Shown: one piece after another, positions 1 to 64,000 of the stretch
How the letters are laid out: every line of letters begins with the position of its first letter
How positions within the stretch are numbered: position 1 is the first letter of the stretch
Virus record (IMG/VR): IMGVR_UViG_3300028666_000022
Coordinates: 248,001-312,000 of that record
DNA: 64,000 nt
Strand: one strand, 5' to 3'
Notes under the pieces: model-generated
Database searches by the model: none
What the model was told of the DNA's origin: nothing
The model's input: only the letters and a program-made list of their open reading frames with translations
Program-made: the position numbers and the translations under genes

Positions 1-681
1 ATTTCCTCGATATAGTCTTGATGTTATTAAATTGCTATCAATAACAAATTCACTTTTACATATATTACAATAAAAATGCACAACACCATTATCACGTTTA
101 ATAAATTTTAATGTATCATCATTAATTCTGTTTAACATACGTTTTAGATTGAATTCATCTCCACTTAAAACTAATTGTTTTCTATTATCAATAACTGATT
201 GAATTTTCATTGGACTATCAACACCATAATTATTAAATAATGTATTATTAAATTTTTCTCTAATTTCCTTAGATTGTAAAGGACTTTCAACTCCATAATT
301 TTTAAGTGTAGTTTGCTTTTTCTTTTCTTTAACAGAATCTAATTGGTTATGGCTCTCAACACCATATTTATTCATATTACTATCTTTAATTTTTTCTTTA
401 TGTTCTTCTGAGGAATTTAAACAATTAATTGAACAATATTTACTATGTCCCTTATTAAGAGTATCGACAAATTTTACGTTATTACCACAATTTGGACATT
501 TAGGAACATCTTTTAAATCATTAATATAAAGATAAACTTTTTCTTTAAAAGGAATTGTTTTATCATTTGAATTTTCAATAATTGCAGTATATAACTCATT
601 ATGATTTTTACTAAGCCAATTTTCGGTTGTTTTAAATCCAGATTTATTGTCTTTTAAAAAGAAATCTTTTACATTTTCCAT
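1..681 (-). CDS. Zn-finger/KYGV-repeat homing-endonuclease-like protein, N-terminal part (runs off window start)
   Basis: Absent from the ORF track because it has no stop inside the window. Hand translation from ATG 681 gives MENVKDFFLKDNKSGFKTTENWL...PKCPNCGNNVKF...KYCSINC...KYGVESHNQ...KNYGVESPLQ, open to base 1. Same Zn unit as ORFs 1957 and 29435. Confidence 0.75.
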   Translation of the reverse strand, partial: MENVKDFFLKDNKSGFKTTENWLSKNHNELYTAIIENSNDKTIPFKEKVYLYINDLKDVPKCPNCGNNVKFVDTLNKGHSKYCSINCLNSSEEHKEKIKDSNMNKYGVESHNQLDSVKEKKKQTTLKNYGVESPLQSKEIREKFNNTLFNNYGVDSPMKIQSVIDNRKQLVLSGDEFNLKRMLNRINDDTLKFIKRDNGVVHFYCNICKSEFVIDSNLITSRLYRGN

Positions 682-705
682 ATTATTTAAAATTTTTATT
701 ACAAA

Positions 706-1338
706 TTATTTTATGTTTAACCATGTCTTTCCAAGAATTATTGAAGATATTGTTGCTTGTGTTACATTGTATATTTTAGCTATTTTTGTTTGTGTAAAAT
801 TTTCCACAGTAAATAACTTTCTAATATTTATTATGTCATCAGATTTTAATTTCGACATTGGGTGTTTTTCACATGTAAAAATTCCTTTTCTACTTATAGA
901 AATTTTGTTTTTACTTTCTTCGGAGAGTTTATAATTAAATTTTGGATGTAAATTTCCTTTCTTACCATACATAGGATTTTTATCACCAGTTTTTTGATTA
1001 GAAGGAATTTTAGTATCTTTATTAAGATTTTTATTTATGTGAATTTCTTTTGGATCATTAATGTTATAACCAAAATTCTTATCAAATGAATTGTAATATA
1101 AAATATATTCCTTTTCTTTAGTTAATAAGTCATCAAGTTTACATTCTTCAACTATGAAAAATTCAAAAGCAGTTATAGTATATTTGTTCCAAGATAATTG
1201 TAGATGAGAGTTGTGATGTTTATTGTGATTTAAATACCATTTGTGATCACGCCATCTTTTACTTATATTGGTAGAACTACCAATATAAATTTTATTATTT
1301 ATTTTATTAACAATTATATAAATTCCAGTTATTATCAT
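706..1338 (-). CDS. GIY-YIG homing endonuclease with NUMOD3-like repeats and C-terminal HTH
   Basis: GIYIIVNKINNKIYIGSS, conserved Arg (KRW), KEKEYI Glu, FGYN, GDKNPMYGK/HPMSK motifs. Start moved to ATG 1338 (MIITGIY). Confidence 0.88.
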   Translation of the reverse strand: MIITGIYIIVNKINNKIYIGSSTNISKRWRDHKWYLNHNKHHNSHLQLSWNKYTITAFEFFIVEECKLDDLLTKEKEYILYYNSFDKNFGYNINDPKEIHINKNLNKDTKIPSNQKTGDKNPMYGKKGNLHPKFNYKLSEESKNKISISRKGIFTCEKHPMSKLKSDDIINIRKLFTVENFTQTKIAKIYNVTQATISSIILGKTWLNIK

Positions 1339-1401
1339 ACAATAAAAATTTAACCACAAATACAAATATTATATCTGTGGTTACTATAATTAAAATTAAT
1401 T

Positions 1402-1893
1402 TTACAAATTAAGAATGCATCGCCAAGGTTGTATCGTTAATTGAACTGTTTGAAGTGCATCATCTTCATAACTACTTTCTCCAAAATCAATTGCAACAAT
1501 TTGACATTGTTCAAGAAACCATTTTTCAACCTCAATACCAGTAGGATCTAATGCTTTAAGAAGGATATTTTTTGCATAACCAGATTTATAACCTTGCCTC
1601 CCAGTAAGGCTTTCAGCGTGTAATCGAACCCACTCCATTAATTGTTGTGATGTTGATGGACCAATAGGATCAAGAAATGTAATTTGCATTTCATCCCAAG
1701 TATATCTACCTGCAACATAATTCTGTTCATTCATAAATTGAATTGGAACTGAATTTATTTTCATTGAGGGTCTTTTAAATTTTTGTACTTTCCATACTTC
1801 GATCCCAAGTTCGTCAGCAAATTCTGCAAAGAATCTGTTTACTCTCTTAGGTTCAAAAGTCATGGGTATACCCCTGATTAATTCACCAGCCAT
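1402..1893 (-). CDS. gp19: Tail tube protein (T4 gp19-like)
   Basis: 163 aa; EPKRVNRF, YVAGRYTWDEMQITFLDP, EWVRL, LDPTG.EVEKWFLEQC pattern of myovirus tube proteins; nearest structural neighbour of the sheath gene. Confidence 0.85.
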   Translation of the reverse strand: MAGELIRGIPMTFEPKRVNRFFAEFADELGIEVWKVQKFKRPSMKINSVPIQFMNEQNYVAGRYTWDEMQITFLDPIGPSTSQQLMEWVRLHAESLTGRQGYKSGYAKNILLKALDPTGIEVEKWFLEQCQIVAIDFGESSYEDDALQTVQLTIQPWRCILNL

Positions 1894-1949
1894 AGTATTT
1901 ATATTAAAAATAAAGTTATCATTATAATCTTATGTTTAACATAAATACT
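1894..1949. promoter_or_regulatory. Divergent pair of candidate late-promoter motifs (AGTATTTATA on + at 1894-1903; AGTATTTATG on - at 1940-1949)
   Basis: The same motif recurs upstream of most structural genes in the window, in their sense orientation. Confidence 0.55.
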
Positions 1950-1956
1950 GAATATT

Positions 1957-3336
1957 TTGGAAAATGTAAATAAAAAAGAATTGATTGAATATTTTCTCAC
2001 AGATAATCAATGTGGTTATAAAACAAGAGAAAAACACATAATAAAAAAATTTAATGGTTTAATTGATTTAATTAATGATTATAATCAAAAATATTTTGAT
2101 GATGAATTACCATTTACACAAAAATTATATGATTACTTATATGAAATTACAGAAATTCCTAAATGTAAAAATTGTGGTAATTTAATAAAATGGAGAGGTG
2201 TTTTTACTGAAGGATATTTAAAATATTGTTCTAAAAAATGTAGAAATGAAGTAATGCCAAAAATAATGAATGAAGCAATAGTTGAATTATATGGAGTTAA
2301 AAATATTTTTCAATTAGATAAATTTAAAAATGAAAGGTGGAATACAGGAAATAATAAAATAATTGAACATTTTAAGTTAAGTGGTTTTGAAGTAATCGAA
2401 AGCAATAAGAAAACATTAAAAATTAAACACCCAGATGGTCATATTTTTGAAGGAAACAGAAAAATACTAATAAATAGATTAAATCGAGGTATTGAAGTTT
2501 CTACTAAAATATTACCTATTGGCTCAACATTTTCTACAATAGAACTTGAAATTAGAAATTTTATTAATACACTAAACATTCAACATTCGTTAAGCGATAG
2601 AAAAATATTAAGTGGTAAAGAATTAGATATTTATTTTCAAAATAATAAATTAGCAATTGAATTTGATGGTTTATATTGGCACTCCGAAAATTTTCTTCCA
2701 AACGATTATCATTTAAATAAAACTGAACAATGTGAAAAACAAGAAATTGAATTATTGCACATATTTGAAGATGAATGGTTATGTAAAGAAAAGATTGTAA
2801 AATCGATAATAAAATCTAAGTTAAATATATTTGACACAACAATAGATGGTAATAAATGTTCAATTAAAGAAATTGATGAGATAGAATGTAATAAATTTCT
2901 AAGTAATAACCATATATTTAATTCTATTGAAAGTGATATTAGAATTGGTTTGTTTTATGATGATGAATTAATGTTGGTTATAACATTTAAAAATAATTCA
3001 AATAATGAATATGAAATATTAAGTAATTGCAATAAATTAAATACTAACATACTTAATAGTAACAATAAACTAATAGAATATTTTAAAGCTAAATATCAAC
3101 CATCTTCAATAACAATTTTAGTCGATAGAAGATATTCAAATGGAAATGAATATAAAGATCTTGGTTTTAATTTTATTAAGAATACTGAACCAATCTATTG
3201 GTATTTCGATAAAAATTCAATAATAAAATTTAGTCGTTTTAAAATAAAACCTGAAGATGAATCTACATTGGATAAAAGATTTCTAAAAATTTTTGATTGT
3301 GGTAGTATAAAATTTGAGTTAACCCTTAAAAAATAA
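1957..3336 (+). CDS. Hef-like homing endonuclease: Zn unit + PD-(D/E)xK (ELDIY...IEFDGLYWH) + GNAT-like C-terminal domain
   Basis: CKNCG...YCSKKC; HPDGHIFEGNRK core shared with ORF 8081-9568; DRRYS...GF...IFDCG tail. TTG start is supported by the (M)ENV N-terminus shared with the 681 paralogue. Confidence 0.75.
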   Translation: MENVNKKELIEYFLTDNQCGYKTREKHIIKKFNGLIDLINDYNQKYFDDELPFTQKLYDYLYEITEIPKCKNCGNLIKWRGVFTEGYLKYCSKKCRNEVMPKIMNEAIVELYGVKNIFQLDKFKNERWNTGNNKIIEHFKLSGFEVIESNKKTLKIKHPDGHIFEGNRKILINRLNRGIEVSTKILPIGSTFSTIELEIRNFINTLNIQHSLSDRKILSGKELDIYFQNNKLAIEFDGLYWHSENFLPNDYHLNKTEQCEKQEIELLHIFEDEWLCKEKIVKSIIKSKLNIFDTTIDGNKCSIKEIDEIECNKFLSNNHIFNSIESDIRIGLFYDDELMLVITFKNNSNNEYEILSNCNKLNTNILNSNNKLIEYFKAKYQPSSITILVDRRYSNGNEYKDLGFNFIKNTEPIYWYFDKNSIIKFSRFKIKPEDESTLDKRFLKIFDCGSIKFELTLKK

Positions 3337-3347
3337 TTCTATTTTTC

Positions 3348-3377
3348 TTGTAATTCTAAAATTTTATCTTATATTTG
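3348..3377 (+). promoter_or_regulatory. Bacteroidota housekeeping-sigma-type promoter
   Basis: TTG 3348-50, 19-nt spacer, TATATTTG 3370-77 (TAnnTTTG), upstream of the ligase. Confidence 0.65.
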
Positions 3378-3403
3378 CATAATTAACTTAAAAGATTTTA
3401 ATT

Positions 3404-4783
3404 ATGAAACAACAAGAATTGATTGTAAAGATCCTCACCACATTGAAAGAAATAGAATTATGTACTGGTGAAGGTTCAGTAAAGAAGAAAGCAAATCTAC
3501 TAAATGATTGCAACACTCTTATATCTCAAGACGATTCTAATTTACTAAAATTTATTTTATCTACGGCATTTAATCCTTTCTGGGTAACTCATATAAATAA
3601 GATTGATAAAACAGAAAATAAATATTTCAATGATTATGATTTTTATACTCTCGTTGAAATGTTAAAATCTCTTAAAGCAATGAATAATGATCTTCGTTAT
3701 GTTGTTACTGCTTATGTTAACAGTTTTCCTTTAGAAGTAAGAGATATACTTTCAAAAGTTTTAACAAAAAATTTAAATATTGGAATATCTACAAAGGCAA
3801 TTAATTCTGTTTTTTCTAAACTAATTCCAGACGTAGAGTTAATGAAATGTGAAAAGAAAATTTCTCTTGTTGAAGAATGGTTTAGAAAGGGAGAGGATGT
3901 ATTTGCTGAAATGAAATATGATGGTTGGAGAATTTTTGCTGAAATGAAGGGTACTGAAGTAGTTTCATTGAAAACATATAATATGAGTGAGTTAGATATT
4001 ACAAAAATGACACATATTGTTCCACAGCTTGAATTATTGGGAGCTTCTTGGATGAAAACTGTAAATGTTGAACATTATTTCTTTGACTTTGAAATCACTG
4101 GAAAAGAAAGACAAACTGTAGGTGGAGAAATCGGAAAACTTCTTAAAGGAACTGCAAAAGAAGGTTGTGATAAGAATTGGGTAGTGAATTTATTTGATTG
4201 CCATTCTTGGGATATTTTTGAAGACGTACCAAGTAAAATATCATATTTAAATAGAAGGTCTATATTAGAAATTGTATTTAATTCAACATCAGAAATGCCT
4301 AATCTTCAAATTTCTGAACGTTGGAAAGTTAATTCAATGGAAGAATTAAACACTTTATTTGCTAATGTATTAGAACAAGGTTGTGAAGGTCTTGTTGTTA
4401 AAGTAGGTTCAGGAGTTTATGAACTAAAATATTCTAACTTTTGGGTTAAAATGAAAAGTGAAAAAGAATGTGATCTTAGAATTATTGGTTGGTTTAAGGG
4501 TAAAACTGGAACAAAACGTGAAAAAACTATTGGTGGGTTTGTTTGTGAATCTGAAGATGGTAAATTAAATGTAGATCCGGGTTCTGGGTTTTCGGATAAA
4601 TTATTAGCTGAAATAATAGAAAATGGTGTAGATTCATATATTGGAAAAATTGTTGAAGTAAAATATAATACTATAATTTCAAAAAAAGATAGTGATATTA
4701 AATCTTTATTTCTTCCTAGATTTAAAAGATTTAGATTTGATAAGAATTATGCAGATACTTTAGAAAGAATATTAAGTAAATAA
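3404..4783 (+). CDS. lig: ATP-dependent DNA ligase
   Basis: Motif I EMKYDGWR, FFDFEI, NLFD, EGLVVK, WVKMK and OB-fold SLFLPRF. Confidence 0.93.
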   Translation: MKQQELIVKILTTLKEIELCTGEGSVKKKANLLNDCNTLISQDDSNLLKFILSTAFNPFWVTHINKIDKTENKYFNDYDFYTLVEMLKSLKAMNNDLRYVVTAYVNSFPLEVRDILSKVLTKNLNIGISTKAINSVFSKLIPDVELMKCEKKISLVEEWFRKGEDVFAEMKYDGWRIFAEMKGTEVVSLKTYNMSELDITKMTHIVPQLELLGASWMKTVNVEHYFFDFEITGKERQTVGGEIGKLLKGTAKEGCDKNWVVNLFDCHSWDIFEDVPSKISYLNRRSILEIVFNSTSEMPNLQISERWKVNSMEELNTLFANVLEQGCEGLVVKVGSGVYELKYSNFWVKMKSEKECDLRIIGWFKGKTGTKREKTIGGFVCESEDGKLNVDPGSGFSDKLLAEIIENGVDSYIGKIVEVKYNTIISKKDSDIKSLFLPRFKRFRFDKNYADTLERILSK

Positions 4784-4793
4784 AATAGTAATC

Positions 4794-4955
4794 ATGAGAC
4801 AAGAAGGTTTTTATTGGGTAAAAGGTTATAAATGGTCGGAAAATCCTAGATGGTTTATAGCAGAATGGACGTTAGGTAGTTGGTGGTGTCATGGTGATGA
4901 TTACGATGATGATAGTATGTTAAAAATTGATGAAACACAAATAATTAGAGATTAA
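4794..4955 (+). CDS. Small Trp-rich hypothetical protein (53 aa, below track cut-off)
   Basis: Hand translation MRQEGFYWVKG...QIIRD*, filling the gap after the ligase. Confidence 0.55.
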   Translation: MRQEGFYWVKGYKWSENPRWFIAEWTLGSWWCHGDDYDDDSMLKIDETQIIRD

Positions 4956-4969
4956 TTAATAATATTTTT

Positions 4970-5206
4970 ATGAAAGATTTTTATGTTGAATCCTCAGTTA
5001 AATACACCAATCCTAATGACGGCAAACCATTTAATGATACTGAATTTTATACATCTATAATTCAGGCAAATTCATTAAAAATTGCTGAAAATATAGCGAA
5101 AGAAGATGTTTTGAAAATATTTAATGAAGAAATTAATGATGAATTTGAAAACATTTATGTCGAAATAATACAGAGTTATGAGACTTCCGATGATGCTCGT
5201 TCTTAA
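4970..5206 (+). CDS. Hypothetical protein
   Basis: ORF track; co-directional, tightly packed; no motif recognised. Confidence 0.6.
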   Translation: MKDFYVESSVKYTNPNDGKPFNDTEFYTSIIQANSLKIAENIAKEDVLKIFNEEINDEFENIYVEIIQSYETSDDARS

Positions 5207-5232
5207 AATAATTTTTAAATAATAAATATTTT

Positions 5233-5508
5233 ATGATTAAAAAGGGTGATAGATTACTTGTATGGTCATTACAATCTTTCTCAAATGGTGGATTTTTAAA
5301 AGGTGAACCAGCTTTTGCACGGCAAAGTAGCAATGGAGATAGTGTTATTCTTTGTGTAATTAGAAACTTTAATGGAGAATATAAGATAGATGAAAGTTAT
5401 GAAGTTTATATAAAACAAGTTGAAAGTGTGACAAAGGATAATTGGAATGCAGAAAAGAAATTAAAAAAATTTAGAAAAGTTATAATATTAAATAATGCAA
5501 TTTCATGA
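5233..5508 (+). CDS. Hypothetical protein
   Basis: ORF track; co-directional packing. Confidence 0.6.
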   Translation: MIKKGDRLLVWSLQSFSNGGFLKGEPAFARQSSNGDSVILCVIRNFNGEYKIDESYEVYIKQVESVTKDNWNAEKKLKKFRKVIILNNAIS

Positions 5509-5535
5509 AATTATTAATAAAATAAAAATTAAGTA

Positions 5536-5733
5536 ATGGATTTGAACGTAAATACAGATAAAAGAATTACTGAAACCCAAAATATTTCAGTAATACCAGC
5601 AATGTTAGATACATTATGGAATATTTTTGAGAAATTGGATATAAATTTACCAATTCATTCGATGGAAGCACGAATAAAATTTGATGGTGCTATTATTTAT
5701 TGGTTAAAATTTATATCTGAAAATAATGAATAA
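5536..5733 (+). CDS. Hypothetical protein
   Basis: ORF track; co-directional packing. Confidence 0.5.
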   Translation: MDLNVNTDKRITETQNISVIPAMLDTLWNIFEKLDINLPIHSMEARIKFDGAIIYWLKFISENNE

Positions 5734-5753
5734 TTTAAATTCACACTTATATC

Positions 5754-5879
5754 ATGTTAACAGAATTATTAAAAAAAGAATGTGTTTGTCATACGTGCAA
5801 ACCTATTTCAACAGATGAATTTGGTAGAAAATATTTTATATGTGATAACTGTGGTAAAATAGTTTATATTAAATTTTAA
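5754..5879 (+). CDS. Small Zn-ribbon protein (41 aa)
   Basis: Hand translation MLTELLKKECVCHTCK...CDNCGKIVYIKF*, two CxxC pairs. Confidence 0.5.
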   Translation: MLTELLKKECVCHTCKPISTDEFGRKYFICDNCGKIVYIKF

Positions 5880-5889
5880 TTTTAAATAA

Positions 5890-6426
5890 ATGGCATATAG
5901 TAAAGAAAAATTAAAACCAAGTAATAATTTAGTAGAATTATTATCACCAATTGTTTTTAAAAATGTTAGAAGTACTTCTGAACATAAAACTAGTAGAGTA
6001 AGACAATGTTATGCATGTGGTAATAAAATAAATAAAAACGATAATTATATTAATCATCAATTTAAATATGATGGTAGAATAATTACAATATCTTTTTGTG
6101 TTGATTGTTTTAATGAAAATCAATTATTACCTAATGGAGATGAATTAATTACAAAAATTCATTTTGTTTCAAAAAACGAAAAAATTACTGTCATTAATAA
6201 GTATTCTATGAATAAAATAGATGATTTTATGAAAGAATTTCCTAGAAGAAATAAGTTGTATGAATGTACTCCTTCTGAACTAGCAATTTCTAAAGCAATA
6301 GAAGAAGTAGAAAAAATTGGTGCTCATGTTAAATTAACTGAAGTAATTATTAAATTAATTGAAGCAAGAGAATTAGTAAGTGATTTTACTGATGATACTT
6401 TAAAATTATGGAAAAGTTTAGAATAG
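5890..6426 (+). CDS. Hypothetical protein with CxxC...CxxC Zn-binding N-terminal half
   Basis: CYACG...CVDC; the second half (from MNKIDDF) may be a fused separate domain. Confidence 0.6.
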   Translation: MAYSKEKLKPSNNLVELLSPIVFKNVRSTSEHKTSRVRQCYACGNKINKNDNYINHQFKYDGRIITISFCVDCFNENQLLPNGDELITKIHFVSKNEKITVINKYSMNKIDDFMKEFPRRNKLYECTPSELAISKAIEEVEKIGAHVKLTEVIIKLIEARELVSDFTDDTLKLWKSLE

Positions 6427-6860
6427 TAGTAATTGAAACAACTAATGGTAAAGGTGAAACTAAAACCAGTTATAAGATTCAAAAAAAATTCTTATTTTGG
6501 TTTTTTGATTATAATATAATAACCCATTATTATACTAATACAAATTGGAATGCAATAAATGAGCCTACTCATATGGTATTTTTAACTAAAAGAATATTTA
6601 TTTTTAATACAATAACAAAAGCAACAGAATATTTAAATAAAATTCAAAATTCCTTTATTGAACAATATGATGGAGATAAGATAATCAGAGTTTTTGATGA
6701 TTATAATTGGACTGACACCTATATTAATAAAAGCTATTGGAGCATTGAAATAGATAGGCTTGGAATTAGTATAGGATATGAATATTCAAACAATCTTTCA
6801 AGTTTAAAAGAAATGATAGATGTTAGAAAAACTAAAACAAAAATTAATGTTGTAATATAA
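6408..6860 (+). CDS. Hypothetical protein
   Basis: ORF track; overlaps the upstream stop. Confidence 0.6.
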   Translation: MEKFRIVVIETTNGKGETKTSYKIQKKFLFWFFDYNIITHYYTNTNWNAINEPTHMVFLTKRIFIFNTITKATEYLNKIQNSFIEQYDGDKIIRVFDDYNWTDTYINKSYWSIEIDRLGISIGYEYSNNLSSLKEMIDVRKTKTKINVVI

Positions 6861-6899
6861 ATTTAAAAACTGTATATTTTTAATTAAAAATTAAATAAA

Positions 6900-7259
6900 A
6901 TGAAAAACAAAACTTTGATTACCCACTTAACCCGGCTTTGCTTATGTGCATTATTAGCGGGCGTTTGTTTTAGTTCATTTGGACAAAAGAAGATGTTTAT
7001 TGAATGTTATAATAACTTTGAAAATAAAAGAGTTTGTGATACGACTTATGAATATTTCCGTTCAGACACTTCTGTAATTCATATTATATACGCAGATAGT
7101 TTAGATATTATGAAATATTCAAAAGCAATAAAAGTGATTAGTGGTTATGGATATGAAGGATATTTTGATTTAGAAAATAACGTTCAAATTTTTATCCGAT
7201 ATAAAAATAAATGGCTTGAAATAAATAGAAGGCGTATTTGGAAAATTCAAACCGATTAA
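6900..7259 (+). CDS. Hypothetical exported protein (signal-peptide-like N-terminus)
   Basis: MKNK + hydrophobic LCLCALLAGVCFSSFG-Q. Confidence 0.55.
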   Translation: MKNKTLITHLTRLCLCALLAGVCFSSFGQKKMFIECYNNFENKRVCDTTYEYFRSDTSVIHIIYADSLDIMKYSKAIKVISGYGYEGYFDLENNVQIFIRYKNKWLEINRRRIWKIQTD

Positions 7260-7331
7260 TATTATTGGATACGAAATGTCCAATAACTTTTATATATAAG
7301 ATTTATTAAATAATAACAAAAAAACATTAAA

Positions 7332-7652
7332 ATGGAAAAAATAGATTTAAGGCGAGAATATATCGCAAAATTAAAAAAAGAAGGAGAAGTTAATGTACCA
7401 GAAGAATATTATTTAACTCGAAATCAGAACTATTCTGAATGGCTTGAACTAAAATTACTAATTGAAGTTGAATCAAAAAAAGGTTTGTTTGTAACAGATA
7501 AACAACCCGAAACTTTATTTAGGAATATTTTCGTTGACTTAATTGAAGAAATTGATATGGATGGAGAAAAAACGTTTTCACCTGTTGATTTTGAATATTA
7601 TGAAGAATATTTCAAAAGAGGAATAAAGTTATTAATGTGGCAAATTCATTAA
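7332..7652 (+). CDS. Hypothetical protein
   Basis: ORF track. Confidence 0.55.
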   Translation: MEKIDLRREYIAKLKKEGEVNVPEEYYLTRNQNYSEWLELKLLIEVESKKGLFVTDKQPETLFRNIFVDLIEEIDMDGEKTFSPVDFEYYEEYFKRGIKLLMWQIH

Positions 7653-7664
7653 ATACACATAGAA

Positions 7665-8003
7665 ATGATTGGATTTGCATTACCTTGGATTTATGCACAC
7701 TTAATTGGGGATTATTTACTGCAAAATGATTGGATAGCATTAAACAAGAAGAAAAATAGTTGGATTTGCTTGGTTCATATATTAATTTATATGATACCAT
7801 TCTTATTCACAAGTATTAACTCTATTGGATTGCTATTAATAGCAGCACAGCACTACATACAAGACCGAACATATATAATTGCATGGTTTTGTAGAGTTAC
7901 AGGAAAATTTCAACCTGAAATAAGTAAATTTTGGGGACATGTAATAGTTGATAATGTGGTTCATATTCTGTGGATGGCTTCGGTAGCTTATTATTGCCAA
8001 TAA
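7665..8003 (+). CDS. DUF3307-like membrane protein
   Basis: HLIGDYLLQ...H...HYIQD...DNVVHI His/Asp pattern with hydrophobic helices. Confidence 0.65.
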   Translation: MIGFALPWIYAHLIGDYLLQNDWIALNKKKNSWICLVHILIYMIPFLFTSINSIGLLLIAAQHYIQDRTYIIAWFCRVTGKFQPEISKFWGHVIVDNVVHILWMASVAYYCQ

Positions 8004-8080
8004 TTATTTGTATATTAAAACATGTAATAAAAACATTCTAATTTATATTTTCCAGTTACCTAGCTTTCCTCAGTAAAGAA

Positions 8081-9568
8081 TTATTTACAATCATCCTTCC
8101 ATATACTTTTCCCACAATCAAATATTTTATAATATTTTTTATCTTTACCTATTAGTTCCTTATTTATTCTTCTTTTCTTAACAACATATTTATAGTCGGG
8201 TTTAATATGTTTAATAAATCTAAAACCTAATTTAAGATATTGATTATCTTTAGAATATCTTCTATCATCGAAAGCAATTATTGAAGTTGATACATAGTTT
8301 GACTTAAAGTATTGATATAATTCAATTAGTTTATCTTCGTGATTTTCATTAAGTTTATCAGAAAAATATTGTAATTCATATTCATCATTTTCTATTGATT
8401 TAAAACACATAAGAGAAACTAAATCAGTATTATAGAATAGACCAATTCTAACATCACTTTTAATAGAATCACATAAAGAATTATTATATAGAAAATTATT
8501 TGCATCTATTTCACTAATAGGTTTAATATAGTAATTATTAATATTAGTGTTTTTAGTATTAAGATTCAATTTAGTTCTTATAATATTCTCGATTATTTCA
8601 TATTTTTCAATTAGTTCATCTTCAAAAAAATGTAATAATTCAATTCCTTTCTTTAAGCATTGTTCGGTTTTATTTAGATGATATTTTTTATCATGATATT
8701 TTTCACAGTGCCAATATAAACCATTAATTTCAATAGCTATTTTATATTTAGGAATGTAAATATCTAACTCACCCTTAATTGTTCTTCTATCGTTGGAAAT
8801 ATATTTAATATTATTTTCTTTTAAGAAATTACATATTTTTATTTCAAATGTAGTTCTAGGTGATCCTATTGGTAATAAAACAGTTGATATTTCAGTACCA
8901 TGATTTAATCTACTATTTAATAATTTTCTGTTGCCTTCAAATATATGACCATCTGGATGTTGAATTTTGAGATATTTATTATTAAACTCCAATATTATAT
9001 AACCCTTTTCTTTAAATTTTTCAACTAATACCTTATCTCTTTTTTGTTTTAATTTTAAATTATTATTTTCTACTACTTTCTTCCCTTTTTCACTTTTATA
9101 TGTTTTTCTAAGATTTATAAGTGCTTTTTCTCTTAATGAATCTACTTGAAAAGTGCTTTCTACACCATATTTCTTAAGATTAGCTTCTTTTGTTTTATTA
9201 ATTCTTGATTTTATATTTTCGGGTTTGGCTTGCCAAGATTTTCTACATTTTTCTGAACAGAATTTTCTTTTATGTTTTACTCTTTCTGAAAATACTTTAC
9301 CACAAACTAAACAAGTTCTTTTTTCTTTGGATTTATTTGTTCTCATTTTACCTGCACATTTATATGAGCAGCATTTTTTATCGTCTTTCTTTTTGGATGT
9401 AAATAATTTATTACAACATTCACAATGTTTTTCTATATAAAATATTTTATCTTTTTCTTTTCTGTGCTCAAGTTTACATTTTTTACAACAAAATAATTTT
9501 TCTCTTCCTTTAATTACAGTGAATGATTTATTACACTGTTGACAAACTAATTTAATTATTGTTGCCAT
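8081..9568 (-). CDS. Hef-like homing endonuclease: three short CxxC...CSxxC units + KYGV repeat + PD-(D/E)xK + GNAT-like domain
   Basis: Start moved to ATG 9568 (MATIIKLVCQQC); ELDIYIP...IEINGLYWH; paralogue of 1957-3336. Confidence 0.78.
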   Translation of the reverse strand: MATIIKLVCQQCNKSFTVIKGREKLFCCKKCKLEHRKEKDKIFYIEKHCECCNKLFTSKKKDDKKCCSYKCAGKMRTNKSKEKRTCLVCGKVFSERVKHKRKFCSEKCRKSWQAKPENIKSRINKTKEANLKKYGVESTFQVDSLREKALINLRKTYKSEKGKKVVENNNLKLKQKRDKVLVEKFKEKGYIILEFNNKYLKIQHPDGHIFEGNRKLLNSRLNHGTEISTVLLPIGSPRTTFEIKICNFLKENNIKYISNDRRTIKGELDIYIPKYKIAIEINGLYWHCEKYHDKKYHLNKTEQCLKKGIELLHFFEDELIEKYEIIENIIRTKLNLNTKNTNINNYYIKPISEIDANNFLYNNSLCDSIKSDVRIGLFYNTDLVSLMCFKSIENDEYELQYFSDKLNENHEDKLIELYQYFKSNYVSTSIIAFDDRRYSKDNQYLKLGFRFIKHIKPDYKYVVKKRRINKELIGKDKKYYKIFDCGKSIWKDDCK

Positions 9569-9598
9569 AATATGTTTAACATAAATAATACGAAATAA

Positions 9599-9627
9599 AA
9601 AAGCCACTAGATTATTTAGTGGCTTTT
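9599..9627. terminator. Intrinsic terminator after tail sheath (potentially bidirectional)
   Basis: Perfect 11-bp inverted repeat AAAAGCCACTA / TAGTGGCTTTT with 7-nt loop. Confidence 0.8.
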
Positions 9628-9648
9628 AAATTGCTGTGAATTACTATA

Positions 9649-12414
9649 TTAAGCTCCTAGGTCTACAAATGATGCACCTGAAGGAGTAATTGTAAAAGTT
9701 ACTCCAATGTATTCTATGCTACGAGTTGGTTTTAACATTATCTCCCCGTAAAGCTCATTTCTGTCCATTGTCTCTGGAGTATTATTACTATCGTCCATTT
9801 TTAGTTTGAAATCAAGCAATCCTCTTTCTCTTTTTACTGTATCAAGAATTGGAGTAGCTTTGCTTAAGAACTGATCAATCGTTGTTTGATCATTTTGTTC
9901 AAAAACAAGTCTTATTGCAATGTTTGAAATTAAAACTTTTAGTTGAAGTAATAATCTACGAACATTAATTCTATTTAAAGCACTTTCTTTTACCTGTAAA
10001 GTTTTCTGTCCAAAGATTGCAGTACCAGAATCAGCAAAGTCAGCCATTGGATTTATACGACCTGTTCCGTACAGAAGATCCCTCGCCTCAGTAGATAATT
10101 TATATTTAGATTTTATTGCACCAGTTACACCTCTCTGTAAACCTGCTGGAGCAAACCAAGGATAAGCAACATTATCAGTAAATGCCATTGCTTTAACTAC
10201 TTCACCAGTAGGTGGAATATAAACATTGATATTATTCTGAGTATCCCTCATTTGTATCCAAGGAAAATAAGTACAAGCATAATTACTATCAATACCTGAA
10301 GTATCCATTAAATCAACAATATCTTGAGCAGCTAGTACATCTTGTTTAGTGCCACCAATTGTTTGAGGTATATCAACATCAGGACTATCAACAATATAAA
10401 GAGTATCAGTCCTTTGAGTTTCAATCATAGTGATGGTATCTTGTACTAAAATATTTTCATCACTCCAATTAATACCGGGAGTAGCAAAAAGATTGATTGT
10501 AACAGCTTCTGGATTTGCAAAAGTGTTGATTGCTGTTTCCCATGCTTGAAAATCATTAGTTGCAGAAACATTAGGATCTACACCATCGTAAATTCCACCT
10601 TGGGTATATAAATCACCATAAGAACGTGAACCTCTATTAACATCCCAACCATCAAAACCACCTGAAGGTACTAATGTGAATTTTCTAGTAGCTATAGCAT
10701 AATAAGTATTTAATGGATTAACTACATCAGAAATACCTCTAAATTGACCAGCACCTACCTCAAATTGACCAACTAATTCAGTTCCATCATGAAATGTTCC
10801 GGTTGCACCACTATCCATATGAAAACCTTTAGATTTAGTAAAACTTTCAGCATTACTATCACCAGTATTATTCCAACCATTATAATTAAAAAGGTTCTGA
10901 TTAATTCCATTTCCTACAACACCAGTTGCATTATAACCACTATTTGAAAGACCTAGATAAAAACGAGCTACTCTTTCATTTGGTTCATATTGTGTTTTAT
11001 AAAAAATCTTAGGAGCAATACCAGCTTTACCTGAAGTAGTTGTAGTTGCAGAAATAGCATAGTTATTAAGCATATAACCTTCAAAACCTGCTGGAAATGA
11101 ATCTGGATGTGCTTCTGTTGGCAATTCAACCATAATATATTTACTTAAAAGATTGTATTCACCATCAGTAGTACCAATTCTCTGCCCAATAAATCCAGAT
11201 GTACCCTTAGTCATATTACATTTAGTATATGTTTCTAAAATGTTTTGACTATCATCAGTATCATAAAAACTACGAACAACTACATCAAATTCTAAAGTAA
11301 TTGGATTAATGTTTTGTATACTAACCTTAATTTCTTGATTTGCAGCATCACCATCTGATATAGAAACAAATTTAAATAACCTACTTAATTTATTACCCTT
11401 TAATTGAGATACTACCCAAGGAGTTTCAGGTGTCTTAAATTGTGTTCTACGATTTGTAAATACACTTGATTTACAATCAATCAAAGTAGTATTAATTGCA
11501 TACCCAAATCCTTCTGCATCTAATTTTTTAATTAAATTAGAATAAACTGCTTCTGTCCAGATCTTACTTTTTTTGTCTTTTGCATCAATTCCTATAACAT
11601 TAGGTAAGAAATTACTTGCATCTGGATTTAATGAAACGCTATATGTTTCTGTTGAACCTGTAGAAACTGCGGTTAAGACGAAATTTCCAAAAAGATCACC
11701 ACTTGTGGTGGTTGTATTAGCACTTATGGTTAATGTACTAGTATCGAATACTGTAGTTGAAGGTAAATTTATATTATCTTGAACATAACCTCTACTTCTT
11801 ACTACTGCAAGAACCATATTTTCGTATTGACTATAAGAGGAACCTGAAAGTCTCGTAACTGTTTGATTTACAGTGCCTCCCGTAAGAGATAAATTTGTGA
11901 TCAGAAAAGTTATCGAATCTCCGGTGAATTGGGTTGCATTTATTTTTGTGAATCCTAAGAAGGTTGTTCCTGTTTGACCAGTTGCATAAATAGTAACACC
12001 TAAATATTCTGTTCCTGTAAATGGTACACCTGTTTGAGAACTACTAGAAACAATTCCTTCTGTAGCAGGATCAACTCCAGCACTTAATGTTATTGCCCAT
12101 GCTTTTCCAGCATCATAACCGCTAAGTCCCAGAATACGAGTTACATACATCTGATTTGACTCAGACATGTAAGCGTTAGCTATGTATGGAAGCTGATATT
12201 GTAGTTGATTATTTGTTGAAAATCTTTTAACACTCTGTGAACCAAATCTTTGTGCAAATTCACTTTGATCTTGTATAAAGATAGGTTCAAATGCTGGCCC
12301 CTTTAATGTTTCCCCAACAAGTCCTAACGTGGTAATACCTACGTTTTTCGAAACAAAACTCATGTCTCTCTCGATATATTTGACTCCTGGCGATGTGAAT
12401 ACAAATTCTGACAT
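9649..12414 (-). CDS. gp18: Tail sheath protein (T4 gp18-like)
   Basis: 921 aa; FTSPGV N-terminus, WFAPAG..RG, GRINP, GQKTLQ...ALNRINVRRLL, KPTRSIEYI. Confidence 0.95.
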   Translation of the reverse strand: MSEFVFTSPGVKYIERDMSFVSKNVGITTLGLVGETLKGPAFEPIFIQDQSEFAQRFGSQSVKRFSTNNQLQYQLPYIANAYMSESNQMYVTRILGLSGYDAGKAWAITLSAGVDPATEGIVSSSSQTGVPFTGTEYLGVTIYATGQTGTTFLGFTKINATQFTGDSITFLITNLSLTGGTVNQTVTRLSGSSYSQYENMVLAVVRSRGYVQDNINLPSTTVFDTSTLTISANTTTTSGDLFGNFVLTAVSTGSTETYSVSLNPDASNFLPNVIGIDAKDKKSKIWTEAVYSNLIKKLDAEGFGYAINTTLIDCKSSVFTNRRTQFKTPETPWVVSQLKGNKLSRLFKFVSISDGDAANQEIKVSIQNINPITLEFDVVVRSFYDTDDSQNILETYTKCNMTKGTSGFIGQRIGTTDGEYNLLSKYIMVELPTEAHPDSFPAGFEGYMLNNYAISATTTTSGKAGIAPKIFYKTQYEPNERVARFYLGLSNSGYNATGVVGNGINQNLFNYNGWNNTGDSNAESFTKSKGFHMDSGATGTFHDGTELVGQFEVGAGQFRGISDVVNPLNTYYAIATRKFTLVPSGGFDGWDVNRGSRSYGDLYTQGGIYDGVDPNVSATNDFQAWETAINTFANPEAVTINLFATPGINWSDENILVQDTITMIETQRTDTLYIVDSPDVDIPQTIGGTKQDVLAAQDIVDLMDTSGIDSNYACTYFPWIQMRDTQNNINVYIPPTGEVVKAMAFTDNVAYPWFAPAGLQRGVTGAIKSKYKLSTEARDLLYGTGRINPMADFADSGTAIFGQKTLQVKESALNRINVRRLLLQLKVLISNIAIRLVFEQNDQTTIDQFLSKATPILDTVKRERGLLDFKLKMDDSNNTPETMDRNELYGEIMLKPTRSIEYIGVTFTITPSGASFVDLGA

Positions 12415-12474
12415 AATTATTAATTTTTAATATTTATTATTATTTTTCAATTAATAGCCGAAACTATATTTTTT

Positions 12475-12689
12475 TATAAATACTAAAAATTTATCGAAAA
12501 GGCAAAATTTCATCATAAATGAAGCATTGTTATTATTGCTCATAAAACAATATTTCATTAAATTTCATGTTTTTTAGTTTAAATTTTTTAAAATTTTATT
12601 ATTTTTTATTGATTTTTCCTTAAATTTTAGAAGAAAAATATTTTCATTTTTTATAAAAATAATTATATAATGTAATTAAAGTATTTATA
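12475..12689. promoter_or_regulatory. Divergent candidate late promoters (AGTATTTATA on - at 12475-84 for sheath; on + at 12680-89)
   Basis: Exact motif copies oriented toward each flanking structural gene. Confidence 0.55.
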
Positions 12690-12706
12690 ATAAATTATAA
12701 ATTAAA

Positions 12707-14857
12707 ATGAACAAATCTCAGAGGATTTACTTAAATACTGGAACTACAGAAACAGATAAATATATTAATGTTCAATTAGAACAAAATGTGGATACTCTTG
12801 AATTCATGTCAATGAGTATTTCCACAAAAGATGTGTATCAGAACACCAATGCCGATTACGGCCTGATCGTGGGAAAAATTTTAGCGAACGGACTTGTTGG
12901 TGTTCCTAATGCCAAGATCAGTATTTTCATTCCTTTAACTGATGAGGACTCCAACATAGGAGAAATTTTTTCGATCTACCCTTATAAAACCCCACGTGAT
13001 AAGAATAATGAAGGTAAAAGATATAATTTACTTCCTAGAGTTTCAAGAATTGATACAATCACAAAAATCGCAAGTCCTCGCCAACCTTTTGGTTCATTTC
13101 CAACTAAAGAAGAGGTTTTAACTAATGATACTATATTAACAGTATATAAAAAATATTATAAATATACAACAACAAGTAATAATGCTGGTGATTATATGAT
13201 TTTTGGAGTTCCAACTGGAACACAAACTGTTCATATGAGTATTGATATTACCGATATTGGAAAATATTCAATGACACCTGCAGCAATGGTTATTAATTTA
13301 GGTTATTCTCCCAATTTGTTTATGGATAATAATTCAAAAATAAAACCAAGTAATGATTTAGGTGATTTACCACATATTGAAACACAAGAAATTAGTGTAA
13401 ATGTCGTTCCTTTTTGGGGAGATAGCCAAAATTTTATTATTGGAATTACTCGTCAAGATTTTAGAATAAGATCTGTTTTAACAAACACTTTTACTATTTT
13501 TGGAAGTGCTTTTACTGACAGTGGTACTGATATGTGGGGATTTAACACAAATACCCTTAAGGAAATATATGAAATTAATAAAGATTTAAATGTAAAATCT
13601 AAAAGAATTGGTAAAGTAACCGAGCGAATTTATTATTATCCTTCAAATATTTCAGACGCAGATATTGATGCTGGATATATTGATTCAGATCAAATGTTAT
13701 TATTAGATCCCACAGAATATTCAGCATATAAAAGAGATGGTGATTTTGCTTTTATTATTTCATGTAATAGAAATAAAATTATTACTGATGATTTTGAAAA
13801 TGAAGTTCCTGTACCTGAAGATTCAATTAATGGAATATTTACAAAATTTAGAGGTTTTATGACATTGGAAATAACACCAGATGATCTCCCAATGAATTTT
13901 CATAATGATCAGTTTTATCCTTTAAGATATAAACTAAAATTCCCACAACATGCAGATAAAGGTCATACGTTTGCTAAACCAAGTGCTGATATTACTACTC
14001 CCGCACCTGCGCCAATACCGGGATTTCCAGCTAGTGTTGTTGATTATAAATTAAGAGATATTGATAATAAAAATTGGAGACAACAACATTATACATTTAC
14101 TGGTGGTCAATTATATAGTGTTTCAAGATTTCATAGTACCGTATTTAATAATCAAGATGATGTTAATGTGAATCAAAACACTATATTAAATGTTGGTTTT
14201 ACTGGTGGAGACAAAATAAATTCACCATATAAATTAGATCAGGTACATGATGTAGGTATAATTCAGGTTAGTGATAGTGTTGGAGTAACTGGTAATACTG
14301 CAAATAATGTTAAAATGGTAGGTAATACTGTTGGTGCTGATGGAAAAACAAAATTTTTTGGTGCTAACTGGTTAAATTTAAGTGTTCATTTACCCCAAGT
14401 AGCATATGATATTAATAAACAAGCCGAACAAGGTGGAGGTAAGGTAATTTCAAATAGTGATTTCACTAAAGATCTTTATTTCAATTATTATGTTCACGAT
14501 AATATTCAAGATATTGCTGCAGGAGATACAAATACTAAATTTTTTGCTAGATCAGATATAAACTGGACTGACTTTATTAATGTTCCAGTAAGTGATATTA
14601 GGGAAATGGCATTAGTGCCAAGTAAGGGATTTACAGATAAAGATTTAAATTTACCTAATGTTGGTTTAGATGGAATCACGAAAAAATACTATAGAAATGG
14701 GAATAATATTCCTATAAATTGGACAAATCCTTGTCCTGTTAATGGTGGTAAAACTAATGGTGATATAACATTAAGTGGTGATCCAAAAACTTATTTTTAT
14801 AGAGGTTTTGGCGATGCTGATTGTATACAATTTCTTTCTGAACTAGGTATTGTTTAA
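12707..14857 (+). CDS. Putative virion structural protein (baseplate/tail-associated)
   Basis: 716 aa, Gly/Asn/Thr-rich, next to the sheath, preceded by the late-type motif; function inferred from context only. Confidence 0.5.
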   Translation: MNKSQRIYLNTGTTETDKYINVQLEQNVDTLEFMSMSISTKDVYQNTNADYGLIVGKILANGLVGVPNAKISIFIPLTDEDSNIGEIFSIYPYKTPRDKNNEGKRYNLLPRVSRIDTITKIASPRQPFGSFPTKEEVLTNDTILTVYKKYYKYTTTSNNAGDYMIFGVPTGTQTVHMSIDITDIGKYSMTPAAMVINLGYSPNLFMDNNSKIKPSNDLGDLPHIETQEISVNVVPFWGDSQNFIIGITRQDFRIRSVLTNTFTIFGSAFTDSGTDMWGFNTNTLKEIYEINKDLNVKSKRIGKVTERIYYYPSNISDADIDAGYIDSDQMLLLDPTEYSAYKRDGDFAFIISCNRNKIITDDFENEVPVPEDSINGIFTKFRGFMTLEITPDDLPMNFHNDQFYPLRYKLKFPQHADKGHTFAKPSADITTPAPAPIPGFPASVVDYKLRDIDNKNWRQQHYTFTGGQLYSVSRFHSTVFNNQDDVNVNQNTILNVGFTGGDKINSPYKLDQVHDVGIIQVSDSVGVTGNTANNVKMVGNTVGADGKTKFFGANWLNLSVHLPQVAYDINKQAEQGGGKVISNSDFTKDLYFNYYVHDNIQDIAAGDTNTKFFARSDINWTDFINVPVSDIREMALVPSKGFTDKDLNLPNVGLDGITKKYYRNGNNIPINWTNPCPVNGGKTNGDITLSGDPKTYFYRGFGDADCIQFLSELGIV

Positions 14858-14863
14858 AAATAA

Positions 14864-14886
14864 AAACCCACTCTTATGGTGGGTTT
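14864..14886. terminator. Intrinsic terminator between convergent genes
   Basis: AAACCCAC / GTGGGTTT stem, 7-nt loop. Confidence 0.7.
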
Positions 14887-14911
14887 AAATTTTTTTCATT
14901 AAAGATTTATT

Positions 14912-15400
14912 TTATTGTTTATTAAGAGTATATACTCCATTTACTAAAAGTGTTTTAATATCTGGTGCAATTAATTTTAATACTAATACTTTATTTATTT
15001 TATCATAAGATATTATTTGCCATACAATACCATTATCTAATGTAATTTGATTTAATTTTGTGTCTAAAGTTAAAAAATTATCTGTAGTATTACCAAAACA
15101 AGCATCAAGTAAATCACATAGATTTGCTCCACCATATCCAGAAGCATTAATTCTAATGTTTAAACTTAAAATTATTTTTCCTTTACTTCTTGTTACAGCA
15201 TCATAAGAAATTTCATCACAATTACTATATACCTTATTATTATATTGATATGAATAAAAATTCCACATGCCATTTAATTCAGTTAATGATATTAAACCAG
15301 TATTAGGATCATCTGGAGTAATTGTATCATCCTTTTTACAACTGGTTACTAATGTTACTATCGTGAACATTAGGGCTACAAATAAATTTATTTTTTTCAT
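14912..15400 (-). CDS. Bacteroidota-type lipoprotein, lipocalin-like beta-barrel
   Basis: MKK + hydrophobic stretch + LVTS-C lipobox followed by KKDD; LNGMWNF strand typical of Bacteroidota lipocalin-like lipoproteins. Confidence 0.72.
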   Translation of the reverse strand: MKKINLFVALMFTIVTLVTSCKKDDTITPDDPNTGLISLTELNGMWNFYSYQYNNKVYSNCDEISYDAVTRSKGKIILSLNIRINASGYGGANLCDLLDACFGNTTDNFLTLDTKLNQITLDNGIVWQIISYDKINKVLVLKLIAPDIKTLLVNGVYTLNKQ

Positions 15401-15466
15401 TTCAGTAAGTTTTTAGTTTAACATGATATATTATACGAAAATAATTCAAATTTGTTACAAATAATA

Positions 15467-15649
15467 TTACTCTAATTCAGAATATAACATCCAATTTAAG
15501 TTACTATTCATTTCTTCATTTAATTCATCAAATAATAAATCATTAAGTATTATTGTTACTTCTTTAATTAAAAGATCACCACAATAATAAAATTTTAATT
15601 TATCATCTAATTTAATATCTAATTTAATGTCAATAGTCGTGTTTTTCAT
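15467..15649 (-). CDS. Small acidic hypothetical protein (paralogue of 15665-15853)
   Basis: Shared LLFD.L..E....L.W....EL. Confidence 0.55.
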   Translation of the reverse strand: MKNTTIDIKLDIKLDDKLKFYYCGDLLIKEVTIILNDLLFDELNEEMNSNLNWMLYSELE

Positions 15650-15664
15650 ATAAAAAGAATTTTC

Positions 15665-15853
15665 TTATAATGAAGATTTTAATTCAAAACATATTTCCCA
15701 ACTCAATTCATCTTTTAGTTCATCATGTAATCCATCAAATAATAATGAACACAATAAACTTGGATTATAATTATATATACCATACGATTTGAATTTACGA
15801 TCTATATTAAAACATAAATCATCTATATAATATGCTGTTTCATTATTTTTCAT
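15665..15853 (-). CDS. Small acidic hypothetical protein (paralogue of 15467-15649)
   Basis: Shared C-terminal motif; MKN start. Confidence 0.55.
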   Translation of the reverse strand: MKNNETAYYIDDLCFNIDRKFKSYGIYNYNPSLLCSLLFDGLHDELKDELSWEICFELKSSL

Positions 15854-15875
15854 ATAAAATGTTTAATTTAAATTA

Positions 15876-15906
15876 CAAATCTAATAATTATTTTCTTATT
15901 TACAAA
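15876..15906 (-). promoter_or_regulatory. Bacteroidota-sigma-type promoter for the minus-strand island
   Basis: On - strand: TTTG, 19-nt spacer, TAGATTTG. Confidence 0.6.
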
Positions 15907-15925
15907 CATATTTTTCACTATTTAT

Positions 15926-17083
15926 ATGAAATATATTCTAGTGAAGATTCTATTAAATAGTGCAAGAAATATAAATTCGGTAAATGTAGATACATATCAA
16001 CAGATAGAGTTAAAAAATAAAACCAAACAAATTACTGAATATGTAGTTAATAATGTTTTAAGTGCTTCTGATATATTTGATGCAGAAAGGGAAGCTAATG
16101 AAGTTTATAGAATTTATGGTAGAATAGAATACTTATCTTTATTAAATGGTTTAAAAAAAAATTATAAAGTGGTTTCAGATTTTTTTCAGCCACAAACAAC
16201 AAATCAAAAAAATATTTTTAATTCATTTGAATTTTATTTACTTAAACCAAGCAATAATTTTAATAAATTAAATAATACTAAAACACAATATGGAAGATCT
16301 TTTGAAGTAATTGCAACACCAAATGATTTTGATTTATATGATGCTGGATTTTCTAAGAATGTTTTTGGAGAACAAACATTTACATTTAATTTCAATAAAG
16401 ATTATGATATTAGTGGTTATAGAGATTTTTTTAATTTTCCAATAACTGAGTTATTTTTATATGCACAATATTTACCTTCAGTAAATTTTTATAATGAGCC
16501 AGAGTTAATGAAACAAATTTTGTGGAATGATAATGGTAATCCACATAAAGTATCATTTGTACCGATTAGTTATAATGTTGGTGATATAATCGGTTATGAT
16601 TTAATTGATTATAATAAATCAAATTTTCAACAAATACAAAAATCAGAAGAAACATATTATATTACAACGCCATATCATGATGATTCTAATAATTCAAAAT
16701 CTCTTCAATGGAAATATAATCCATTTATTAAGCTTACTTTAAATAATTTTAGTAGCAATTTAAATAAAGCAAATACTGGAACAACAGCATATAAACAACA
16801 ATTATCTATTCCTAACTATGCAACATTATTGGGTGATGGAAATTATGTTTGGAGAGACATATTACCTCAAGGATTTATTGATCCAGTAACTGGTATTGGT
16901 ATTAATTTACCTTTTGTTAACAAAAGAAGATATTTATTTACAACAAACATTTTAAGTATTTCACCAGATTTAACTGATTCAAATACTAAAAGTGTGTTTA
17001 GTGAAATTAAGCTTAATTCATCAACAATATTAAATTATATTCCTGTGGATGATTTAAGTATGGTAGGAACACCTTGTCAGTAA
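15926..17083 (+). CDS. Putative virion structural protein
   Basis: 385 aa in structural context; ACTATTTATA abuts the ATG. Confidence 0.5.
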   Translation: MKYILVKILLNSARNINSVNVDTYQQIELKNKTKQITEYVVNNVLSASDIFDAEREANEVYRIYGRIEYLSLLNGLKKNYKVVSDFFQPQTTNQKNIFNSFEFYLLKPSNNFNKLNNTKTQYGRSFEVIATPNDFDLYDAGFSKNVFGEQTFTFNFNKDYDISGYRDFFNFPITELFLYAQYLPSVNFYNEPELMKQILWNDNGNPHKVSFVPISYNVGDIIGYDLIDYNKSNFQQIQKSEETYYITTPYHDDSNNSKSLQWKYNPFIKLTLNNFSSNLNKANTGTTAYKQQLSIPNYATLLGDGNYVWRDILPQGFIDPVTGIGINLPFVNKRRYLFTTNILSISPDLTDSNTKSVFSEIKLNSSTILNYIPVDDLSMVGTPCQ

Positions 17084-17112
17084 ATATAAATAATTATATT
17101 TTATAAAACATA

Positions 17113-17997
17113 ATGATTAGGCAGAAAATTAAACTCGATGGAACTACAATGAATTTAAATTTTACTTTAAGTTCAAATGATGATTTTTATGGTCAACAAC
17201 AAGAAATTGATAATTTAGTTCAAGCAGTTTCAAATAGTTTAATTAATCCAGAAAACGATGTAGAAGAACGTAGATTTAAATATAATCCAAATAATTCAAC
17301 AGCAATTTTAAATTTTCAATTTTATGATCAAATAAATAATACATATTCAAGTTCATTTACTGCTGCTGGTTTTACAAGTGATGAAATTACAAATAATAGA
17401 AATAATATTTTAAATAGTTTTTTTATATTAGATTTTTATGATAGTTTTGATGTTAATAGTCAAAATAAAATATTTACTACTTATTTAACTAAAATAGTTA
17501 ATAATTTCACAGGTGAGATAACACCATCATATTTAATTGATAGTGATAATTCTAATCAATATTATTATTGGAATATTCCAATATCATATATTAATTCACA
17601 AACACATTCAACTATTTTTGGTTATGTTAAATTTAGTTTTTATAATGCTAAAGATGGTACAATTACTACTTTTTATAATCCTGATTATGAAAATACATCA
17701 ATACCAAGAAAAATGTTTTTTAATGCTACTTTAGATTTGGTTAATAGAACATGGAGTATTAAAACTAATGAATATCCAGTAATTCGTCCTAAAGAATCAT
17801 TTAATAGTGTTATATATAATAACAAAATTAATGATGCTAATGCCAATTATAATAATACTAAACAAAATTTTCCTATTGGAAATACTTTTGATAGTTGTAC
17901 TGGTAAATATATTATTACAAATCCTTCTACAAGTAGTATTAGTACTACAACTTCTTGTGGAAGCACTTCATGTTGTTCTTGTTGCTGTTGTTGTTAA
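17113..17997 (+). CDS. Putative structural protein with Ser/Thr linker and poly-Cys C-terminus
   Basis: Ends STTTSCGSTSCCSCCCCC*. Confidence 0.55.
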   Translation: MIRQKIKLDGTTMNLNFTLSSNDDFYGQQQEIDNLVQAVSNSLINPENDVEERRFKYNPNNSTAILNFQFYDQINNTYSSSFTAAGFTSDEITNNRNNILNSFFILDFYDSFDVNSQNKIFTTYLTKIVNNFTGEITPSYLIDSDNSNQYYYWNIPISYINSQTHSTIFGYVKFSFYNAKDGTITTFYNPDYENTSIPRKMFFNATLDLVNRTWSIKTNEYPVIRPKESFNSVIYNNKINDANANYNNTKQNFPIGNTFDSCTGKYIITNPSTSSISTTTSCGSTSCCSCCCCC

Positions 17998-18006
17998 ATC
18001 AATAAT

Positions 18007-18024
18007 TATATATATATATATATA
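18007..18024. repeat. (TA)9 microsatellite between convergent genes
   Basis: Direct reading. Confidence 0.8.
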
Positions 18025-18035
18025 ATAACCTTTAA

Positions 18036-18800
18036 TTATGTAATAATATAACCAATCTTTGGTTTTCTTACTGTTTTTACTATTTCATATTCTTTTTCAT
18101 CTCGAATGAAACCAAGAATTTTTAAAGCATATTTAGAAATAAAAAACCTATCACCATCAATATTTTCAATTGTATTTGCTTCTGCAAATCCTTCAAATAA
18201 TAATGGCATTGGTGAACCCTTTATATTAATATATTCTTGACGCGAAGCAAAATTCTTAAGTACTTGTTCATCGTATTGGTTTACGTCTACTCTAAATTTA
18301 GTAATTAAAGCTACTTCATATGTTAAATCAACATTAACTGGTTCTGGCATTTTCATTTGTAAATATATTACTTCGCCAGCATCTAAAATAGGTACATTTA
18401 AATACCTGAATTTATGTGGTTGTGGTATGCGATATTTACTTCCTAATCTAGTACCAATTTGCTTGTCTATGCGCCTAACGGTTACGTATGGGCTAATAAT
18501 ATTGAGGTCTCCGTCTACAAACTTCCATGTCTTTGCTAATTCTGCAAATCTCTCATTTTCAAGATAATAGCTCTGAACATCTTTGCCATCAAGGGTTACC
18601 TTCATTTTTTCTTGACTCACATAATCAAAAACTCCTTGATCTAAATCTTCGAGTAAAATAGTTCTAGGTAAAAATTTTGTTTTAACGTCAGTAGCTTGCA
18701 TTAATTTTTCGATCTGTTCCATTCCATATTTTAAGAATTCTGTACCCGGTCTAGGAGGATTTACATCTAAAGTATATTTGATTTTGCTTGGAACTGACAT
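18036..18800 (-). CDS. Tail completion/sheath stabiliser (T4 gp15-like)
   Basis: PYVTVRR, MPEPVNVDLTYEVALIT...QY, KYALKILGF resemble gp15-type proteins; late motif at 18818-27. Confidence 0.55.
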   Translation of the reverse strand: MSVPSKIKYTLDVNPPRPGTEFLKYGMEQIEKLMQATDVKTKFLPRTILLEDLDQGVFDYVSQEKMKVTLDGKDVQSYYLENERFAELAKTWKFVDGDLNIISPYVTVRRIDKQIGTRLGSKYRIPQPHKFRYLNVPILDAGEVIYLQMKMPEPVNVDLTYEVALITKFRVDVNQYDEQVLKNFASRQEYINIKGSPMPLLFEGFAEANTIENIDGDRFFISKYALKILGFIRDEKEYEIVKTVRKPKIGYIIT

Positions 18801-18838
18801 TAAATTTAAATATTTATTATAAATACTTAATAAAACAA

Positions 18839-18869
18839 TTGCAAAATTAAATATTAATATCTATATTTG
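18839..18869 (+). promoter_or_regulatory. Bacteroidota-sigma-type promoter
   Basis: TTG, 20-nt spacer, TATATTTG; heads the 18.9-28.1 kb plus-strand block. Confidence 0.65.
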
Positions 18870-18887
18870 TCAAATAAAATATAAACT

Positions 18888-19226
18888 ATGTTAATAGAAC
18901 GTAAAGAAATTCTAAATGAAGATGGAAGTAGTGGATATATTGAAGCTATTTTCAATTCTGGCAATATATTAAAAACAACATATTTTCCTACTTTACAAAG
19001 ACTTTATATTGCATTTACCAGAGGACAAACATATTCTTATGGTAATTTTAAATCAGAAGATTATAAAAATTTTGAATCAGCAGAATCACAAGGAAAATTC
19101 TTTCATTCTAATATAAAAGATAAAAAAGAATATTCTTATCGAAAAGAATTTACATTATATCCTACTGAAGTTAAGGATATAAAACAAATTATAGAAGAAA
19201 ATAAGAAAGTTGAAGATGATGAATAA
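18888..19226 (+). CDS. KTSC domain protein
   Basis: S.NI....Y......LYI.F..G..YSY......Y..F..AESQGKFF...IK. Confidence 0.75.
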   Translation: MLIERKEILNEDGSSGYIEAIFNSGNILKTTYFPTLQRLYIAFTRGQTYSYGNFKSEDYKNFESAESQGKFFHSNIKDKKEYSYRKEFTLYPTEVKDIKQIIEENKKVEDDE

Positions 19227-19521
19227 GGATCAATATAAAAATATAATTGAGTTACAAAAACAAGCACTACGATTCTATGCCGATGAGAATAGTTATGTGA
19301 AAAAATTACCAAATTCAAATAATAATACAATTTCTTCTCATGTTGATTTAGATAAAGGAGAACAAGCACGTTTCGTTTTAAATCAAATAAAAAATCTCGA
19401 TGATTTTAATGAGAATATTAAATCAGAATATGATGAATATTTAAAATCATTAGAAGAAGAAAATGTTAATGGCGAGGATTTATTACAAGCTTTAAATAAA
19501 TTAAAAAAAAGATATAGATAA
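19210..19521 (+). CDS. Hypothetical protein
   Basis: ORF track; overlaps upstream gene. Confidence 0.6.
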   Translation: MKMMNKDQYKNIIELQKQALRFYADENSYVKKLPNSNNNTISSHVDLDKGEQARFVLNQIKNLDDFNENIKSEYDEYLKSLEEENVNGEDLLQALNKLKKRYR

Positions 19522-19542
19522 TTTTAAAAAATAAAACAATTT

Positions 19543-20016
19543 ATGAAAATATACATTAAATACCATAATCCTAAATGCAAGATTAAATCCTTCGGTAATT
19601 GGATTGATTTAAAATCTGCAGAATCAGTAGATTTAGAGAAATTAGAATTTAAATTAATATCTCTTGGAGTTTCCATGAAACTTCCCAAATTTTATCAAGC
19701 AAATATTGTACCTAGAAGTAGTACTTACATGAAATTTGGTATAATTCAAACCAATCATTATGGCGTTATAGATGGTCCAGATAATTATTCTGATGGTTAT
19801 TCAGGTAATGAAGATATTTGGAAATTCCCTGCTATTGCATTAAGAAATACTTCAATAATAGAAGGTGATAGAATTTGTCAGTTTGAAATAAAGCCAACAA
19901 TGCAAGCTCCTTGGTATATTAAATTAAGATGGTTATTCGACAATAAAATAAAATTCATTGAAGTTTTAGACTTAAAATCAAATAATCGTGGTGGTTTTGG
20001 AAGTAGTGGTAAATAA
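19543..20016 (+). CDS. dut: Trimeric dUTPase
   Basis: IDLKS, PRSS, GVID...Y.G, RICQF, C-terminal RGGFGSSG. Confidence 0.92.
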   Translation: MKIYIKYHNPKCKIKSFGNWIDLKSAESVDLEKLEFKLISLGVSMKLPKFYQANIVPRSSTYMKFGIIQTNHYGVIDGPDNYSDGYSGNEDIWKFPAIALRNTSIIEGDRICQFEIKPTMQAPWYIKLRWLFDNKIKFIEVLDLKSNNRGGFGSSGK

Positions 20017-20028
20017 AATAAATATATT

Positions 20029-20166
20029 ATGTTAATTGGTTTAATAATAGGATTTTTATTGGGTATTATCTTAGAAGAAATATTTTTAATTTATTTAATT
20101 AGATTTCTTAAAAAGAAAGGTTATATTAAGTTTGGTAAAAAAATTAAAAACATAAAATTTAAATAA
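20029..20166 (+). CDS. Small membrane protein (45 aa)
   Basis: Hand translation MLIGLIIGFLLGIILEEIFLIYLIRFLKKKG..., one TM plus basic tail. Confidence 0.5.
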   Translation: MLIGLIIGFLLGIILEEIFLIYLIRFLKKKGYIKFGKKIKNIKFK

Positions 20167-20167
20167 A

Positions 20168-20335
20168 ATGAAAAGATTTGTAATATCATTGTTATTATTC
20201 TTTTGGTTCATATTTACCATAATATCAGCATTATCAATAATTGGAATAATATTATTAGATTCTTGTTATGATAGTAATGGAGAAAGTATTTGGTTTGGAA
20301 TTGGTAATGATTTAAAAAATGAATTATTAAAATAA
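20168..20335 (+). CDS. Small membrane protein (55 aa)
   Basis: Hand translation MKRFVISLLLFFWFIFTIISALSIIGIILLDS... Confidence 0.5.
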   Translation: MKRFVISLLLFFWFIFTIISALSIIGIILLDSCYDSNGESIWFGIGNDLKNELLK

Positions 20336-20341
20336 GTTTTT

Positions 20342-21166
20342 ATGATAAAGATTGGTATAATTGGGCTTGGATTTGTTGGTAATGCTGTTTATTCTTTTTA
20401 TGGAGATAAAAACTTTAATATAATTAAATATGATATTCAAAGAGAAAAATCAGACTTTAATACATTAAATGATTTTTTGAATGAAAAACCTGAATATATT
20501 TTTCTTTGTGTGCCAACACCTGAAGTAAATCATAAGTCTAATTTTGGTATTATTGGTGATTTATTATTAGAAATTGAAGAATATTCAATTAGAAATAATC
20601 ATGAATTTAAGATTATTATTAAATCTACTGTATCACCAGAATTTTTAAAAACTTTAAAAACCAGAATAAATAATTCAATTTTAATTACATTTCCAGAATT
20701 TCTTTCTCAAAAAACTGCAGTAGAAGATTTTGAAAATAGTGAAATTTTAATATTTGGTTGCGAAAATCAAGTAGTTTTAGATAAAACAATATTTGATTTA
20801 TGTGTTGGATTTAGTAAATTAACTAAAGTTTATAAATTTTATGATATTGGAACACCAATGAAATTTAAATATGTTCATAATGTTATGGGAGCATTATCTA
20901 TTTTAATGTCAAATATTATGTTTGATTATATTAATGATGAACATATATATAGTATATTTAAAGAATTTTTAGTTAAAACTAATCATTTTACTGATACATA
21001 TTTAAATGTTCCCGGACATGATGGTAGTAGAGGATTTGGTGGAGCTTGTTTTCCTAAAGATTTGGTGAGTTTTATTGAACAAATATCTGTTGATGAAAAC
21101 ATAAGTACAGAAGAATTTGAATTCATTGCCAAAGCTAAAATATTAAATAATAAATTAAGAAAATGA
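20342..21166 (+). CDS. UDP-glucose/GDP-mannose dehydrogenase family protein (short form)
   Basis: IGIIGLGFVG, FLCVPTP, IIKSTV.P, PEFL, catalytic GFGGACFPKD; no C-terminal UDP-binding domain. Confidence 0.85.
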   Translation: MIKIGIIGLGFVGNAVYSFYGDKNFNIIKYDIQREKSDFNTLNDFLNEKPEYIFLCVPTPEVNHKSNFGIIGDLLLEIEEYSIRNNHEFKIIIKSTVSPEFLKTLKTRINNSILITFPEFLSQKTAVEDFENSEILIFGCENQVVLDKTIFDLCVGFSKLTKVYKFYDIGTPMKFKYVHNVMGALSILMSNIMFDYINDEHIYSIFKEFLVKTNHFTDTYLNVPGHDGSRGFGGACFPKDLVSFIEQISVDENISTEEFEFIAKAKILNNKLRK

Positions 21167-21390
21167 AAACATTAAATTTAATTCTAAAAATATTCTTTAT
21201 TAGAATAGTAAAGAAGGAAGAAAAAGTAATTGATAATCGTGAAATAATTTCATATGATTTAACAGTAGGTGGAATTTGTGAGAGAGGTTATGGTAATGTT
21301 AAAATAAATACTTATTATTTTATAGAATTTTTTATTAATCCACTTAACAATAAATCTATTGGTAAATTTAAAACATATAAAATAAATTAA
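21163..21390 (+). CDS. Hypothetical protein
   Basis: ORF track; ATGA overlap with upstream stop. Confidence 0.55.
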   Translation: MKTLNLILKIFFIRIVKKEEKVIDNREIISYDLTVGGICERGYGNVKINTYYFIEFFINPLNNKSIGKFKTYKIN

Positions 21391-21394
21391 TATA

Positions 21395-21760
21395 ATGAAA
21401 GATTTAAACAAAGTAAATGAAAATTGTATTCTTTTAAAAAGAAATGAATATGATAAATTGGTTGAAAAAGCTAATAGTTGTAAACCTAATGAAATAATCA
21501 TAAATTGGAATTGGTATAAAGGTTATGGGTATGTTGGTGGTTTTGATGCTAATTTAAATGTTTCGGGTAATGTTGAATTATCAAATAAAATATTTAGACA
21601 ATTACGTAATATTTGTAACATAATTAAATTAGAATACGATACAAAAATTGTAGAAAATTATAATACAATAAAGAAAAATGCTAAAATCGATGTTTTAGAA
21701 AATTTTTCTAGTTTACCTTGGTATAAAAGATTATTTTTTAATGAAAAATATATAAAATAA
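21395..21760 (+). CDS. Hypothetical protein
   Basis: ORF track. Confidence 0.6.
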   Translation: MKDLNKVNENCILLKRNEYDKLVEKANSCKPNEIIINWNWYKGYGYVGGFDANLNVSGNVELSNKIFRQLRNICNIIKLEYDTKIVENYNTIKKNAKIDVLENFSSLPWYKRLFFNEKYIK

Positions 21761-21762
21761 AT

Positions 21763-23283
21763 ATGAAATTAATTAAAGCCAGCACAGAAATTATTACACC
21801 AATAAATGGTGAAGAAATTCTAAAACAAATTGAACTTGCATCAAGAACCTGTTATCAATCAGAAGGAAAAATAGAATATGAAGATTATATTGACAATGAA
21901 ATTGAACCACCAATTGGAGTTTTAAATTATTACGCTAAATCTGCTCGTGTTTTAATACCCAAACTAATATCACGTGGTCACGAAGCTATGTTAGAATTTG
22001 GTGGTAATATTAGTGTTAAATTTATTTGTGATCGTGGCGTAAGTCATGAACTTGTTCGTCATAGAATTGCTAGTTTTGCTCAAGAAAGCACGAGATATGT
22101 ATCATCTTGTGAAAAAAGAAATATTTTAGAGTTTAATTGTGATAATGAAATTGATATTATTAATGCATATAATCAGGGATTTTCAATGCGAGAAATTTCA
22201 GAATATAGCTGTAACACAGAATGGGAAATTCGTAAAATTTTATTAAAAAATAATGTATCAATTAGAGGATTAAATAATAAAGGTAATAGATGTGAAAATT
22301 ATTTTTCTAATATAGATTCACATGAAAAGGCTTATTTATTAGGTTTAATTCAAACTGATGGCTCTGTTCGCCGTACTTCAAAAGGAAGTTCAAGTCTATG
22401 TATTACTCAACATAAAGATTATGCTTGGTATATTAAATTAATGTTTTCTATATTTAGTGAATATGTTGGTGAAAGTAATGATAGAAATTGTAAACAAATA
22501 GTAATTGGTTCTAAAAAAATTGTAAATGATTTAAATAATTTAGGAATAGTTCAAAATAAAACTGAAAAACAATCTGATAAAGACATAGATATAATGTGGA
22601 ATAGTATCCCCAAAGAATATCTTAATTCATTTATTAGGGGGTTAATTGATGGTGACGGATATGTTTGTTTTTTCAAACAAAAGAAAAGTATAAATGAAAG
22701 TTGTAATATTGGTTTTTGTTCCGTTAATGAGCATTTAATTGATATTCTTATTGATTTTATTAAAAATAATTTTGATTATTCATGTACTAAGTATAAAGAT
22801 AAAAATGTTTATAAATTTAGTATTACCAATTATAAAAAATCTATTTATATTGGTGAGTGGTTATTTAAAGATTTTAAATATCCCTTTGGACACCCCAAAA
22901 AATCTAGTGCTTGGATTAAAAGAATAAATAAACAATATCCAATAGCAGAATTTGGAGGGAATAAATTCATTATAATTAAACCATTGTGGTTAGATTCAAG
23001 TTCTCCAGAATCTATATTTAAGTATATTCATACTATGAATAATATTGAAGTAACATATGAAAAGTTAATATTAGGTGGTTGGTCACCTCAACAAGCTCGT
23101 AGTGTTCTTCCAAATTCTCTTAAAACAGAAATTAATGTTTCTTGTAATATTAGAGAATGGAGACATATTTTTAAACTTCGTTGTGCTAATGCTGCACATC
23201 CAGATATGCAATATTTAATGAGGCCACTATTAAAAGAATTTCAAAGTAGAATTCCAATTTTGTTTAATGATTTAAAATATTAA
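21763..23283 (+). CDS. thyX: Flavin-dependent thymidylate synthase ThyX carrying an in-frame HTH+LAGLIDADG insertion
   Basis: GHEAMLE, RGVSHELVRHRIASFAQESTRY, then about 280 foreign aa, then ARSVLPNSLKTEI...NIREWRHIFKLRC...AHPDM. Confidence 0.93.
   Translation: MKLIKASTEIITPINGEEILKQIELASRTCYQSEGKIEYEDYIDNEIEPPIGVLNYYAKSARVLIPKLISRGHEAMLEFGGNISVKFICDRGVSHELVRHRIASFAQESTRYVSSCEKRNILEFNCDNEIDIINAYNQGFSMREISEYSCNTEWEIRKILLKNNVSIRGLNNKGNRCENYFSNIDSHEKAYLLGLIQTDGSVRRTSKGSSSLCITQHKDYAWYIKLMFSIFSEYVGESNDRNCKQIVIGSKKIVNDLNNLGIVQNKTEKQSDKDIDIMWNSIPKEYLNSFIRGLIDGDGYVCFFKQKKSINESCNIGFCSVNEHLIDILIDFIKNNFDYSCTKYKDKNVYKFSITNYKKSIYIGEWLFKDFKYPFGHPKKSSAWIKRINKQYPIAEFGGNKFIIIKPLWLDSSSPESIFKYIHTMNNIEVTYEKLILGGWSPQQARSVLPNSLKTEINVSCNIREWRHIFKLRCANAAHPDMQYLMRPLLKEFQSRIPILFNDLKY
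22102..22935 (+). mobile_element. In-frame HTH + double-motif LAGLIDADG endonuclease insert without intein motifs (boundaries approximate)
   Basis: GFSMREISE HTH, AYLLGLIQTDGS, FIRGLIDGDGY; no intein block A, F or G. Confidence 0.72.
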
Positions 23284-23301
23284 TACTAAAACAACTTTAA
23301 T

Positions 23302-24426
23302 ATGAATAACCTAGAAAATGTAGAAATATTATCTAATGAAATAAAAGAAGTAATTGGAATAATTGTAAATAAATGTCCAGATGTTGTTTTCGGTGGATCA
23401 ATTGCATTAAATGCTGTTGGTTTAATCAATAGAAAAGTATCTGATATTGATATATTTGTTAGAGATAATAAATCCTTAACTAATGGTAATTTATTAGATG
23501 CAGGAATAATTGATGATGAGAGTTTATTGTCTGATACTGTAACAAACACCAATGGAAAAGAAATTCAACGTACTGGTGCTAAAATTAATGGTATAAAAAT
23601 CTGTATTTTTAAAGTTGATACTGAAGAATTACAACATTCAATATGTGAATTTTCTGGATTAAAAATTAAAATTCAAAATATTAATTATGCTATTCAAGCT
23701 AAATTATCATATAAGTTTAAAAATGAAAAACATAAAGATGATTTAGATGAAATATTTAAGGAAATTGATAAAATGTTAGAGAAAAAAGATTTAGATAAAA
23801 TACTTCTTAAAGGAGCATTTGTTGATGATAGAAAAGATGAAGAAGTACTTAATGATGAAAAATTAAATAATGATGAATATCTTTTTAAAGAAAATAATAA
23901 ATATATTATGAAAACATGGAATTATAACCCACCGTATGAAATCGTTTTTGGAACACAAGATGATTGGAATCAAACATTAGTAACAGCATTTAATAGTGTT
24001 ATTGAAGAAAATAATATACTCAATTTTCCAATTGAAATATATTCTCCAGAAAAATTTAGAAAAATATTTGAATCACTATATTATTATAACCCAAAAGATA
24101 ATACTCTTAGTAATAAATATATTGTTAAGTATGGAAGTAGTAATTTTCAAAACATTATTCTAATTAATAGCCAATATGAATTAGAAATACTTAACTATGT
24201 GGAAGAAAATAATGTTGAAACTAAATCAGATATTTTATTAGGTATTGAATATCTTATTAAGGAACGAGATGATGTAATAGATAGTTTTATTAATATCATC
24301 AAAAATAAATTATACTCGAAAGAATATTGTTTACAAGAATTGGATATTATTTTAGAATTTAATAAAAAAATTAAAATTCTTGAAGATACTTTAATATTTT
24401 TAAGAATAAAAAATAAAAACAATTAA
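23302..24426 (+). CDS. Nucleotidyltransferase-fold N-terminal domain fused to an unknown C-terminal region
   Basis: VFGGSIAL...RKVSDIDIFV matches hG[GS]x9-13DhD. Confidence 0.6.
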   Translation: MNNLENVEILSNEIKEVIGIIVNKCPDVVFGGSIALNAVGLINRKVSDIDIFVRDNKSLTNGNLLDAGIIDDESLLSDTVTNTNGKEIQRTGAKINGIKICIFKVDTEELQHSICEFSGLKIKIQNINYAIQAKLSYKFKNEKHKDDLDEIFKEIDKMLEKKDLDKILLKGAFVDDRKDEEVLNDEKLNNDEYLFKENNKYIMKTWNYNPPYEIVFGTQDDWNQTLVTAFNSVIEENNILNFPIEIYSPEKFRKIFESLYYYNPKDNTLSNKYIVKYGSSNFQNIILINSQYELEILNYVEENNVETKSDILLGIEYLIKERDDVIDSFINIIKNKLYSKEYCLQELDIILEFNKKIKILEDTLIFLRIKNKNN

Positions 24427-24427
24427 A

Positions 24428-24658
24428 ATGGAACACGAAGAAGGAGCAATATTATTAACACCACTAACTTCAGAAAAAGAATATGTATTTAAATCATTGG
24501 AAAATGATGAATATTTAATTAGTTTAATTAATTCACATAAAGAAAAATTATATGAAAGAAATATTGAAATATTTCATCAAGAAAATAATATATTAATAAC
24601 TGAAGAAGGCTATTATGTTGCAGTATATACCAAAAATTTAAGGAGTATTAATGAATAA
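24428..24658 (+). CDS. Hypothetical protein
   Basis: ORF track. Confidence 0.55.
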   Translation: MEHEEGAILLTPLTSEKEYVFKSLENDEYLISLINSHKEKLYERNIEIFHQENNILITEEGYYVAVYTKNLRSINE

Positions 24659-24690
24659 AACAAATAATTAAATATTTTTAATGATTCTAA

Positions 24691-24930
24691 ATGATAATAT
24701 TATATACAATAATAATTATTTTATTAGTTATTATTCTTTTACTTGCATTGGCATTATATATTTTTTCAAAAAAATCAATATTTTTATCTGAAAAAGAAAA
24801 AGAATATATTATCTTTGTTATTGATATATTTATACAATATGGTGATGATTTAGGTATTCAATCAAAAGAACAACATCTGAAATTAACCGAAGAACTTGAA
24901 AAAATTAAAAATAAACACTTAAATATATGA
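24691..24930 (+). CDS. Hypothetical single-pass membrane protein
   Basis: N-terminal hydrophobic helix. Confidence 0.6.
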   Translation: MIILYTIIIILLVIILLLALALYIFSKKSIFLSEKEKEYIIFVIDIFIQYGDDLGIQSKEQHLKLTEELEKIKNKHLNI

Positions 24931-25142
24931 AATTTCACGTAAATATATGGAACAAACAAGATAAGGAATATGTTATGTTAATTCTCACTGAAGAAGATAT
25001 TGAAAATGAAAGTAAGAAACATCTTGGTGCTGGTTATGAAATATTAATTTTACCATCAAAATATAAAGATGTTCATTCTCCATATTTAGATACAATTAGA
25101 ATGTTGTCTATTGCTAGATGTGGTGAAATTATTTACGTTTAA
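24927..25142 (+). CDS. Hypothetical protein
   Basis: ORF track. Confidence 0.5.
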   Translation: MKFHVNIWNKQDKEYVMLILTEEDIENESKKHLGAGYEILILPSKYKDVHSPYLDTIRMLSIARCGEIIYV

Positions 25143-25154
25143 AAATTTAAATAT

Positions 25155-25340
25155 ATGAAAAAGGAAGTTGCTGATAAAATAAAATCTTTTTTCGACAAAG
25201 AATTAAGAGGTATTGATCATAAAATTTGGGAAAATAAATACCAAATGAAAAAATTAGTTCTTGAACAAACAATATTAAAACGAACACGTGCCGAATTAGA
25301 TAAATTATCTCGAAGTATGGATATTAAAACAAAAATATAA
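25155..25340 (+). CDS. Hypothetical coiled-coil protein
   Basis: ORF track. Confidence 0.55.
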   Translation: MKKEVADKIKSFFDKELRGIDHKIWENKYQMKKLVLEQTILKRTRAELDKLSRSMDIKTKI

Positions 25341-25351
25341 AAATTTATATC

Positions 25352-25552
25352 ATGACAAAGAAAATAATAATCGAACAGGATGAGAATTTAAATATGTTAA
25401 GCATTAGAACTGCTGAAGATATTAGTATATTTTATGGTAATGAATGGGATTTCGATAGAAGTGGAAATAGTTTTAAAAAATTATTTGAAAAACTAGGTCT
25501 TGAAGTTGAAATTCTTGATGTTGATATGAGCGATGAGTTTAACTATGAATAA
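25352..25552 (+). CDS. Hypothetical acidic protein
   Basis: ORF track. Confidence 0.55.
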   Translation: MTKKIIIEQDENLNMLSIRTAEDISIFYGNEWDFDRSGNSFKKLFEKLGLEVEILDVDMSDEFNYE

Positions 25553-25562
25553 ATAAAAATAT

Positions 25563-25901
25563 ATGAAAAATATAGATGATTACCCATATAAAAGAATTCA
25601 AACTAAAGAAGGAAAATGGAATTTAATAAATAAAAAAAATGATATATTAATATCCAATGTTTGGTTCGATAATCTAGGAACATGGAGTTCATATTCATGT
25701 ATTGTTGGTAAAGAACTAGATGTTTTTGGTTGGGATGGACTAATATTTTTAGAAAAACCAACAAAAACACCAAAAAGTGCATATCCATATAGTGTTAAAG
25801 CTAAAATTTATCATTATAGTAGTGAAGGTGAATTATTAAGTGTTGGAGAGAATACTTGTGGAATATGGGGTCATGGTTATGTTGAAAATGTTATATATTA
25901 A
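25563..25901 (+). CDS. Hypothetical protein, possibly a WG-repeat-like unit
   Basis: GKWNLINKK...VWFDNL resembles KWG/WG repeats; weak. Confidence 0.45.
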   Translation: MKNIDDYPYKRIQTKEGKWNLINKKNDILISNVWFDNLGTWSSYSCIVGKELDVFGWDGLIFLEKPTKTPKSAYPYSVKAKIYHYSSEGELLSVGENTCGIWGHGYVENVIY

Positions 25902-25907
25902 ATAATA

Positions 25908-26426
25908 GTGAAAATGGAATTTATGATGGAAAAATCAGCAATTATTTCAGATTGTAAACAATATCGATATAGACTTGAAAGAACATGGGACAAAACTAAA
26001 CCTAAAGTATTATTCTTAATGCTAAATCCAAGCACTGCAGATTCATTTATTGATGATCCTACAATAAGAAGATGTATAGGTTTTGCTAGAAGTTGGAATT
26101 ATGGAGGAATTTTGGTTGGAAATTTATTTGCTTTTAGAGCTACAGATCCTAAAACATTATTAAATATTTATGATCCTATTGGTGAAGATAATCAAAAACA
26201 TTTAAAAGAAATGTATAATGAAGCTGAAATTATAATAACTGCATGGGGAAATAGTGGAATTGTTGAAAAAACATTTAAAAAATTTAAAGACTATAAACCA
26301 CTTGAAGGTGCTAAAGAATTATATTACTTAGAATTAAGTAAAACTGGTACGCCTAAACATCCTCTGTATTTAAAAAAAGATTTAAAACCAATTAAGTTCG
26401 AAATACCGAAAAGAAGGAATTATTAA
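25908..26426 (+). CDS. DUF1643 family protein (start may be ATG 25914)
   Basis: YRYRLER.W, MLNPSTAD...DDPTIRRC, NLFAFRATDP, AWG, PKHPLY. Confidence 0.88.
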   Translation: MKMEFMMEKSAIISDCKQYRYRLERTWDKTKPKVLFLMLNPSTADSFIDDPTIRRCIGFARSWNYGGILVGNLFAFRATDPKTLLNIYDPIGEDNQKHLKEMYNEAEIIITAWGNSGIVEKTFKKFKDYKPLEGAKELYYLELSKTGTPKHPLYLKKDLKPIKFEIPKRRNY

Positions 26427-26453
26427 AATTTTTAATCACATAAAATTATAGAT

Positions 26454-26891
26454 ATGAAAATTATTAAATTTTTAAAAAATATCTTCTCCAATGAAAAAGA
26501 TATTGTAAAATGTAATACAAATGGTTTAAATAAACTTAGTAAAAATTTTCATGATTTCCAAATGAAAATGGGGTTTACTAATGGTGATATTGTTCAAAGA
26601 TTGATGTTGGTTCATTCTGAAATTTCAGAAGCATTTGAAGCTTATCGTAATGATAGGTTTTGTAATACAGAAAATTTTAAATTTGACATACAAATTATGG
26701 ACGGTACGGAATTGTTTAAAAAACAATTTGAAAAAAGTGTAAAAGATACTTTTGAAGATGAACTTGCAGACAGCATAATTAGATTATTAGCTATATGTGG
26801 AGAAAATAATATTGATATTGAATTTCACATAGAACAAAAAATGAGATATAACGAATTACGTGGTTTTAAATATGGTGGTAAAAAATTTTAA
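26454..26891 (+). CDS. MazG-like nucleoside triphosphate pyrophosphohydrolase
   Basis: LMLVHSEISEAFEAYR...DELADSIIR...KMRYN..R...GGK.F. Confidence 0.85.
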   Translation: MKIIKFLKNIFSNEKDIVKCNTNGLNKLSKNFHDFQMKMGFTNGDIVQRLMLVHSEISEAFEAYRNDRFCNTENFKFDIQIMDGTELFKKQFEKSVKDTFEDELADSIIRLLAICGENNIDIEFHIEQKMRYNELRGFKYGGKKF

Positions 26892-26951
26892 AATCTTGTA
26901 ACAAAAATAAAAATAATTCGTTTTAATAATTAAATTAAAAATAAATTTAGT

Positions 26952-27161
26952 ATGAAAAGATATGTTATTTTATTCAACAACGGCCAAATTGTACAACAAA
27001 TAGGTCTTAATACCACATACTTACAATTACATAGTATTGGTGTTATAAAAATGATAATAGATACTAAAGAAGGTAAAATATTAACGGGTGAAAAATGGGA
27101 ATGGACTATAATTCCAGAATATCATGACAGTTCATTAGTAACAGAAATTAATACTAAATAA
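26952..27161 (+). CDS. Hypothetical protein
   Basis: ORF track; promoter-like TTGTAACAAA upstream. Confidence 0.5.
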   Translation: MKRYVILFNNGQIVQQIGLNTTYLQLHSIGVIKMIIDTKEGKILTGEKWEWTIIPEYHDSSLVTEINTK

Positions 27162-27172
27162 AATTAATTATT

Positions 27173-27364
27173 ATGAAACCAGTTCTAATACTTAAATATA
27201 AGGTTGAAAATGATTCTATGACTGATGAAGAATTTTATAGTCAAGAAGAACGTCAGTTAATTGTAACTGAGGAAATGATCGAAGATTTAATTAAAAATGC
27301 AGATAGAAATCTAAATCGTGGAGATTATATTTTATATGAAAATGTTTATTTAAATAAAATTTAA
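27173..27364 (+). CDS. Hypothetical protein
   Basis: ORF track. Confidence 0.5.
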   Translation: MKPVLILKYKVENDSMTDEEFYSQEERQLIVTEEMIEDLIKNADRNLNRGDYILYENVYLNKI

Positions 27365-27367
27365 AAT

Positions 27368-28129
27368 ATGTATTATTTAATCCAAGAAAATACCTTTAGA
27401 GAAGAAAACTATGATTTAATTTGGCAAACTCTTGATAGAATGAGTTTACCTTACGAAATTGTAAAAGTACGTCCTTTTCTTGAAGATTTTGAATTTAGCA
27501 CAAAAAGAAAAGATATATTCTGTTTTGGTTCATTAAAAATGGCAAGACTATCAAATAAATATAGTTGGAAACCCGGTAGTTTAATGAATGATAATCATGA
27601 TTATCAAATTTATAAAAATTATTATAATGAAAATCTTCTAAATTATGATTCTAAAATAATTAAATTTGGTGATGAAATTGATTTAGATTATTTCTTTGCT
27701 CGTCCATGTAAAGATACTAAAGTTTTTACAGGAAAATCATTTACTTTAAATGAATGGAATGAATTTAAACAACAATCTTTAACTAATGGACATTCAACTA
27801 TATTAGATTTAAATACTGAAGTTCAGATTGCATCAGTTAAAGAAATTCAAAAAGAATATAGATTTTGGATTGTTGGTGGTGAATTAATTACTGGTTCTCA
27901 ATATAGATTAGGTAATAGATTCTGTTTATCTGATGTTATTGATGACGATGCAATAAGATATTGTAAAGAAATGATTAAATTATTTCAATTAGCAGATGCA
28001 TTTGTTATGGATATTTGTTTAACTGGTGATGAATGGAAAATAATTGAATGTGGTTGTATTAATTGTGCTGGATTTTATAAAGCAAATATACCTAAATTAA
28101 TTGATTCTTTAGAAAATTATTTTAATTAA
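27368..28129 (+). CDS. ATP-grasp protein (DUF4343/R2K-like)
   Basis: FARP..DTKVFTG, EYRFWIVGG, AFVMDI, KIIEC..N..GFY. Confidence 0.75.
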   Translation: MYYLIQENTFREENYDLIWQTLDRMSLPYEIVKVRPFLEDFEFSTKRKDIFCFGSLKMARLSNKYSWKPGSLMNDNHDYQIYKNYYNENLLNYDSKIIKFGDEIDLDYFFARPCKDTKVFTGKSFTLNEWNEFKQQSLTNGHSTILDLNTEVQIASVKEIQKEYRFWIVGGELITGSQYRLGNRFCLSDVIDDDAIRYCKEMIKLFQLADAFVMDICLTGDEWKIIECGCINCAGFYKANIPKLIDSLENYFN

Positions 28130-28135
28130 CTATAA

Positions 28136-28213
28136 AGGACATTATATGGGACAATATGTCCTAAATAACAAAAATCTTATTTATATCGGACATTTATAAG
28201 ACATGTCCGATAT
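28136..28213. terminator. Two adjacent hairpins between convergent genes
   Basis: AGGACAT/ATGTCCT (28136-62) and perfect 11-bp ATATCGGACAT/ATGTCCGATAT (28183-213). Confidence 0.6.
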
Positions 28214-28215
28214 TT

Positions 28216-28773
28216 TTATATAAAATCTCCTTGAGTTTCATTAAGAAAAGGAATAATATCTTCCTTGGCTGGAACACCAGTTATGTGCCTAAAATATTTT
28301 TGGAATCCTCCAATAGTGTGACTTGTAGTATCTGTAACAAGATCAGCATCTTCTACTTCATAATATCTTTTCTTTTCTCCACTTAAATTATATTCAATTA
28401 TATCACCCCTATCTATTTCTAAATTTTTTTCTTTTAATTCTTTTAAATAAACACCAAAATCAATTTTTCCACTATCCTGCCTCGTCACCCCTGCTGGTAT
28501 ATTTCCATAATATGCTTGCTCAGAGTTACTTACGTTTACCATTACATTTATTTGAACTGCTGACATATATTTCTTATCTTTAGGCTTCGCTTGTCCATAT
28601 AAACTATGTGTCTTGGTTTCAATTATATTAACTTTATGTATATATACATATTGAACATTATCTGTTTTTAAAAAATGTCTTCCATACTCAACCTCCAAAT
28701 CAAACGATTCTTGAGTCATAAATAACCCAAATCTCTGAGTCTTCTGATCAACTACTTGTTTTTTCTTTTTCAT
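28216..28773 (-). CDS. Neck/head-completion protein (T4 gp14-like)
   Basis: LYGQA, VYLKELKE...IDRGDII.Y, YYEV; lies downstream of the gp13-like gene. Confidence 0.55.
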   Translation of the reverse strand: MKKKKQVVDQKTQRFGLFMTQESFDLEVEYGRHFLKTDNVQYVYIHKVNIIETKTHSLYGQAKPKDKKYMSAVQINVMVNVSNSEQAYYGNIPAGVTRQDSGKIDFGVYLKELKEKNLEIDRGDIIEYNLSGEKKRYYEVEDADLVTDTTSHTIGGFQKYFRHITGVPAKEDIIPFLNETQGDFI

Positions 28774-29204
28774 TAGTGCATTTCAATTTTATAATTATTA
28801 ATATCTTCCTTTGGAAAATATTGTTTTAATTTACTTTTAATGTCATTAATAACATTATTTGGTAGATAATCATCCCAAAATGAAATAGTTTTAAAATCAA
28901 TCCAAATCCTTCCCCAATAATTTGTTTTATTCTTTATCTTATAAAACATGGCTTCATCTTCAGGTAATTTTAAATTGAAATTCTGAATAATCGCATCACC
29001 ATGTGCTCCACCTTCTTTAGAAACAATTAAATTATCATCATAAACAGAAAAAGCATAAGTATTTGAATTCCTAAAATAATTTGTTTCACCATCAACAGTA
29101 AGATGCTCAACACCTTCACTAATACTGAATTTATTATCTATTCGTAAAGTATTCTCAAATAATATCCTCTTGTTGCTTTTGAAATTCATGAAATGGAATT
29201 TCAT
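28773..29204 (-). CDS. Hypothetical protein
   Basis: ORF track; AGTATTTAT directly before the ATG. Confidence 0.55.
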   Translation of the reverse strand: MKFHFMNFKSNKRILFENTLRIDNKFSISEGVEHLTVDGETNYFRNSNTYAFSVYDDNLIVSKEGGAHGDAIIQNFNLKLPEDEAMFYKIKNKTNYWGRIWIDFKTISFWDDYLPNNVINDIKSKLKQYFPKEDINNYKIEMH

Positions 29205-29292
29205 ATAAATACTGAAAAAATAATTGTAAAATATTGATCTTTTTCGTAAATATTTAGTATTTATATTTGTAGTTCAAATAAACAACATTGAT

Positions 29293-29454
29293 ATGGGATA
29301 TTCAAAAGACAAAGACAGGACATTAGGCATAAGACTTGATGTAGATCTCAAAAAGAGATATTTAAAATTTATTAGTGATAATGGATATTCATTATCGAAA
29401 AGAATAAGAGTTTTATTGGAAAATGATATGAAAAATGAAAAAAACAGTATTTGA
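29293..29454 (+). CDS. Ribbon-helix-helix DNA-binding protein (53 aa, below track cut-off)
   Basis: Hand translation MGYSKDKDRTLGIRLDVDLKKRYLKFISDNGYSLSKRIRVLLENDMKNEKNSI*; alternating beta-strand, helix, G-x-S-x-S turn, helix. Overlaps the next gene by 20 nt. Confidence 0.7.
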   Translation: MGYSKDKDRTLGIRLDVDLKKRYLKFISDNGYSLSKRIRVLLENDMKNEKNSI

Positions 29455-30907
29455 TGACATTAGTAGTTTTACTAAGGAAGAACTGAAAATCTGGTTTAAC
29501 ACAGATAATATTGGTGGTCATAAATGTAGAGAAAATTTTATTTTTGAACATTATCCTGATTTACATAAAGAAATTCTTGAATATTCAAAAATAAACCCAG
29601 ATGTCATTAATTGGAAAGAAAAACTATTTAATTATTTAAATAATTTAATTGAAAATCCTAAATGTAAAAATTGTGGAAAAACTTTACATATTAGTACAAA
29701 ACATAAAAATTATCCAACATTTTGTTCAAAAGAATGTTATGATAAAAAACGAAATTTTAAACCAAAAAAAGAAAATATTGATATTAGTGCTTTTTCTAAA
29801 GAAGAATTAAAAGAATGGTTTTTATGTAATAATTATGGTGGGTATAAAACACGGGAAGATTGGCTTAAATTACACTATCCAATTCTTTTAGATAAAATAT
29901 TAAAAAATACTAATGAAATTAATTTAAAATTAAAGGCAAAAATTTATTTATATATTTATGATTTAAAAGAAAGTCCGAAATGTCAAGAATGTGGAAATAA
30001 ATGTAATTTTAGGGATCATTTAACAGAAGGTTTTACTAAATATTGTTGCAATAAATGTTCTCTTAAACAAAGTAGAAAATATAATGGGAAAAATAAAGTG
30101 AATATAGAAAATTATGCATCATTCTCTGATTTTATTATTAAGAATTATAAAAATGGTATGAGTTCAAACGAATGTTACATAAAAGAATCTAATCCAATTG
30201 AATATAATGAAATTATTAATCTACCAATTAACTTAAATAATATTCCTTGGAGAGAGAAATTATATAATTATACACATGGAATCATAGAAAGACCAATATG
30301 TCCTGAATGTGGTAAACCAGTGAAATTTAAAAATTTTAATAAGGGTTATAGAAAATTTTGTTCAAAAAAATGTCAAATAGTTTTTATTAATAATATAATA
30401 AGAAATAATTATAATATTATTATAGCTAAGAGAAAAGAAACTAATTTAAAAAAATATGGTGTTGAACATGCTGCGCAAAATAAAGAAATACAGGAAAAAA
30501 TACAACAAACTATAATTGAAAAGTATGGAGAAATTTATGCAAAATATATTCCAAAATATAATATTAATTCAATAATATATTTAGATATTTTAGCTGAAAA
30601 ATTAAATCTTCATATACAACATGCTTTAAATGGTGGGGAAAAAAGATTTATAAAATATTGGATTGATGGATATAGTGAAAAATATAATGTATGTATAGAA
30701 TGGAATGAAAAATATCATTACACAAAAAAGAATATCGAAAAAGATATAAAAAGAAATAAATTTTTAGTTGAAAATTTTAGGTGTAAGATGATTTATATTA
30801 AAGAAAAAGAATTTTTAAAAGATGTTGAGAAAAATATTGAGATATTATGTAATGAAATAAATGAATATATTAAAACTAAAACTGTTTTAGAACCCACTAA
30901 ATACTGA
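29435..30907 (+). CDS. Homing-endonuclease-like protein: three ~95-aa Zn units + KYGV repeat + Vsr-like PD-(D/E)xK domain
   Basis: Three P.C..CG...CS..C units; KYGVEH; GGEKRFIKYWIDGY...IEWNEKYH. Confidence 0.75.
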   Translation: MKKTVFDDISSFTKEELKIWFNTDNIGGHKCRENFIFEHYPDLHKEILEYSKINPDVINWKEKLFNYLNNLIENPKCKNCGKTLHISTKHKNYPTFCSKECYDKKRNFKPKKENIDISAFSKEELKEWFLCNNYGGYKTREDWLKLHYPILLDKILKNTNEINLKLKAKIYLYIYDLKESPKCQECGNKCNFRDHLTEGFTKYCCNKCSLKQSRKYNGKNKVNIENYASFSDFIIKNYKNGMSSNECYIKESNPIEYNEIINLPINLNNIPWREKLYNYTHGIIERPICPECGKPVKFKNFNKGYRKFCSKKCQIVFINNIIRNNYNIIIAKRKETNLKKYGVEHAAQNKEIQEKIQQTIIEKYGEIYAKYIPKYNINSIIYLDILAEKLNLHIQHALNGGEKRFIKYWIDGYSEKYNVCIEWNEKYHYTKKNIEKDIKRNKFLVENFRCKMIYIKEKEFLKDVEKNIEILCNEINEYIKTKTVLEPTKY

Positions 30908-32015
30908 TAATTGGAAATTTGGGAGGCTGAAATTTCATAGTTTCATTAATATTGGACGCTATCTGTAATCTTTCTCCGGTTAAATTTACCTGAGCAAGTT
31001 TATCTAATTGTTCAAGTATTATTTTTTCTGTATCTTCTTTAAGTTTAAGTCCTTCATCTAACAAATGTCTATAGTCCATAGAAAGTGCGGCTTCTGAAGG
31101 GGAAAAAACTTTACCCTCAAAAAATCCTCTAACATTACCTAAAACAATTTTTACCTTGGCAATTAAAAAATTTCTTATTTGTTGACGAGCAACATCATTT
31201 AATTTTCCCCATTCTAGTATCTTTGTAGGGGCATCTGAAGGTAATCTAACCACATCTGGATTATCTTCTAAACATTTGTCTCTGTTATCTGAATTTGTAT
31301 CATAATAAAAGTACCATATAAGATAACCGTTCCAATGTTTCCCCCATTTGCCAGCTATTTCATACCTATCGCCCGGCACAGGATATAAATGTAACATTTT
31401 TTCTCCTGTTTCTAAACCAGTAATTCTATACGTAAGTGTTGATTGCAACATACGTTTTTTCATCATATTGTCCTGACTCATCAAAAGCGTACTGTATATG
31501 GGTTGTACTAAATTACCGGGACGAGAGAACATATTCGTGCCCGTTATTCCAGCACCCATTGAATTTAAAGCAAATGGATCAACAAGTCCTAAATCTGCAG
31601 ATCCGGGTGTGGACCATAAAACCTCATTTACTTCTCTATTCTTAGGAATTATATAATGTTGTGTATGACCAGAAGTAATAATAAAATCACGTTTTAATTC
31701 CCAACCTTTAGCTGCAGGAGCATTAGTACCCAGACCTACTTGTTTAGAGTAAGCATAGGTAAAAGATTCCATGTAGTGGTTAGATTTAGTTGTAAAAGCA
31801 GTAAGAAAATCACCAGAAAGATCCATTCCTTCAAGGTTAATCCAATTTTGTTGAATTAGCCAACTATTAACTAAAGAAGAATAATCTTCAACAACCATTT
31901 CAAGATAAGAGATCATCATGTCATCGGTAAGTTCGAATGGTCTAAGAGGCCAACCCATTTCATGTTTGATTTGTGTAAATAATTTATTTCTATCTGGTGT
32001 TGTGATTAAAGCCAT
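30897..32015 (-). CDS. Neck protein (T4 gp13-like)
   Basis: QIKHEMGWP....ELTDDM, A..K..LG.VRG.F, MDY..L..EG...K; adjacent to the gp14-like gene. Confidence 0.65.
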   Translation of the reverse strand: MALITTPDRNKLFTQIKHEMGWPLRPFELTDDMMISYLEMVVEDYSSLVNSWLIQQNWINLEGMDLSGDFLTAFTTKSNHYMESFTYAYSKQVGLGTNAPAAKGWELKRDFIITSGHTQHYIIPKNREVNEVLWSTPGSADLGLVDPFALNSMGAGITGTNMFSRPGNLVQPIYSTLLMSQDNMMKKRMLQSTLTYRITGLETGEKMLHLYPVPGDRYEIAGKWGKHWNGYLIWYFYYDTNSDNRDKCLEDNPDVVRLPSDAPTKILEWGKLNDVARQQIRNFLIAKVKIVLGNVRGFFEGKVFSPSEAALSMDYRHLLDEGLKLKEDTEKIILEQLDKLAQVNLTGERLQIASNINETMKFQPPKFPIISI

Positions 32016-32091
32016 ACAAGATTAATATTTAATATAAATACTTGATAAAATAATATATGATATGTTTAATTATAAAATTATTTTGTTTATG

Positions 32092-32125
32092 TTTGTAACA
32101 AAATTAAATTATTTTCGTATATTTG
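32092..32125 (+). promoter_or_regulatory. Bacteroidota-sigma-type promoter (duplicated at 32483-32520)
   Basis: TTTG...TATATTTG; 32096-32133 and 32483-32520 match at 36 of 38 nt. Confidence 0.65.
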
Positions 32126-32153
32126 AATATTAAGAATTAAATAAAAAAATATT

Positions 32154-32444
32154 ATGAATAACGAACAAAACATAATTGATGTTAGTGATAATAAAATCAC
32201 AGTACCACAATTAATTGAAGAATGTAAAAAATACTATGCTCTACCGGGTAATAGAGTTGGTGGAAGTCTTCATATTGTATTAGATGATGATAATATTGGT
32301 GATAATCATATTAAGTATTGTATTGAATATGCTAAAAGTAAAAATGATATAGAAGGCATAAAACTTGGTGAATTAATATTAAAAGCAAGTAAAACACAGA
32401 GAAAGAAACTTGTTAATAATTATTCACATTATTGTTATTGTTAG
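32154..32444 (+). CDS. Hypothetical protein
   Basis: ORF track. Confidence 0.6.
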   Translation: MNNEQNIIDVSDNKITVPQLIEECKKYYALPGNRVGGSLHIVLDDDNIGDNHIKYCIEYAKSKNDIEGIKLGELILKASKTQRKKLVNNYSHYCYC

Positions 32445-32555
32445 ATATTTGGTTTTATTTGTAAATAATATAATTAAAATTTTAACAAATTTAAATTATT
32501 GTCGTATATTTGAATATTAATAATTTAAAAACATTAAAAATGAATTTATACAAAA

Positions 32556-32957
32556 ATGAATTTATACAAAATTGAATTTTTACATGCATCCCCAAAGGAC
32601 AGTGAAATTGGTATGAAATGTTTATTACTTGCTGAAAATGATGAACAAGTTTATGAGTGGTTAAAATCAGAACCAAAAATTGGAGAACGACATCTCTTTA
32701 ATAACTGGAATGATAATGAAACTGAAAATGAAGAATTTAATATTTATGATGATAATTATGAAATCATTGAAAAAGAAAATTTTAAACAAAAAATAATTCG
32801 TTTGAAAGGTCAAATGAATGATGATGATTATGATTACTCGGATGCTTACTATGGTATAACATTATTCGGTTGGAGTATTTTAAAAGAAAATGTAACTACT
32901 GATTATTCTGAATTAATTGAATTAGAAATTGTTTACCGTGTTTTGAATATTAAATAA
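32556..32957 (+). CDS. Hypothetical acidic protein
   Basis: ORF track; start region tandemly duplicated (16 nt). Confidence 0.6.
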   Translation: MNLYKIEFLHASPKDSEIGMKCLLLAENDEQVYEWLKSEPKIGERHLFNNWNDNETENEEFNIYDDNYEIIEKENFKQKIIRLKGQMNDDDYDYSDAYYGITLFGWSILKENVTTDYSELIELEIVYRVLNIK

Positions 32958-32962
32958 TTGAA

Positions 32963-33259
32963 ATGGAAAATTTAATCTGTAAGAAAGTTTCATTTGTAAA
33001 TGAAGAACAAGCATTATTCTATATAAATAAGTTAAATAGAACATCAAAAAGAAATATAATACCACAGAGAGCATATTTATGTGAAAAATGTTTAACGTGG
33101 CATTTAACATCCATTATTAACAATAAAGATAAAATGCTTAATATACTTCAATCAAGAATTGATATTTATTTAAAGGATAATAATATGGATACTAAATTTA
33201 AATTGAGATTAATTGAAGAAAATGAATATATTAAAAAACAAATTTTAAGTTTATTTTAA
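32963..33259 (+). CDS. Hypothetical protein with CKKV.F...RAYLC..C..WHLTS Zn-like motif
   Basis: Motif read from the translation. Confidence 0.6.
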   Translation: MENLICKKVSFVNEEQALFYINKLNRTSKRNIIPQRAYLCEKCLTWHLTSIINNKDKMLNILQSRIDIYLKDNNMDTKFKLRLIEENEYIKKQILSLF

Positions 33260-33270
33260 AATAAGTAATT

Positions 33271-33576
33271 ATGAACTGGATAAAATTTACAGATAAATTA
33301 CCAGAAGTAAATGTAGAAGTACTTTTATTTAATAGTGTAGTTAATAATACTTATGGTATTGGAGCAATTAGTGAAATAGATGAAGATGGTACATTTTGTA
33401 TATATTCTAAACAATTATTATTTAATCAATGTAAAGAATATAAACCTACTCATTGGATGCCATTAATTGCACCTGACGCTAATAAGCAATATTGTGAAAT
33501 CTGTAATGAAGAAATTAGCGATAATAAATTACATGATTCTAATTTTATTTTAGATAATTATAGTGATCATATTTAA
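33271..33576 (+). CDS. DUF551-like protein
   Basis: MNWI...DKLPE....VLL...PTHWMPL. Confidence 0.65.
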   Translation: MNWIKFTDKLPEVNVEVLLFNSVVNNTYGIGAISEIDEDGTFCIYSKQLLFNQCKEYKPTHWMPLIAPDANKQYCEICNEEISDNKLHDSNFILDNYSDHI

Positions 33577-33586
33577 ACTAAATATT

Positions 33587-33997
33587 ATGACAAAAGATGA
33601 GATTAATCAAATGGATAGTGAATATGCTAAAATCTTTCATGAAGAAACAGAAAAAGTAAGATTATTAAAACTTGAATGGAAAAATAAATTAAAGGGACTA
33701 GTAAATATTAATAGTTTATTTAAATGGCTTGATGATCATGATTATTGGTTACCAATTGATATTGTTGAAATATATAATATAGATGAAAAACAAAGTGGTT
33801 ATAGTAGTTATCAACATGTAAGAATAAAAGACGATAAAGATAAATTACTTTACATGATGCAAAATGAAGATGAAATTCGTGGAGTAACTCATTATTGTGT
33901 TTGGCAAACATGTGGAATGATGGGTGATGATTATTCGGGTTATCTTTTATTTCCATTAAAAAATGGTAAATATTTTAAAGTTAGTTATGCGTGTTAA
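33587..33997 (+). CDS. Hypothetical protein
   Basis: ORF track; start moved to ATG 33587. Confidence 0.6.
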   Translation: MTKDEINQMDSEYAKIFHEETEKVRLLKLEWKNKLKGLVNINSLFKWLDDHDYWLPIDIVEIYNIDEKQSGYSSYQHVRIKDDKDKLLYMMQNEDEIRGVTHYCVWQTCGMMGDDYSGYLLFPLKNGKYFKVSYAC

Positions 33998-34022
33998 ATT
34001 AATTATTAAAACATTAAATATT

Positions 34023-34226
34023 ATGAGAATATATGAATTTATTGAAGGAATTAAAATCCTTGAAAAGTATGTGCCAGAAGATGAACTTCAATCATTTGGA
34101 GTTCAATTTGAACATGATCAAATTTATTTTGGGTCTGAATCATGGGTTACTGATGAAGACGATAGAAATAAATTAGTTGAATTAGGATGGTATGTTGAGG
34201 AAGATAGTTGGTGTGCTTTTTCTTAA
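34023..34226 (+). CDS. Hypothetical acidic protein
   Basis: ORF track; start moved to ATG 34023. Confidence 0.55.
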   Translation: MRIYEFIEGIKILEKYVPEDELQSFGVQFEHDQIYFGSESWVTDEDDRNKLVELGWYVEEDSWCAFS

Positions 34227-34255
34227 AAAGAATTTTATTTATATAATAAACAAAA

Positions 34256-34438
34256 ATGATGTATACTAAACAAGAATTTTACGGAACTCTCAGAATAACA
34301 AATCCAATGACATTAGAGAAATGGAAGAAAAGTGGAAAATATCAAGAACTACTTAATGAAGGATATATTTATGCTATTGGTTGTGGAAGATTCAGAAAAG
34401 AAATATGTTTTTGTTATAAATGTCGTAAAATAAATTAA
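34256..34438 (+). CDS. Hypothetical protein with Cys cluster
   Basis: C..F...ICFCYKC. Confidence 0.5.
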   Translation: MMYTKQEFYGTLRITNPMTLEKWKKSGKYQELLNEGYIYAIGCGRFRKEICFCYKCRKIN

Positions 34439-34446
34439 TTAATATT

Positions 34447-35079
34447 ATGAAAACCTTAAACAAAGTCTTTACTGAAGAACAGGTAAATGAAGTTTCAGAG
34501 AAAATACTTAAATCAAGTATTGAAAAAATCAATAATGATTTAAATAGTAGGTTTTATGATGAAATGAAAAGTTTTCTTTATGAACATTATCAAAATGTAA
34601 GTGATAGTATTCATAAAGAACTAATTAAAGAAATTACAGAAGAATTTATTAAAGATCCATTATTATATAAGTTTGCAGGACTTCGTCAAAAATTGTTTAA
34701 TGAAAATAAAGATTTGCTTATAAAAACTTTAACTGACGAAGCAATTGAAAAAAATGTTGAAGATGTTATTTGGCAACATACTAATCAAAATTATCAATTT
34801 GATTGGAAATGGAAGAATGCTATTATTAGGATAATTCTTGAAAACTGGAATAAATTAAAAGATGATGAAAGGATAAATAATGGATTATTAAGAGAAATTG
34901 AACAATTAAAACATCGACTTAATAATATTAAAGAGGTTGATTTAGAAGTAACACAAACTGTAATACAAGATGCTTTATATGCAACAAATCATTATAGTAC
35001 TGATGATTGTGATAATTTAGCTATTGAAATACTAATGTATTTTAAAGATGCTGGATTTATGATTGTTAAGCAATTTTAA
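34447..35079 (+). CDS. Hypothetical helical protein
   Basis: ORF track. Confidence 0.6.
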   Translation: MKTLNKVFTEEQVNEVSEKILKSSIEKINNDLNSRFYDEMKSFLYEHYQNVSDSIHKELIKEITEEFIKDPLLYKFAGLRQKLFNENKDLLIKTLTDEAIEKNVEDVIWQHTNQNYQFDWKWKNAIIRIILENWNKLKDDERINNGLLREIEQLKHRLNNIKEVDLEVTQTVIQDALYATNHYSTDDCDNLAIEILMYFKDAGFMIVKQF

Positions 35080-35145
35080 AAAATTTAAAAATTTTTCTTG
35101 TAATTCAAAATATTTATAATTATCTTTACAATAAATAATGTTCTC

Positions 35146-35418
35146 ATGAAAAAGCTATTAAAAAAATTACTGAATTTAAGATTACGATTTGTAGTTGATT
35201 GTAATTTTAATGATTTGTCTGAAAAAGAAAAGCAAAAATATTTTGACTGGGCTAATGAATTAATCACAGATGATGTATTATTTTGTACACGAGTTTGGTC
35301 AGCTTGGAATGTTGGAACTATGAGCGAAGATGATTTCTTTCCTGCCTATGAAGACGATGATTTCATTTATCGTATTGCTGAAGCATTATTTGAAAGTAGT
35401 AAAAATAAAATATTATGA
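35146..35418 (+). CDS. Hypothetical protein
   Basis: ORF track; LFCTRVWSAWNVGTMSEDDF motif. Confidence 0.6.
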   Translation: MKKLLKKLLNLRLRFVVDCNFNDLSEKEKQKYFDWANELITDDVLFCTRVWSAWNVGTMSEDDFFPAYEDDDFIYRIAEALFESSKNKIL

Positions 35419-35696
35419 TTGAAGTTAAATTAATTAACAATAATTTTCAAAATGGTGAATTTTTACCAAAAAGAAAAATTATTGAAATACCAATTGTTAC
35501 TGAATTACAACAAGATTGTTATTTATTTAATTCTATGGATGCTCCATCTGAATTTAAAATAATGTTATTAAAAGAAGTTGCTAGTAAGATAGATGAAATT
35601 ATTATGAATGATGCTCCTAAACATATTGATAAACAATGGTTAATTAATAAATTAAATAGAATTAAAGTAATTGATTATGGAACTGAAAATAGTTAA
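35415..35696 (+). CDS. Hypothetical protein
   Basis: ORF track. Confidence 0.55.
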   Translation: MIEVKLINNNFQNGEFLPKRKIIEIPIVTELQQDCYLFNSMDAPSEFKIMLLKEVASKIDEIIMNDAPKHIDKQWLINKLNRIKVIDYGTENS

Positions 35697-35913
35697 AAGA
35701 CCATTACAAGATAGTAATACTAAATCAGAAGATTTAGAATTTATTGAACATAAAATTGAAAATAATCAATTAAAAGAGATAATACCAAGTTGGTGTGTTA
35801 AATCTTCTATCTATAGAGAAGGTGATGGAGGTATGAATATGTGGTTTAAGGAAATTGAACGAGTTAAACCAGATGTTATTTATATGAAATACACTCTTGG
35901 AAAGAAAAAATAG
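35677..35913 (+). CDS. Hypothetical protein
   Basis: ORF track; start moved to ATG 35677. Confidence 0.5.
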   Translation: MELKIVKRPLQDSNTKSEDLEFIEHKIENNQLKEIIPSWCVKSSIYREGDGGMNMWFKEIERVKPDVIYMKYTLGKKK

Positions 35914-36035
35914 TTAATGGTATGAATGAAAATGATTGGTTTGAAGATATTTTATATCGTGTAAGATATGACTTTAAAAAATTTTAAAATAACATTATAT
36001 AAATTAAAGTTAAATAAAATTAATAAATAAAAATT

Positions 36036-36239
36036 ATGAATACATTAGAAACAAAAATCAGATTACTTCTAATTGAAAATATTGATGAAGTATTAAATAA
36101 TCCAATTTTGGGTGATTTTGATTGTTATTTTGGCGAAAATCAATCTGAAAGAATGGCTGATGCAGCATTATCTGTTTTATTGGCAACAAAAGAAGCACAG
36201 GATTTAATTAAAAGGATGAGATTGAATTACGTTAAATAA
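36036..36239 (+). CDS. Hypothetical protein
   Basis: ORF track. Confidence 0.55.
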   Translation: MNTLETKIRLLLIENIDEVLNNPILGDFDCYFGENQSERMADAALSVLLATKEAQDLIKRMRLNYVK

Positions 36240-36260
36240 CATTATATAATAACAAATTTA

Positions 36261-36716
36261 GTGCTTAAAATAGAATATGAAATCAAATTAAATAAATCAG
36301 GTAGACCATATATTGAGTTATCTAAAGATTATGAAGATAAGGCAGAGGATAAATTTTTGGTGCTTGAATTAAGTAGATATATTTTACAAAATGTTTACAG
36401 TAATAAAAGTTCTGAATTCGATAAAATTACTTCAGAATATTTAGAAAATTGTCTGGGTTTATTAGGACAAGTTTCAGATGAGGTAGCAATACTGTTACGT
36501 GAACAAATGGAAGTACTAGGAGAAACATCAATTATTATGAATAGAAATTATCATATTCAAGTTGATAGTATTAAAGAAAGAAATAAACTCAATTATAATG
36601 GTATTATTTATAATGATAAAATTTTTGTAAGACAAGAAGGTTTAAAAGTTTTAGTACTTTCAGATATGAAAATATATGAACTCCAAGGTGGAATTGATAA
36701 TGAAAATTGGAAGTAA
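36261..36716 (+). CDS. Hypothetical protein
   Basis: ORF track (GTG start). Confidence 0.6.
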   Translation: MLKIEYEIKLNKSGRPYIELSKDYEDKAEDKFLVLELSRYILQNVYSNKSSEFDKITSEYLENCLGLLGQVSDEVAILLREQMEVLGETSIIMNRNYHIQVDSIKERNKLNYNGIIYNDKIFVRQEGLKVLVLSDMKIYELQGGIDNENWK

Positions 36717-37008
36717 GTAAGATGAAAAATGAGGAAATTTTTAGTTTATTATCAGATAAATTAAATTCTAATATGATTTATATTTTTTATGAGTCTAGTT
36801 CACATGAAATATTATTTAATGATTTTGACGATGCACTCAGTGATTTACAGAACATATATTTTGATATAACCTAATTATTATGAAATAAAAATGAAAAATG
36901 ATTTAATTGAAAATAGGCTACATGAAAATCTCAAAAGAAATTTTAATTATTTATATTACATATTAAATATGTATAACATAAATTATCGACAAAAATAAAA
37001 CAAGTTTT

Positions 37009-37302
37009 ATGTCCAAAGAAAAGAAATTAAGTCGTAATGATCCTAAAGTTTTTGAAACCCTAATAAACAAAGAATTAGAAAAATATGGTGTTAGTTATGA
37101 TTACATAAAAAATAATCAAGAATTTGATGGTGTACCTTGGTATCAATATTATATTTTTAATTCCCAAGAAGAATATGAAAAATGGAAATCTTTTTGTAAA
37201 GAATTTTTACAGAAAAAAGTAACACCGAAAATGACTAATAAGGAATTTAATAATTGGTGGCCTTCGTTTGATTTATGTTATGGCTTGAAACAAAATTTTT
37301 AA
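37009..37302 (+). CDS. Hypothetical protein
   Basis: ORF track. Confidence 0.6.
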   Translation: MSKEKKLSRNDPKVFETLINKELEKYGVSYDYIKNNQEFDGVPWYQYYIFNSQEEYEKWKSFCKEFLQKKVTPKMTNKEFNNWWPSFDLCYGLKQNF

Positions 37303-37328
37303 GAAGTTTTATTTTTAAAAATAATATA

Positions 37329-37625
37329 ATGAATAATTTAATTAATCTAAAAAATATTACTATGAAAGATGATATCATGTATTTAATTGATGTTGTGGAC
37401 AGCCTAAATGATTGTATTTGGGGAGAAGAAGGTGAGAATGAAGAAAATTTTGAACACATGTTCAGTCTTAGATATTCACCTATATTTCAAATGATTTATT
37501 TTGATGACACACTATTGTGGCATTCTGAATTTGAAGATGAATATGAAGATTTAGAAGAATTTTGTAAAGATAGGCTTCGCGAAATAAATGAAAATTTAAT
37601 ATCATTAAATGATTTATTGGAATAA
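37329..37625 (+). CDS. Highly acidic small protein (paralogue of 37638-37913)
   Basis: IWGEEGENEENFE...FDD.LLW...YEDLEEF; start moved to ATG 37329. Confidence 0.65.
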   Translation: MNNLINLKNITMKDDIMYLIDVVDSLNDCIWGEEGENEENFEHMFSLRYSPIFQMIYFDDTLLWHSEFEDEYEDLEEFCKDRLREINENLISLNDLLE

Positions 37626-37711
37626 AACATAAATAATATGGAAAATTTAGTAGAAATAATAGATAACCTCAATACAAGTATTTGGGGAGAAGAAGGTGAG
37701 AATGAAGAAAA
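37414..37711 (+). repeat. 34-bp exact direct repeat (37414-37447 and 37678-37711) within the tandem paralogues
   Basis: GTATTTGGGGAGAAGAAGGTGAGAATGAAGAAAA read twice. Confidence 0.9.
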
Positions 37712-37913
37712 CTTCGAATATAATTTCAATTATAGATATTATACTTCATTCGAATTGATATTTTTTGATGATATACTTTTGTGGAATTCAAATAATGACG
37801 AAAGAGAATGGATAGAAGAACTTGATGATTACGAAGACTTAGAAGAATTTATAAAAAAAGAATATTGTAAATTGAGCGAAAAGATGTTAACTTTTAAAAA
37901 TTTTATTAAATAA
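37638..37913 (+). CDS. Highly acidic small protein (paralogue of 37329-37625)
   Basis: Same motifs as the upstream gene. Confidence 0.65.
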   Translation: MENLVEIIDNLNTSIWGEEGENEENFEYNFNYRYYTSFELIFFDDILLWNSNNDEREWIEELDDYEDLEEFIKKEYCKLSEKMLTFKNFIK

Positions 37914-38264
37914 TAAAAATTATGAAAATATTAGATCATATAATAATTAAGTGTATCTTTGCACTTATACTTGGTTATATATTCTTATCGTTTTGTAATT
38001 GGAGTTTAAATATTGGCCATTGGAATGGGTTTTCTAGATTTTTGTTTGGTTGTGAGTTTATAGTGGTAATTTTGATATACATAGAAGATCTGAGATGAAA
38101 GAAGCTAAACAAGGAGAATTTTCATTAGTTTATAATGAAACAGATAGGGCATTTGCCGTTGCTTTAACAAAAGAACAACACGAAATTTTACAAGCATTTC
38201 TTTGTGGAATCGGAGAAATTAGTGTTATATCAAAAATTGAAGTAAATTATAAAAGAATTGAATA

Positions 38265-38462
38265 ATGGGAGCATTAGAAGGAAGTAAAATGAAAAATGAA
38301 AATGGTCTAAATTATTTAAGAAAAAATTTAAATATTATATTCGATAATAATAACAAATACCGTCATTTTGAAGATATTATAAGATTTTTAGATGATAATC
38401 AGGTATTTGAACTTGACATTGAACTGAGTTTTGATTTAAATTATGTTTATGAAAAATATTGA
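38265..38462 (+). CDS. Hypothetical protein
   Basis: ORF track. Confidence 0.45.
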   Translation: MGALEGSKMKNENGLNYLRKNLNIIFDNNNKYRHFEDIIRFLDDNQVFELDIELSFDLNYVYEKY

Positions 38463-38970
38463 ATATTATTATGATGGTTTTGCTAATCGTTGGAGTAGTC
38501 AACTAAATGAAAATTTGTATGAAAATAATATAGTAAAATTATTAATAGTTTCAATATCAAAAGATTCTGTAATAGAGAATGATTGTTCTGATGGATATTT
38601 AACGTTTATGTATAATCAATATTCTGAAATTAATTTACCAAATAATCATTGTTCAATTATTGGTAAATTTTCCGAATTATCTAATGAAGAATGTGTTCAA
38701 TTAATTTATTCAAAACAAGCTTTAGATGATATAACCAATTATTGTAATTATGGAGATATTTTAGCATTTCGATCAGCTAAAGATTCTCTAAAATCATTAT
38801 TAATATCAAACGATTTGTGGCTTAAAGATTGGATAGTAAAACCAGAAACAATTTGGGAAGCTGAATCGGAATCTCAAGCAGGTGAAATAGCAGATTTATT
38901 TTTAGATTATGAAGAAAAATTAAATAAGGCATCAGAAGATTTTTTAATAATAAAAATAAAAATATGTTAA
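38443..38970 (+). CDS. Hypothetical acidic protein
   Basis: ORF track. Confidence 0.6.
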   Translation: MFMKNIEYYYDGFANRWSSQLNENLYENNIVKLLIVSISKDSVIENDCSDGYLTFMYNQYSEINLPNNHCSIIGKFSELSNEECVQLIYSKQALDDITNYCNYGDILAFRSAKDSLKSLLISNDLWLKDWIVKPETIWEAESESQAGEIADLFLDYEEKLNKASEDFLIIKIKIC

Positions 38971-39149
38971 GATTCAAAGTAGGGGATATTGTTAAAATAT
39001 CCACAGACGAACATAAACTTATTATTCCTAAGGGAGAAAAGGTTGAGATATTGGCAGTAGATGAAGAAAGTCTTACACCTTATTTCGTACAGTCATTACA
39101 AGGTGATATTAAATTAGAAGTATGTAATCATAATTTACAATTTATTTAA
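38964..39149 (+). CDS. Small SH3/KOW-like barrel protein
   Basis: FKVGDIVKI...KGEKVEILAV. Confidence 0.45.
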   Translation: MLRFKVGDIVKISTDEHKLIIPKGEKVEILAVDEESLTPYFVQSLQGDIKLEVCNHNLQFI

Positions 39150-39150
39150 A

Positions 39151-39924
39151 ATGAAAAAATTTAAACATAAAATCAGCAATAATATTGCCATTGAAACAAA
39201 TTCTGGTAAGAATTACAGAGTTTCAAATCCTCAAAATTTCACTATTCCTAAATGGATTATCGAAAACAGTGAAGATTGGGAAGAAATCAAAGAAGAAAAA
39301 ATTTTTGAAATTTTAGAATTTGGTGATGGAATAAATAGATTTTATAAAAAATCTGATGGAGTTTTTACGATTAATTTACAATATTTATATGGCGAAAGTG
39401 ATTTACTAAATAATACCAATTATTTTATTACTAGAGTTAAAAGATTAAGAGATGATGTAATATTTGAACAAGGAAATAAAGTAAAATTCAATGGTGTTTG
39501 TTCTTATAAATTTTTTAAAATCGATAATTTTTATTTAAGAACACATGATAATATATTATTAGCTCGAAGCAAAGATAAATCAATTGTTGAAGACATATTA
39601 AGGATTGAAAAATTAAGGGAGCCGTTGTTTATAAGCGAAGATGCTGTTGAAATTTTTGAAAATGATTTTCCTTGGATTTTACATAATAATGAAATATATC
39701 AATGGGATGAAGGTAGAATGGAAATTGGGATATTCCCAACATATGATAAATCATTAAAATATTTCTCAACAAAAGAAGCTGCAGAAAAATATGTTGATGA
39801 TAATGAATTAAAGTTTAGTAAAAGACAAATATTAGATGCTTTTGAAAACAGTGGTGAAATTAGTACTTCTTCTTGGGGAATAGTATATACAAAACAAATG
39901 ATATTAAATAAATTAGGAATATGA
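39151..39924 (+). CDS. Hypothetical protein
   Basis: ORF track. Confidence 0.6.
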   Translation: MKKFKHKISNNIAIETNSGKNYRVSNPQNFTIPKWIIENSEDWEEIKEEKIFEILEFGDGINRFYKKSDGVFTINLQYLYGESDLLNNTNYFITRVKRLRDDVIFEQGNKVKFNGVCSYKFFKIDNFYLRTHDNILLARSKDKSIVEDILRIEKLREPLFISEDAVEIFENDFPWILHNNEIYQWDEGRMEIGIFPTYDKSLKYFSTKEAAEKYVDDNELKFSKRQILDAFENSGEISTSSWGIVYTKQMILNKLGI

Positions 39925-40181
39925 GTAAAATTTGTGAAAAAATAAAATATAAGACCGAAGGGCCTTATGGTAGTGTTGATGAAAAAACACTATATTGTGA
40001 AAGTAATGCTAGTATTGATGTTACTACATTTTTTTATGATGATGGAACACGAATATTTTCATTTGAAGATACATTAGATAATAATATTTTCGATAAAATG
40101 ATTGAAATTATTAAAAATTGGAAAGATAATCCTAATGTTGAAACCATGACAATAGAAGATTGTAATAAATGTGGAATATAA
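39921..40181 (+). CDS. Hypothetical protein
   Basis: ORF track. Confidence 0.55.
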   Translation: MSKICEKIKYKTEGPYGSVDEKTLYCESNASIDVTTFFYDDGTRIFSFEDTLDNNIFDKMIEIIKNWKDNPNVETMTIEDCNKCGI

Positions 40182-40452
40182 AATATATGAAATTATGAAT
40201 AAATTAAAAAATTTCTATGAAAATTATTTAGAATATTATTTTTTCGTATTCAAAATATATTTAAAACTATTTTTAATATCAGCATCAGGATTTTTTATTT
40301 TACAAGGAATAGCTTCATTTTTATTATTTTATGAACAAATATATTCAGAAGAAATAAATTTTAATAATTTAATGATTGGTCCTACTATTTTTGGAATTAT
40401 GATTTGTTTTATTTTTGGAATGCAAATACATCGTTATAATAAATTGAATTAA
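40171..40452 (+). CDS. Hypothetical two-TM membrane protein
   Basis: Two hydrophobic segments. Confidence 0.55.
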   Translation: MEYKIYEIMNKLKNFYENYLEYYFFVFKIYLKLFLISASGFFILQGIASFLLFYEQIYSEEINFNNLMIGPTIFGIMICFIFGMQIHRYNKLN

Positions 40453-43019
40453 TGATACACAAACCCACCAAAGAACAAGAAAAAATATTTACTTATATTG
40501 AAAAACGACCTGAAAATCTATTAATTGAAGCATACGCCGGAGCTGGGAAAAGTTCCACTGTTGTTGAAGCAGTTAGGTTATTACCTAAAGATAAGTCAAT
40601 AACATTTTTAGCTTTTAATAAACACATTCAAGAAGAATTAAAAACTAAATTACCTGAACATGTGAGGTGTTATACAACATATGGTTTAGGAAATGCAGCA
40701 ATTAAAAGAAAATATGGTGATAAGATAGTGTTCGATGAATTCAAAGCAGACAAAATAATTCAAAAGAAAGCTAAAAATTGGGATTTAAATAACGAATTTA
40801 AAAATGAAGAGAAAATAAATTATTATCTAAATAATATAAAAAAATTAGTTAATCTCTGTAGATTAACATTAACAGTAAAGCCAGATTACATACCGTTTTT
40901 AGCTGAAAGACATGATATCAATAATTTAAGTAAACCAAAAGATATTAAAAGAGTTCTAAAAGTACTAGATGAAATGACTATAGATAGAACTTCTTATGAT
41001 TATACCGATATGGTTTATTTACCAGCAGTTGATAATTCAATTTGGATGTTTCCTCAAGATTATGTAATCGTGGATGAATGTTTACCAAAAGAAACATATA
41101 TTTTAACAACAGAAGGTAAAATACAAATAAATTTATTGTGTACTAATTATAATAAAAATATAAAAATACCTAATGTTATTACATATAATGAAACTATAAA
41201 TAAATTTGAAGAAAAGAAAATAAATTGTGTTTGGTGTAATGGGATTAAGGATGTTTATTGTGTTAAATTAGGCACTAAAAGAAAATTGTATGCTACAGTT
41301 AATCATAAATTTTTAACATTAAATGGATGGAAAAGATTAGATGAACTAAAAATTGGAGATGCTATACTATCGAATTATCATAATCAACCATATCATTCGA
41401 TATTAAATAATATACAAAAAGAAATTTTTGTTGGTTCAATTCTTGGTGATGGACATTTATATAGTTTAAGTAAAAATATAGGAAGAATTAGTGTTATTCA
41501 TGGTGAAAAACAAAAGAAATATATTGAATGGAAAGGACAATTTTTTAATTCTAAAATAAATAAAATTGAAAAAAATGGTTATAGTCAAAAGGTTGCATAT
41601 ACTTTTCGAACATTAGGATATTATTTTGATTTAAATATCGAAGATAGTATAAAATCAATAACTCCACAATCATTAGCAATTGCTTGGATGGATGATGCTA
41701 ATTTAAGTAAATTTGAAAATTGTTCAAAATTATATTCATTGGCTACAACAAAAAACTATGTCCAATTATTAAATAAAACAATATTTAATAATTGGAATAT
41801 CGAATCTAGTGTTAGAACACAAAAAAGTTCATCAACAAAAAAAGAATATTATTATTTAGAATTTAATAAAAAAAATACCGAAAAAATATCTGAATTAATT
41901 TCACCGTATATTCATGAATCAATGAAATATAAAATTTTAAAAAAACATTATAATAATATTAATAATGAAAATTGGAATATTATTGATGATAAATACTCAA
42001 ATTTAGGTTGTATTGTTGTTACTGATGAATATAAATTTCATAAAACCGAAAAAACATATGACATGAGTGTTGAGGATAATCATAATTTTATTATTACTTC
42101 GAAAAAAGATAGTAAAAATAGAGGTGGAGCGAGTAATAATGGAATTGTTGCACATAATTGTCAGGATACTGGGTCAGCACAACAAAAAATAATTGAAAAA
42201 ATATTAAAAAAAGATAAATTAACTGGTAAAATTTTAGGTAGATTAATCTCGGTGGGTGATAAATTTCAAAACATATATGCATTTAATGGTAGTAGTGATA
42301 AATGTTTTGAATGGTTCAGAAATTTTCCTAATACAAAAGTTTTACCTCTTTCATATTCTTTTAGGTGCGCCAAAAACATCATTTTAAAAGCAAATGAAAT
42401 TGTACCAGATATTAAAGCATTGGATGATGCACCTGATGGTATTGTTAGAGATGGTGATGTATTAAGTGAAGCTCAGAGTGGTGATTTTGTTTTATGTAGA
42501 ACAACAATGCCATTGGTTAAATTATTTTTTCAATTCTTATTACAACATAAAAAAGCAATTATTAAAGGCAGTGATATTGGAGTGCATCTTATTGAATTAA
42601 TTGGTAAAATTAATAATATTAAACAATTAATTAGTTTTTGGGAAAAAGAATTAGATGATTATAGTAATGATTTAAAATCAAAAGGTATTTTAAATCCAGA
42701 TGAACATAGTGGTTACATTGCTTTAGCTGATAAAGTTTCAACATTATTATTTCTAGCTAAACTTTCAAATAGTATCGAAGATCTTAAAGATAAAATAAGA
42801 ACAATATTTAGTGATGAAATTGAGGGTATTGTGCTCAGTTCTATCCACAAAATCAAGGGGTTAGAGTCAAATAGAGTATTTATTGTTAGACCAGATTTAT
42901 TACCGTTAAAAACTGCAAGAGGATGGCAAAAAGATCAGGAAATGAATTTATCATATGTCTCAATAACGAGGGCCAAATTAGAATTAATTTATGATAGAGA
43001 ATGGTCAGATTTAAAATAA
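40452..43019 (+). CDS. SF1 (UvrD/Rep-like) helicase with intein
   Basis: AYAGAGKS, LAFNK, VIVDE|CQD, SVGD..Q.IYAF.G, LSYSFRC, SSIHKIKGLE, YVSITRAK. Confidence 0.92.
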   Translation: MIHKPTKEQEKIFTYIEKRPENLLIEAYAGAGKSSTVVEAVRLLPKDKSITFLAFNKHIQEELKTKLPEHVRCYTTYGLGNAAIKRKYGDKIVFDEFKADKIIQKKAKNWDLNNEFKNEEKINYYLNNIKKLVNLCRLTLTVKPDYIPFLAERHDINNLSKPKDIKRVLKVLDEMTIDRTSYDYTDMVYLPAVDNSIWMFPQDYVIVDECLPKETYILTTEGKIQINLLCTNYNKNIKIPNVITYNETINKFEEKKINCVWCNGIKDVYCVKLGTKRKLYATVNHKFLTLNGWKRLDELKIGDAILSNYHNQPYHSILNNIQKEIFVGSILGDGHLYSLSKNIGRISVIHGEKQKKYIEWKGQFFNSKINKIEKNGYSQKVAYTFRTLGYYFDLNIEDSIKSITPQSLAIAWMDDANLSKFENCSKLYSLATTKNYVQLLNKTIFNNWNIESSVRTQKSSSTKKEYYYLEFNKKNTEKISELISPYIHESMKYKILKKHYNNINNENWNIIDDKYSNLGCIVVTDEYKFHKTEKTYDMSVEDNHNFIITSKKDSKNRGGASNNGIVAHNCQDTGSAQQKIIEKILKKDKLTGKILGRLISVGDKFQNIYAFNGSSDKCFEWFRNFPNTKVLPLSYSFRCAKNIILKANEIVPDIKALDDAPDGIVRDGDVLSEAQSGDFVLCRTTMPLVKLFFQFLLQHKKAIIKGSDIGVHLIELIGKINNIKQLISFWEKELDDYSNDLKSKGILNPDEHSGYIALADKVSTLLFLAKLSNSIEDLKDKIRTIFSDEIEGIVLSSIHKIKGLESNRVFIVRPDLLPLKTARGWQKDQEMNLSYVSITRAKLELIYDREWSDLK
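41079..42158 (+). mobile_element. Intein (360 aa) with LAGLIDADG endonuclease, inserted in Walker B
   Basis: N-terminal CLPKETYILTTEG, GSILGDG / AWMDDA, YDMSVEDNHNF, GIVAHN followed by +1 Cys. Confidence 0.93.
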
Positions 43020-43031
43020 AAATATAATATT

Positions 43032-43307
43032 ATGGACTTAAGTAAATTTACGGAATTAGAACTACTTGATTTAAGATTTCAAGTAAGTCAAGAATTAGAA
43101 AACTATACGTGTAGAGATAAAAAAGAAGTGTTTAAAATCTTTATTGAATTCGATGGAACTGAGTATTTTATAAAGAAAGAAAATGCATATAAACGTCTTA
43201 ATGAATTAATTGAGATGGACATATTTTTCGATTCAGAAATAACTGTAGGTAAAAAGTTTTTAAATGATGCTGAAATTCAAAAGCATTGTAAAGATTATGA
43301 AGAATAA
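43032..43307 (+). CDS. Hypothetical protein
   Basis: ORF track. Confidence 0.55.
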   Translation: MDLSKFTELELLDLRFQVSQELENYTCRDKKEVFKIFIEFDGTEYFIKKENAYKRLNELIEMDIFFDSEITVGKKFLNDAEIQKHCKDYEE

Positions 43308-43370
43308 TTATTGTATTATTAAATAATTTAAGATATATATACTGAATATTTGAATTTAAAATAAAATTTT

Positions 43371-43916
43371 ATGACATGTATTATTGGTTATATTGATAGA
43401 ATTAATAATAAAGTAATACTTGGTGGGGATTCAGCAAGTATTACTAATAAACAAATTATGATAAGAAAAACACCCAAAGTATTTAAAAATGGTAATTTCA
43501 TATTTGGTTCTTCAGGTAGTATTAGATTAAGTCAATTATTGGAAAATTCATTTAAACCACCTAAAATAGAAATAGATACTATTCTTGAGTATATGTGTAT
43601 AACATTCGTTAATGAAATAAGAAATTGTTTAAGAGAAGGTGGCATATTAAATATTAATAATAATATCGAAACAATGGAAAATGATATTATTGTTGGATAT
43701 AAAAATAGATTATTTACAATATATTCAGATTTTACTGTTTTTGAAAATATAAATGATTTTATCTCAATTGGAAGTGGTTTAGAATATGCGTTAGGTTCAT
43801 TACATACTACAAAAGATGATAACATTACCATTGAAAATAAAATATTGTTAGCATTAGGAGCAGCATCTAAATATTGTACTGGAGTTTCTGAGCCATTTAA
43901 CTTAATTAGTACTTAA
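43371..43916 (+). CDS. HslV/proteasome-beta-like Ntn peptidase
   Basis: M-T-CII start, GGDS, K.F, GSSG..R, IGSG..YALG.L. Confidence 0.78.
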   Translation: MTCIIGYIDRINNKVILGGDSASITNKQIMIRKTPKVFKNGNFIFGSSGSIRLSQLLENSFKPPKIEIDTILEYMCITFVNEIRNCLREGGILNINNNIETMENDIIVGYKNRLFTIYSDFTVFENINDFISIGSGLEYALGSLHTTKDDNITIENKILLALGAASKYCTGVSEPFNLIST

Positions 43917-43926
43917 AAATATAATC

Positions 43927-44220
43927 ATGAAGTGGATAGTTAATATAGAGAATAAACCAAATCAAAGAATTGTTGTGAATTTCAATCCTTTGGAAGAACA
44001 ATTAATTTTTAATGGTGAATATAAACCCAAGAATAGAGAATGGATTGTATTTAGTACTGAAAAATATTCAATGAAGCTTGATTTAGAAAAAATCCAAGAA
44101 TTATTGTTTATAACATATGAGAATTTAAAAATACGCCTCGAACAATATGAGATTCTTAATGAAGGTTTTAAATTAATTAATTTAATTGAGATAAAAGAAG
44201 AGGAAGAAGAATTAGGATAA
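43927..44220 (+). CDS. Hypothetical protein
   Basis: ORF track. Confidence 0.6.
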   Translation: MKWIVNIENKPNQRIVVNFNPLEEQLIFNGEYKPKNREWIVFSTEKYSMKLDLEKIQELLFITYENLKIRLEQYEILNEGFKLINLIEIKEEEEELG

Positions 44221-44466
44221 TTTATAAAATTTATTCACTACTACAATATAATCGTTAACAAAAAAGAACTGAAAATTTTCAGTTCTATCTACAAGATGAG
44301 CGAAACGTATATTTTTGACATCAAAACTCATTTTATACATCGAAAATTTAGCTAAAAAATCTAATATTTCAAAAGCTAAATCTTCAATAATTATTTCATC
44401 TTCTTTAACACCAGTTGATTTAAGATAGTTAATTTGATCACTAATTACTGTTTCAAAATTTTTCAT
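44212..44466 (-). CDS. Hypothetical protein
   Basis: ORF track; last gene of the minus-strand cluster. Confidence 0.5.
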   Translation of the reverse strand: MKNFETVISDQINYLKSTGVKEDEIIIEDLAFEILDFLAKFSMYKMSFDVKNIRFAHLVDRTENFQFFFVNDYIVVVNKFYKLS

Positions 44467-44522
44467 ATAATTAATTTAAAATAAGGTTAATTATAATAAA
44501 ATGTTGATGAAACAAATATTAT

Positions 44523-44954
44523 TTAATCATCCTCGCCATCTTCTTTTGATTTTTTTGCTTTTAGTTCTTCGTTTTCTTTTATTAACATATCAACTTTTTC
44601 ATCATAAATAGCTTTAACCATTTTATGTGTTTCTTTATTTGTTTGACTTAATATATTAAAAGCATCCTCACCAATTTTCTCTCCAACTTCCCTTCTAATT
44701 TCTTTATGATCTTCAATATTCTCATCATGTTTTCTTTGAATTTCAGTTCTTATTTCCGCTTCAGTTTTTTCTCCAATTTTTTTTATTGAAGAAATATAAA
44801 AAATTAACAATGGAGTACCTAAACCAATTGCAAAAGAAGCAATTAATTTATTTGTTTCACTAGTAAATGTCATTAATATCGTAAATACAATATAACCTAA
44901 TATTGTGGAGGTTATAAGTATTGCAAGAAATGATCTTATAAATATTTTTAACAT
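44523..44954 (-). CDS. Two-TM membrane protein with charged coiled-coil tail (holin-like candidate)
   Basis: Two hydrophobic helices, then a highly charged C-terminus. Confidence 0.55.
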   Translation of the reverse strand: MLKIFIRSFLAILITSTILGYIVFTILMTFTSETNKLIASFAIGLGTPLLIFYISSIKKIGEKTEAEIRTEIQRKHDENIEDHKEIRREVGEKIGEDAFNILSQTNKETHKMVKAIYDEKVDMLIKENEELKAKKSKEDGEDD

Positions 44955-45388
44955 AAAAATCTTATTAATAGCAAAAAGTATAATGTTATTGATATTGCAA
45001 ATAAATATTTCAATTCAACTTTAGGAAAAAATCTAATTACAGTAAAATCAACTAAAATTATTAAAAATGACATTGAAAATAATTCAGTTAAATGCCTATT
45101 TGAACATATTTTATTATATTCTCCAAGTGGATGACTTGCTAAAAGAAATTGAAATAATAAATATTCAAAAATAAACATCATAAATCCAATAACAGCTAAT
45201 TTATTTAATGAATCATTTAGATAATATACTAAATATCCAGAAACAGTTAATAACATCGTATATAACAACACATAAAAAAAGCAGTTCCAAAACACACTAG
45301 GAACTGCTCTAGTTATGTAAGTTTCTATTAATGCTCCGAATAGAAATATAATATAAATTATACTGTGTTTTTTTAATTCGTTAAGCAT
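44948..45388 (-). CDS. Multi-pass (about 4-5 TM) membrane protein
   Basis: Hydrophobic throughout; starts 6 nt after the peptide ORF stop and overlaps the next gene. Confidence 0.65.
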   Translation of the reverse strand: MLNELKKHSIIYIIFLFGALIETYITRAVPSVFWNCFFYVLLYTMLLTVSGYLVYYLNDSLNKLAVIGFMMFIFEYLLFQFLLASHPLGEYNKICSNRHLTELFSMSFLIILVDFTVIRFFPKVELKYLFAISITLYFLLLIRFLC

Positions 45389-45394
45389 AGATAA

Positions 45395-45544
45395 CTATTT
45401 TGTTGGTTGTGGCGGTGGTGGAGGTTGTACTATACCATCCTTATTTTTTGATTTTGGTGGTTGTGGCGGTGGTGGGGGTTGTACTATACCTGCTTGAGCC
45501 TTTAAACCAAATAAATTTAGAATATAATTCCAGATTTTTTTCAT
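45395..45544 (-). CDS. Proline-rich tandem-repeat peptide (49 aa, below track cut-off)
   Basis: Hand translation MKKIWNYILNLFGLKAQA-GIVQPPPPPQPPK-SKNKD-GIVQPPPPPQPTK*. Confidence 0.7.
   Translation of the reverse strand: MKKIWNYILNLFGLKAQAGIVQPPPPPQPPKSKNKDGIVQPPPPPQPTK
45397..45490. repeat. 40-bp direct repeat, 38/40 identical (45397-45436 and 45451-45490)
   Basis: Direct reading; GC-rich against an AT-rich background. Confidence 0.9.
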
Positions 45545-45786
45545 TATTAATTGTTTTTTAAATAAAGTTATTTTGTAATTATTGAGATTGTATTTTCTCT
45601 ATAAATAAATAGTAAAAATAATCCTAAAGAGCAATGGTTAGATAAGATTTTTTTATAGAAATTAGATAATTATTTTAGTATGTTTAAAAACATTATAAAA
45701 AATTATAAAAATGTGGATTATTAGATAAGTGAAAGTGTGTTAATTACTTAAGATATGTTAGTGTATAATTATTTATGAATATGATT

Positions 45787-46194
45787 TTATTTATTTTTAA
45801 TAATATATGCTGTGTTATTATTGTTTTTTTCGTCAGCATCATCACCTAGCGCACCACTTGTATTATTAAGTGTTTTTATTGTTAATTTTTCTCTGTTAAT
45901 GGCATCTATCGAACTACTTAACGAACCTATTGATGTGTTTATTTTACCAAGTTCTTGATAAAATAACGTATTTTGACTCTTCTGATCTTCAAACATCTGT
46001 CTATAATTGTTTTCAGTTAAATTTATTTTTGGAACTACAACTAATTGATAAAATCCATAAAAAATACCTAAAATAGTACCAATTGTAAGAAGAAAACTTT
46101 TTACAGTGAAAACAATCTGAGTATTAGCACTAATCTTAAATCCTCCCTCTTCTTGCACATCATCACTAGATTTTGCTATAATTTTCTTTTTCAT
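45787..46194 (-). CDS. Single-TM protein with C-terminal coiled coil
   Basis: FLLTIGTILGIFYGFYQLVVVP then heptad-like region. Confidence 0.6.
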   Translation of the reverse strand: MKKKIIAKSSDDVQEEGGFKISANTQIVFTVKSFLLTIGTILGIFYGFYQLVVVPKINLTENNYRQMFEDQKSQNTLFYQELGKINTSIGSLSSSIDAINREKLTIKTLNNTSGALGDDADEKNNNNTAYIIKNK

Positions 46195-46221
46195 TATTCC
46201 TCTTTTTATCTCAAATTATTT

Positions 46222-46683
46222 TTAATTGTTTGAATTATATACACAATTTTCCCATTTTATTGTCACTTTTATTGACTCCATTGAAGTCTCGTACCAATAT
46301 ATTACTGTTGGTGTTACATCAATAACAGCAGTGAATCCATTAGGGAATTGTTCGTTAGTTACTTCAACATTATCTATGAATACCCTTGCATTTGATATCC
46401 ATGTTTTTACTGTTTTATTATAATATGTTGATTTACTGATTAGAATTAATTCGTACCTGTATTTAGGTAATTCTGAAAGGGTTTTTTGTTTTTGTTTAAA
46501 ATCTCGATGTGTTAATATTGTTTGTCTAGTTACATATGATGATATAGATACGTTGGTTTCATTCGAAATATCATGTCTCCATGTGCCATAATCTACATAT
46601 ATTTTCTTTTTACCATAAGACTGTGCCTCTGTAGAAAAACACGTAAATAATGTCGCTAAAATAAGAAATAATATAAATCTCAT
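46222..46683 (-). CDS. Secreted/periplasmic protein with signal peptide
   Basis: MRFILFLILATLFTCFSTEA-Q; late motif at 46701-10. Confidence 0.6.
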   Translation of the reverse strand: MRFILFLILATLFTCFSTEAQSYGKKKIYVDYGTWRHDISNETNVSISSYVTRQTILTHRDFKQKQKTLSELPKYRYELILISKSTYYNKTVKTWISNARVFIDNVEVTNEQFPNGFTAVIDVTPTVIYWYETSMESIKVTIKWENCVYNSNN

Positions 46684-46827
46684 GGCATTAATATTATATC
46701 TATAAATACTTTCGTAACGATAAAGAATATTAAATTTTATAAAAAATTAGAGAAAATAGTTTTATATGATTAATTATTTGAAAATCCAAGAGATTGGAGT
46801 AAATTTAAAAAAGATTTTAGACTTTAC

Positions 46828-46858
46828 TTGTAATTCTGGTAAAAATAAATTATATTTG
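46828..46858 (+). promoter_or_regulatory. Bacteroidota-sigma-type promoter
   Basis: TTG, 20-nt spacer, TATATTTG upstream of 46886. Confidence 0.65.
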
Positions 46859-46885
46859 TAGCATTATTTAATTAAAAACATAAAA

Positions 46886-47428
46886 ATGAAAAAACTTGAA
46901 ATTAGTACAGAATTAAGAAATGAAATTCTTCTTAAACATAAGAATGGAATTTCGATGCGTAAATTGGAAAAAGAATATCCATATTCATTTGCATTTATTC
47001 AGACGTTAATTAATTCTAGTGAACTGGAAGAAAAATTAAAAACAAATTATCCACAAAAAGAAGGATATTTAATATTTGCTGTTTGTAAAAAAACAAAAAA
47101 AGAATTTATTGACTATTGTAATGATTCAGGTATTATTACTAAGCATTTGTTTAAAACATACCCAAATGAAATTAAAGGAAGTAAATATACTAGAAAATCA
47201 AAAGAATATGAAACAGGCAAATTTTGGTTTGATAAATATTTTACTTTTGAATATAGATTAATTCGTGTTCGTGAAACAAAAAAATGTTTTTATTGTGATT
47301 GGACTACTCATGATTTAGATAATAAAGCAGGTACTTATCAAAGACATTTACAAAATGTTCATAATAAAACAATTTACGATTATCTTCGAGATAATTTCGA
47401 AGATATGTTTTATTTTAAAAATATGTAA
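46886..47428 (+). CDS. HTH + AVCKKT module + C2H2-like finger; probable N-terminal half of a split endonuclease
   Basis: GISMRKL HTH; AVCKKTKKEF...SGIITKHL...FWF; CFYC...HLQNVH; no nuclease motif. Confidence 0.6.
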   Translation: MKKLEISTELRNEILLKHKNGISMRKLEKEYPYSFAFIQTLINSSELEEKLKTNYPQKEGYLIFAVCKKTKKEFIDYCNDSGIITKHLFKTYPNEIKGSKYTRKSKEYETGKFWFDKYFTFEYRLIRVRETKKCFYCDWTTHDLDNKAGTYQRHLQNVHNKTIYDYLRDNFEDMFYFKNM

Positions 47429-47432
47429 AAAC

Positions 47433-47795
47433 ATGAAAGTTTTAATCAATTTAATTATTGAAAATTTAACAGATGACTTATTAAAAAATAAATATAAGTC
47501 ATCTGTTAATAAAAATAAATTTACTGGACATTGTTATGTTGCTACAGAAACATTATATCACTTACTTGATGATAATGAGAAAAAAAATTATATACCAGCA
47601 ATATTAAAAATTAATAATGATACCCATTGGTTTTTAAAAAATAAAATAACTGGTGAAATATTTGATATAACAAAAAATCAATTTAATTATAGTTTAGATT
47701 ATAGTAAATCAATAAATAAAGCTTTTTTAACAAAAAATCCATCAAAAAGAACATTAATATTAATAAATAGAATATATGAAAAAATTAATTTATAA
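47433..47795 (+). CDS. YunG-like (papain/transglutaminase-fold) protein
   Basis: GHCYVA...THWFL...G.IFDIT..QF Cys-His-Asp pattern; start moved to ATG 47433. Confidence 0.55.
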   Translation: MKVLINLIIENLTDDLLKNKYKSSVNKNKFTGHCYVATETLYHLLDDNEKKNYIPAILKINNDTHWFLKNKITGEIFDITKNQFNYSLDYSKSINKAFLTKNPSKRTLILINRIYEKINL

Positions 47796-49686
47796 CAAAA
47801 CAATACTATTATTTTTAGATACTAATGATATTGAAACATTAGAAAAGGGTGATTTAAAAAAAATAAAAGATGATTATCTGCTTATATATGATAATTGTGT
47901 TATTTTTAGTTATTTCGATATAAAATATCATAAAAATATAATTAAAGATAAAATAAATAAATTGAAGTTTATTAAGCAAACTAAAATAAATGCAAGAGAA
48001 TGTAATATTGTAAAAATAGACAACGTTGAAAAAAATAAATTTTTGAATGAAAATCATCTTCAAGAAACCGATAGATCTCAAATATTTTATGGAGCATATT
48101 ATAATAATGAATTACTTGCTGTTATGACATTTGATAATTCAAGAAAAATGAATGGTGGTGTTGAAAAAGATGAAAATGAATATGATTTATCAAGATTTGC
48201 AATTAAAATGGGTTATATTATTGTTGGTGTATTTAATAAGATGCTAATGACATTTATTAATGATTATTCGCCAAATAAAATTATAACATTTGCTGATTTA
48301 GATTTGGTTAATAGAGAAAATAATATTTATTTACACAATAATTTTAAATTATGTAAAGTAATTAACCCTGATTTTAGAATATATTTAAAAAATAAAAATA
48401 ATATCTTTCATAAATTTACTTATGGTAATAAGTTTATGAAAGATGGTAAAATTTCTGACGAAAAGAAAGAAGATGTAAGAGAAAATATGATAAAATTATG
48501 GAACTGTGGAAAAATAAAATATGAATTATTAATAATTAACAAAAAAATAATATATGGTTTTATTTACATAATAAAAAATAAAACTAATGGTAAAATATAT
48601 ATTGGTCAAACAACTAGAAGTTTTACTAGAAGATTATGGGAATATAGAAGCGCATATAAATATAATAATTTTCACAATCAATATCTTGCTAATGCATTCA
48701 ATAAATATGGTTGGGATAATTTTGAAATTTCTGTTATAGATAATGCATTAACTGTTGAAGAATTAAATGAAAAAGAAATCAATTACATTAACAAATATAA
48801 TTCAAATAATAGAGAATTTGGATATAATTTAGAGGCAGGTGGTAATAATTCTCTTCCTAGTTCAGAAACACTTGAAAAAATGTCAATTTCGCATCAAGGT
48901 GTTGTTCAAAGTGATGAATGGGTTGAAAAGAGAATTGCTAAAGCTGGTACTGAAGATGCAAAGAAATATGGAAAAGCTAAAACAGAAGAAGAAAAATTAA
49001 AATTAAGTTTAACCTCAACTAAATTTTGGGAAGGAAAAACCAGAGACGAAGAAACTAGAAGAAAGATAAGTGAAACAAAAAAGAAAAATGGGTTATCGGA
49101 AAAACAAAAAGAATTATCATGTGTACGTGTTTGTAAAGTAAATTCAAAAACTAATGAGATTGTAGAAACATTTGAATCAGTATCGGAAACTGCTAGACGT
49201 GAAAATACTAGTCAGGCAACTATCATTAGAAGATGTTCTGGTGAAACAAAAAATGTTGGCGATTATTTTTATTATTATGAATCAGATTTTTCGAATAATA
49301 TTGTAAGAGAATTTAAATCAACCGAACGCAAAAGTTTGAATAATTTTACTGAAGAAGAATTACATAAAATTTATAATGAACACATTAATGATGGAGTTTC
49401 AGTTAGAGAATTATGTACTAAATATAATCTAATTTATAGTACTCTTTCTAATTATATCAGTAAAAAAAGAAATCCACTTAATTTAGATTCTAAATATTGG
49501 GCTGTTTGTAAGAAAACCAATAAAAAATTTGAAGATTATTTAAATAAATCTGGAGTATTAACAAGACATATTCAAGAAATATATGCTGAAGAGAATTTAG
49601 AATCAAAATTTTCACGAAAGAAAATTGAATTAGAATCTGGACACTTTTGGTACGCTAGATTTTTTGATTTTATTGAAATTAAATAA
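47776..49686 (+). CDS. Chimeric endonuclease: degenerate nuclease/GNAT-like domain fused to GIY-YIG + NUMOD3-like + HTH + AVCKKT module
   Basis: ARECNI...FLNENHLQ...AVMTF...LSRFA...TFAD...WNCG, then GFIYIIKNKTNGKIYIGQT...LNEKEINYI...GYNLEAGG. Confidence 0.75.
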   Translation: MKKLIYNKTILLFLDTNDIETLEKGDLKKIKDDYLLIYDNCVIFSYFDIKYHKNIIKDKINKLKFIKQTKINARECNIVKIDNVEKNKFLNENHLQETDRSQIFYGAYYNNELLAVMTFDNSRKMNGGVEKDENEYDLSRFAIKMGYIIVGVFNKMLMTFINDYSPNKIITFADLDLVNRENNIYLHNNFKLCKVINPDFRIYLKNKNNIFHKFTYGNKFMKDGKISDEKKEDVRENMIKLWNCGKIKYELLIINKKIIYGFIYIIKNKTNGKIYIGQTTRSFTRRLWEYRSAYKYNNFHNQYLANAFNKYGWDNFEISVIDNALTVEELNEKEINYINKYNSNNREFGYNLEAGGNNSLPSSETLEKMSISHQGVVQSDEWVEKRIAKAGTEDAKKYGKAKTEEEKLKLSLTSTKFWEGKTRDEETRRKISETKKKNGLSEKQKELSCVRVCKVNSKTNEIVETFESVSETARRENTSQATIIRRCSGETKNVGDYFYYYESDFSNNIVREFKSTERKSLNNFTEEELHKIYNEHINDGVSVRELCTKYNLIYSTLSNYISKKRNPLNLDSKYWAVCKKTNKKFEDYLNKSGVLTRHIQEIYAEENLESKFSRKKIELESGHFWYARFFDFIEIK

Positions 49687-49961
49687 ATTTAATATTGGGG
49701 TTTAATTAAATAAAATAAATACATGATTAAAGATTAACTAGTTTATATATGTGGTTACTTTTTAATCTCTATGAAGTCAAAAAACTTAGCATACCAGAAA
49801 TGACCAGTTTCTAACTCAATTTTCTTTCTAAGGTATTTTGATTCTAAATTCTCTTCAGGATATGTTTCTTGAATATGTCTTGTCAATACTCCAGATTTAT
49901 TTAAATAATCTTCAAATTTTTTATTGGTTTTCTTGCAAACAGCAATATAATTAGAATCTAA
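49483..49961. repeat. 201-bp inverted repeat (49483-49683 / 49761-49961), 175/201 identical, 77-nt spacer
   Basis: Hand alignment of the 3' ends of the two convergent endonuclease genes; includes an exact 50-bp core (49510-59 / 49885-934). Confidence 0.9.
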
Positions 49962-51164
49962 GTCAAGTACATTTTCTTTTTTATTTTTCTTTTCAATATA
50001 TGATAATAATATTGAAAATCTTATTGAATATTTTTTAGATAATTCTCTTATTGATATAAGAGAATTCATGTGTTCATTATACATATCTAATAATTCATTA
50101 TCTGTAAATTCTTCTAATTTTTTAAATATATTAGATTTGAAATCTTTTAATTCGTTATTTAGAAAATCACATTCATAACACCAATAATATTCACCTTTAT
50201 TTTTTGATATACCTAAACATTTTCTTAATATTGCTTCATATGATAAATTATCTGAATTTAATCTACCAGCATCCGCTAATGATTTAAATTTTTCTACAAT
50301 TTCATTATTTTTATTAATTTTTAAAACTGGTTTAGATACTTTATTTATTCTTTTCTCAATCCATTCTTTATTTTGTTTAATATCTTTTCTTGCTAAAGAT
50401 AATTTTAATTTTGTTTCTAAACTAGCAAGAGAGTTTTTACCACCATTTTCAATATTATAACCAAATTCTCTAATATTTGATTTATATTTATTAATATAAT
50501 TGATTTCTTTTTCATTTAGTTCATCAATATTTGTTGCATAATCAATGATATTGAACTCAAAATTATTTAAATTATGTTTATTAAATGCATGATATAGTAT
50601 ATGATCTTCATTATTTTTTGCTTTTAATATATGTTCATATAATCTGTCTTTCACTCTTATACTTTGACCGACATATTTCTTATTATTTAGTTTATTGATT
50701 ATTAGATAAATATGTCCGAATTCATCTAAAGTAATATCTAATTTAATATTTACATTAATATTATGTTTTTTCATTACCCAAATATTTGTTTTTTCTGAAG
50801 ATGATGTTAAATTATTATTAAAATCATAATTATAACCAAATTCTTCAATATTTGATTTATAAATGTTAGTATGAACAATTTTTTTCAAATCTAACTCACT
50901 AATATTTGATGCACTATCAATGATAGCAAACTCAAAATTATTAATCCCATATTCATTAAATGCATCACATATTGGATGATTTTCACCATTATTTGCTCTT
51001 CGTATATGTTCGCCAAATCTCTTTCTAACTTGAGTACTTTGTCCAACATATTTTTTATTGTTTATTTTATTTGTAAGTAAATAAATATGTCCAAATTCAT
51101 TCATGATTATATTTTTACTAACATTTACTATGATTTCATGTTTTTCAATTAACCAAGTTTCCAT
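49755..51164 (-). CDS. Tandem double GIY-YIG endonuclease + HTH + AVCKKT module
   Basis: Two GHIYL..NK.NNKKYVGQS domains; the second has LNEKEINYI, the first lacks that Glu. Confidence 0.8.
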   Translation of the reverse strand: METWLIEKHEIIVNVSKNIIMNEFGHIYLLTNKINNKKYVGQSTQVRKRFGEHIRRANNGENHPICDAFNEYGINNFEFAIIDSASNISELDLKKIVHTNIYKSNIEEFGYNYDFNNNLTSSSEKTNIWVMKKHNINVNIKLDITLDEFGHIYLIINKLNNKKYVGQSIRVKDRLYEHILKAKNNEDHILYHAFNKHNLNNFEFNIIDYATNIDELNEKEINYINKYKSNIREFGYNIENGGKNSLASLETKLKLSLARKDIKQNKEWIEKRINKVSKPVLKINKNNEIVEKFKSLADAGRLNSDNLSYEAILRKCLGISKNKGEYYWCYECDFLNNELKDFKSNIFKKLEEFTDNELLDMYNEHMNSLISIRELSKKYSIRFSILLSYIEKKNKKENVLDLDSNYIAVCKKTNKKFEDYLNKSGVLTRHIQETYPEENLESKYLRKKIELETGHFWYAKFFDFIEIKK

Positions 51165-51223
51165 ATAAAATATTTTTAGTAAAATTACTAATTATTATTT
51201 AATAATAAAAGAAATAAAATAAA

Positions 51224-51247
51224 AAAGAGTGGAAAATTCCACTCTTT
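51224..51247 (-). terminator. Intrinsic terminator after the major capsid gene
   Basis: AAAGAGTGGAA / TTCCACTCTTT inverted repeat followed by a U-tract on the - strand. Confidence 0.8.
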
Positions 51248-51271
51248 AATTAAAGATTATATTTTTTTGTC

Positions 51272-52945
51272 TTATGATAAGTCACCAATACCAAAAGTAG
51301 TTAAACCATCGCAATATATACGGCCAAAATAACGATTTAACACCATTTTCTTAGCGTACCTAGTCATTATCCCGCGAATTGGGCTAAAATCAAACGGGTT
51401 ATACATCACAGGTGTTAGCTGTAATGGCACGTACGGAGCATATATGTAACCGGTCTCAAGTATGCTAGTACCTTTATGTCCAATTAACACCGTATTAGCA
51501 GGTGAATATGGATCACGGTATACTATATAACGTCCACTTAAAGTACCAATTTTCTCAATACCCATGTTATACTTATCCTGTTCAGGACTTGCATTACTAA
51601 CGTGGAAATATTCAAGGTCATCAAATACAGCACTAACTTCAGGAGAAACTACTATCCAAGAAGCACCACCACGAAGGGTTGCTTTATGAATCTGAGCAGA
51701 AATCTGATTGATTTTAGTAACTAGAGTTTGATTCCAGTCTTTCTGTGTTCCGTAATAAGCTGTAGATTGTCTACGTAAACCATTATAGTCCCAACGACTT
51801 GTCCAAGCAGCACCTCTACGAAGATCACGAAGAATTTCACGGTCAATTTCAGCAGCCATTTGTTCAGATAACAAAGCAGTTAATTCAGCTTCGGCATCGA
51901 TATTATGGAAAGCAGAAACGTCTTGTGCTAATTCAGGAGTCCACTGAGCACGCATTTTACGAGTTTCAACACTAACAGTAACTTGATCAAGTACGAATGT
52001 TACTTCTGCCATTCTTGAATCTTCTTCAAGGTCAGAATAAACACTATAACGATACCTAAAAGTAGGAGTTGTAGCAGCACTCATTGCATTATAACCATCA
52101 GTACCAGCATAAGTAAGATCAACAACAACAGTTAATTTTCCAGTAGCATCAACAATTGCTTGTCCGTACTTCTGTACTTTAACGTTGAAAGGAAGAGGAT
52201 TACCTGCAGTGATACCTTCTGTTGAAAATGGAGAAGGAGCAACAAAATTAACACTAGAAGAAATTTTCAAACTAGCTAAAAAAGATTCTGTATCCATAGG
52301 AACTCCAGTAGGACCAACTAATTTACCTTCATAAGTAGTAGAAAAACCACTAATAACTAAGGTTAATGATTTGTCAGCAGCAGTATAAGCATAAGGACTT
52401 TGAGCACAAGTACCTGAAGTAATTGTAAGTTCACCTTTAGACCTATCAAATAATGAAGTACCTTCATCGTCATATGATTTAGCATAGAATGCATCATATA
52501 AAGATTGGCTTTCAAACTGAGTTTTAGCTGAAGCAGCAGTAGAAGCAGCATTTGCATAAGCACCATCAGGTGAATAATTGTCAAATTGACTAGCAGTTGT
52601 TTGTTTCCTTGAGCTTGCTTTAGGATTGATGTAATATAACTTACCAATAGGTAAATTCAATGCTTGAACCGATACGATGTCATTAGCTAAAAGTTTAGCA
52701 AATACCCTACGTATTACAGGAAAAGCAACTGTTTCAAACTGACCACTAGATGCAGATTCAGTTGATTCATTAATCATGTGGCTTAGTTGGTTTTCGAATA
52801 ACTGTGCGCAGTTTTCTTTTACGTTACCTTCAAGGCCTTCTAACAAACCAATTTTTTCCCAACGGTTTGTAGTTATTTCTCTTTGTTCGCGAAGTTGTTT
52901 TAATCCAATATTGCCAACTTCGGCACTTTCCATTAAAAATCCCAT
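51272..52945 (-). CDS. gp23: Major capsid protein (T4 gp23-like)
   Basis: P.IRR.F..L.A.DIVSVQ.L..P.G, RKMRAQWTPELAQD..AFHNIDAEAEL, YAPYVPL, P..G.MTRY. Confidence 0.96.
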   Translation of the reverse strand: MGFLMESAEVGNIGLKQLREQREITTNRWEKIGLLEGLEGNVKENCAQLFENQLSHMINESTESASSGQFETVAFPVIRRVFAKLLANDIVSVQALNLPIGKLYYINPKASSRKQTTASQFDNYSPDGAYANAASTAASAKTQFESQSLYDAFYAKSYDDEGTSLFDRSKGELTITSGTCAQSPYAYTAADKSLTLVISGFSTTYEGKLVGPTGVPMDTESFLASLKISSSVNFVAPSPFSTEGITAGNPLPFNVKVQKYGQAIVDATGKLTVVVDLTYAGTDGYNAMSAATTPTFRYRYSVYSDLEEDSRMAEVTFVLDQVTVSVETRKMRAQWTPELAQDVSAFHNIDAEAELTALLSEQMAAEIDREILRDLRRGAAWTSRWDYNGLRRQSTAYYGTQKDWNQTLVTKINQISAQIHKATLRGGASWIVVSPEVSAVFDDLEYFHVSNASPEQDKYNMGIEKIGTLSGRYIVYRDPYSPANTVLIGHKGTSILETGYIYAPYVPLQLTPVMYNPFDFSPIRGIMTRYAKKMVLNRYFGRIYCDGLTTFGIGDLS

Positions 52946-52962
52946 TTTATTAAAATTTATTT

Positions 52963-54510
52963 TTATGATTTAATTATTTTTTTACCTCCGTTTTCTACGT
53001 ATTCGATAATCTTTCTCATTCTATTCATATGATCATTATCGGCGTAGGCAGTTTTTTCAATTACTTCATCAAGTTTATGTTTTGAAGATGGTTGTATAGA
53101 GGTGCTTACTTTATCTTCAAGACTTTCAGAAATTGTTTTCCTATTTTCTTTCATTTCTGTTAGAAAAGATTTATACTTTTTCTGTGAATCGGTAATACTA
53201 TCAACTTGTTTAAATTCGTTGATAATTTTTATTTTATCCTCTTGGGTCAGAGCTAATTCTTCGTTTACCAAAAGATTATTGACGTGAGCCAAATTGGTAT
53301 TAAAGACAGCCATTTCCTTCAATTGATTGCGATATTTTTCAAGTGCGGTTTTATAATTTTCAAGCAAACCACTGACAGTACCTTTATAAGATTTAACTTC
53401 GTTTAATTTTTTTGTTAAGTTTTTATTTTCCTTAATTAAACCGTTAATTTTTTTCTGTGATTCTTGAACATATGGAGAATGATTTTTTTCACCCTGACTC
53501 AAATAATCTTCACCCGGTAATTCTCTACCTGACATTTTTCTACGTGAACTATAAGACAATCCATGTGCTTCATCAACATCGTTTGCTTCGCCTTTTCCTA
53601 ATACTGATTCAATATCAGCATCAGTAATTGGTTCTTCATCTATTAAATTACTATCGTATTCGCCTTTATGCATTTTATCCAAAGGAAAGTTACCACCATG
53701 CATTTCGTCAACTGATTTTTCATCGATAAGATTAGAATCATATTCACCCTTATGCATTTTATCTAATGGGAAATTGCCACCATGCATTTCATCAACATTT
53801 TCATTATCGAGAGATTTAATAACCTCATCGATTTTGTTTTTCATGTTAATTAATTCATTATATGCAATTCCTTTGTTTCCCTTTTCCATGTATGATGGTG
53901 AATTTGCGTTAATACCCTTAAGTTCTTCTTCAAGACCTTCCATTTCTGAAATTTCTTTTTCGATTGCTTCCATCGTGAGTACTTCGTCATTTTCATCAGC
54001 ATTTTCTAATGCAGAACCTACACTCTTCATATCCAATTCTGTTATATCGAATTCTTCGGTTTGAAGTGGTTTTTTTAGTTTTTTATCGAAAGGTTTACCA
54101 TCACCAACTACTTCTTCAATAGCTTCTGGTTTTTTTACCTTTTTATCAAAGGGTTTACCTTCTCCGGCGGTTTCTTCAACCTTTTCCACTTTTTTTGCTT
54201 TTTCGTTGAAGGGTTTTCCTTCTCCAGCATTTTCTTCGACTTTCTTAGTCTCTTTTGTTTGATTCTTCATAACAGATTCTTCTTTATTTGTTTCAGCATC
54301 ATCTAAATCTTTAGATTCTTTATCTTTATCCAATTTTTTGTAGGATTCTTTTGCCGATTTATTTTTATTTATTTCTTCTTTTAGAATATTATTAAACTTT
54401 TCTGGAAATTCTTCTGCTAATTTTTTCTTAGCATTAGCTTCAGCAGCTTCAACTATTTCTTTATAATCAGTTAGAGCTTCCTTTAATATTGACTTTTTAT
54501 CTTCTTTCAT
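52963..54510 (-). CDS. Prohead scaffold/core protein (gp22-like) with internal repeats
   Basis: Glu/Lys-rich coiled coil between protease and capsid genes; three GKPF repeats and a duplicated 26-aa block. Confidence 0.75.
   Translation of the reverse strand: MKEDKKSILKEALTDYKEIVEAAEANAKKKLAEEFPEKFNNILKEEINKNKSAKESYKKLDKDKESKDLDDAETNKEESVMKNQTKETKKVEENAGEGKPFNEKAKKVEKVEETAGEGKPFDKKVKKPEAIEEVVGDGKPFDKKLKKPLQTEEFDITELDMKSVGSALENADENDEVLTMEAIEKEISEMEGLEEELKGINANSPSYMEKGNKGIAYNELINMKNKIDEVIKSLDNENVDEMHGGNFPLDKMHKGEYDSNLIDEKSVDEMHGGNFPLDKMHKGEYDSNLIDEEPITDADIESVLGKGEANDVDEAHGLSYSSRRKMSGRELPGEDYLSQGEKNHSPYVQESQKKINGLIKENKNLTKKLNEVKSYKGTVSGLLENYKTALEKYRNQLKEMAVFNTNLAHVNNLLVNEELALTQEDKIKIINEFKQVDSITDSQKKYKSFLTEMKENRKTISESLEDKVSTSIQPSSKHKLDEVIEKTAYADNDHMNRMRKIIEYVENGGKKIIKS
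53635..53796 (-). repeat. Tandem 78-bp coding repeat, protein-identical, 14 nt differences all synonymous
   Basis: 53635-53712 vs 53719-53796, codon-by-codon comparison. Confidence 0.92.
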
Positions 54511-54636
54511 TTTATTAAATTCTTGTAACTAATAATCTAATTTTTATATAAATACATCTGCTTTGCGAAAAAGTATAAAAAATAATAAAATTTCTTGTTT
54601 TATTAAAAATTTATACTTATATTCTCACCATTATTT

Positions 54637-56544
54637 TTATAGTAAAAACTTATCTATTGCAGATGATAATTTATTATCTTCTTCTTTTAAATAAACACCA
54701 TTTTTATTTACATAACTTTCTTCAAAACTAAAATTTCCTTTATTTGGAAATAAATATGCTCCGGGAGTACTTGGTGTAGAAACTAAATCAAATGCTATTA
54801 ATTCAAAATCATTTTGAACATAATTTTCACCTTGTATTTCTTTTAATGTTCCAACTCCCCTTGATGATATTCCAATTCTGATTTTGTTTTGTAGATATAA
54901 AACTATTTTATCACCAATGACTGAAACAACACCATACTTAATATAACCGGGAGATACAATTATTTTTAATTGACCAAACAAAACATTTTCTTCTTTACCT
55001 TTTCCCCACCACATTTTTGTTATTAAATGTGATATGTTTTGTAAGGAAACTACAGATGAATTACCAGTCCAATGTGCTTTACCATTTACTTTAACTAAGA
55101 AATTACCATTTTTAACTCTAACACAAGCAATGTTATCATTAAAATCAATTTCAGTAACTTTAATAAATCTTTTATCTAAATAAATGTGTTTAGTTTTTGA
55201 TATGTTTAAATTATATTGTATTTGACTATTCTCTGCTTTAATCAATCTATTTGTTTCGAGAGTTTCATTAATATATTCAATTGTACCATCAGATAAAACA
55301 ACTTCTTTTTTTACTATTTTTTTATCGATAATATTTCTATCTTTGGGTTGATATGTTGTAATTGTACCACTACTACCAGTTTTAATTAAGATCTCATGTA
55401 AATCTTCAATTAGTTGTCTTGATGTTGAAAAAACAGATTTTTTATTATTTAGTTTTCCATTTTTTTCAACATAATCAATGTTCCTGCCATCACCCAACCA
55501 GAACCAATGAAATAATATTTTTAATAAATCCGAAGATGCTTGTTTTAATTCTATTGGAATATATTTATTATGTGAATGTCCTAATATATATAGATAATTA
55601 TATAATCTAGCATCATTAATATGATATTGACATTTACCATCATCATGCTCGTCTTTCCAAAATTTAAATGGTAATTTTTTTAATAAATTTTCAATAAGAA
55701 TCTTTTTTTCTTTATTTTTTTGTGTTATAATAACACTATAACCACTTAATTTATATTGATTTGATTTAGCACCAGTACTATGACCTTCAGCTAAATATAT
55801 TCCCATAAAAGCAAACCAATCTTCTGATTTAATTTTTATTGGTGTAGTATAACGTTCAATTAAATCATGTTTTGAATTAAAACTTAACGTATTCTTATCT
55901 ACTCCTTCTAAAGTAAAATATTCATTATAATTACCTTGCCATTCAGCAGTTTTTAATATTTTATATTTTCCTGATGAAAGAACATTGTTTAGATTATTAT
56001 AAATATCTTTAGCATAATAATATTCTCTTTTGCCTTTAGAGTTTTCTATTAAAAATCTATGATTTTCTGTTACAGTTAAATCGATTGAATTACTTAAAAA
56101 TTTATACATTTTACCTTGATATGGTGTATATATTTTTTTATCTATTTTTTGAATTTCAATTTGATTAGTTTCTGTATTAAGTGTTAATATTTCTTCATTC
56201 TCTGAAATATCTTTAAACCATTTCCATCCATCTTTAGTGCATATTTTAGATTCTGAAGCATTCACGCAATCTGGATGATCAGCTTCATTTACAGCACAAT
56301 TAGTATCAATTAGTTTTTGATATTCTATAACTTGAGGAACTAAAACATCTTTTGGATAAATTCTACCATTTTTATTTTTCACACCCCATTTTTGAAGTAT
56401 GCAATCTATTAAGACTGGTTCATTAGGTTTAAGTTCAAAACCTTCTTTAATTAATTGTGGATTTAAGTCTGAAGTAATAAAACCTGAATCCGACTCAATA
56501 AGAATTCCAAAACCCGTCTCATTTGCTTTTAATATATTGCCCAT
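54637..56544 (-). CDS. gp21: Prohead core protease (T4 gp21-like) with intein
   Basis: KNKNGRIYP, EADHPD|SSVVSLQNISH, IGISSRGVG, FDLVSTPSTPGA; spliced length 232 aa. Confidence 0.92.
   Translation of the reverse strand: MGNILKANETGFGILIESDSGFITSDLNPQLIKEGFELKPNEPVLIDCILQKWGVKNKNGRIYPKDVLVPQVIEYQKLIDTNCAVNEADHPDCVNASESKICTKDGWKWFKDISENEEILTLNTETNQIEIQKIDKKIYTPYQGKMYKFLSNSIDLTVTENHRFLIENSKGKREYYYAKDIYNNLNNVLSSGKYKILKTAEWQGNYNEYFTLEGVDKNTLSFNSKHDLIERYTTPIKIKSEDWFAFMGIYLAEGHSTGAKSNQYKLSGYSVIITQKNKEKKILIENLLKKLPFKFWKDEHDDGKCQYHINDARLYNYLYILGHSHNKYIPIELKQASSDLLKILFHWFWLGDGRNIDYVEKNGKLNNKKSVFSTSRQLIEDLHEILIKTGSSGTITTYQPKDRNIIDKKIVKKEVVLSDGTIEYINETLETNRLIKAENSQIQYNLNISKTKHIYLDKRFIKVTEIDFNDNIACVRVKNGNFLVKVNGKAHWTGNSSVVSLQNISHLITKMWWGKGKEENVLFGQLKIIVSPGYIKYGVVSVIGDKIVLYLQNKIRIGISSRGVGTLKEIQGENYVQNDFELIAFDLVSTPSTPGAYLFPNKGNFSFEESYVNKNGVYLKEEDNKLSSAIDKFLL
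55060..56268 (-). mobile_element. Intein (403 aa) with LAGLIDADG endonuclease; ends Gly-Asn, +1 Ser
   Basis: CVNASESKICTKDGWK, VTENHRF block B, GIYLAEG / FWLGDG, CVRVKNGNFLV...WTGN/S. Confidence 0.9.
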
Positions 56545-56638
56545 GTGAAAATATTTTAATATAAATAGTTTATAATATCAATTATTTTTCTTAAATTTAG
56601 GTTTCAGATAATAATGTATTTATGATAAATATTCTTGA

Positions 56639-59600
56639 ATGGCTGTAACAAATTTAAATTCAGATCAAGCTTCGATAACAGTTGGTAATGTAACTTTAGT
56701 TGATCCAAATAAAGTCAATGTTAATTTAAATGTTGTTAATGGTATTCCTCAATATCAGGACATGTATATTTTTGCTGAATTAACAGCAACAAAAAAAGGT
56801 AGAACAGTATTAGTTACAGGTGCTAATGGTATAACAAATAATAATACTTCAGATAAATCAGTTGTTGTAAATTTCATGGGTAATGATCAAAATCCCGATT
56901 CACCTAATTATTTAAAATTCACCACAAATTGGTATGATGGAAGTGTTGGAAATAATACACAATATGAAGGTTTTGGTATTAGTAATATTAAAGTAGTTGT
57001 TAATTCATCGTTTGTTCCACAAATTAATATTCAATTTATTGATTTAAGGGGATTAGCATTTTTTAATCAATCTAATTCTCCATATAGAATACTTTTTGAT
57101 TTTCCACCACCAGTATTTCAATTAACATTAAAAGGATATTATGGTAAAGCGTTATCATATAAATTACATTTAGTTAAATATACTTCTGAATTTAGGGCAG
57201 AAAATGGAAATTACATTATTGATGCTCAATTTATTGCAATTACATATGCTCCATTAACAGATATTTTATTTAGATATGCAGTTAATTTCCCGTTGATCAA
57301 TAATGATAGCGTCTCAATTAGTTCAAACACTGGATTAGAACCAAAAAATACTTATGAATTAATATTAAAATTAAAAAATTTATATTCTGAATTTAGTGAA
57401 AAAAAGAATACTAGTACAGATAATCAAACATATGAAAATATATTAAAACAAATTAGTAATATTGATGATGCAATTTCTTTATTGGGTGCATATAATAATG
57501 ATGAGGATTTGAAAAAAAATTCAGTTCCGGTTCTCATGATGAAAAATAGTCAATTTATTACTGAAGGTGGTGATGAATTAACTACGATTAAAAATCTTTC
57601 TGAATACGATAATTATATAAAGAGTTTATCTAAAGATGGAATACCAGATAATTTAGATCAAAGATTATATATTACTTATTTGGTTAGTAATAACGTTTCA
57701 ATTCCAAATGATTTATTAGGTATTTCAGAAGGTGGTAGTACTGATTATAGAACCAATATTTTAATTGAAGCATTAGATACATATAGAAAAAATAAATTAA
57801 TTGCTAAAACCAATAATGTTTTAGGTAAAACAATAAACGATAATGATATTCCACTTGCTAGTGAATTTAGAAGTAATACTAAAAATAATACTAGTGATCC
57901 TGAAATAACAAATCTGTATGTTGGTTTAGATGTAACTAATTTTTATATTAAATTATATAAACAAAAAGCAAATTTATTAAAATTAAAATCAGATACAATG
58001 TCAGTTATTAATCAAAAAATTAATAACATGGTTATTGGAAGCCTTGGTATGAAACCAACAATATATAATATATTTAAAATTATATTAAATGATGTTGATA
58101 CTTTTTTTAATATTTTAAGAACAACATCAAATAAAGCAGAAAATGATCATCATGTTAAATACGCTAATTTAATTGCTAATAGTAATACATATAAAGATAT
58201 TATAAGTAAAATATATGCGTTTCCATTGATAATTAAACAGGAGATGATTTGTAATCAAATTAAAGAAAGTAGAATAGCACCTGTTGAATTAAGTGCTAGT
58301 TTACCTGAAGTATTTCCAGAATTAGATTTAATTAAAAACTTTATTGATACATTTACTACTCAGCAAAAAATTACTGAACTAGTAAATATGAGAGCAGAGC
58401 AAAATGCTGATGGTACATATAAATGGATTCCAATATCACCAGTAGATTCAAAACTTGCAACATCTGATTTAAATACTCCATATTATGGTGTTGATACTTC
58501 TGCAGGTGGTAATGCTTCTCAACCAATTAATTTGTCTAGTGATAGTAAATTGACACAAATATTTAAAATATTATTAAATAGATTTTATATTCTTTCACAA
58601 AGTTCATTAACAAATGATTTTTATAATACTGGAAGAGGAAGTGAAACGTTAATTAGTATGTTTTCTGCTTCAGAATCAATCAATTTAGCTGCTTCAATTA
58701 CTAATACAAATAATACAAAATTATTATCAAATGCTGCAGAACAATTTGGTGGAAATGTTAATAATTTTTATAATTATATTAAAACAAATATTCCAGATTA
58801 CTATTCTTTTACACAAGATTCAAAAGAATCGATTAAAATATCAAATGGTAGTGATATTTATGTAGATAAAAAAAATAAAAATTATCAAGGATTTATATTA
58901 TCTTCAGAACAAATCGTTATCCAATCTAATGAAGGTGGAAATAGTAATAATCCAATAGATAAATTTCAAAAAGACAATAATTTAGGATTTTGGGATAAAT
59001 TATTAAATGGTGCTAGTCGTGAAAGTTTTTATAAATTTACACAAGAAAATGTTTTTTATATTAAAGATAGTAATCCAGATGGTAGTGATGGAAATAATAA
59101 CGTAAATGTTCAAACACGTTTTGCTAGTATTAACTCTGGATCTCATTTAATTGAAGGTGTTAAGACTTATGTTGGTGTTGATATTAATGTTGATACATAT
59201 ACTAAAGATAGAATAAGACTAAGTAATATATTTGCTGAAGTTAATGTATTTAAAAATAGAATCGATGATATTAATTTTTTATCAAAAAATGGTAATAACG
59301 GTTTTAGAGAAATTGGGATAACTTCAGAAGTTCAAGCAAATGGTTTAATTTTATTTGGTGATATTATCAATATTTGGGTTAGTCAATTAAGTAATTTTGA
59401 TACTCAAATATATGATACTATTATAAATGTTGATAGTTCTAAATTTAATTCAAGGTTAAGTGCGTTAATAATATTATCTAATTTTGGATATACATTAAGT
59501 CCATTTAATATATTTCCATTTGAATTAAATAAATTAATTTTTAATATACCTGCAGCAATTGAAATACCCAGTTATTTAGCTCCATATATGGGTGCATTGG

Positions 59601-61264
59601 TTGATATTAAAGCTGGTGATAATAATTATAACGATATTTATAATTTTTTTGTTAATGGTTCAGGTAGAAATTTAGATACTTCAGGTGTTTTTATATTTGC
59701 TGATATTTTTGACATTAATAATTATTTATCTGCTAATGATAAAAAAACATTCCAAGATTCATTCAATACTTTTTATAGAAATGGTGAATCAAATACACCA
59801 TTTAGAAATATTTTGAGTTTTTTAAATTTAATTTATCTTGAAGCACAAAAAAATAAAACAATTAAAAAGGATGTGTATCAAAATGGATTAGATCCTACTA
59901 AAAATGGTAAATATTTTAATACAATACTACAGCCATTATTAATGAGAAATAATATAATAAATTTTAGTCAAATTACATTTGAACGTTCAATCGATAATAA
60001 TATTGGTTATGAATCAATTAGTGTTGTTAATGATGGTGCAGCAAATAAAAATGTTGATTTTGTAAATAAAAAAAATGTTAATGATAAGTTTTTTAAAAGT
60101 TTTTTTAGAAATTTATCTGTTGATATTAAATCAAAAGAAAATGAATTAACAAATAAAGAACAAGAAAATAAAAAACTAAGTGGTGATGATGATATTACCA
60201 CTCAAATGTATTATTCATTTAAAAATATAAATGATAAATGGCTTACTGGACCACTTAATAACAATTCTGGTTATCCATTTAATGATAATGTTAATAAAAA
60301 TTTAATTGATTCTTTTGTTTTTGTTGATAGGGCAATGAATCCAGTTGGTGATACTGTAATTAATCCTGAAATATTAGTAAATATGCTTGATGATCCAAAC
60401 ATTTCAGTATTTACTGTATTAACACAATTATTATCAAATAATGGATTTGAATTCTTTCCATTACAAAATTTTATGGATATTGATAATAATGATTGGGAAA
60501 ATTCATTTAAAATTGATACGTCTGGAATTGTTAATCAAGCACCAACATTTGTTTGTATGTATATTGGTGGTTCAAGTAGTTATCCATCGGACATTGAATC
60601 ATCTGGTAATGAATTTAAAAATGATGGAATATTAGATTTAAGTAATCCCGGTGTTAATGACTTTTCAACAGAAGGATGTCAACAAAATCCTAGTGAAGAT
60701 AATCAAACACAACAAAATAATAACTTTCAATATAGAAAAGTTAGAGCATTTAGAGTAAGATTTGGCGAACAAAATCAATCTATGTTTACTAATATTAAAA
60801 TTGATAGTAAAGAATATCCAGAAACTAACGAATCAATTCAAATATTATCAAGATTAGCTGGTGATAATAAATTAAATGCTCCCCCACCCAAAGGACAAAA
60901 TTTATATAATTTATATGAAAATAGATCATATAAAGCAACTGTAAATGGATTGGGAAATATGATGATTCAACCAACACAATATTTTCAATTAGAAAATGCA
61001 CCAATGTATAATGGTGCTTATATTATTTTAGGTGTTGAACATTTTGTAGAACCAAATAGAATGACAACTAGTTTTTATGGTACAAAAATATTAAAATATC
61101 CAGTACCTAGAGTAAAACAAGCATCTGCAATATTAGGTTTTGAGGGTGGGAATAGTGATCAAACAGATGCTAATACATCCACAGATATTAATCCTGCTGC
61201 AAATGCTGATACTAATCCAGCACAAACACAATATAATTCAATGTATAGTTTTAAAATACAATAA
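56639..61264 (+). CDS. Large baseplate-hub/tail-associated structural protein
   Basis: 1541 aa; FIDLRG...PPP.F.LTLKGYYG near the N-terminus; GNMMIQPTQYFQL...GAYII..VEH C-terminus like hub proteins; followed by a transglycosylase. Confidence 0.6.
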   Translation: MAVTNLNSDQASITVGNVTLVDPNKVNVNLNVVNGIPQYQDMYIFAELTATKKGRTVLVTGANGITNNNTSDKSVVVNFMGNDQNPDSPNYLKFTTNWYDGSVGNNTQYEGFGISNIKVVVNSSFVPQINIQFIDLRGLAFFNQSNSPYRILFDFPPPVFQLTLKGYYGKALSYKLHLVKYTSEFRAENGNYIIDAQFIAITYAPLTDILFRYAVNFPLINNDSVSISSNTGLEPKNTYELILKLKNLYSEFSEKKNTSTDNQTYENILKQISNIDDAISLLGAYNNDEDLKKNSVPVLMMKNSQFITEGGDELTTIKNLSEYDNYIKSLSKDGIPDNLDQRLYITYLVSNNVSIPNDLLGISEGGSTDYRTNILIEALDTYRKNKLIAKTNNVLGKTINDNDIPLASEFRSNTKNNTSDPEITNLYVGLDVTNFYIKLYKQKANLLKLKSDTMSVINQKINNMVIGSLGMKPTIYNIFKIILNDVDTFFNILRTTSNKAENDHHVKYANLIANSNTYKDIISKIYAFPLIIKQEMICNQIKESRIAPVELSASLPEVFPELDLIKNFIDTFTTQQKITELVNMRAEQNADGTYKWIPISPVDSKLATSDLNTPYYGVDTSAGGNASQPINLSSDSKLTQIFKILLNRFYILSQSSLTNDFYNTGRGSETLISMFSASESINLAASITNTNNTKLLSNAAEQFGGNVNNFYNYIKTNIPDYYSFTQDSKESIKISNGSDIYVDKKNKNYQGFILSSEQIVIQSNEGGNSNNPIDKFQKDNNLGFWDKLLNGASRESFYKFTQENVFYIKDSNPDGSDGNNNVNVQTRFASINSGSHLIEGVKTYVGVDINVDTYTKDRIRLSNIFAEVNVFKNRIDDINFLSKNGNNGFREIGITSEVQANGLILFGDIINIWVSQLSNFDTQIYDTIINVDSSKFNSRLSALIILSNFGYTLSPFNIFPFELNKLIFNIPAAIEIPSYLAPYMGALVDIKAGDNNYNDIYNFFVNGSGRNLDTSGVFIFADIFDINNYLSANDKKTFQDSFNTFYRNGESNTPFRNILSFLNLIYLEAQKNKTIKKDVYQNGLDPTKNGKYFNTILQPLLMRNNIINFSQITFERSIDNNIGYESISVVNDGAANKNVDFVNKKNVNDKFFKSFFRNLSVDIKSKENELTNKEQENKKLSGDDDITTQMYYSFKNINDKWLTGPLNNNSGYPFNDNVNKNLIDSFVFVDRAMNPVGDTVINPEILVNMLDDPNISVFTVLTQLLSNNGFEFFPLQNFMDIDNNDWENSFKIDTSGIVNQAPTFVCMYIGGSSSYPSDIESSGNEFKNDGILDLSNPGVNDFSTEGCQQNPSEDNQTQQNNNFQYRKVRAFRVRFGEQNQSMFTNIKIDSKEYPETNESIQILSRLAGDNKLNAPPPKGQNLYNLYENRSYKATVNGLGNMMIQPTQYFQLENAPMYNGAYIILGVEHFVEPNRMTTSFYGTKILKYPVPRVKQASAILGFEGGNSDQTDANTSTDINPAANADTNPAQTQYNSMYSFKIQ

Positions 61265-61265
61265 A

Positions 61266-62228
61266 ATGGCAAATAATATTAACTCAATTATTCCTAATTC
61301 AAAATACGAAAATTCAATAACTGCCGCTGGTGAAGAATTTATACATTTTATTTGTACGAGAGGTGGTCAAAATCTTTTAAGTGGAAAAAATAGTTATGCT
61401 TTACCATATACAAAACCATCTGTTAATAAAACTTGGACTTGTAACATATTTCACAATTTTAAAAAAATAACCACTGGAGATGATCTTGCAATTGCATTAA
61501 TCGATTGGTTTAACAAATATGCTGAAATGTATGGACTTGATGCCAATGTTATTGCAGCACAAGCATATATTGAATCTAATTATGTTATGTGGAATTATGC
61601 TGGCGGTAGTAGTTTACAAGGTCAAGATAGTACTGCTTCTGGTGTAAATCAATTTACCATGTTAACAATTTATGACATTATTATTAAAGGCACTTATGAG
61701 ACAATAAAAATGACAGCAAATGAAATCACTACATTAACCAATGGTATGAATAATCCATTAGATATAAATTCATATAGTGTTAAAAGTGCCACATATGAAG
61801 ATGCTTGGTTTAATAGACCAATTTTACATCAGAATGTTATTGATAATCCTGATATTATGATTAAAGCACAATGTAGATATATGAAAGCACTTGCTAATAG
61901 ATGTGCATCTTTAACTTCATCTTCTTTATTTTGCTATAGTAGAGGTAATTTTTATGCTGATACTTATACTAATACTATTCAAAAATGTAAACAACATTTT
62001 GTAAATAATGACAAATATCTTCAAGAAGGTCTGGATTATGTACTAAAAATATTTGGAGTGTTGGGTGATAAAAATAATGCATTAATAAAAAAGGGTGGTT
62101 ACAAACCTGCTGGTTATTATTTTGGATATGATGATACTAAAGGAAATAGTGAAAAAAATTTAAAACTAAATCAAAATTTTGATAGTTATAATGCTAATGT
62201 TAAAGAATCAGGAATGTATAAAATTTAA
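61266..62228 (+). CDS. Lytic transglycosylase (SLT-like) protein
   Basis: KYAEMYGLDANVIAAQAYIES, ASGVNQF, AQCRYM...Y.RG; start moved from 61140 to ATG 61266. Confidence 0.75.
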   Translation: MANNINSIIPNSKYENSITAAGEEFIHFICTRGGQNLLSGKNSYALPYTKPSVNKTWTCNIFHNFKKITTGDDLAIALIDWFNKYAEMYGLDANVIAAQAYIESNYVMWNYAGGSSLQGQDSTASGVNQFTMLTIYDIIIKGTYETIKMTANEITTLTNGMNNPLDINSYSVKSATYEDAWFNRPILHQNVIDNPDIMIKAQCRYMKALANRCASLTSSSLFCYSRGNFYADTYTNTIQKCKQHFVNNDKYLQEGLDYVLKIFGVLGDKNNALIKKGGYKPAGYYFGYDDTKGNSEKNLKLNQNFDSYNANVKESGMYKI

Positions 62229-62240
62229 AAACTATTTATT

Positions 62241-62262
62241 GGCAGTTTTTATAATTACTGCC
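62241..62262. terminator. Hairpin between convergent genes
   Basis: GGCAGT / ACTGCC stem. Confidence 0.5.
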
Positions 62263-62273
62263 GAAATATAGTT

Positions 62274-63062
62274 TTATATTATTTCTTTCTTTAATTCATG
62301 TAAACTAATAATATCGTCATTAATTGTATTTGAATTAAATTTCATTTCACGAATCTTCTGAATGGTTTTACTTATTTTATCTTTAATGTTTTCGTTATTA
62401 ACATTCTCTAAAATAACTAAACTATCTTTCTTATATGTTTCAAGAAGCTCTTGTTTTTCTTCATCGCTAGATTTAATGAGTGTTTTTAATAAATTTTTAT
62501 CTTCTTCATTAAGACTCTCATATTTGTCATTAAATTTACCAATAGCTAGTTCAATAACTTCTTCATTAATATCTTTAAATTCTTTATTCTCAACTAAATT
62601 TTCTTTAGAAGATTTAATGTGATTTAAAACAATAGTAAATGATTCATGAATATCATCAACATCTACATTATCATAATCATTTAAAGATTCTTTAATTAAA
62701 TTAGAAATTGAATTATATAGTTTAACTTTCTCAGAATTTGCAATTCGCGAATCGAGAATATTTTCAGTAATAAATTTATTTAATTTCTTATGTTCAACAT
62801 CAATTTCAGTATTAGTATAAACCTCAAATAATTTAATGTTATTATCAATATAACGTGTAGCACTTAAATCATCATTAATATGTTTCTTCTCAATGTTATT
62901 GAAAACCTTAAATTCTAATTGTAGGATTGGTGAATTTTTTATAACATCAAAAAAATCAGAGGTTATCTTCTTAGATTCTTCATTTAATTCATTACTAAAA
63001 TAAGAATCATTCAATTTTTTCGAAACTAATAAATTAACTACCCCAATGTTAATGTTTTCCAT
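62274..63062 (-). CDS. Hypothetical helical protein downstream of the portal (possible head-assembly protein)
   Basis: Position and late motif at 63076-85 only. Confidence 0.5.
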   Translation of the reverse strand: MENINIGVVNLLVSKKLNDSYFSNELNEESKKITSDFFDVIKNSPILQLEFKVFNNIEKKHINDDLSATRYIDNNIKLFEVYTNTEIDVEHKKLNKFITENILDSRIANSEKVKLYNSISNLIKESLNDYDNVDVDDIHESFTIVLNHIKSSKENLVENKEFKDINEEVIELAIGKFNDKYESLNEEDKNLLKTLIKSSDEEKQELLETYKKDSLVILENVNNENIKDKISKTIQKIREMKFNSNTINDDIISLHELKKEII

Positions 63063-63084
63063 ATTAATAATTTATAATAAATAC

Positions 63085-63133
63085 TATAATTTATTGTAAA
63101 AATATTATAATTTATTGTAAAAATATTATAATT
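63085..63133. repeat. 21-nt tandem repeat (2.3 copies of TATAATTTATTGTAAAAATAT)
   Basis: Direct reading. Confidence 0.85.
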
Positions 63134-63215
63134 AATTTCGTCCGAAAAATAAGATACATTTCAGACGAAATATCATTATATTTGTCACAAACATATACTA
63201 AATTTGTGAAATTAT

Positions 63216-64000
63216 TTACACTTCTAAGTCTTCTATATCCTCAAAATTAACATCTTGTACTTCATTGATGGTTTGTACTTTATTTATGCTTTCACCTTGT
63301 TTTAACATATCATCTATTTCATTAATCATATTCATTGCATTGGTATTTAGTTGAGTGTTTTTACTATCATTCTCTTTAATTATCTTCTTATGTTTAACTT
63401 CTTTTTTCAGTTCTTTTCCATAAACAAGATTTTCTATTTGCTTATTATATTCTTCTTCAGTTAAAACAGCTTTCTTATTTACAAATCCTTCACCTTCTAC
63501 TGGTGGTAATTCTGATGGTGTTTGAAATGGTTGCCCTTCTTGTGGTTTTGGTGTTTCATTAGGATTTTGAGCATCACCTGCAGGAGCATTAGAAGGATTG
63601 TTTGAACCACCTTGAGTAGTTTCACCACTTTGAGGTGTATTTCCTCCTAATGGTAATCCTTCTACTGGTTCTCCATATCTTTTATCTATATCTGTAAATA
63701 AACCAGATTTTTTGATTATAACAGGAGAATCTTGAAGCTCTTGTATTATAACCCTTTCCATCTTCTGTTGCTTTAAGTCCTCTACAATTTCTCTATCACT
63801 CATATTAAATATTTGACGTTTAGCTGTTGTATGTGACATTGGGGCAATACCATTTTCACTTCGAGTTAATTCACCATAGGTTTGTGCTTTTTCTCGCATT
63901 AATTCTGATTTTAACAATTCCTGTTGTGTTGATGGATTTGTTAATGTTAATGTGAAATCTTTTAAATCATCTCCAGAATATCCTAATAAATATAGGTGTA
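63216..64000 (-). CDS. gp20: Portal vertex protein (T4 gp20-like), C-terminal part; continues beyond the window
   Basis: Open to the window edge: HLYLLG...DFTLTLTNPSTQQE...E..REK...Y, TAKRQIFNMSD.EI; upstream of protease, scaffold and capsid genes. Confidence 0.75.
   Translation of the reverse strand, partial: HLYLLGYSGDDLKDFTLTLTNPSTQQELLKSELMREKAQTYGELTRSENGIAPMSHTTAKRQIFNMSDREIVEDLKQQKMERVIIQELQDSPVIIKKSGLFTDIDKRYGEPVEGLPLGGNTPQSGETTQGGSNNPSNAPAGDAQNPNETPKPQEGQPFQTPSELPPVEGEGFVNKKAVLTEEEYNKQIENLVYGKELKKEVKHKKIIKENDSKNTQLNTNAMNMINEIDDMLKQGESINKVQTINEVQDVNFEDIEDLEV

What the first reader, a model, noticed from the sequence alone, without database searches (positions are those of the whole stretch)
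1..30907. Family of natural modular zinc-finger nucleases with shuffled DNA-binding units
Seen: a ~95-aa unit (F..DN..G.KT.E....Y..L...KLY.Y......PKC..CG......Y..YCS..C) occurs once in ORF 681, once in 1957 and three times in 29435. ORF 9568 instead has three ~35-aa CxxC...CSxxC units. KYGV repeats and two different PD-(D/E)xK heads (GLYWH type with a GNAT-like tail; IDGY...IEWNE type) are combined freely, and each copy sits beside a conserved virion gene. Inference: recognition units are swapped to retarget one nuclease scaffold, which would make this a programmable architecture.
Basis: partly seen in the sequence, partly recalled or inferred. Interest (0 to 1): 0.6.

Follow-up and report, generated by a model that had tools for sequence, protein, structure and literature searches.

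The report
Hef-like modular phage homing endonucleases
The four genes are selfish "homing endonuclease" genes of the known Hef-like (Vsr-like, EDxHD) family in a 340-kb jumbo phage. They are built from interchangeable DNA-binding modules, but nothing shows that the modules form a programmable code.

Summary
A ~95-aa unit (four helices plus a Cys4 zinc ribbon) occurs once in the ORF ending at w681, once in ORF 1957 and three times in ORF 29435. ORF 9568 has three short Cys4 ribbons instead. All four carry a strict 23-aa "KYG" repeat (Pfam DUF7487), in 1-3 copies here and 1-15 in relatives.

The interpretation needs correcting. These are free-standing homing endonuclease genes of the known Hef-like family. 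Both nuclease "heads" are Vsr-like: I-Bth0305I and Vsr each give Z 9.2, and a family profile hits 3r3p at E 7e-6. The "GNAT-like tail" is a phage-Mu Mom-like domain.

In 80 related phage contigs, tail sheath and tail tube usually have no detected gene between them. Hef-like genes appear only sporadically, at four fixed sites around them, as expected of mobile elements.

Module shuffling is supported. The unit forms same-site clades, while the nuclease+Mom part does not (AU p=0.012). The unit occurs in 3,905 cluster representatives, in arrays of up to five, and is fused to several nuclease types.

"Programmable" is not supported. No simple code is visible, KYG copy number varies among same-site genes, and DNA binding and cleavage were not tested. 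These are new members of a known kind whose modules are uncharacterised.

The parts
1..681 (-). HEF_A: window part of a 510-aa Hef-like homing endonuclease gene (full gene w-851..681). The nuclease and Mom-like tail lie outside the window.
   Evidence: Full ORF from the genome. Architecture unit-KYGx3-hefnuc-mom. PHROG 3339 and Pfam DUF7487.
409..675 (-). HEF_A recognition unit (aa 3-91): helical part plus Cys4 zinc ribbon
175..381 (-). HEF_A: three 23-aa KYG repeats (aa 101-169)
   Evidence: Pfam DUF7487 E 2.8e-15
706..1365 (-). GIY-YIG homing endonuclease with NUMOD3 and HTH, lying between the tail tube gene and HEF_A. It is a different family but part of the same cluster of mobile genes.
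   Evidence: Present or absent at this site in relatives.
1402..1893 (-). Tail tube gene: the conserved neighbour flanked by HEF_A/GIY-YIG and HEF_B
   Evidence: PHROG 4542; 77-91% identical in 80 relatives
1957..3336 (+). HEF_B: 459-aa Hef-like homing endonuclease, architecture unit-KYGx1-Zn/beta linker-Vsr-like nuclease-Mom-like tail
   Evidence: AF2 model pLDDT 92
1978..2253 (+). HEF_B recognition unit (aa 8-99); C70, C73, C91, C95 invariant in 60 homologs
2275..2343 (+). HEF_B single KYG repeat (aa 107-129)
2353..2538 (+). HEF_B 'mid' domain (aa 133-194): three strands plus a helix. Most homologs carry a C..H..GH...C pattern here.
2539..2844 (+). HEF_B Vsr-like (EDxHD) nuclease core; D224, E235, G238, H242, K255, E271, E273 invariant
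   Evidence: Profile A1 hits the I-Bth0305I catalytic domain 3r3p at E 7.3e-6.
2848..3321 (+). HEF_B Mom-like GNAT-fold tail (aa 298-455); the Mom S124 equivalent is N
8081..9568 (-). HEF_D: 495-aa Hef-like homing endonuclease, architecture 3 short Zn ribbons-KYGx1-mid-Vsr-like nuclease-Mom-like tail
   Evidence: start codon
9227..9556 (-). HEF_D: three ~33-aa Cys4 zinc-ribbon units; net charge +24
8546..8848 (-). HEF_D Vsr-like nuclease core
   Evidence: Pfam Vsr E 1.2e-6
8096..8542 (-). HEF_D Mom-like tail; the Mom S124 equivalent is I
9649..12414 (-). Tail sheath gene: the conserved neighbour upstream of HEF_D
   Evidence: PHROG 23
29293..29454 (+). 53-aa small ORF with a ribbon-helix-helix-like sequence pattern, overlapping the start of HEF_C by 20 nt. 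It travels with the endonuclease at this site in other genomes.
29435..30907 (+). HEF_C: 490-aa endonuclease, architecture unit x3-KYGx2-compact Vsr-like nuclease, no Mom-like tail
29480..29749 (+). HEF_C unit 1 (aa 16-105)
29804..30070 (+). HEF_C unit 2 (aa 124-212)
   Evidence: positional orthologues in P0126, P0127, P0128
30119..30382 (+). HEF_C unit 3 (aa 229-316)
30440..30577 (+). HEF_C: two KYG repeats (aa 336-381)
   Evidence: Pfam DUF7487
30545..30904 (+). HEF_C compact Vsr-like nuclease; D411, E422, E425, H428, D437 invariant in 19 homologs
   Evidence: VIA Z 9.2 to 3r3p and to 1cw0; invariants
47776..49686 (+). Outside the flagged span: a 636-aa protein with the same Mom-like domain at its N-terminus (aa ~73-251), fused to a GIY-YIG nuclease plus NUMOD3

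Best explanation
The four ORFs are free-standing homing endonuclease genes of the Hef-like branch of the Vsr-like (EDxHD) homing endonuclease family. They have colonised intergenic sites next to conserved, probably late-expressed genes of a ~340-kb, 24%-GC jumbo myovirus related to the T4 superfamily.

Each protein is a tethered nuclease. A basic N-terminal region is built from interchangeable modules: one to three ~95-aa helical + Cys4 zinc-ribbon units, or three short zinc ribbons, followed by one to three 23-aa KYG repeats and a small Zn/beta linker domain. This region is inferred to bind a long DNA target in genomes that lack the gene.

A C-terminal Vsr-like PD-(D/E)xK domain then cuts nearby. 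Repair from the endonuclease-carrying genome during co-infection copies the gene, and probably its flanks, into the same site.

The unit is inferred to be the main site-determining module, because it is the part that stays constant among genes at one site. The KYG array is inferred to be a less specific, length-variable DNA-tracking element. The Mom-like GNAT tail of the Hef-type copies is probably a DNA-binding or structural accessory in this genome, since the catalytic serine is lost in B and D.

Shown: the domain composition, the folds, membership of the Hef-like family by similarity, sporadic site-specific presence or absence, and incongruent module phylogenies. Inferred: DNA binding, cleavage, homing, and which module reads what.
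For: Family identity:
- PHROG 3339/559 'homing endonuclease' at E 1e-20 to 1e-81.
- tblastn hits 404 phage records annotated 'Hef-like homing endonuclease', with 10-12 places per genome in Campylobacter CP81-type phages.
- At least 2,293 relatives of B.

Nuclease:
- The profile of 60 B homologs hits the I-Bth0305I catalytic domain (3r3p) at E 7.3e-6, with the D...E.[DN]G.YWH core aligned.
- The nuclease of the C model matches 3r3p (Z 9.2, rmsd 2.9, 94 aa) and Vsr-DNA 1cw0 (Z 9.2, 102 aa).
- Invariant acidic and His residues are present.
- Taylor et al. 2011 already placed Hef-type enzymes in this family (PMC3239194).

Mobility:
- In 80 IMG/VR relatives no gene or family module is detected between sheath and tube in most.
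- Hef-like genes occur in only about 6, 4, 4 and 2 of them, at four fixed sites.
- At the C site, three relatives carry a kinase-like gene and no endonuclease, one carries a different Hef-type gene, and two carry orthologues of C.

Module behaviour:
- The unit tree gives same-site clades (94/96, 93/90, 100/99).
- The nuclease+Mom tree breaks the B-site group. The AU test rejects its monophyly (p=0.012), and the L003 nuclease groups with the genes found before the sheath.

Other:
- The N-terminal modules are basic (pI 8-10; +24 for the three ribbons of D), whereas the nuclease and tail are acidic.
- B and D carry the same promoter-like motif as the structural genes.
- LIMEstone1 also has a Hef-like gene next to its tail tube gene (PMC3296691).
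Against: - No cleavage, binding or homing data exist for any of these proteins or, as far as I could find, for any protein with this unit.
- The host is unknown, so homing cannot be observed.
- No target-site 'immunity' polymorphism was found in the tail tube gene of endonuclease-carrying versus endonuclease-free genomes.
- The incongruence test rests on one clear recombinant (L003). The A-site group is not rejected (p=0.47).
- The fold of the unit and of the KYG array could not be searched on their own, so their DNA-binding role rests on charge, zinc-ribbon motifs, position and analogy.
- The dimer prediction gave no answer, so whether one molecule nicks or a dimer cuts both strands is open.
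Confidence: 0.78

Rival explanations
1. One reading: a naturally programmable nuclease architecture. Each Zn unit (and/or each KYG repeat) reads a defined DNA subsite independently, so swapping or re-ordering units retargets a constant nuclease scaffold.
For: - Units occur in arrays of 1-5 across relatives.
- They are fused to at least four nuclease types.
- Unit clades track the insertion site while nuclease bodies are exchanged.
- Unit 1 of C has no positional orthologue in P0126/P0127, although units 2 and 3 do. This hints at replacement of a single unit.
Against: - The units within one array are only 25-36% identical in the MAFFT alignment and show no small set of variable 'code' positions.
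- 1,265 KYG repeats vary diffusely at 7 or more positions.
- KYG number differs among same-site genes.
- Units 2 and 3 of C are inherited together in fixed order.
- 95 of 140 top hits have a single unit.
- There is no evidence that a unit binds DNA on its own, or for additivity.
Confidence: 0.1
2. A cut-and-protect element. The Mom-like GNAT tail is an active DNA-adenine modifying domain (as in phage Mu Mom) that protects the carrier genome's own target sites, or its DNA in general, while the Vsr-like domain attacks unmodified competitors.
For: - The tail matches the Mom crystal structure 8bv8 as the top Foldseek hit (E 3.4e-5) and by VIA (Z 12.0, 145 aa).
- The Pfam Mom family hits homologs at E 1e-6 to 3e-10.
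- The equivalents of Mom S124, D149 and R151 are S-D-R in 108 of 208 distinct tails; D149 is kept in 87%.
- Mom acts on dsDNA (PMC13219725).
- The same domain is also fused to a GIY-YIG nuclease.
Against: - None of this genome's copies scored has the full triad: A is S-D-K, B N-D-R, D I-D-R, F N-D-R, the GIY fusion N-D-D and the stand-alone copy S-D-D.
- S124A inactivates Mom (title of PDB entry 8bv8; PMC13219725).
- C and G lack the tail altogether yet persist.
- The HTH-like insertion that is essential in Mom was not examined.
Confidence: 0.1
3. Inter-phage competition nucleases rather than true homing elements. They cut the DNA of related co-infecting phages (marker exclusion) or host DNA, giving the carrier an advantage. 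Their spread is a by-product.
For: - At least seven paralogs sit in one genome, next to essential late genes.
- They carry promoter-like motifs shared with structural genes.
- Published work links phage homing endonucleases to exclusion and to boundaries of genetic exchange (PMC10448857 and PMC13096335, titles and abstracts).
Against: This is not exclusive with homing. The site-specific presence/absence pattern is what homing produces, and there are no data on exclusion here.
Confidence: 0.15
4. Decayed relics: the ORFs are no longer active nucleases and persist as DNA-binding proteins or neutral passengers.
For: The Mom-like tails are degenerate in B and D. Split or truncated copies exist in relatives (L076, L078).
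Against: All four ORFs are intact, with every invariant nuclease residue of their families.
Confidence: 0.05

Closest known systems
Hef (phage U5) and 'Hef-like' free-standing homing endonucleases of T4-related, ViI-like, Campylobacter and jumbo phages (Sandegren et al. 2005, as cited in PMC2988022 and PMC3296691)
   Same: There is direct sequence similarity over 64-98% of the length at 27-40% identity. They fall in the same PHROG families. They are likewise free-standing, multi-copy, and lie beside structural genes; one LIMEstone1 copy sits next to the tail tube gene.
   Different: The copies here come from an uncultured 340-kb phage. One (C) has a triple unit and a compact nuclease without the Mom-like tail. 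I found no published dissection of the N-terminal modules.
I-Bth0305I and the EDxHD (Vsr-like) homing endonuclease family (PMC3239194; PDB 3r3p)
   Same: The C-terminal catalytic domain has the Vsr fold with the same active-site pattern. The N-terminal region is a modular DNA-binding region, and the target is long.
   Different: I-Bth0305I is intron-encoded and uses two NUMOD2/HTH motifs. The proteins here are free-standing and use zinc-ribbon units, 23-aa KYG repeats and (in the Hef type) a Mom-like tail.
NUMOD-type modular homing endonucleases such as I-TevI and I-HmuI (concept cited in PMC3239194; details from my own knowledge)
   Same: The principle is the same: a catalytic cartridge is tethered to strings of small, reusable DNA-binding modules, including a zinc finger, and the modules are shuffled between nuclease families.
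   Different: The modules differ. The unit is not covered by any Pfam model except its zinc-ribbon half, weakly (YacG-like). The KYG repeat is DUF7487, not NUMOD1-4.
Engineered zinc-finger nucleases (C2H2 arrays + FokI) and natural zinc-ribbon HNH endonucleases (PMC3592412)
   Same: Zinc-binding modules are joined to a nuclease domain, and tandem arrays exist.
   Different: These are Cys4 ribbons within a 95-aa domain, not 30-aa C2H2 fingers. No 3-bp-per-finger code is known, the nuclease is Vsr-like, and dimer dependence is unknown.
Phage Mu Mom (PDB 8bv8; PMC7261163, PMC13219725)
   Same: The tail has the GNAT fold. Family consensus keeps the equivalents of S124, D149 and R151.
   Different: Here the domain is fused to nucleases rather than stand-alone, and the catalytic serine is replaced in B and D. 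No modification activity is known.

Membership tests
Vsr-like / EDxHD homing endonucleases (incl. Hef-type) | Catalytic domain with the Vsr-type PD-(D/E)xK fold | tested here: met
   C model residues 373-486: 3r3p Z 9.2 and 1cw0 Z 9.2. B/A/D type: profile A1 vs 3r3p at E 7.3e-6; Pfam Vsr E 1.2e-6 for D.
Vsr-like / EDxHD homing endonucleases (incl. Hef-type) | Conserved active-site residues (acidic residue in the first strand, E.[DN]G..H motif, downstream acidic residue) | tested here: met
   B: D224, E235, G238, H242, K255, E271, E273 invariant in 60 homologs; the same letters are seen in A and D. C: D411, E422, E425, H428, D437 invariant in 19 homologs. The residue-level match of C to 3r3p was not printed; the hhalign match to the Hef type is weak (E 0.003).
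Vsr-like / EDxHD homing endonucleases (incl. Hef-type) | Sporadic, site-specific presence or absence among related genomes (mobile element behaviour) | tested here: met
   80 loci around the tail tube gene; the C site.
Vsr-like / EDxHD homing endonucleases (incl. Hef-type) | Site-specific double-strand cleavage of the empty allele, and gene conversion | not testable with these tools
   Needs biochemistry or co-infection.
Hef-like (PHROG 3339/559) | Full-length sequence similarity to annotated Hef-like proteins | tested here: met
   PHROG 3339 at E 9.7e-81 (B), 3.4e-56 (D), 6.9e-20 (window part of A) and 3.3e-21 (C; N-terminal modules only). tblastn to PTm1, PM2, Pm5461 and CP81.
Pfam DUF7487 (KYG repeat region) | Match above the gathering score | tested here: met
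   A 57.3 bits and C 33.1 bits against a cutoff of 27. B and D have a single repeat and fall below Pfam detection, but are found with a custom repeat HMM.
Pfam Mom family / phage Mu Mom | GNAT fold resembling Mom | tested here: met
   8bv8 is the top Foldseek hit; VIA Z 12.0 over 145 aa. Pfam Mom hits homologs P0006, P0012, P0051 and P0111, but not the window's own copies at E<0.1.
Pfam Mom family / phage Mu Mom | Catalytic residues S124, D149, R151 | tested here: not met
   Window copies: A S-D-K, B N-D-R, D I-D-R. The family at large has S-D-R in 108 of 208 tails.
Pfam Mom family / phage Mu Mom | N6-adenine carbamoylmethylation of dsDNA | not testable with these tools
   Needs nucleoside LC-MS.
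Zinc-finger nucleases in the engineering sense | C2H2 beta-beta-alpha fingers, each reading ~3 bp | tested here: not met
   The units are Cys4 (C66, C69, C87, C91 invariant), inside a ~95-aa domain with four helices. The only zinc-domain similarities are weak YacG and MYND matches.
Zinc-finger nucleases in the engineering sense | Non-specific cleavage domain that must dimerise | tested here: inconclusive
   Homodimer prediction of B 190-459 gave no answer.

The most novel reading that the evidence does not exclude
The ~95-aa helical + Cys4-ribbon unit, which no Pfam model describes, is an autonomous sequence-reading module. Natural arrays of one to five units, extended by KYG repeats, read DNA additively. 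Exchanging units would then retarget Vsr-like, TnsA-like or GIY-YIG-type nuclease bodies, giving a natural 'polydactyl' nuclease platform distinct from C2H2, TALE and LAGLIDADG scaffolds. A second novel element would be that consensus-type Mom-like tails actively modify DNA to protect the carrier.
Probability: 0.12. Interest if true: 0.75.

Novelty: new member of a known kind. Interest (0 to 1): 0.38.

Why it matters
For annotation, these genes should be called Hef-like (Vsr-like/EDxHD) homing endonucleases, not a new system.

For biology, the window shows how heavily a jumbo phage's structural-gene region can be colonised by selfish nucleases. There are four Hef-like genes, three GIY-YIG genes and three possible intein-like inserts in 64 kb.

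The comparative data give a first, purely computational hint about which module fixes the target: the unit rather than the KYG array or the nuclease.

The unit (3,905 cluster representatives), the KYG repeat (DUF7487) and the nuclease-fused Mom-like domain are abundant in phage metagenomes yet experimentally untouched. A single biochemical study could define a new class of nuclease-associated DNA-binding modules. It could also show whether they are useful for tethered-nuclease engineering.

Tried and rejected
- blastn of 5.2 kb of the window against 50,697 phage records found no match, so there is no close cultured relative.
- Sequence searches of the PDB with whole proteins gave only weak YacG hits for the zinc ribbon. 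A tail-only profile did not reach Mom by sequence, so Mom was aligned from the phage Mu record instead.
- Whole-model fold searches were dominated by the GNAT tail (B) or the nuclease (C). I do not claim these modules have a new fold.
- I looked for a TALE-like code in 1,265 KYG repeats. Variability is spread over positions 4, 10-12, 14-15 and 21, with no hypervariable pair.
- I looked for nucleotide positions in or around the tail tube gene that distinguish endonuclease-carrying from endonuclease-free genomes, as a possible target or immunity site. Nothing was found inside the gene. The differences upstream of about -60 are simply the inserted gene.
- Homodimer prediction for the nuclease + Mom-like part of B returned 'no answer' (score 0.01). 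It counts neither for nor against dimerisation.
- Literature searches for DUF7487 and for Mom-like + Vsr found no papers. The original Hef paper (PMC1275590) is not held.
- I rejected the idea that the two heads are unrelated PD-(D/E)xK families. Both match Vsr and I-Bth0305I, and the iterated compact-nuclease HMM also picks up Hef-type nuclease domains.

Full report
**Setting.** The window is bases 248,001-312,000 of a single 339,898-bp contig with about 24% G+C. The region encodes:
- a tail tube protein (w1402-1893, minus strand)
- a tail sheath protein (w9649-12414, minus strand)
- an ATP-dependent DNA ligase (w3404-4783)
- a gp23-like major head protein (w51272-52945, minus strand)

The head protein's nearest relatives are uncultured huge phages, Flavobacterium and Microcystis myoviruses, and more distantly T4-type phages. 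The genome is therefore a jumbo myovirus of the wider T4 superfamily. It has no close cultured relative, and its host is unknown.

**Check of the observation.**
- Unit matches between the paralogs have phmmer domain E-values of 1e-10 to 1e-20.
- ORF 29435 has three units. ORF 1957 and the ORF ending at w681 have one each. ORF 9568 instead has three ~33-aa Cys4 ribbons.

Corrections:
- The ORF ending at w681 continues outside the window. It is a complete 510-aa protein with the same nuclease and tail as ORF 1957.
- ATG 9568 is the likely start of ORF 9568. A terminator hairpin after the sheath gene overlaps the upstream GTG, and a promoter-like 17-mer identical to the one before the tube gene lies just upstream of the ATG.
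- The "KYGV repeat" is a strict 23-residue tandem repeat with consensus T.L.KYGVE.P.Q..EI.EK.K..
- The whole genome holds at least seven full family members, two further ORFs with the nuclease core, and two further proteins with only the tail domain.

**What the genes are.** All four fall in PHROG families annotated as homing endonucleases. By tblastn, ORF 1957 matches 404 phage records. Many are annotated "Hef-like homing endonuclease", and Campylobacter phages of the CP81 type carry 10-12 matching places per genome. The word-index search returned at least 2,293 relatives of ORF 1957 and 585 of ORF 29435.

Hef was defined in phage U5 as a free-standing homing endonuclease (cited in PMC2988022). 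Taylor et al. placed Hef-type enzymes in the Vsr-like "EDxHD" homing endonuclease family, whose prototype is I-Bth0305I (PMC3239194).

I confirmed that placement here:
- A profile of 60 homologs of ORF 1957 hits the I-Bth0305I catalytic domain (3r3p) at E 7.3e-6, with the active-site core aligned.
- The nuclease part of the AlphaFold model of ORF 29435 matches 3r3p and the Vsr-DNA complex 1cw0, each at Z 9.2.
- The residues expected of an active enzyme are invariant in both types.

One is long and carries a tail; the other is compact and has none.

**The tail.** Pfam's Mom family hits close homologs. The high-confidence model of ORF 1957 (pLDDT 92) has the phage Mu Mom structure 8bv8 as its top Foldseek hit, and GNAT enzymes reach Z 12-13.

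Mom is a GNAT-fold enzyme that modifies adenine in double-stranded DNA using Gly-tRNA (PMC13219725). I aligned Mom from the phage Mu record with the tails and counted 208 distinct tails. The equivalents of Mom S124, D149 and R151 are S-D-R in 108 of them.

In this genome none of the copies scored has the full triad: A is S-D-K, B N-D-R, D I-D-R. I therefore read the window's tails as DNA-binding or structural accessories, while noting that about half of the family might be catalytically competent.

The same domain also sits at the N-terminus of a GIY-YIG endonuclease at w47776-49686 and in a stand-alone 324-aa protein elsewhere in the genome. The tail is thus itself a shuffled module.

**Mobility.** I fetched 80 related loci around the tail tube gene from IMG/VR and labelled their ORFs against this genome and against custom module HMMs.

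In most relatives the labelling finds no gene between sheath and tube, and the next conserved gene follows the tube. The sheath-tube gap ranges from 62 bp to about 3.4 kb. Hef-like genes occur only sporadically, at four fixed sites:

| Site | Loci carrying a Hef-like gene |
|---|---|
| After the sheath gene | L017, L023, L068, L069, L078; remnant in L076 |
| Before the tube gene, opposite strand | L003, L036, L077, L078 |
| After the tube gene | L017, L070, L076; split copy in L078 |
| Before the sheath gene | L020, L056 |

A GIY-YIG gene is present after the tube in about 30 loci. The window has the first three sites occupied at once.

At the site of ORF 29435:
- Three relatives carry a co-oriented kinase-like gene and no endonuclease.
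- One relative (L084) carries a Hef-type gene of different architecture.
- Two other genomes (LR756498.1 and a JGI contig) carry orthologues of ORF 29435 in exactly the same slot.

This is the distribution expected of free-standing homing endonuclease genes. LIMEstone1 offers a published parallel, with a Hef-like gene beside its tail tube gene (PMC3296691).

**Modularity.** Custom HMMs for the unit, the KYG repeat, the short ribbon, the "mid" domain, the two nucleases and the tail were applied to 240 homologs. The result is combinatorial:
- zero to three units or three short ribbons
- one to fifteen KYG repeats
- either nuclease, with or without the tail

A profile of the unit searched against 1.84 billion representatives found 3,905 proteins at E <= 1e-3 and 671 at E <= 1e-10. 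Among the 140 new top hits:
- Unit counts per protein were one (95), two (16), three (21), four (4) and five (4).
- 29 proteins were short and carried no nuclease.
- 40 longer proteins had no recognised Hef-type nuclease. Some of these carry a TnsA-like nuclease domain or T5orf172.

ESM Atlas neighbours additionally suggest HNH partners for the KYG array and methylase partners for the unit. These are leads only. No Pfam model covers the helical half of the unit, and its ribbon is weakly YacG-like. No paper in the library mentions DUF7487.

**Which module follows the target?** Site groups were named from gene order before any tree was built.
- In the unit tree, genes at the same site form clades: before-tube 94/96, after-tube 93/90, before-sheath 100/99.
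- In the nuclease+tail tree, the before-tube group is broken up. The AU test rejects holding it together (lnL difference 46, p=0.012), and the L003 nuclease groups with the before-sheath genes.
- The after-tube group is not rejected (p=0.47), and the after-sheath group is a clade for both parts.
- Module-wise identities agree. Same-site units are 54-72% identical to the window's copy, whereas nucleases are 38-62% identical and often closest to another paralog.
- KYG copy number differs among same-site genes (1, 4, 4, 5).
- In ORF 29435, units 2 and 3 have positional orthologues in P0126, P0127 and P0128. Unit 1 does not, although unit 1 of P0126 and P0127 match each other.

These data support recombination between recognition and catalytic parts, and they point to the unit as the site-linked module. 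They do not show independent, additive reading by each unit. The 1,265 KYG repeats show diffuse variability rather than a code.

**Mechanism proposed.** The N-terminal modules are basic and the catalytic parts acidic. I propose the following sequence, all of it inferred:
1. A late-expressed, tethered nuclease binds a long target in an endonuclease-free co-infecting genome through its unit(s), KYG array and Zn/beta linker.
2. It cuts nearby with the Vsr-like domain.
3. The gene is copied into the break by recombination repair.

Whether one molecule nicks or a dimer cuts both strands is open, because a homodimer prediction gave no answer. Cleavage, binding and homing are all untested.

**Comparison and novelty.** The genes are new members of a known kind: Hef-like EDxHD homing endonucleases with modular DNA-binding regions. 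The principle was established for NUMOD-bearing enzymes.

They are not zinc-finger nucleases in the engineering sense. The units are Cys4 ribbons in a large helical domain, and no per-unit code is known. What is not in the literature I could search is:
- the anatomy of the N-terminal modules
- their arrays of up to five units
- the link between unit and site
- the nuclease-fused Mom-like domain

That gives the finding moderate interest. The "programmable" reading remains a low-probability, high-value possibility.

Noticed in passing
window 29293-29454 (+); also L091:2859-3017, L093:2856-3011, L084:8775-8933 (-), genome 175293-175412 (-): A conserved ~50-aa ORF with a ribbon-helix-helix-like sequence pattern lies directly upstream of ORF 29435 and overlaps its start. 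Homologs (51-65% identical) precede its orthologues in two other genomes, a differently built Hef-type gene at the same site in L084, and the paralog with the same compact nuclease elsewhere in this genome. It may be a regulator or partner that travels with the endonuclease. No Pfam hit.
   Followed up: partly
window 3404-8003, between ORF 1957 and ORF 9568: A ~4.7-kb block (ATP-dependent DNA ligase plus six small ORFs) lies between the two Hef-like genes, inside what is normally the sheath-tube gap. No homolog of it is seen in the sheath-tube region of any of 80 relatives. In five large relatives the best ligase match lies elsewhere in the genome and is only 27-34% identical. It may be cargo brought in alongside the endonuclease genes.
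   Followed up: partly
window 1895-1908 (+), 1935-1948 (-), 9571-9587 (-), 12681-12694 (+), 18813-18826 (-), 32028-32041 (-), 56616-56629 (+), 63071-63084 (-): The promoter-like motif GTATTTATNNTAAA occurs 7 times against 0.15 expected, always shortly upstream of a start codon. Genes preceded include the tail tube gene and ORF 1957. An identical 17-mer, TATTTATGTTAAACATA, precedes both the tube gene and ORF 9568. The same core is conserved before the tube gene in relatives.
   Followed up: partly
window 47776-49686 (+): A 636-aa protein combines an N-terminal Mom-like GNAT domain (the same family as the Hef tails) with a GIY-YIG nuclease and a NUMOD3 motif. The tail domain is therefore shared between two unrelated nuclease families.
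   Followed up: partly
window 49755-51164 (-) and 706-1365 (-): Two further GIY-YIG homing endonuclease genes are present. One lies next to the major head protein gene and appears to have two GIY-YIG-like stretches. The other lies between the tail tube gene and the Hef-like gene ending at w681.
   Followed up: no
window 21763-23283 (+), 40452-43019 (+), 54637-56544 (-): Three genes look interrupted by endonuclease- or intein-like inserts. A thymidylate synthase has an endonuclease family match at aa 118-370. A DNA helicase has a LAGLIDADG match at aa 402-496. A head maturation protease has an extra N-terminal region matching a composite thymidylate-synthase PHROG.
   Followed up: no
genome 164669-166546 (-), 174255-175268 (-), 314841-316424 (-), 121182-122468 (-), 212098-212889 (-), 41405-42379 (+) (outside the window): Further family members lie elsewhere in the genome: a 625-aa copy with nine KYG repeats, a 337-aa copy with six repeats and the compact nuclease, and a 527-aa copy. 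There are also two ORFs with only the Hef-type nuclease core and a stand-alone Mom-like protein.
   Followed up: partly
L081:7121-7960 (+): In three relatives the slot occupied by ORF 29435 holds a 279-aa P-loop kinase-like gene instead. This intergenic position is therefore a general hot spot for variable genes.
   Followed up: no

Follow-up and report, generated by a model that had tools for sequence, protein, structure and literature searches.

A LAGLIDADG homing endonuclease carried in frame, with no intein or intron around it, in the thyX gene of a jumbo phage

In this study, we examined an over-long thyX gene within a 64,000-nucleotide stretch of phage DNA (hereafter the window; positions 248,001 to 312,000 of IMG/VR record IMGVR_UViG_3300028666_000022), all coordinates below being those of the window. 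The open reading frame at 21763..23283 (+), stop codon included, encodes a 506-aa protein without an internal stop under table 11, and is the only thymidylate synthase gene in the 339,898-bp phage record, in which we found one ThyX locus and no ThyA. In line with the preliminary description, which had noted a whole LAGLIDADG endonuclease in frame within ThyX, we confirmed that ThyX residues 1-112 and 395-506 are separated by a 282-aa insert (V113-I394; 22099..22944 (+), 846 nt). The N-terminal part of ThyX (21763..22098 (+)) ends with the ThyX motif RHRIASFAQESTRY, in which Y112 corresponds to T. maritima Tyr91, and the C-terminal part (22945..23280 (+)) resumes with AEFGGNKFIIIKP...ARSVLP...REWRH...AHP. 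Pfam Thy1 matches in two stretches, with profile positions 11-96 lying before the insert and 97-190 after it (residues 402-498), and TIGR02170 scores 99.1 bits against a cut-off of 87.9. The boundaries were set by comparison with insert-free (empty) alleles, namely FP_oengus (STRY/CNYSKEKF, the slash marking the insertion point), the empty locus L005 (STRF/CNYTDDKF) and the spliced LR756500.1 sequence, and carry a one-residue ambiguity.

The insert is a helix-turn-helix (HTH) region followed by a two-motif LAGLIDADG endonuclease. The HTH region (22147..22248 (+), aa about 129-162, AYNQGFSMREISEY...ILLKNNV) comprises three helices in the structural model (129-138, 142-147 and 153-162), consistent with matches of HTH families in homologs and with HTH hits in a PDB profile search. 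The single-chain endonuclease core (22309..22938 (+), aa 183-392) contains motif 1, AYLLGLIQTDG (22330..22362 (+), aa 190-200), with catalytic Asp199, and motif 2, FIRGLIDGDG (22630..22659 (+), aa 290-299), with catalytic Asp298. LAGLIDADG_3 (PF14528; E 6.9e-09) and Hom_end match between the two Thy1 stretches, and LAGLIDADG_3 matches in 59/59 homologs. The arrangement is not due to chance, since in DNA of about 22% GC roughly 9% of random codons would be stops, so that 282 open codons must be coding. It is also not an assembly artefact, as contigs from four other rhizosphere metagenomes span both junctions with 0 differences; in these data only the occupied form was seen, at 3-5x word depth and with no joints indicative of an empty allele. 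Three other large nuclease-containing ORFs in the window (47776..49686, 8081..9607 and 29435..30907) were examined as possible further in-frame inserts, but are free-standing multi-domain endonucleases.

The preliminary description reported neither intein nor intron signatures, and both statements hold. No Hint/intein family was detectable in this insert or in 58 homologous inserts: at E<=1 no Hint, Intein_splicing or Hom_end_hint match was found in this protein or among the 25 most-shared families for the 59 homologous inserts, while the same library identified Intein_splicing in the two true inteins of the window (1.3e-15 and 6.1e-05). A PDB profile search hit only intron-type or free-standing LAGLIDADG enzymes and HTH proteins. 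Structurally, the LAGLIDADG core fills aa 183-392 and leaves 2 residues on its C-terminal side and 70 residues (an HTH) on its N-terminal side, so there is no room for a Hint fold, which would be expected to need roughly 130 aa. The junction residues are V113 (Val in 118/120) and I394/A395, with a variable next position (N/D/S/E), so there is no Cys/Ser1, terminal Asn or +1 nucleophile; empty alleles have Cys at the equivalent +1 position, but carriers have Ala. An Rfam scan of 20000..25000 at E<=10 found no group I or II intron family, whereas the same method picked up a group I core (Intron_gpI, E 0.0054) next to a homologous endonuclease gene in phage PR1, and the insert contains neither a stop codon nor non-coding sequence. 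The junctions read TAT/GTA...ATA/GCA, and although a one-base shift gives a terminal G, it then places a G at -1. The GT...AG-like ends that the same shift produces follow from the Val and Ala codons and mean nothing in a phage of bacteria. No inverted repeats bring the junctions together, and a 17-nt direct repeat encoding EFGGN (21993 and 22947) follows from the same five residues occurring twice and is judged coincidental.

To assess whether ThyX could fold around the insert, we predicted the structure of the whole protein with AlphaFold2 (pLDDT 93.9, pTM 0.89). The predicted ThyX fold is complete across the insert, with Z 18.6-19.7 to solved ThyX over about 200 residues spanning model residues 1..506 (Z 19.7 over 202 aa to 3gwc; rmsd 1.9 A over 193 of 218 residues of T. 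maritima ThyX). A separate domain is predicted to emerge one residue after the active-site Tyr, and structural alignment (VIA-align) matched its residues 183-392 to I-DmoI (Z 16.9), I-Tsp061I (Z 16.9) and E-DreI (Z 17.5). Nevertheless, the insertion point is close to the substrate pocket and the subunit interfaces of a tetrameric enzyme, and tolerance of a 282-aa domain there is not obvious.

The architecture is widespread. At least 120 protein clusters at 90% identity, including Crassvirales, carry it at the same site, with 40-61% identity and full coverage. D199 is kept in 119/120 and D298 in 120/120 homologs. Likewise, the ThyX motif and catalytic residues (RHR, H73, E78, H100, S109, R111, Y112, E429, Y432, R446 and R473) are invariant in 83 diverged carriers. 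Insert and extein identities are decoupled, the two trees conflict across a 97* branch, and AU tests reject congruence (p = 0.00014 and 0.0035), although the groups tested were named after the trees had been seen. In sister pairs, insert branches are 2-7 times shorter than extein branches, indicating an insert younger than its host genes, part of which signal could be mimicked by stronger purifying selection on the insert than on ThyX. The closest ThyX backbones are empty (L005) or carry a different element, and empty alleles also occur within Crassvirales. A scan of viral contigs with the C-terminal ThyX part returned only 5 loci, which supplied empty and intein-bearing alleles but no close empty twin, the nearest empty backbones being about 58-65% identical. 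From these data we conclude that the element moves horizontally between phage ThyX genes. Regarding its origin, free-standing HTH+LAGLIDADG homologs of 250-330 aa cover the insert end to end, beginning about 10 aa before the HTH and ending about 10 aa after the conserved C-terminal helix, and homologs in cultured phages sit between split DNA polymerase or gyrA genes.

Taken together, we favor, with moderate confidence, the explanation that a LAGLIDADG homing endonuclease gene of the free-standing or intron-borne HTH+LAGLIDADG type has lost its own start and stop codons and sits in frame in the surface loop that follows the ThyX active-site motif (S-x-R-Y). It would be translated from the thyX start codon as an internal domain and is most likely not removed, although no RNA or protein data were available to exclude an unknown removal route. 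We infer that the two ThyX halves fold together around it, so that the enzyme keeps working while the endonuclease domain projects from the loop. The endonuclease would cut insert-free thyX alleles at the conserved STRY/CNYSK coding sequence, its own allele being protected because the insert splits that site, and repair from the occupied allele during mixed infection would then copy the insert across. Such homing, for which our evidence is indirect, would explain the spread of the insert among unrelated phage ThyX genes, and residence within the reading frame of a useful enzyme would also protect the element from frameshift and nonsense decay. This agrees with the first of two alternatives in the preliminary description, an endonuclease persisting as a permanent domain in a tolerant ThyX loop, and the computational checks proposed there came out as predicted. 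However, "permanent" is not quite right given the horizontal mobility of the insert, and the strategy, there proposed to be distinct from introns, inteins and free-standing genes, is not wholly without precedent.

Other explanations appear less likely to us. Removal after translation, by Hint-independent protein splicing or by proteolytic excision leaving two ThyX fragments that re-associate, is unlikely, although the insert sits in a conserved active-site motif, which is where inteins sit, and a true HNH intein lies only 4 codons upstream in relatives. V113 (118/120), S115 (108/120) and A395 (98/120) at the junctions are strongly conserved, as is the loop F371-P374-G376-H377-P378-K380, whose role is unknown, and mitochondrial intron LAGLIDADG proteins may be translated as exon fusions and then proteolytically processed. 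On the other hand, there is no Hint fold and no room for one, no conserved nucleophile or Asn is present at the C-terminal junction, the C-terminal linker is not conserved in one of the insert clades (clade B), and the model shows a folded two-domain protein with high confidence. Removal at the RNA level, by a cryptic self-splicing intron or by ribosomal bypassing (which, with removal by non-canonical splicing, formed the second alternative of the preliminary description), seems very unlikely, and nothing in the sequence supports it, although it could not be excluded without RNA or protein data. Homologous endonucleases in cultured phages do lie in intervening sequences of DNA polymerase and gyrA genes, one of them behind a weak group I match, and the 5' exon ends in U, but this U and a terminal G cannot both hold with the same boundary. 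Further, an intron would not need to stay open and in frame with the 3' exon, yet all 120 or more carriers do, and known bypass gaps are probably of the order of tens of nucleotides (50 nt in T4 gene 60) rather than 846 nt.

It is also conceivable, though improbable, that the insert is a domesticated domain, inherited vertically and kept because it benefits the enzyme or the phage, for example by tethering dTMP synthesis to DNA or acting as a regulatory module. The insert is more conserved than ThyX itself, the high pTM suggests a defined orientation between the domains, and some insert and extein subclades co-diverge (for example the carriers P0025/42/45 and P0043/48); WhiA may serve as a precedent for a domesticated LAGLIDADG+HTH protein. 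This is in contrast to the incongruent trees, the patchy distribution and the essentially invariant catalytic Asp residues, which domesticated proteins such as WhiA appear to have lost. Inactivation of ThyX, which would leave the gene as an expression platform for the endonuclease in a phage relying on the thymidylate synthase of its host, is more doubtful still. The insertion lies next to the active site and phage ThyX is often dispensable, but catalytic and motif residues are invariant in the 83 carriers although their exteins have diverged to 36-60% identity, including co-diverging carrier clades, which argues for continued selection on ThyX while it is occupied. In addition, the ThyX fold is predicted intact, and the downstream ThyX half stays in frame in every carrier.

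A homing endonuclease is generally accepted to sit inside a coding sequence only if an intron or intein removes it. Here, a full-size endonuclease appears to be tolerated as an internal domain next to the active site of an enzyme, and has spread through many unrelated phage lineages, including jumbo myoviruses and crAss-like gut phages. We regard it as about as likely as not that in-frame, non-splicing domain insertion represents a fourth general lifestyle of homing endonuclease genes, beside introns, inteins and free-standing genes, in which the ThyX-LAGLIDADG fusion would be a stable bifunctional enzyme whose nuclease domain homes while the ThyX tetramer stays active. A still bolder variant is that the conserved junction residues and the F-x-Y-P-F-G-H-P-K-K loop mediate a new, Hint-independent way of removing the domain. 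If confirmed, the favored explanation would add a way for selfish nucleases to persist by borrowing the translation signals of the host gene, would explain a class of over-long ThyX annotations in metagenomes, and would provide a natural example of a tolerated domain insertion for protein engineering, as well as a large new set of LAGLIDADG enzymes with a predictable target. It would further show the ThyX motif to be a hot spot shared by two different elements only 4 codons apart.

Although no paper linking ThyX with a LAGLIDADG insert was found in the literature searched, which did not cover subscription journals, related systems are known. Among the closest is the ShiLan domain of actinophage DNA methylases (Arsenault, Gosselin and Gogarten 2025, PMC11855218; first noted in PMC9957025), which likewise reads in frame with its host gene without stops, shows the evolutionary pattern of an actively homing element, has no detectable intein or intron features and is proposed to remain in the host protein as an extra structure. 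In ShiLan, however, the HNH endonuclease is encoded out of frame and needs separate translation, the in-frame product is a small hairpin-like filler, and the host methylase is dispensable. Here, the endonuclease is itself the in-frame domain, predicted to be well folded, and sits in the only thymidylate synthase of the phage; the only other-frame ORFs of 50 aa or more listed in the region are short, one of them (22739..22927, 62 aa) lying inside the insert. In mitochondria of Ophiostomatales, rps3 is fused in frame to a LAGLIDADG endonuclease coding sequence (PMC7902536, citing Gibb and Hausner 2005), and mitochondrial intron LAGLIDADG ORFs are fused to the upstream exon, so that the endonuclease is expressed without its own start codon and without an intein. 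Those organellar fusions appear to be terminal, or to end in a stop inside an intron, with the displaced host segment duplicated, whereas in the phage gene the endonuclease is internal, host sequence resumes in frame on the far side, and nothing is duplicated. Inteins with LAGLIDADG endonuclease domains, such as PI-SceI, PI-PfuI and the two in the window, are also horizontally spread in-frame inserts in a conserved active-site motif of an essential-type enzyme, contain a LAGLIDADG_3/Hom_end-type endonuclease and have empty alleles, but the ThyX insert lacks their Hint domain, terminal nucleophiles and terminal Asn, and its endonuclease is related to free-standing or intron-type enzymes with an N-terminal HTH rather than to intein endonucleases. 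Finally, the free-standing and intron-encoded HTH+LAGLIDADG endonucleases of phages, for example the ORFs between split DNA polymerase genes of Providencia phage PR1 and Alicyclobacillus phage MMB025 and between the gyrA pieces of Bacillus phage Goe21, share the protein family and domain order over the whole insert at 25-38% identity, but have their own start and stop codons and lie in non-coding intervening sequence, while the ThyX insert has neither and is part of the host protein.

The locus lies within bases 248001-312000 of a 339,898-bp virus record with direct terminal repeats, from a phage that is present in several rhizosphere metagenomes. This stretch encodes a T4-type major capsid protein, a tail sheath and a prohead protease, and the GC content is about 22%. 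The Gp23-type major capsid protein (51272..52945, -) is 557 aa long and matches the Pfam and PHROG models in two stretches, the best of which starts only at about aa 272, so that its N-terminal half may hold extra sequence. Two very large ORFs, at 56639..61264 (+) and 12707..14857 (+) and of 1541 aa and 716 aa, have no Pfam match, and the 716-aa ORF has no PHROG match either. Interestingly, the window is unusually dense in selfish nucleases, as in addition to two inteins it holds three large free-standing multi-domain homing-endonuclease genes, at 8081..9607 (-), 29435..30907 (+) and 47776..49686 (+) (phrog_3339/559/314, with Vsr-like, YacG zinc-finger plus REase-like, and GIY-YIG domains).

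We found ORF 21763..23283 (+) to be open for 506 codons under table 11. Pfam Thy1 matches this protein in two pieces, with profile positions 11-96 upstream and 97-190 downstream, so the break in ThyX is clean, and TIGR02170 thyX scores above its curated cut-off. Between the two pieces are LAGLIDADG_3 and Hom_end matches as well as a weak HTH match. Alignment with insert-free ThyX proteins, namely those of FP_oengus (...QESTRY CNYSKEKFEGSITVVEP) and of the empty relative L005 (...STRF CNYTDDKF) together with the spliced LR756500.1 protein, places the insert at V113..I394, which is 282 aa (nt 22099..22944), with a one-residue ambiguity. In 22%-GC DNA about one random codon in eleven is a stop, so an open stretch of 282 codons must be coding. 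Further, contigs from four other metagenomes cross both junctions without a single difference, so the insert is not an assembly artefact. A 17-nt direct repeat (15/17 identical) encoding EFGGN is found at 21993..22009, in the ThyX N-terminal part (aa 78-82), and at 22947..22963, immediately after the insert (aa 396-400). Although it directly abuts the 3′ junction, it is probably a coincidence of the same five residues.

The insert is not an intein. Pfam and NCBIfam find no Hint-type family in the protein, and none appears among the 25 most-shared families for 59 homologous inserts scanned with 10 flanking residues at E<=1. By contrast, the same library finds Intein_splicing in the two real inteins of this window, which had been noted in the preliminary description and are confirmed by Pfam: one in a UvrD-like helicase (40452..43019, +), with Intein_splicing plus LAGLIDADG_2 (aa about 241-548), and one in a prohead core protease (Peptidase_S77; 54637..56544, -; intein at aa about 111-484). 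A profile of the 59 inserts searched against all PDB sequences hits I-Tsp061I, I-DmoI, I-CreI and small HTH proteins, but no intein. In the AlphaFold2 model the LAGLIDADG core occupies residues 183-392, leaving a three-helix HTH region on the N-terminal side and two residues on the C-terminal side, and there is no space for a splicing domain. The junction residues are Val (118/120) at the start and Ile/Ala at the end, followed by a variable residue, and no nucleophile or terminal Asn is present. Nor is it an intron: an Rfam scan in E-value mode over 20000..25000 finds no intron family at E<=10. As a control, the same scan finds a full-length but sub-threshold Intron_gpI match (25.6 bits, E 0.0054) at 365..629 of the Providencia phage PR1 locus (L010), between the first DNA polymerase piece and a LAGLIDADG ORF homologous to the ThyX insert, which suggests an intron in a DNA polymerase gene that the record annotates as separate CDSs. 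The junctions of the ThyX insert (TAT|GTA ... ATA|GCA) cannot give both a U at -1 and a terminal G. More tellingly, an intron has no need to remain open and in frame with the downstream exon, yet every one of the 120 or more carriers does.

Structurally, AlphaFold2 with an 83-row alignment gives a mean pLDDT of 93.9 and a pTM of 0.89. VIA-align finds solved ThyX structures first, with M. tuberculosis 3gwc at Z 19.7 over 202 aligned residues and T. maritima 1o26 at Z 18.6 (rmsd 1.9 A, over 193 of 218 residues), both alignments spanning model residues 1..506. The two ThyX halves are therefore predicted to assemble into a complete ThyX fold around the insert. Next come E-DreI, I-Tsp061I and I-DmoI at Z 16.9-17.5 over residues 183-392. 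Y112 corresponds to T. maritima Tyr91, as inferred from the shared S-x-R-Y motif and the alignments, so the insert leaves the enzyme one residue after an active-site residue, in the short loop before the next strand.

A search of 5.8 billion proteins returned, among its best 120 clusters, only proteins with the same architecture at the same site, which are 40-61% identical, mostly at 80-100% query coverage, and 306-612 aa long (mostly 470-600 aa). They include records named Crassvirales sp. and a carrier (6001..7647) on a 258,855-bp contig of GCA_046989605.1 (L013), labelled as a Phocaeicola massiliensis MAG. The neighbours of this gene are phage-style nucleotide-metabolism genes (NrdD, dUTPase, DNA ligase) with a DDE transposase next door, and it could be a prophage or a mis-binned jumbo phage. 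None of 50,697 deposited phage genomes carries the arrangement. In an 83-sequence alignment all ThyX catalytic residues (H73, E78, H100, S109, R111, Y112, E429, Y432, R446 and R473) are invariant, and the catalytic Asp residues of the two LAGLIDADG motifs are kept in 119/120 and 120/120. The phage has no ThyA and no second ThyX. Within the insert, the loop F-K-Y-P-F-G-H-P-K-K (aa 369-380 of the query protein, P0001; window about 22867..22902) is almost invariant in ThyX-embedded inserts (F371, P374, G376, H377, P378, K380), while the equivalent stretch in free-standing homologs reads x-x-L-x-R-K-K. It may be an adaptation to the embedded state, or a DNA contact.

Identity to the query is decoupled between the two parts of the protein. 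Homologs numbered P0003-P0088 have inserts 50-66% identical (nearly all 56-66%) but ThyX parts only 36-55% identical, while most of P0089-P0121 have inserts 35-47% identical but ThyX parts 46-60% identical. The insert tree has two main clades, A (44 rows, support 100) and B (23 rows). The ThyX tree separates a long-form ThyX clade (35 rows, all carrying A inserts) by a 97-supported branch from the short-form ThyX genes, which carry B inserts, an empty allele, and also the A inserts of P0001 and P0003-P0006. AU tests reject forcing the 35 long-form carriers together on the insert data (p 0.00014) and forcing P0003/P0004/P0018 together on the ThyX data (p 0.0035), although these groups were chosen after seeing the trees. 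In sister pairs the insert path is 2-7 times shorter than the ThyX path. The nearest ThyX backbones to this phage are empty (L005) or carry a different element, and within crAss-like phages both empty and occupied alleles exist. Together, this is the pattern of an element that homes between alleles, not of a vertically inherited domain. Interestingly, the closest ThyX relatives, L003 (LR756500.1, 1501..3219) and L008 (1717..3327), carry a genuine intein with an HNH-type endonuclease region (CVTG...(I/T)HN|STRY), inserted between E and S of QESTRY, only 4 codons upstream of the LAGLIDADG insertion point. Two unrelated selfish elements therefore target the same ThyX motif.

To discern the origin of the insert, we searched 1.84 billion cluster representatives with the insert alone, which gave 8,847 hits. 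After about 30 ThyX-embedded proteins come free-standing proteins of 250-330 aa at 27-38% identity, which cover the insert from just before the HTH to just after the last helix. Homologs in cultured phages are separate ORFs lying between the halves of split DNA polymerase or gyrA genes. The insert is therefore a whole endonuclease of the free-standing or intron type that lost its start and stop codons, and it is not a decayed intein.

The finding is real, and the main interpretation of the preliminary description, that the endonuclease persists as a domain in a tolerant loop of ThyX, is supported. In the mechanism we propose, the endonuclease is made by translating thyX and stays in the protein as an excursion from the post-motif loop, both its retention in the mature protein and the activity of ThyX being inferred. 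It would recognise and cut the uninterrupted STRY|CNYSK coding sequence of empty alleles, and repair from the occupied allele would copy it across; cleavage and homing are likewise inferred. Its position in the frame of a useful enzyme would mean that frameshifts and stops in the endonuclease are selected against.

We found no paper describing a ThyX-LAGLIDADG insert, in a literature search that did not cover subscription journals, and we regard the element as a homing endonuclease gene with an unusual, little-documented way of residing in a host gene. In Ophiostomatales mitochondria, rps3 is sometimes fused in frame to a LAGLIDADG endonuclease. The nearest published case is the ShiLan domain of actinophage methylases, which is also an in-frame, stop-free, apparently homing insert without intein or intron features; however, its HNH endonuclease lies in another frame and its in-frame product is only a small filler.

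What the first reader, a model, noticed from the sequence alone, without database searches (positions are those of the whole stretch)
45388..45728. Hidden 49-aa peptide with a duplicated GIVQPPPPPQP motif, translationally coupled to membrane genes
Seen: MKKIWNYILNLFGLKAQA followed by two copies of GIVQPPPPPQP(P/T)K. The leader is amphipathic and ends in A-Q-A, resembling a signal-peptidase site directly before copy 1; a basic spacer precedes copy 2. A multi-TM gene starts 6 nt downstream and overlaps a two-TM gene. Upstream are a TATTTATAG late-type motif and three TTAGATAA copies (45638, 45662, 45721). Inference: a processed multi-copy peptide precursor plus membrane receptor or exporter (phage-phage signalling or lysis timing), or a Pro-rich cationic membrane/ribosome-active peptide. 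No arbitrium-type intracellular receptor is visible.
Basis: partly seen in the sequence, partly recalled or inferred. Interest (0 to 1): 0.62.

Follow-up and report, generated by a model that had tools for sequence, protein, structure and literature searches.

The report
Polyproline mini-gene heading a phage lysis module
A real 49-codon gene with two five-proline runs opens a chain of membrane-protein genes in a giant Bacteroidota phage; an unrelated crAss-like phage has the same arrangement next to a cell-wall hydrolase, so it looks like part of the lysis machinery rather than a signalling peptide.

Summary
ORF 45395-45544 (-) encodes 49 aa with two GIVQPPPPPQP(P/T)K units, a 40-nt repeat that is 95% identical with 54-nt spacing. 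It lies 6 nt before a 5-TM gene (p146), which overlaps a 2-TM plus long-helix gene (p143).

The window belongs to a 339,898-bp, 25% GC jumbo phage with Bacteroidota-type gene starts. Its codon usage is gene-like. The 358 other predicted proteins contain no PPPP run.

p146 and p143 have only one relative anywhere: a crAss-like contig, L004. There a 30-codon ORF (MPVIPPPPPPPTK...) overlaps the p146 homologue's start, followed by the p143 homologue and a small M23 peptidase in overlapping cistrons. So the polyproline linkage is conserved, but the leader and the duplication are not.

A genome-wide late promoter motif precedes the cassette, at p153.

Best reading (about 0.38): a small cationic polyproline protein of a mobile late lysis module, resembling the P5 motif of lambda Rz1 or a disruptin. 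Close rival (about 0.30): a cis-acting polyproline translational brake on the chained lysis genes. A secreted multi-copy signalling precursor is not supported.

The parts
46701..46709 (-). Late-type phage promoter motif GTATTTATA, 17 nt upstream of the p153 start codon
   Evidence: The 9-mer occurs 54 times in the genome, mostly 10-40 nt before start codons, and in the upstream regions of 33 genes (14-fold enriched). It also precedes the tail sheath gene (site at 12483) and the gene just upstream of the major head gene (site at 54555).
46222..46683 (-). p153: exported protein with a strong signal peptide and Q-rule cleavage (TEA|QS); first gene of the minus-strand cassette
   Evidence: Q-rule from PMC5837995. 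No family hit. No counterpart seen among the genes flanking the L004 module.
45787..46194 (-). p135: bitopic membrane protein with one TM segment (about residues 27-54) and a C-terminal polar domain; its architecture resembles an i-spanin
   Evidence: No family hit. No counterpart seen among the genes flanking the L004 module.
45545..45786 (-). 242-nt, 16% GC spacer holding three TTATCTAA octamers (45638-45645, 45662-45669, 45721-45728)
   Evidence: The cluster is unique in the genome but only marginally beyond chance (P about 0.045). No strong promoter or terminator was detected here.
45395..45544 (-). pep49: polyproline mini-gene, 49 aa, net charge +6, 13 prolines. Residues 1-18 form an amphipathic leader.
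   Evidence: Gene callers list it in five independent assemblies. A natural P41L variant occurs in L131.
45451..45490 (-). Repeat copy 1 (GIVQPPPPPQPPK)
45397..45436 (-). Repeat copy 2 (GIVQPPPPPQPTK, followed directly by the stop codon)
   Evidence: It shares 9 of 13 residues with MPVIPPPPPPPTK of L004:9928-10020.
44948..45388 (-). p146: five-TM membrane protein whose start lies 6 nt after the pep49 stop
   Evidence: Its only relative among 1.84 billion representative proteins is P0002 (33% identity, E 1.7e-12), on crAss-like contig L004. A nonsense variant at codon 75 occurs in assembly L005.
44523..44954 (-). p143: two-TM helical hairpin plus a charged helix of about 80 residues (shaped like a class II holin); overlaps p146 by 7 nt
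   Evidence: Homologous to L004:10441-10920 (32% identity, E 6e-22).
44212..44466 (-). p84: small soluble acidic protein, last gene of the minus-strand block
   Evidence: No family hit. No counterpart seen among the genes flanking the L004 module.

Best explanation
pep49 is a genuine translated first cistron of a small, horizontally mobile three-cistron module: a polyproline mini-gene, a 5-TM protein, and a 2-TM protein with a long helix. The module belongs to the late envelope-disruption (lysis) apparatus of Bacteroidota phages.

The selected feature is the polyproline tract with its flanks: a hydrophobic pair, then P5-7, then P-T-K. I take the product to act in trans as a small cationic (+6) peptide carrying a polyproline-II motif. 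It would work at the membrane together with the holin-like pair.

Two roles are possible. It could help destroy the outer membrane, as the essential P5 motif of lambda Rz1 or the phiKT disruptin do. Or it could tune hole formation, like an antiholin.

In the jumbo phage the unit has recently been duplicated in frame and carries an N-terminal amphipathic helix. That helix more likely holds the peptide on the membrane than serves as a classical cleaved signal peptide.

Shown: the ORF, its gene-like codon usage, the tight cistron chaining, the conserved linkage, and late promoter context for the cassette.

Inferred: translation, the lysis role, and action in trans.
For: (1) Coding signal. The codon score is 0.85 bit/codon, like real genes, and the leader alone scores 0.54. 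The start context is A-rich like other genes. The duplication period is 54 nt, so it stays in frame.

(2) Extreme non-randomness. The 358 other predicted proteins have no PPPP, and 0.0015 P5 runs are expected.

(3) Conserved linkage.
- p146 and p143 have one relative locus, L004.
- The only run of four or more prolines in any frame of its 14 kb lies in a 30-codon ATG ORF that overlaps the p146 homologue's start. The chance of that placement is about 0.004.
- The prolines use different codons in the two phages (CCT x7 versus CCC/CCA/CCG).
- The antisense frames differ (poly-Arg versus Val/Ala-rich). So the conserved feature is the amino-acid sequence, including V before and P-T-K after the run (9 of 13 identical, against about 33% for the neighbouring proteins).
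- Both peptides carry a net charge of +6.

(4) Lysis context.
- In L004 the chain continues by overlap into a stand-alone 158-aa M23 peptidase (Pfam E 6e-11; PHROG 'endolysin' E 6e-7).
- It starts just after a terminator-like hairpin that follows the capsid and ring genes.
- In the window the cassette follows a late promoter motif shared with the tail sheath gene and the major-head operon.
- p143 has the shape of a class II holin.

(5) Precedents.
- Lambda Rz1 needs its penta-proline stretch for function (PMC5295617).
- phiKT gp28 is a 56-aa, +7 peptide without a targeting signal that replaces spanins (10.1101/515445).

(6) The only two SNPs across six assemblies of the 2.7-kb cassette fall in pep49 (P41L) and p146 (E75stop). 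This fits a dispensable, tunable lysis-timing pair.
Against: - There are only two family members, so no substitution statistics are possible.
- In the jumbo phage no cell-wall hydrolase is adjacent. An Amidase_2 gene and an M23 gene lie about 180-195 kb away, so the lysis assignment rests on the L004 context and on protein architecture.
- Neither peptide has a cysteine or a lipobox, so neither is an o-spanin.
- The proline part is not amphipathic-helical, unlike gp28.
- Apart from the proline block, V and P-T-K, the two peptides share nothing. L004's Lys-rich tail may simply be the A-rich start region of the next gene read in another frame.
- No family, fold or language-model lead names p146 or p143 as a holin.
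- All observations in points 1-3 fit equally well if the act of translating the prolines, rather than the product, is what matters.
Confidence: 0.38

Rival explanations
1. Cis-acting translational brake. The polyproline mini-ORF is translated, but its product is irrelevant. Five to seven consecutive Pro codons slow or stall ribosomes and depend on EF-P. Because the cistrons are chained (6-nt gap, then 7-nt and 20-nt overlaps) in a host that does not use Shine-Dalgarno sites, the stall would limit and delay ribosome flow into the lethal membrane and lysis genes. That would make it a lysis timer tied to host translation capacity.
For: - The proline run is by far the best conserved element, while the leader, the tail and the copy number vary.
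- In both phages the ORF comes immediately before the module's two membrane-protein genes; in L004 it follows a terminator-like hairpin.
- In the window the last Pro codons lie about 20-35 nt from the p146 start, so a stalled ribosome could occlude it.
- Polyproline is otherwise avoided in this proteome: PP occurs 49 times against 71 expected, and there is no PPPP.
- The phage encodes no tRNA-Pro.
- Precedents exist. The Pro-codon leader ORF mgtP is controlled by EF-P (PMC5299641). Lysis genes of crAss-like phages are proposed to be translationally gated by stop-codon recoding (PMC10136315).
Against: - Neither junction shows significant RNA structure of the kind an attenuator needs (z -1.68 and -0.76).
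- In L004 the run ends about 40 nt before the next start, which has its own A-rich context.
- Three prolines would be enough for a stall, yet the flanks (V, P-T-K) are conserved too. The jumbo phage also keeps an 18-residue amphipathic leader with gene-like codons.
- Short gaps and overlaps between phage genes are common and do not show coupling.
Confidence: 0.3
2. pep49 is a secreted, processed multi-copy precursor whose 13-aa units act as a phage-phage communication signal, sensed or exported by the adjacent membrane proteins.
For: - The N-terminus starts MKK, and KA|QA fits Bacteroidetes signal-peptidase I sites.
- Two near-identical units are separated by a basic spacer.
- Membrane proteins are adjacent.
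Against: - The only homologous locus has one unit starting at codon 2, no export signal, and an in-frame stop six codons upstream.
- The duplication is recent (38/40 nt identical).
- The leader's hydrophobicity (1.14) is far below that of real signal peptides in this phage.
- No receptor-like, kinase, DNA-binding or peptide-import protein was detected in the cassette.
- The cassette sits behind a late promoter and, in L004, inside a lysis chain. This is not where lysis-lysogeny decision genes sit, and both phages look virulent (a jumbo myovirus and a crAss-like phage).
Confidence: 0.03
3. The module is not a lysis device. It would be another late membrane function, such as superinfection exclusion, envelope remodelling or a virion-assembly aid, with the mini-ORF as its small subunit. 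The neighbourhood with M23 in L004 would then be coincidental.
For: - The jumbo phage's candidate endolysins lie elsewhere. An Amidase_2 gene at genome 110904-111521 has an i-spanin-like 261-aa neighbour, and an M23 protein with an N-terminal anchor lies at about 98.8-99.7 kb.
- No holin family matches.
- A p146 nonsense allele is the assembled consensus in one sample, so p146 may be dispensable.
Against: - The overlapping cistron chain into the M23 peptidase in L004 argues for joint expression.
- p143 has the size, two TM segments and charged tail typical of holins.
- Lysis genes are scattered in large myoviruses such as T4 (general knowledge).
Confidence: 0.2
4. pep49 is not expressed at all. 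The C-rich repeat would be a DNA or RNA element, or a chance ORF.
For:
- The ORF is short and of low complexity.
Against: - The frame, the ATG start and the polyproline are conserved in L004 with different codons and a different antisense reading.
- Codon usage and start context are gene-like.
- The duplication is in frame.
- No Rfam-type structure signal was seen.
Confidence: 0.08

Closest known systems
Lambda Rz1 o-spanin (proline-rich region with an essential penta-proline stretch)
   Same: - It is a small lysis-cassette protein whose mature part is about 25% proline.
- It has a P5 run followed by a second Q-P-P-type stretch and flanking hydrophobic residues (PMC5295617).
- pep49 has an N-terminal hydrophobic or amphipathic segment, then P5-Q-P-P twice.
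- A bitopic i-spanin-like protein (p135) is encoded just upstream.
   Different: - pep49 has no cysteine, so no lipobox, lipid anchor or disulfide.
- The L004 homologue has no export signal at all.
- The conserved partners are multi-TM proteins, not a type II coiled-coil protein.
- There is no detectable sequence homology.
phiKT gp28 'disruptin' (cationic lysis peptide that replaces spanins)
   Same: - Both are under 80 aa with a net charge of +6/+7.
- Both are encoded beside holin and endolysin genes.
- gp28 has no membrane-targeting signal, as in the L004 peptide (10.1101/515445).
   Different: gp28 is predicted to be an amphipathic alpha-helix, like LL-37. Here the core is a polyproline stretch that cannot be helical in that sense. 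Function is untested.
Proline-codon leader ORFs mgtP and mgtL of Salmonella
   Same: They are short ORFs with consecutive Pro codons placed before membrane-protein genes. Ribosome pausing, modulated by EF-P, sets downstream expression (PMC5299641, PMC6460261).
   Different: - Those act through alternative leader RNA hairpins and transcription attenuation. No such structure is detectable here.
- Here the run is much longer (5-7 prolines, twice).
- The setting is a phage lysis chain in a host that does not use Shine-Dalgarno sites.
Arbitrium AimP and other phage communication peptides
   Same: A small phage ORF of about 40-50 aa with an N-terminal hydrophobic part.
   Different: - There is no AimR-type receptor.
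- The setting is a diderm Bacteroidota host, a late promoter and lysis genes.
- The homologue lacks a secretion signal.

Membership tests
Two-component spanin, outer-membrane subunit (Rz1-like o-spanin) | Signal peptidase II signal with a lipobox cysteine | tested here: not met
   pep49 has no Cys. The L004 mini-ORF has no signal and no Cys.
Two-component spanin, outer-membrane subunit (Rz1-like o-spanin) | Small, proline-rich periplasmic domain | tested here: met
   13 of 49 residues are proline, with two P5 runs. Compare Rz1, with 10 Pro in 40 residues and an essential P5.
Two-component spanin, outer-membrane subunit (Rz1-like o-spanin) | Gene embedded in, overlapping or next to an i-spanin gene (N-terminal TM plus periplasmic coiled coil) in a lysis cassette | tested here: inconclusive
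   p135, upstream, has that architecture, but it is separated by 242 nt and has no counterpart among the genes flanking the L004 module. The conserved neighbours are multi-TM proteins.
Disruptin (phiKT gp28 type) | Under 80 aa, net charge at least +4, no membrane-localisation signal | tested here: met
   Both peptides are +6. L004 has no signal. The pep49 leader is only weakly hydrophobic.
Disruptin (phiKT gp28 type) | Predominantly amphipathic alpha-helical, like cationic antimicrobial peptides | tested here: not met
   Only residues 1-18 of pep49 can form an amphipathic helix. The conserved core is polyproline.
Disruptin (phiKT gp28 type) | Complements a spanin defect or disrupts the outer membrane | not testable with these tools
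   Needs the lambda Rz/Rz1-amber complementation assay.
Proline-codon regulatory leader ORF (mgtP/mgtL type) | Short upstream ORF with consecutive Pro codons before the regulated gene | tested here: met
Proline-codon regulatory leader ORF (mgtP/mgtL type) | Alternative RNA stem-loops whose choice depends on ribosome position | tested here: not met
   Folding energies are not different from shuffles at either locus (z -1.68; z -0.76).
Proline-codon regulatory leader ORF (mgtP/mgtL type) | EF-P or prolyl-tRNA dependence of downstream expression | not testable with these tools
   Needs reporter assays or toeprinting.
Arbitrium-type phage communication system | Secreted precursor plus an adjacent intracellular TPR receptor (AimR) and regulated target | tested here: not met
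   No such protein was found among the neighbours. The homologue lacks an export signal.
Holin (for p143 and p146) | Small membrane protein with at least one TM segment and a charged C-terminal tail, encoded with an endolysin | tested here: inconclusive
   p143 has two TM segments and a charged helix. Its L004 homologue overlaps an M23 peptidase gene. No holin family matches, and no endolysin is adjacent in the window.
Secretion-monitoring arrest peptides (SecM, MifM, VemP) | N-terminal targeting signal, C-terminal arrest motif, downstream secretion-factor gene | tested here: not met
   The signal is weak or absent. p146 has no similarity to Sec or YidC components.

The most novel reading that the evidence does not exclude
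The polyproline mini-ORF is a new kind of lysis clock. It would be an EF-P-gated translational brake at the head of a chain of overlapping lysis cistrons, tying holin and endolysin output to the host's translation capacity. This would be a solution specific to Bacteroidota phages, whose hosts do not use Shine-Dalgarno sites and so offer no ribosome-binding-site strength to tune. It would parallel the stop-codon recoding proposed for lysis genes in crAss-like phages.
Probability: 0.25. Interest if true: 0.75.

Novelty: new variant of a known kind. Interest (0 to 1): 0.5.

Why it matters
How Bacteroidota phages, including crAss-like phages and jumbo phages, open the cell envelope is poorly known, and canonical spanins are seldom identifiable in them. 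This work defines a compact module of a polyproline mini-gene and two membrane proteins. The module is shared by two otherwise unrelated phage types and, in one of them, is chained to a peptidoglycan hydrolase.

It gives a concrete, cheap test object:
- two short peptides;
- two small membrane proteins;
- standard lambda holin and spanin complementation assays;
- Pro-to-Ala codon swaps.

Either outcome would be informative. One outcome is a lipid-anchor-free polyproline envelope peptide related in principle to the Rz1 P5 motif. The other is the first polyproline translational timer of phage lysis.

Tried and rejected
Searches for relatives:
- Nucleotide search of the cassette against GenBank phages: no match.
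- Word search with pep49 and with p146: nothing.
- Word search with the p143 profile: only the two known members.
- tblastn of p146, its L004 homologue, the p143 homologue and the L004 M23 peptidase against GenBank phages: no match.
- Back-translated pattern scans with p146, the HslV-like neighbour, the L004 capsid protein and profiles A2 and A3, in IMG/VR, JGI metagenomes and GTDB genomes: only the window's own contig.
- The exhaustive search was used only after these left p146 open. It gave the one relative, P0002.

Family, fold and structure searches:
- Pfam, PHROGs, NCBIfam and PADLOC gave nothing significant for pep49, p146, p143, p135, p153 or p84.
- The protein-atlas feature search gave only unnamed clusters below 0.9.
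- AF2 models of p146 (pLDDT 67) and p143 (pLDDT 72) gave no meaningful PDB or Atlas fold match.

Complex prediction of pep49 with p146 gave no verdict (score 0.00). It is not evidence either way.

Pattern scan for P5-x-P-T-K in IMG/VR: mostly unrelated proteins or chance frames. No further small ORF before a membrane gene turned up in AT-rich contigs.

Ideas considered and dropped:
- Programmed frameshifting: CCT repeats are not slippery.
- A nucleic-acid-level C-rich element: the codons differ between the two phages.
- A proline-rich antimicrobial peptide of the ribosome-binding type: no Arg and no PRP motifs.
- An AgrD/AgrB-like pair: no support from any search.
- An alternative genetic code: stop usage is TAA 181, TGA 21, TAG 15 in long ORFs, and table 11 reads everything.
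Full report
**What the window is.** The window is bases 248001-312000 of a 339,898-bp viral contig with direct terminal repeats, judged 100% complete, at 25% GC. It is a JGI metagenome contig.

It is a jumbo myovirus. The window holds a tail sheath gene (9649-12414), a major head gene (51272-52945) and a head protease (54637-56544). It also holds a helicase interrupted by an intein and many homing endonucleases.

Several features point to a Bacteroidota host:
- Only 2% of long ORFs have a Shine-Dalgarno-like sequence, and positions -14 to -9 are A-rich.
- Upstream regions are enriched in TAnnTTTG-like words.
- The clear signal peptides obey the Bacteroidetes Q-rule (PMC5837995).

The standard code reads all genes.

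**Check of the observation.** The 49-codon ORF at 45395-45544 (-) and its two GIVQPPPPPQP(P/T)K units are there.
- At the DNA level the units are a 40-nt direct repeat, 95% identical, 54 nt apart, so in frame.
- The stop codon is 6 nt from the start of p146 (44948-45388). p146 has five predicted TM helices.
- p146 overlaps by 7 nt the start of p143 (44523-44954). p143 is a two-helix membrane hairpin running into a charged helix of about 80 residues.
- The three TTATCTAA octamers are at the stated places.
- Their clustering is unique in the genome but only marginally unusual, with P about 0.045 by random placement. The word is not enriched genome-wide.

**Is it more than chance, and is it a gene?**
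- In 358 predicted proteins (92,555 residues) there are three PPP and no PPPP. PP is under-represented, and 0.0015 P5 runs are expected. pep49 has two.
- Its codon score (0.85 bit/codon) is within the range of long genes (0.70 +/- 0.17) and in the top 4% of ORFs of 40-60 aa. The leader alone scores 0.54.
- The start context and the AAA second codon match the genome's pattern.
- Gene callers list the ORF in five independent assemblies of the same phage.

**Promoter and signal peptide claims.** De novo word counting found a strong upstream motif, GTATTTATA. It occurs 54 times in the genome, mostly 10-40 nt before start codons, and lies in the upstream regions of 33 genes.
- It precedes the tail sheath gene and the gene heading the major-head operon. 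I therefore read it as the late promoter.
- A copy lies at 46709, just before p153, the first gene of the minus-strand cassette p153-p135-pep49-p146-p143-p84.
So pep49 is probably read from the p153 late promoter or from an unrecognised one.
- The leader has MKK and KA|QA, which fits the Q-rule. Its hydrophobic core, however, is far weaker (1.14) than that of true signal peptides in this phage (2.2-3.5).
- The leader is strongly amphipathic. I read it as a membrane-surface helix or, at best, a weak signal.

**Relatives.** No library names any of the six cassette proteins.
- Word searches failed, so the exhaustive search was run with p146. It returned one truncated identical copy and a single true relative, P0002 (148 aa, 33% identity, E 1.7e-12).
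- P0002 lies on a 19.5-kb contig, L004, which carries a crAss-type capsid and ring proteins. Its capsid protein is about 35% identical to known Crassvirales of Bacteroides, Flavobacterium and Cellulophaga.
- The next gene in L004 is homologous to p143 (32% identity, E 6e-22).
- Directly upstream, overlapping the P0002 start by 20 nt, is a 30-codon ATG ORF beginning MPVIPPPPPPPTK and ending in a Lys-rich tail. It has an in-frame stop six codons before the ATG.
- This is the only run of four or more prolines in any frame of the 14-kb locus.
- Aligned with pep49 copy 2, nine of 13 residues agree: V, P5, P, T and K.
- The prolines use CCT x7 in L004 but CCC/CCA/CCG in the window. The antisense frames read differently. 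So the conserved feature is the translated proline sequence.
- Both peptides are +6.
- All further searches found no third member. These were profile searches in IMG/VR, JGI metagenomes, GTDB genomes and GenBank phages.

**Context in L004.** The mini-ORF starts 37 nt after a terminator-like hairpin that follows the structural genes.
- The chain then runs mini-ORF, p146 homologue, p143 homologue, and a stand-alone 158-aa M23 peptidase. Each overlaps the next by 7-20 nt.
- The M23 protein matches Pfam Peptidase_M23 (E 6e-11) and a PHROG annotated as endolysin (E 6e-7).
- This is the layout of a lysis cassette.

In the jumbo phage the candidate wall hydrolases are elsewhere:
- an Amidase_2 gene at genome 110904-111521, with an i-spanin-like neighbour;
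- an anchored M23 protein at about 98.8-99.7 kb.

Scattered lysis genes are usual for large myoviruses (general knowledge), but this leaves the lysis role in the window inferred rather than shown.

**Population variants.** Six assemblies carry the cassette, and across 2.7 kb only two differences exist:
- E75-to-stop in p146 (L005);
- P41L, the first proline of the second P5, in pep49 (L131).

Both fall in the coupled pair, which makes up 22% of the region. This hints that the pair is tunable or dispensable, as antiholin-type regulators are. Two SNPs prove nothing.

**Mechanism.** Two readings fit almost equally.

(a) Trans-acting product. This would be a small cationic peptide whose polyproline-II rod, flanked by hydrophobic residues, acts at the membrane with the holin-like pair.
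- The nearest functional precedents are the essential P5 stretch of the lambda o-spanin Rz1 (PMC5295617) and the phiKT disruptin (10.1101/515445).
- Membership of either family fails on defining features. There is no lipobox and the core is not helical.
- It may still work like them.

(b) Cis-acting brake. Five to seven consecutive Pro codons are the classic EF-P-dependent pause. At the head of a chain of overlapping cistrons, in a host without Shine-Dalgarno sites, they would limit ribosome flow into lethal genes.
- Precedents are mgtP (PMC5299641) and the translational gating proposed for crAss lysis genes (PMC10136315).
- No attenuator-like RNA structure is detectable.

I rank (a) slightly higher. 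The flanking residues are conserved, the whole unit including its flanks was duplicated in frame, and the jumbo phage keeps an 18-residue amphipathic leader with gene-like codon usage.

The signalling-precursor idea is not supported. The relative has one copy and no leader, no receptor is present, and the setting is late and lytic.

**Limits.**
- There are only two family members.
- The structure models are of low confidence.
- The complex prediction gave no verdict.

Noticed in passing
Whole genome; in the window at 1895(+), 12483(-), 12681(+), 18826(-), 29212(-), 29257(+), 32041(-), 46709(-), 54555(-): A strong phage promoter-like motif, consensus about TTTTTAGTATTTATAAWAAA. GTATTTATA occurs 54 times, mostly 10-40 nt before start codons. 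It precedes the tail sheath gene and the head operon, so it is probably the late promoter.
   Followed up: partly
Whole genome: A second upstream-enriched word family, TATATTTGTAACAAA. It contains the Bacteroidota -7 element TAnnTTTG and probably marks host-RNA-polymerase (early) promoters. It supports a Bacteroidota host.
   Followed up: no
window 40452-43019 (+): A UvrD-type DNA helicase interrupted by an intein carrying a LAGLIDADG endonuclease (PHROG and Pfam hits).
   Followed up: no
window 1957-3336, 8081-9607, 29435-30907, 47776-49686, 49755-51164: At least five large homing-endonuclease genes (GIY-YIG and HNH types) in 64 kb. The block at 46886-49686 (+) separates the membrane cassette from the head genes on the same strand and may be a later insertion.
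   Followed up: no
window 45166 (L005) and 45423 (L131): These are the only two SNPs among six assemblies across the 2.7-kb cassette. One is a nonsense codon in p146 (E75stop) and the other is P41L in pep49.
   Followed up: partly
G000:C1:109454-111521 (-) and L007:952-1848: Candidate lysis genes elsewhere in the phage. One is an Amidase_2 protein (205 aa); downstream of it, two ORFs further on, lies a 261-aa protein with an N-terminal TM segment, a coiled-coil-like middle and a C-terminal hydrophobic segment (spanin-like). The other is a 298-aa M23 peptidase with an N-terminal membrane anchor.
   Followed up: partly
L004:9869-9895: A terminator-like hairpin (a 9-bp G+C-containing stem followed by a T-run) sits between the structural genes and the polyproline mini-ORF of the crAss-like contig. 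It could attenuate transcription into the lysis chain.
   Followed up: no
L113 (about 11210-11366, +) and L013:7511-7702 (+): In GC-rich IMG/VR contigs, small ORFs have a signal peptide (with a lipobox cysteine in L113), cysteines, and a C-terminal run of 9-10 prolines followed by TK and basic residues. They look like Rz1-type o-spanins ending in the same P(n)-T-K motif. Their context was not resolved.
   Followed up: partly
L094, L051, L069, L012, L105: A recurrent family of 66-77-aa ORFs with an N-terminal polyproline-TK stretch. In L094 it lies directly before what looks, from its N-terminal sequence alone, like a podovirus portal gene; the downstream ORFs in the other loci were not identified. 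They are unrelated to the module studied here and were picked up by the pattern scan.
   Followed up: no
window 43371-43916 (+): An HslV/proteasome-type Ntn-hydrolase gene (PHROG 1040, E 2e-20). Homologues at 30-37% identity are scattered in large phages of many hosts.
   Followed up: no
window 14912-15400 (-): A 162-aa predicted lipoprotein with the lipobox VTSC followed by KKDD.
   Followed up: no
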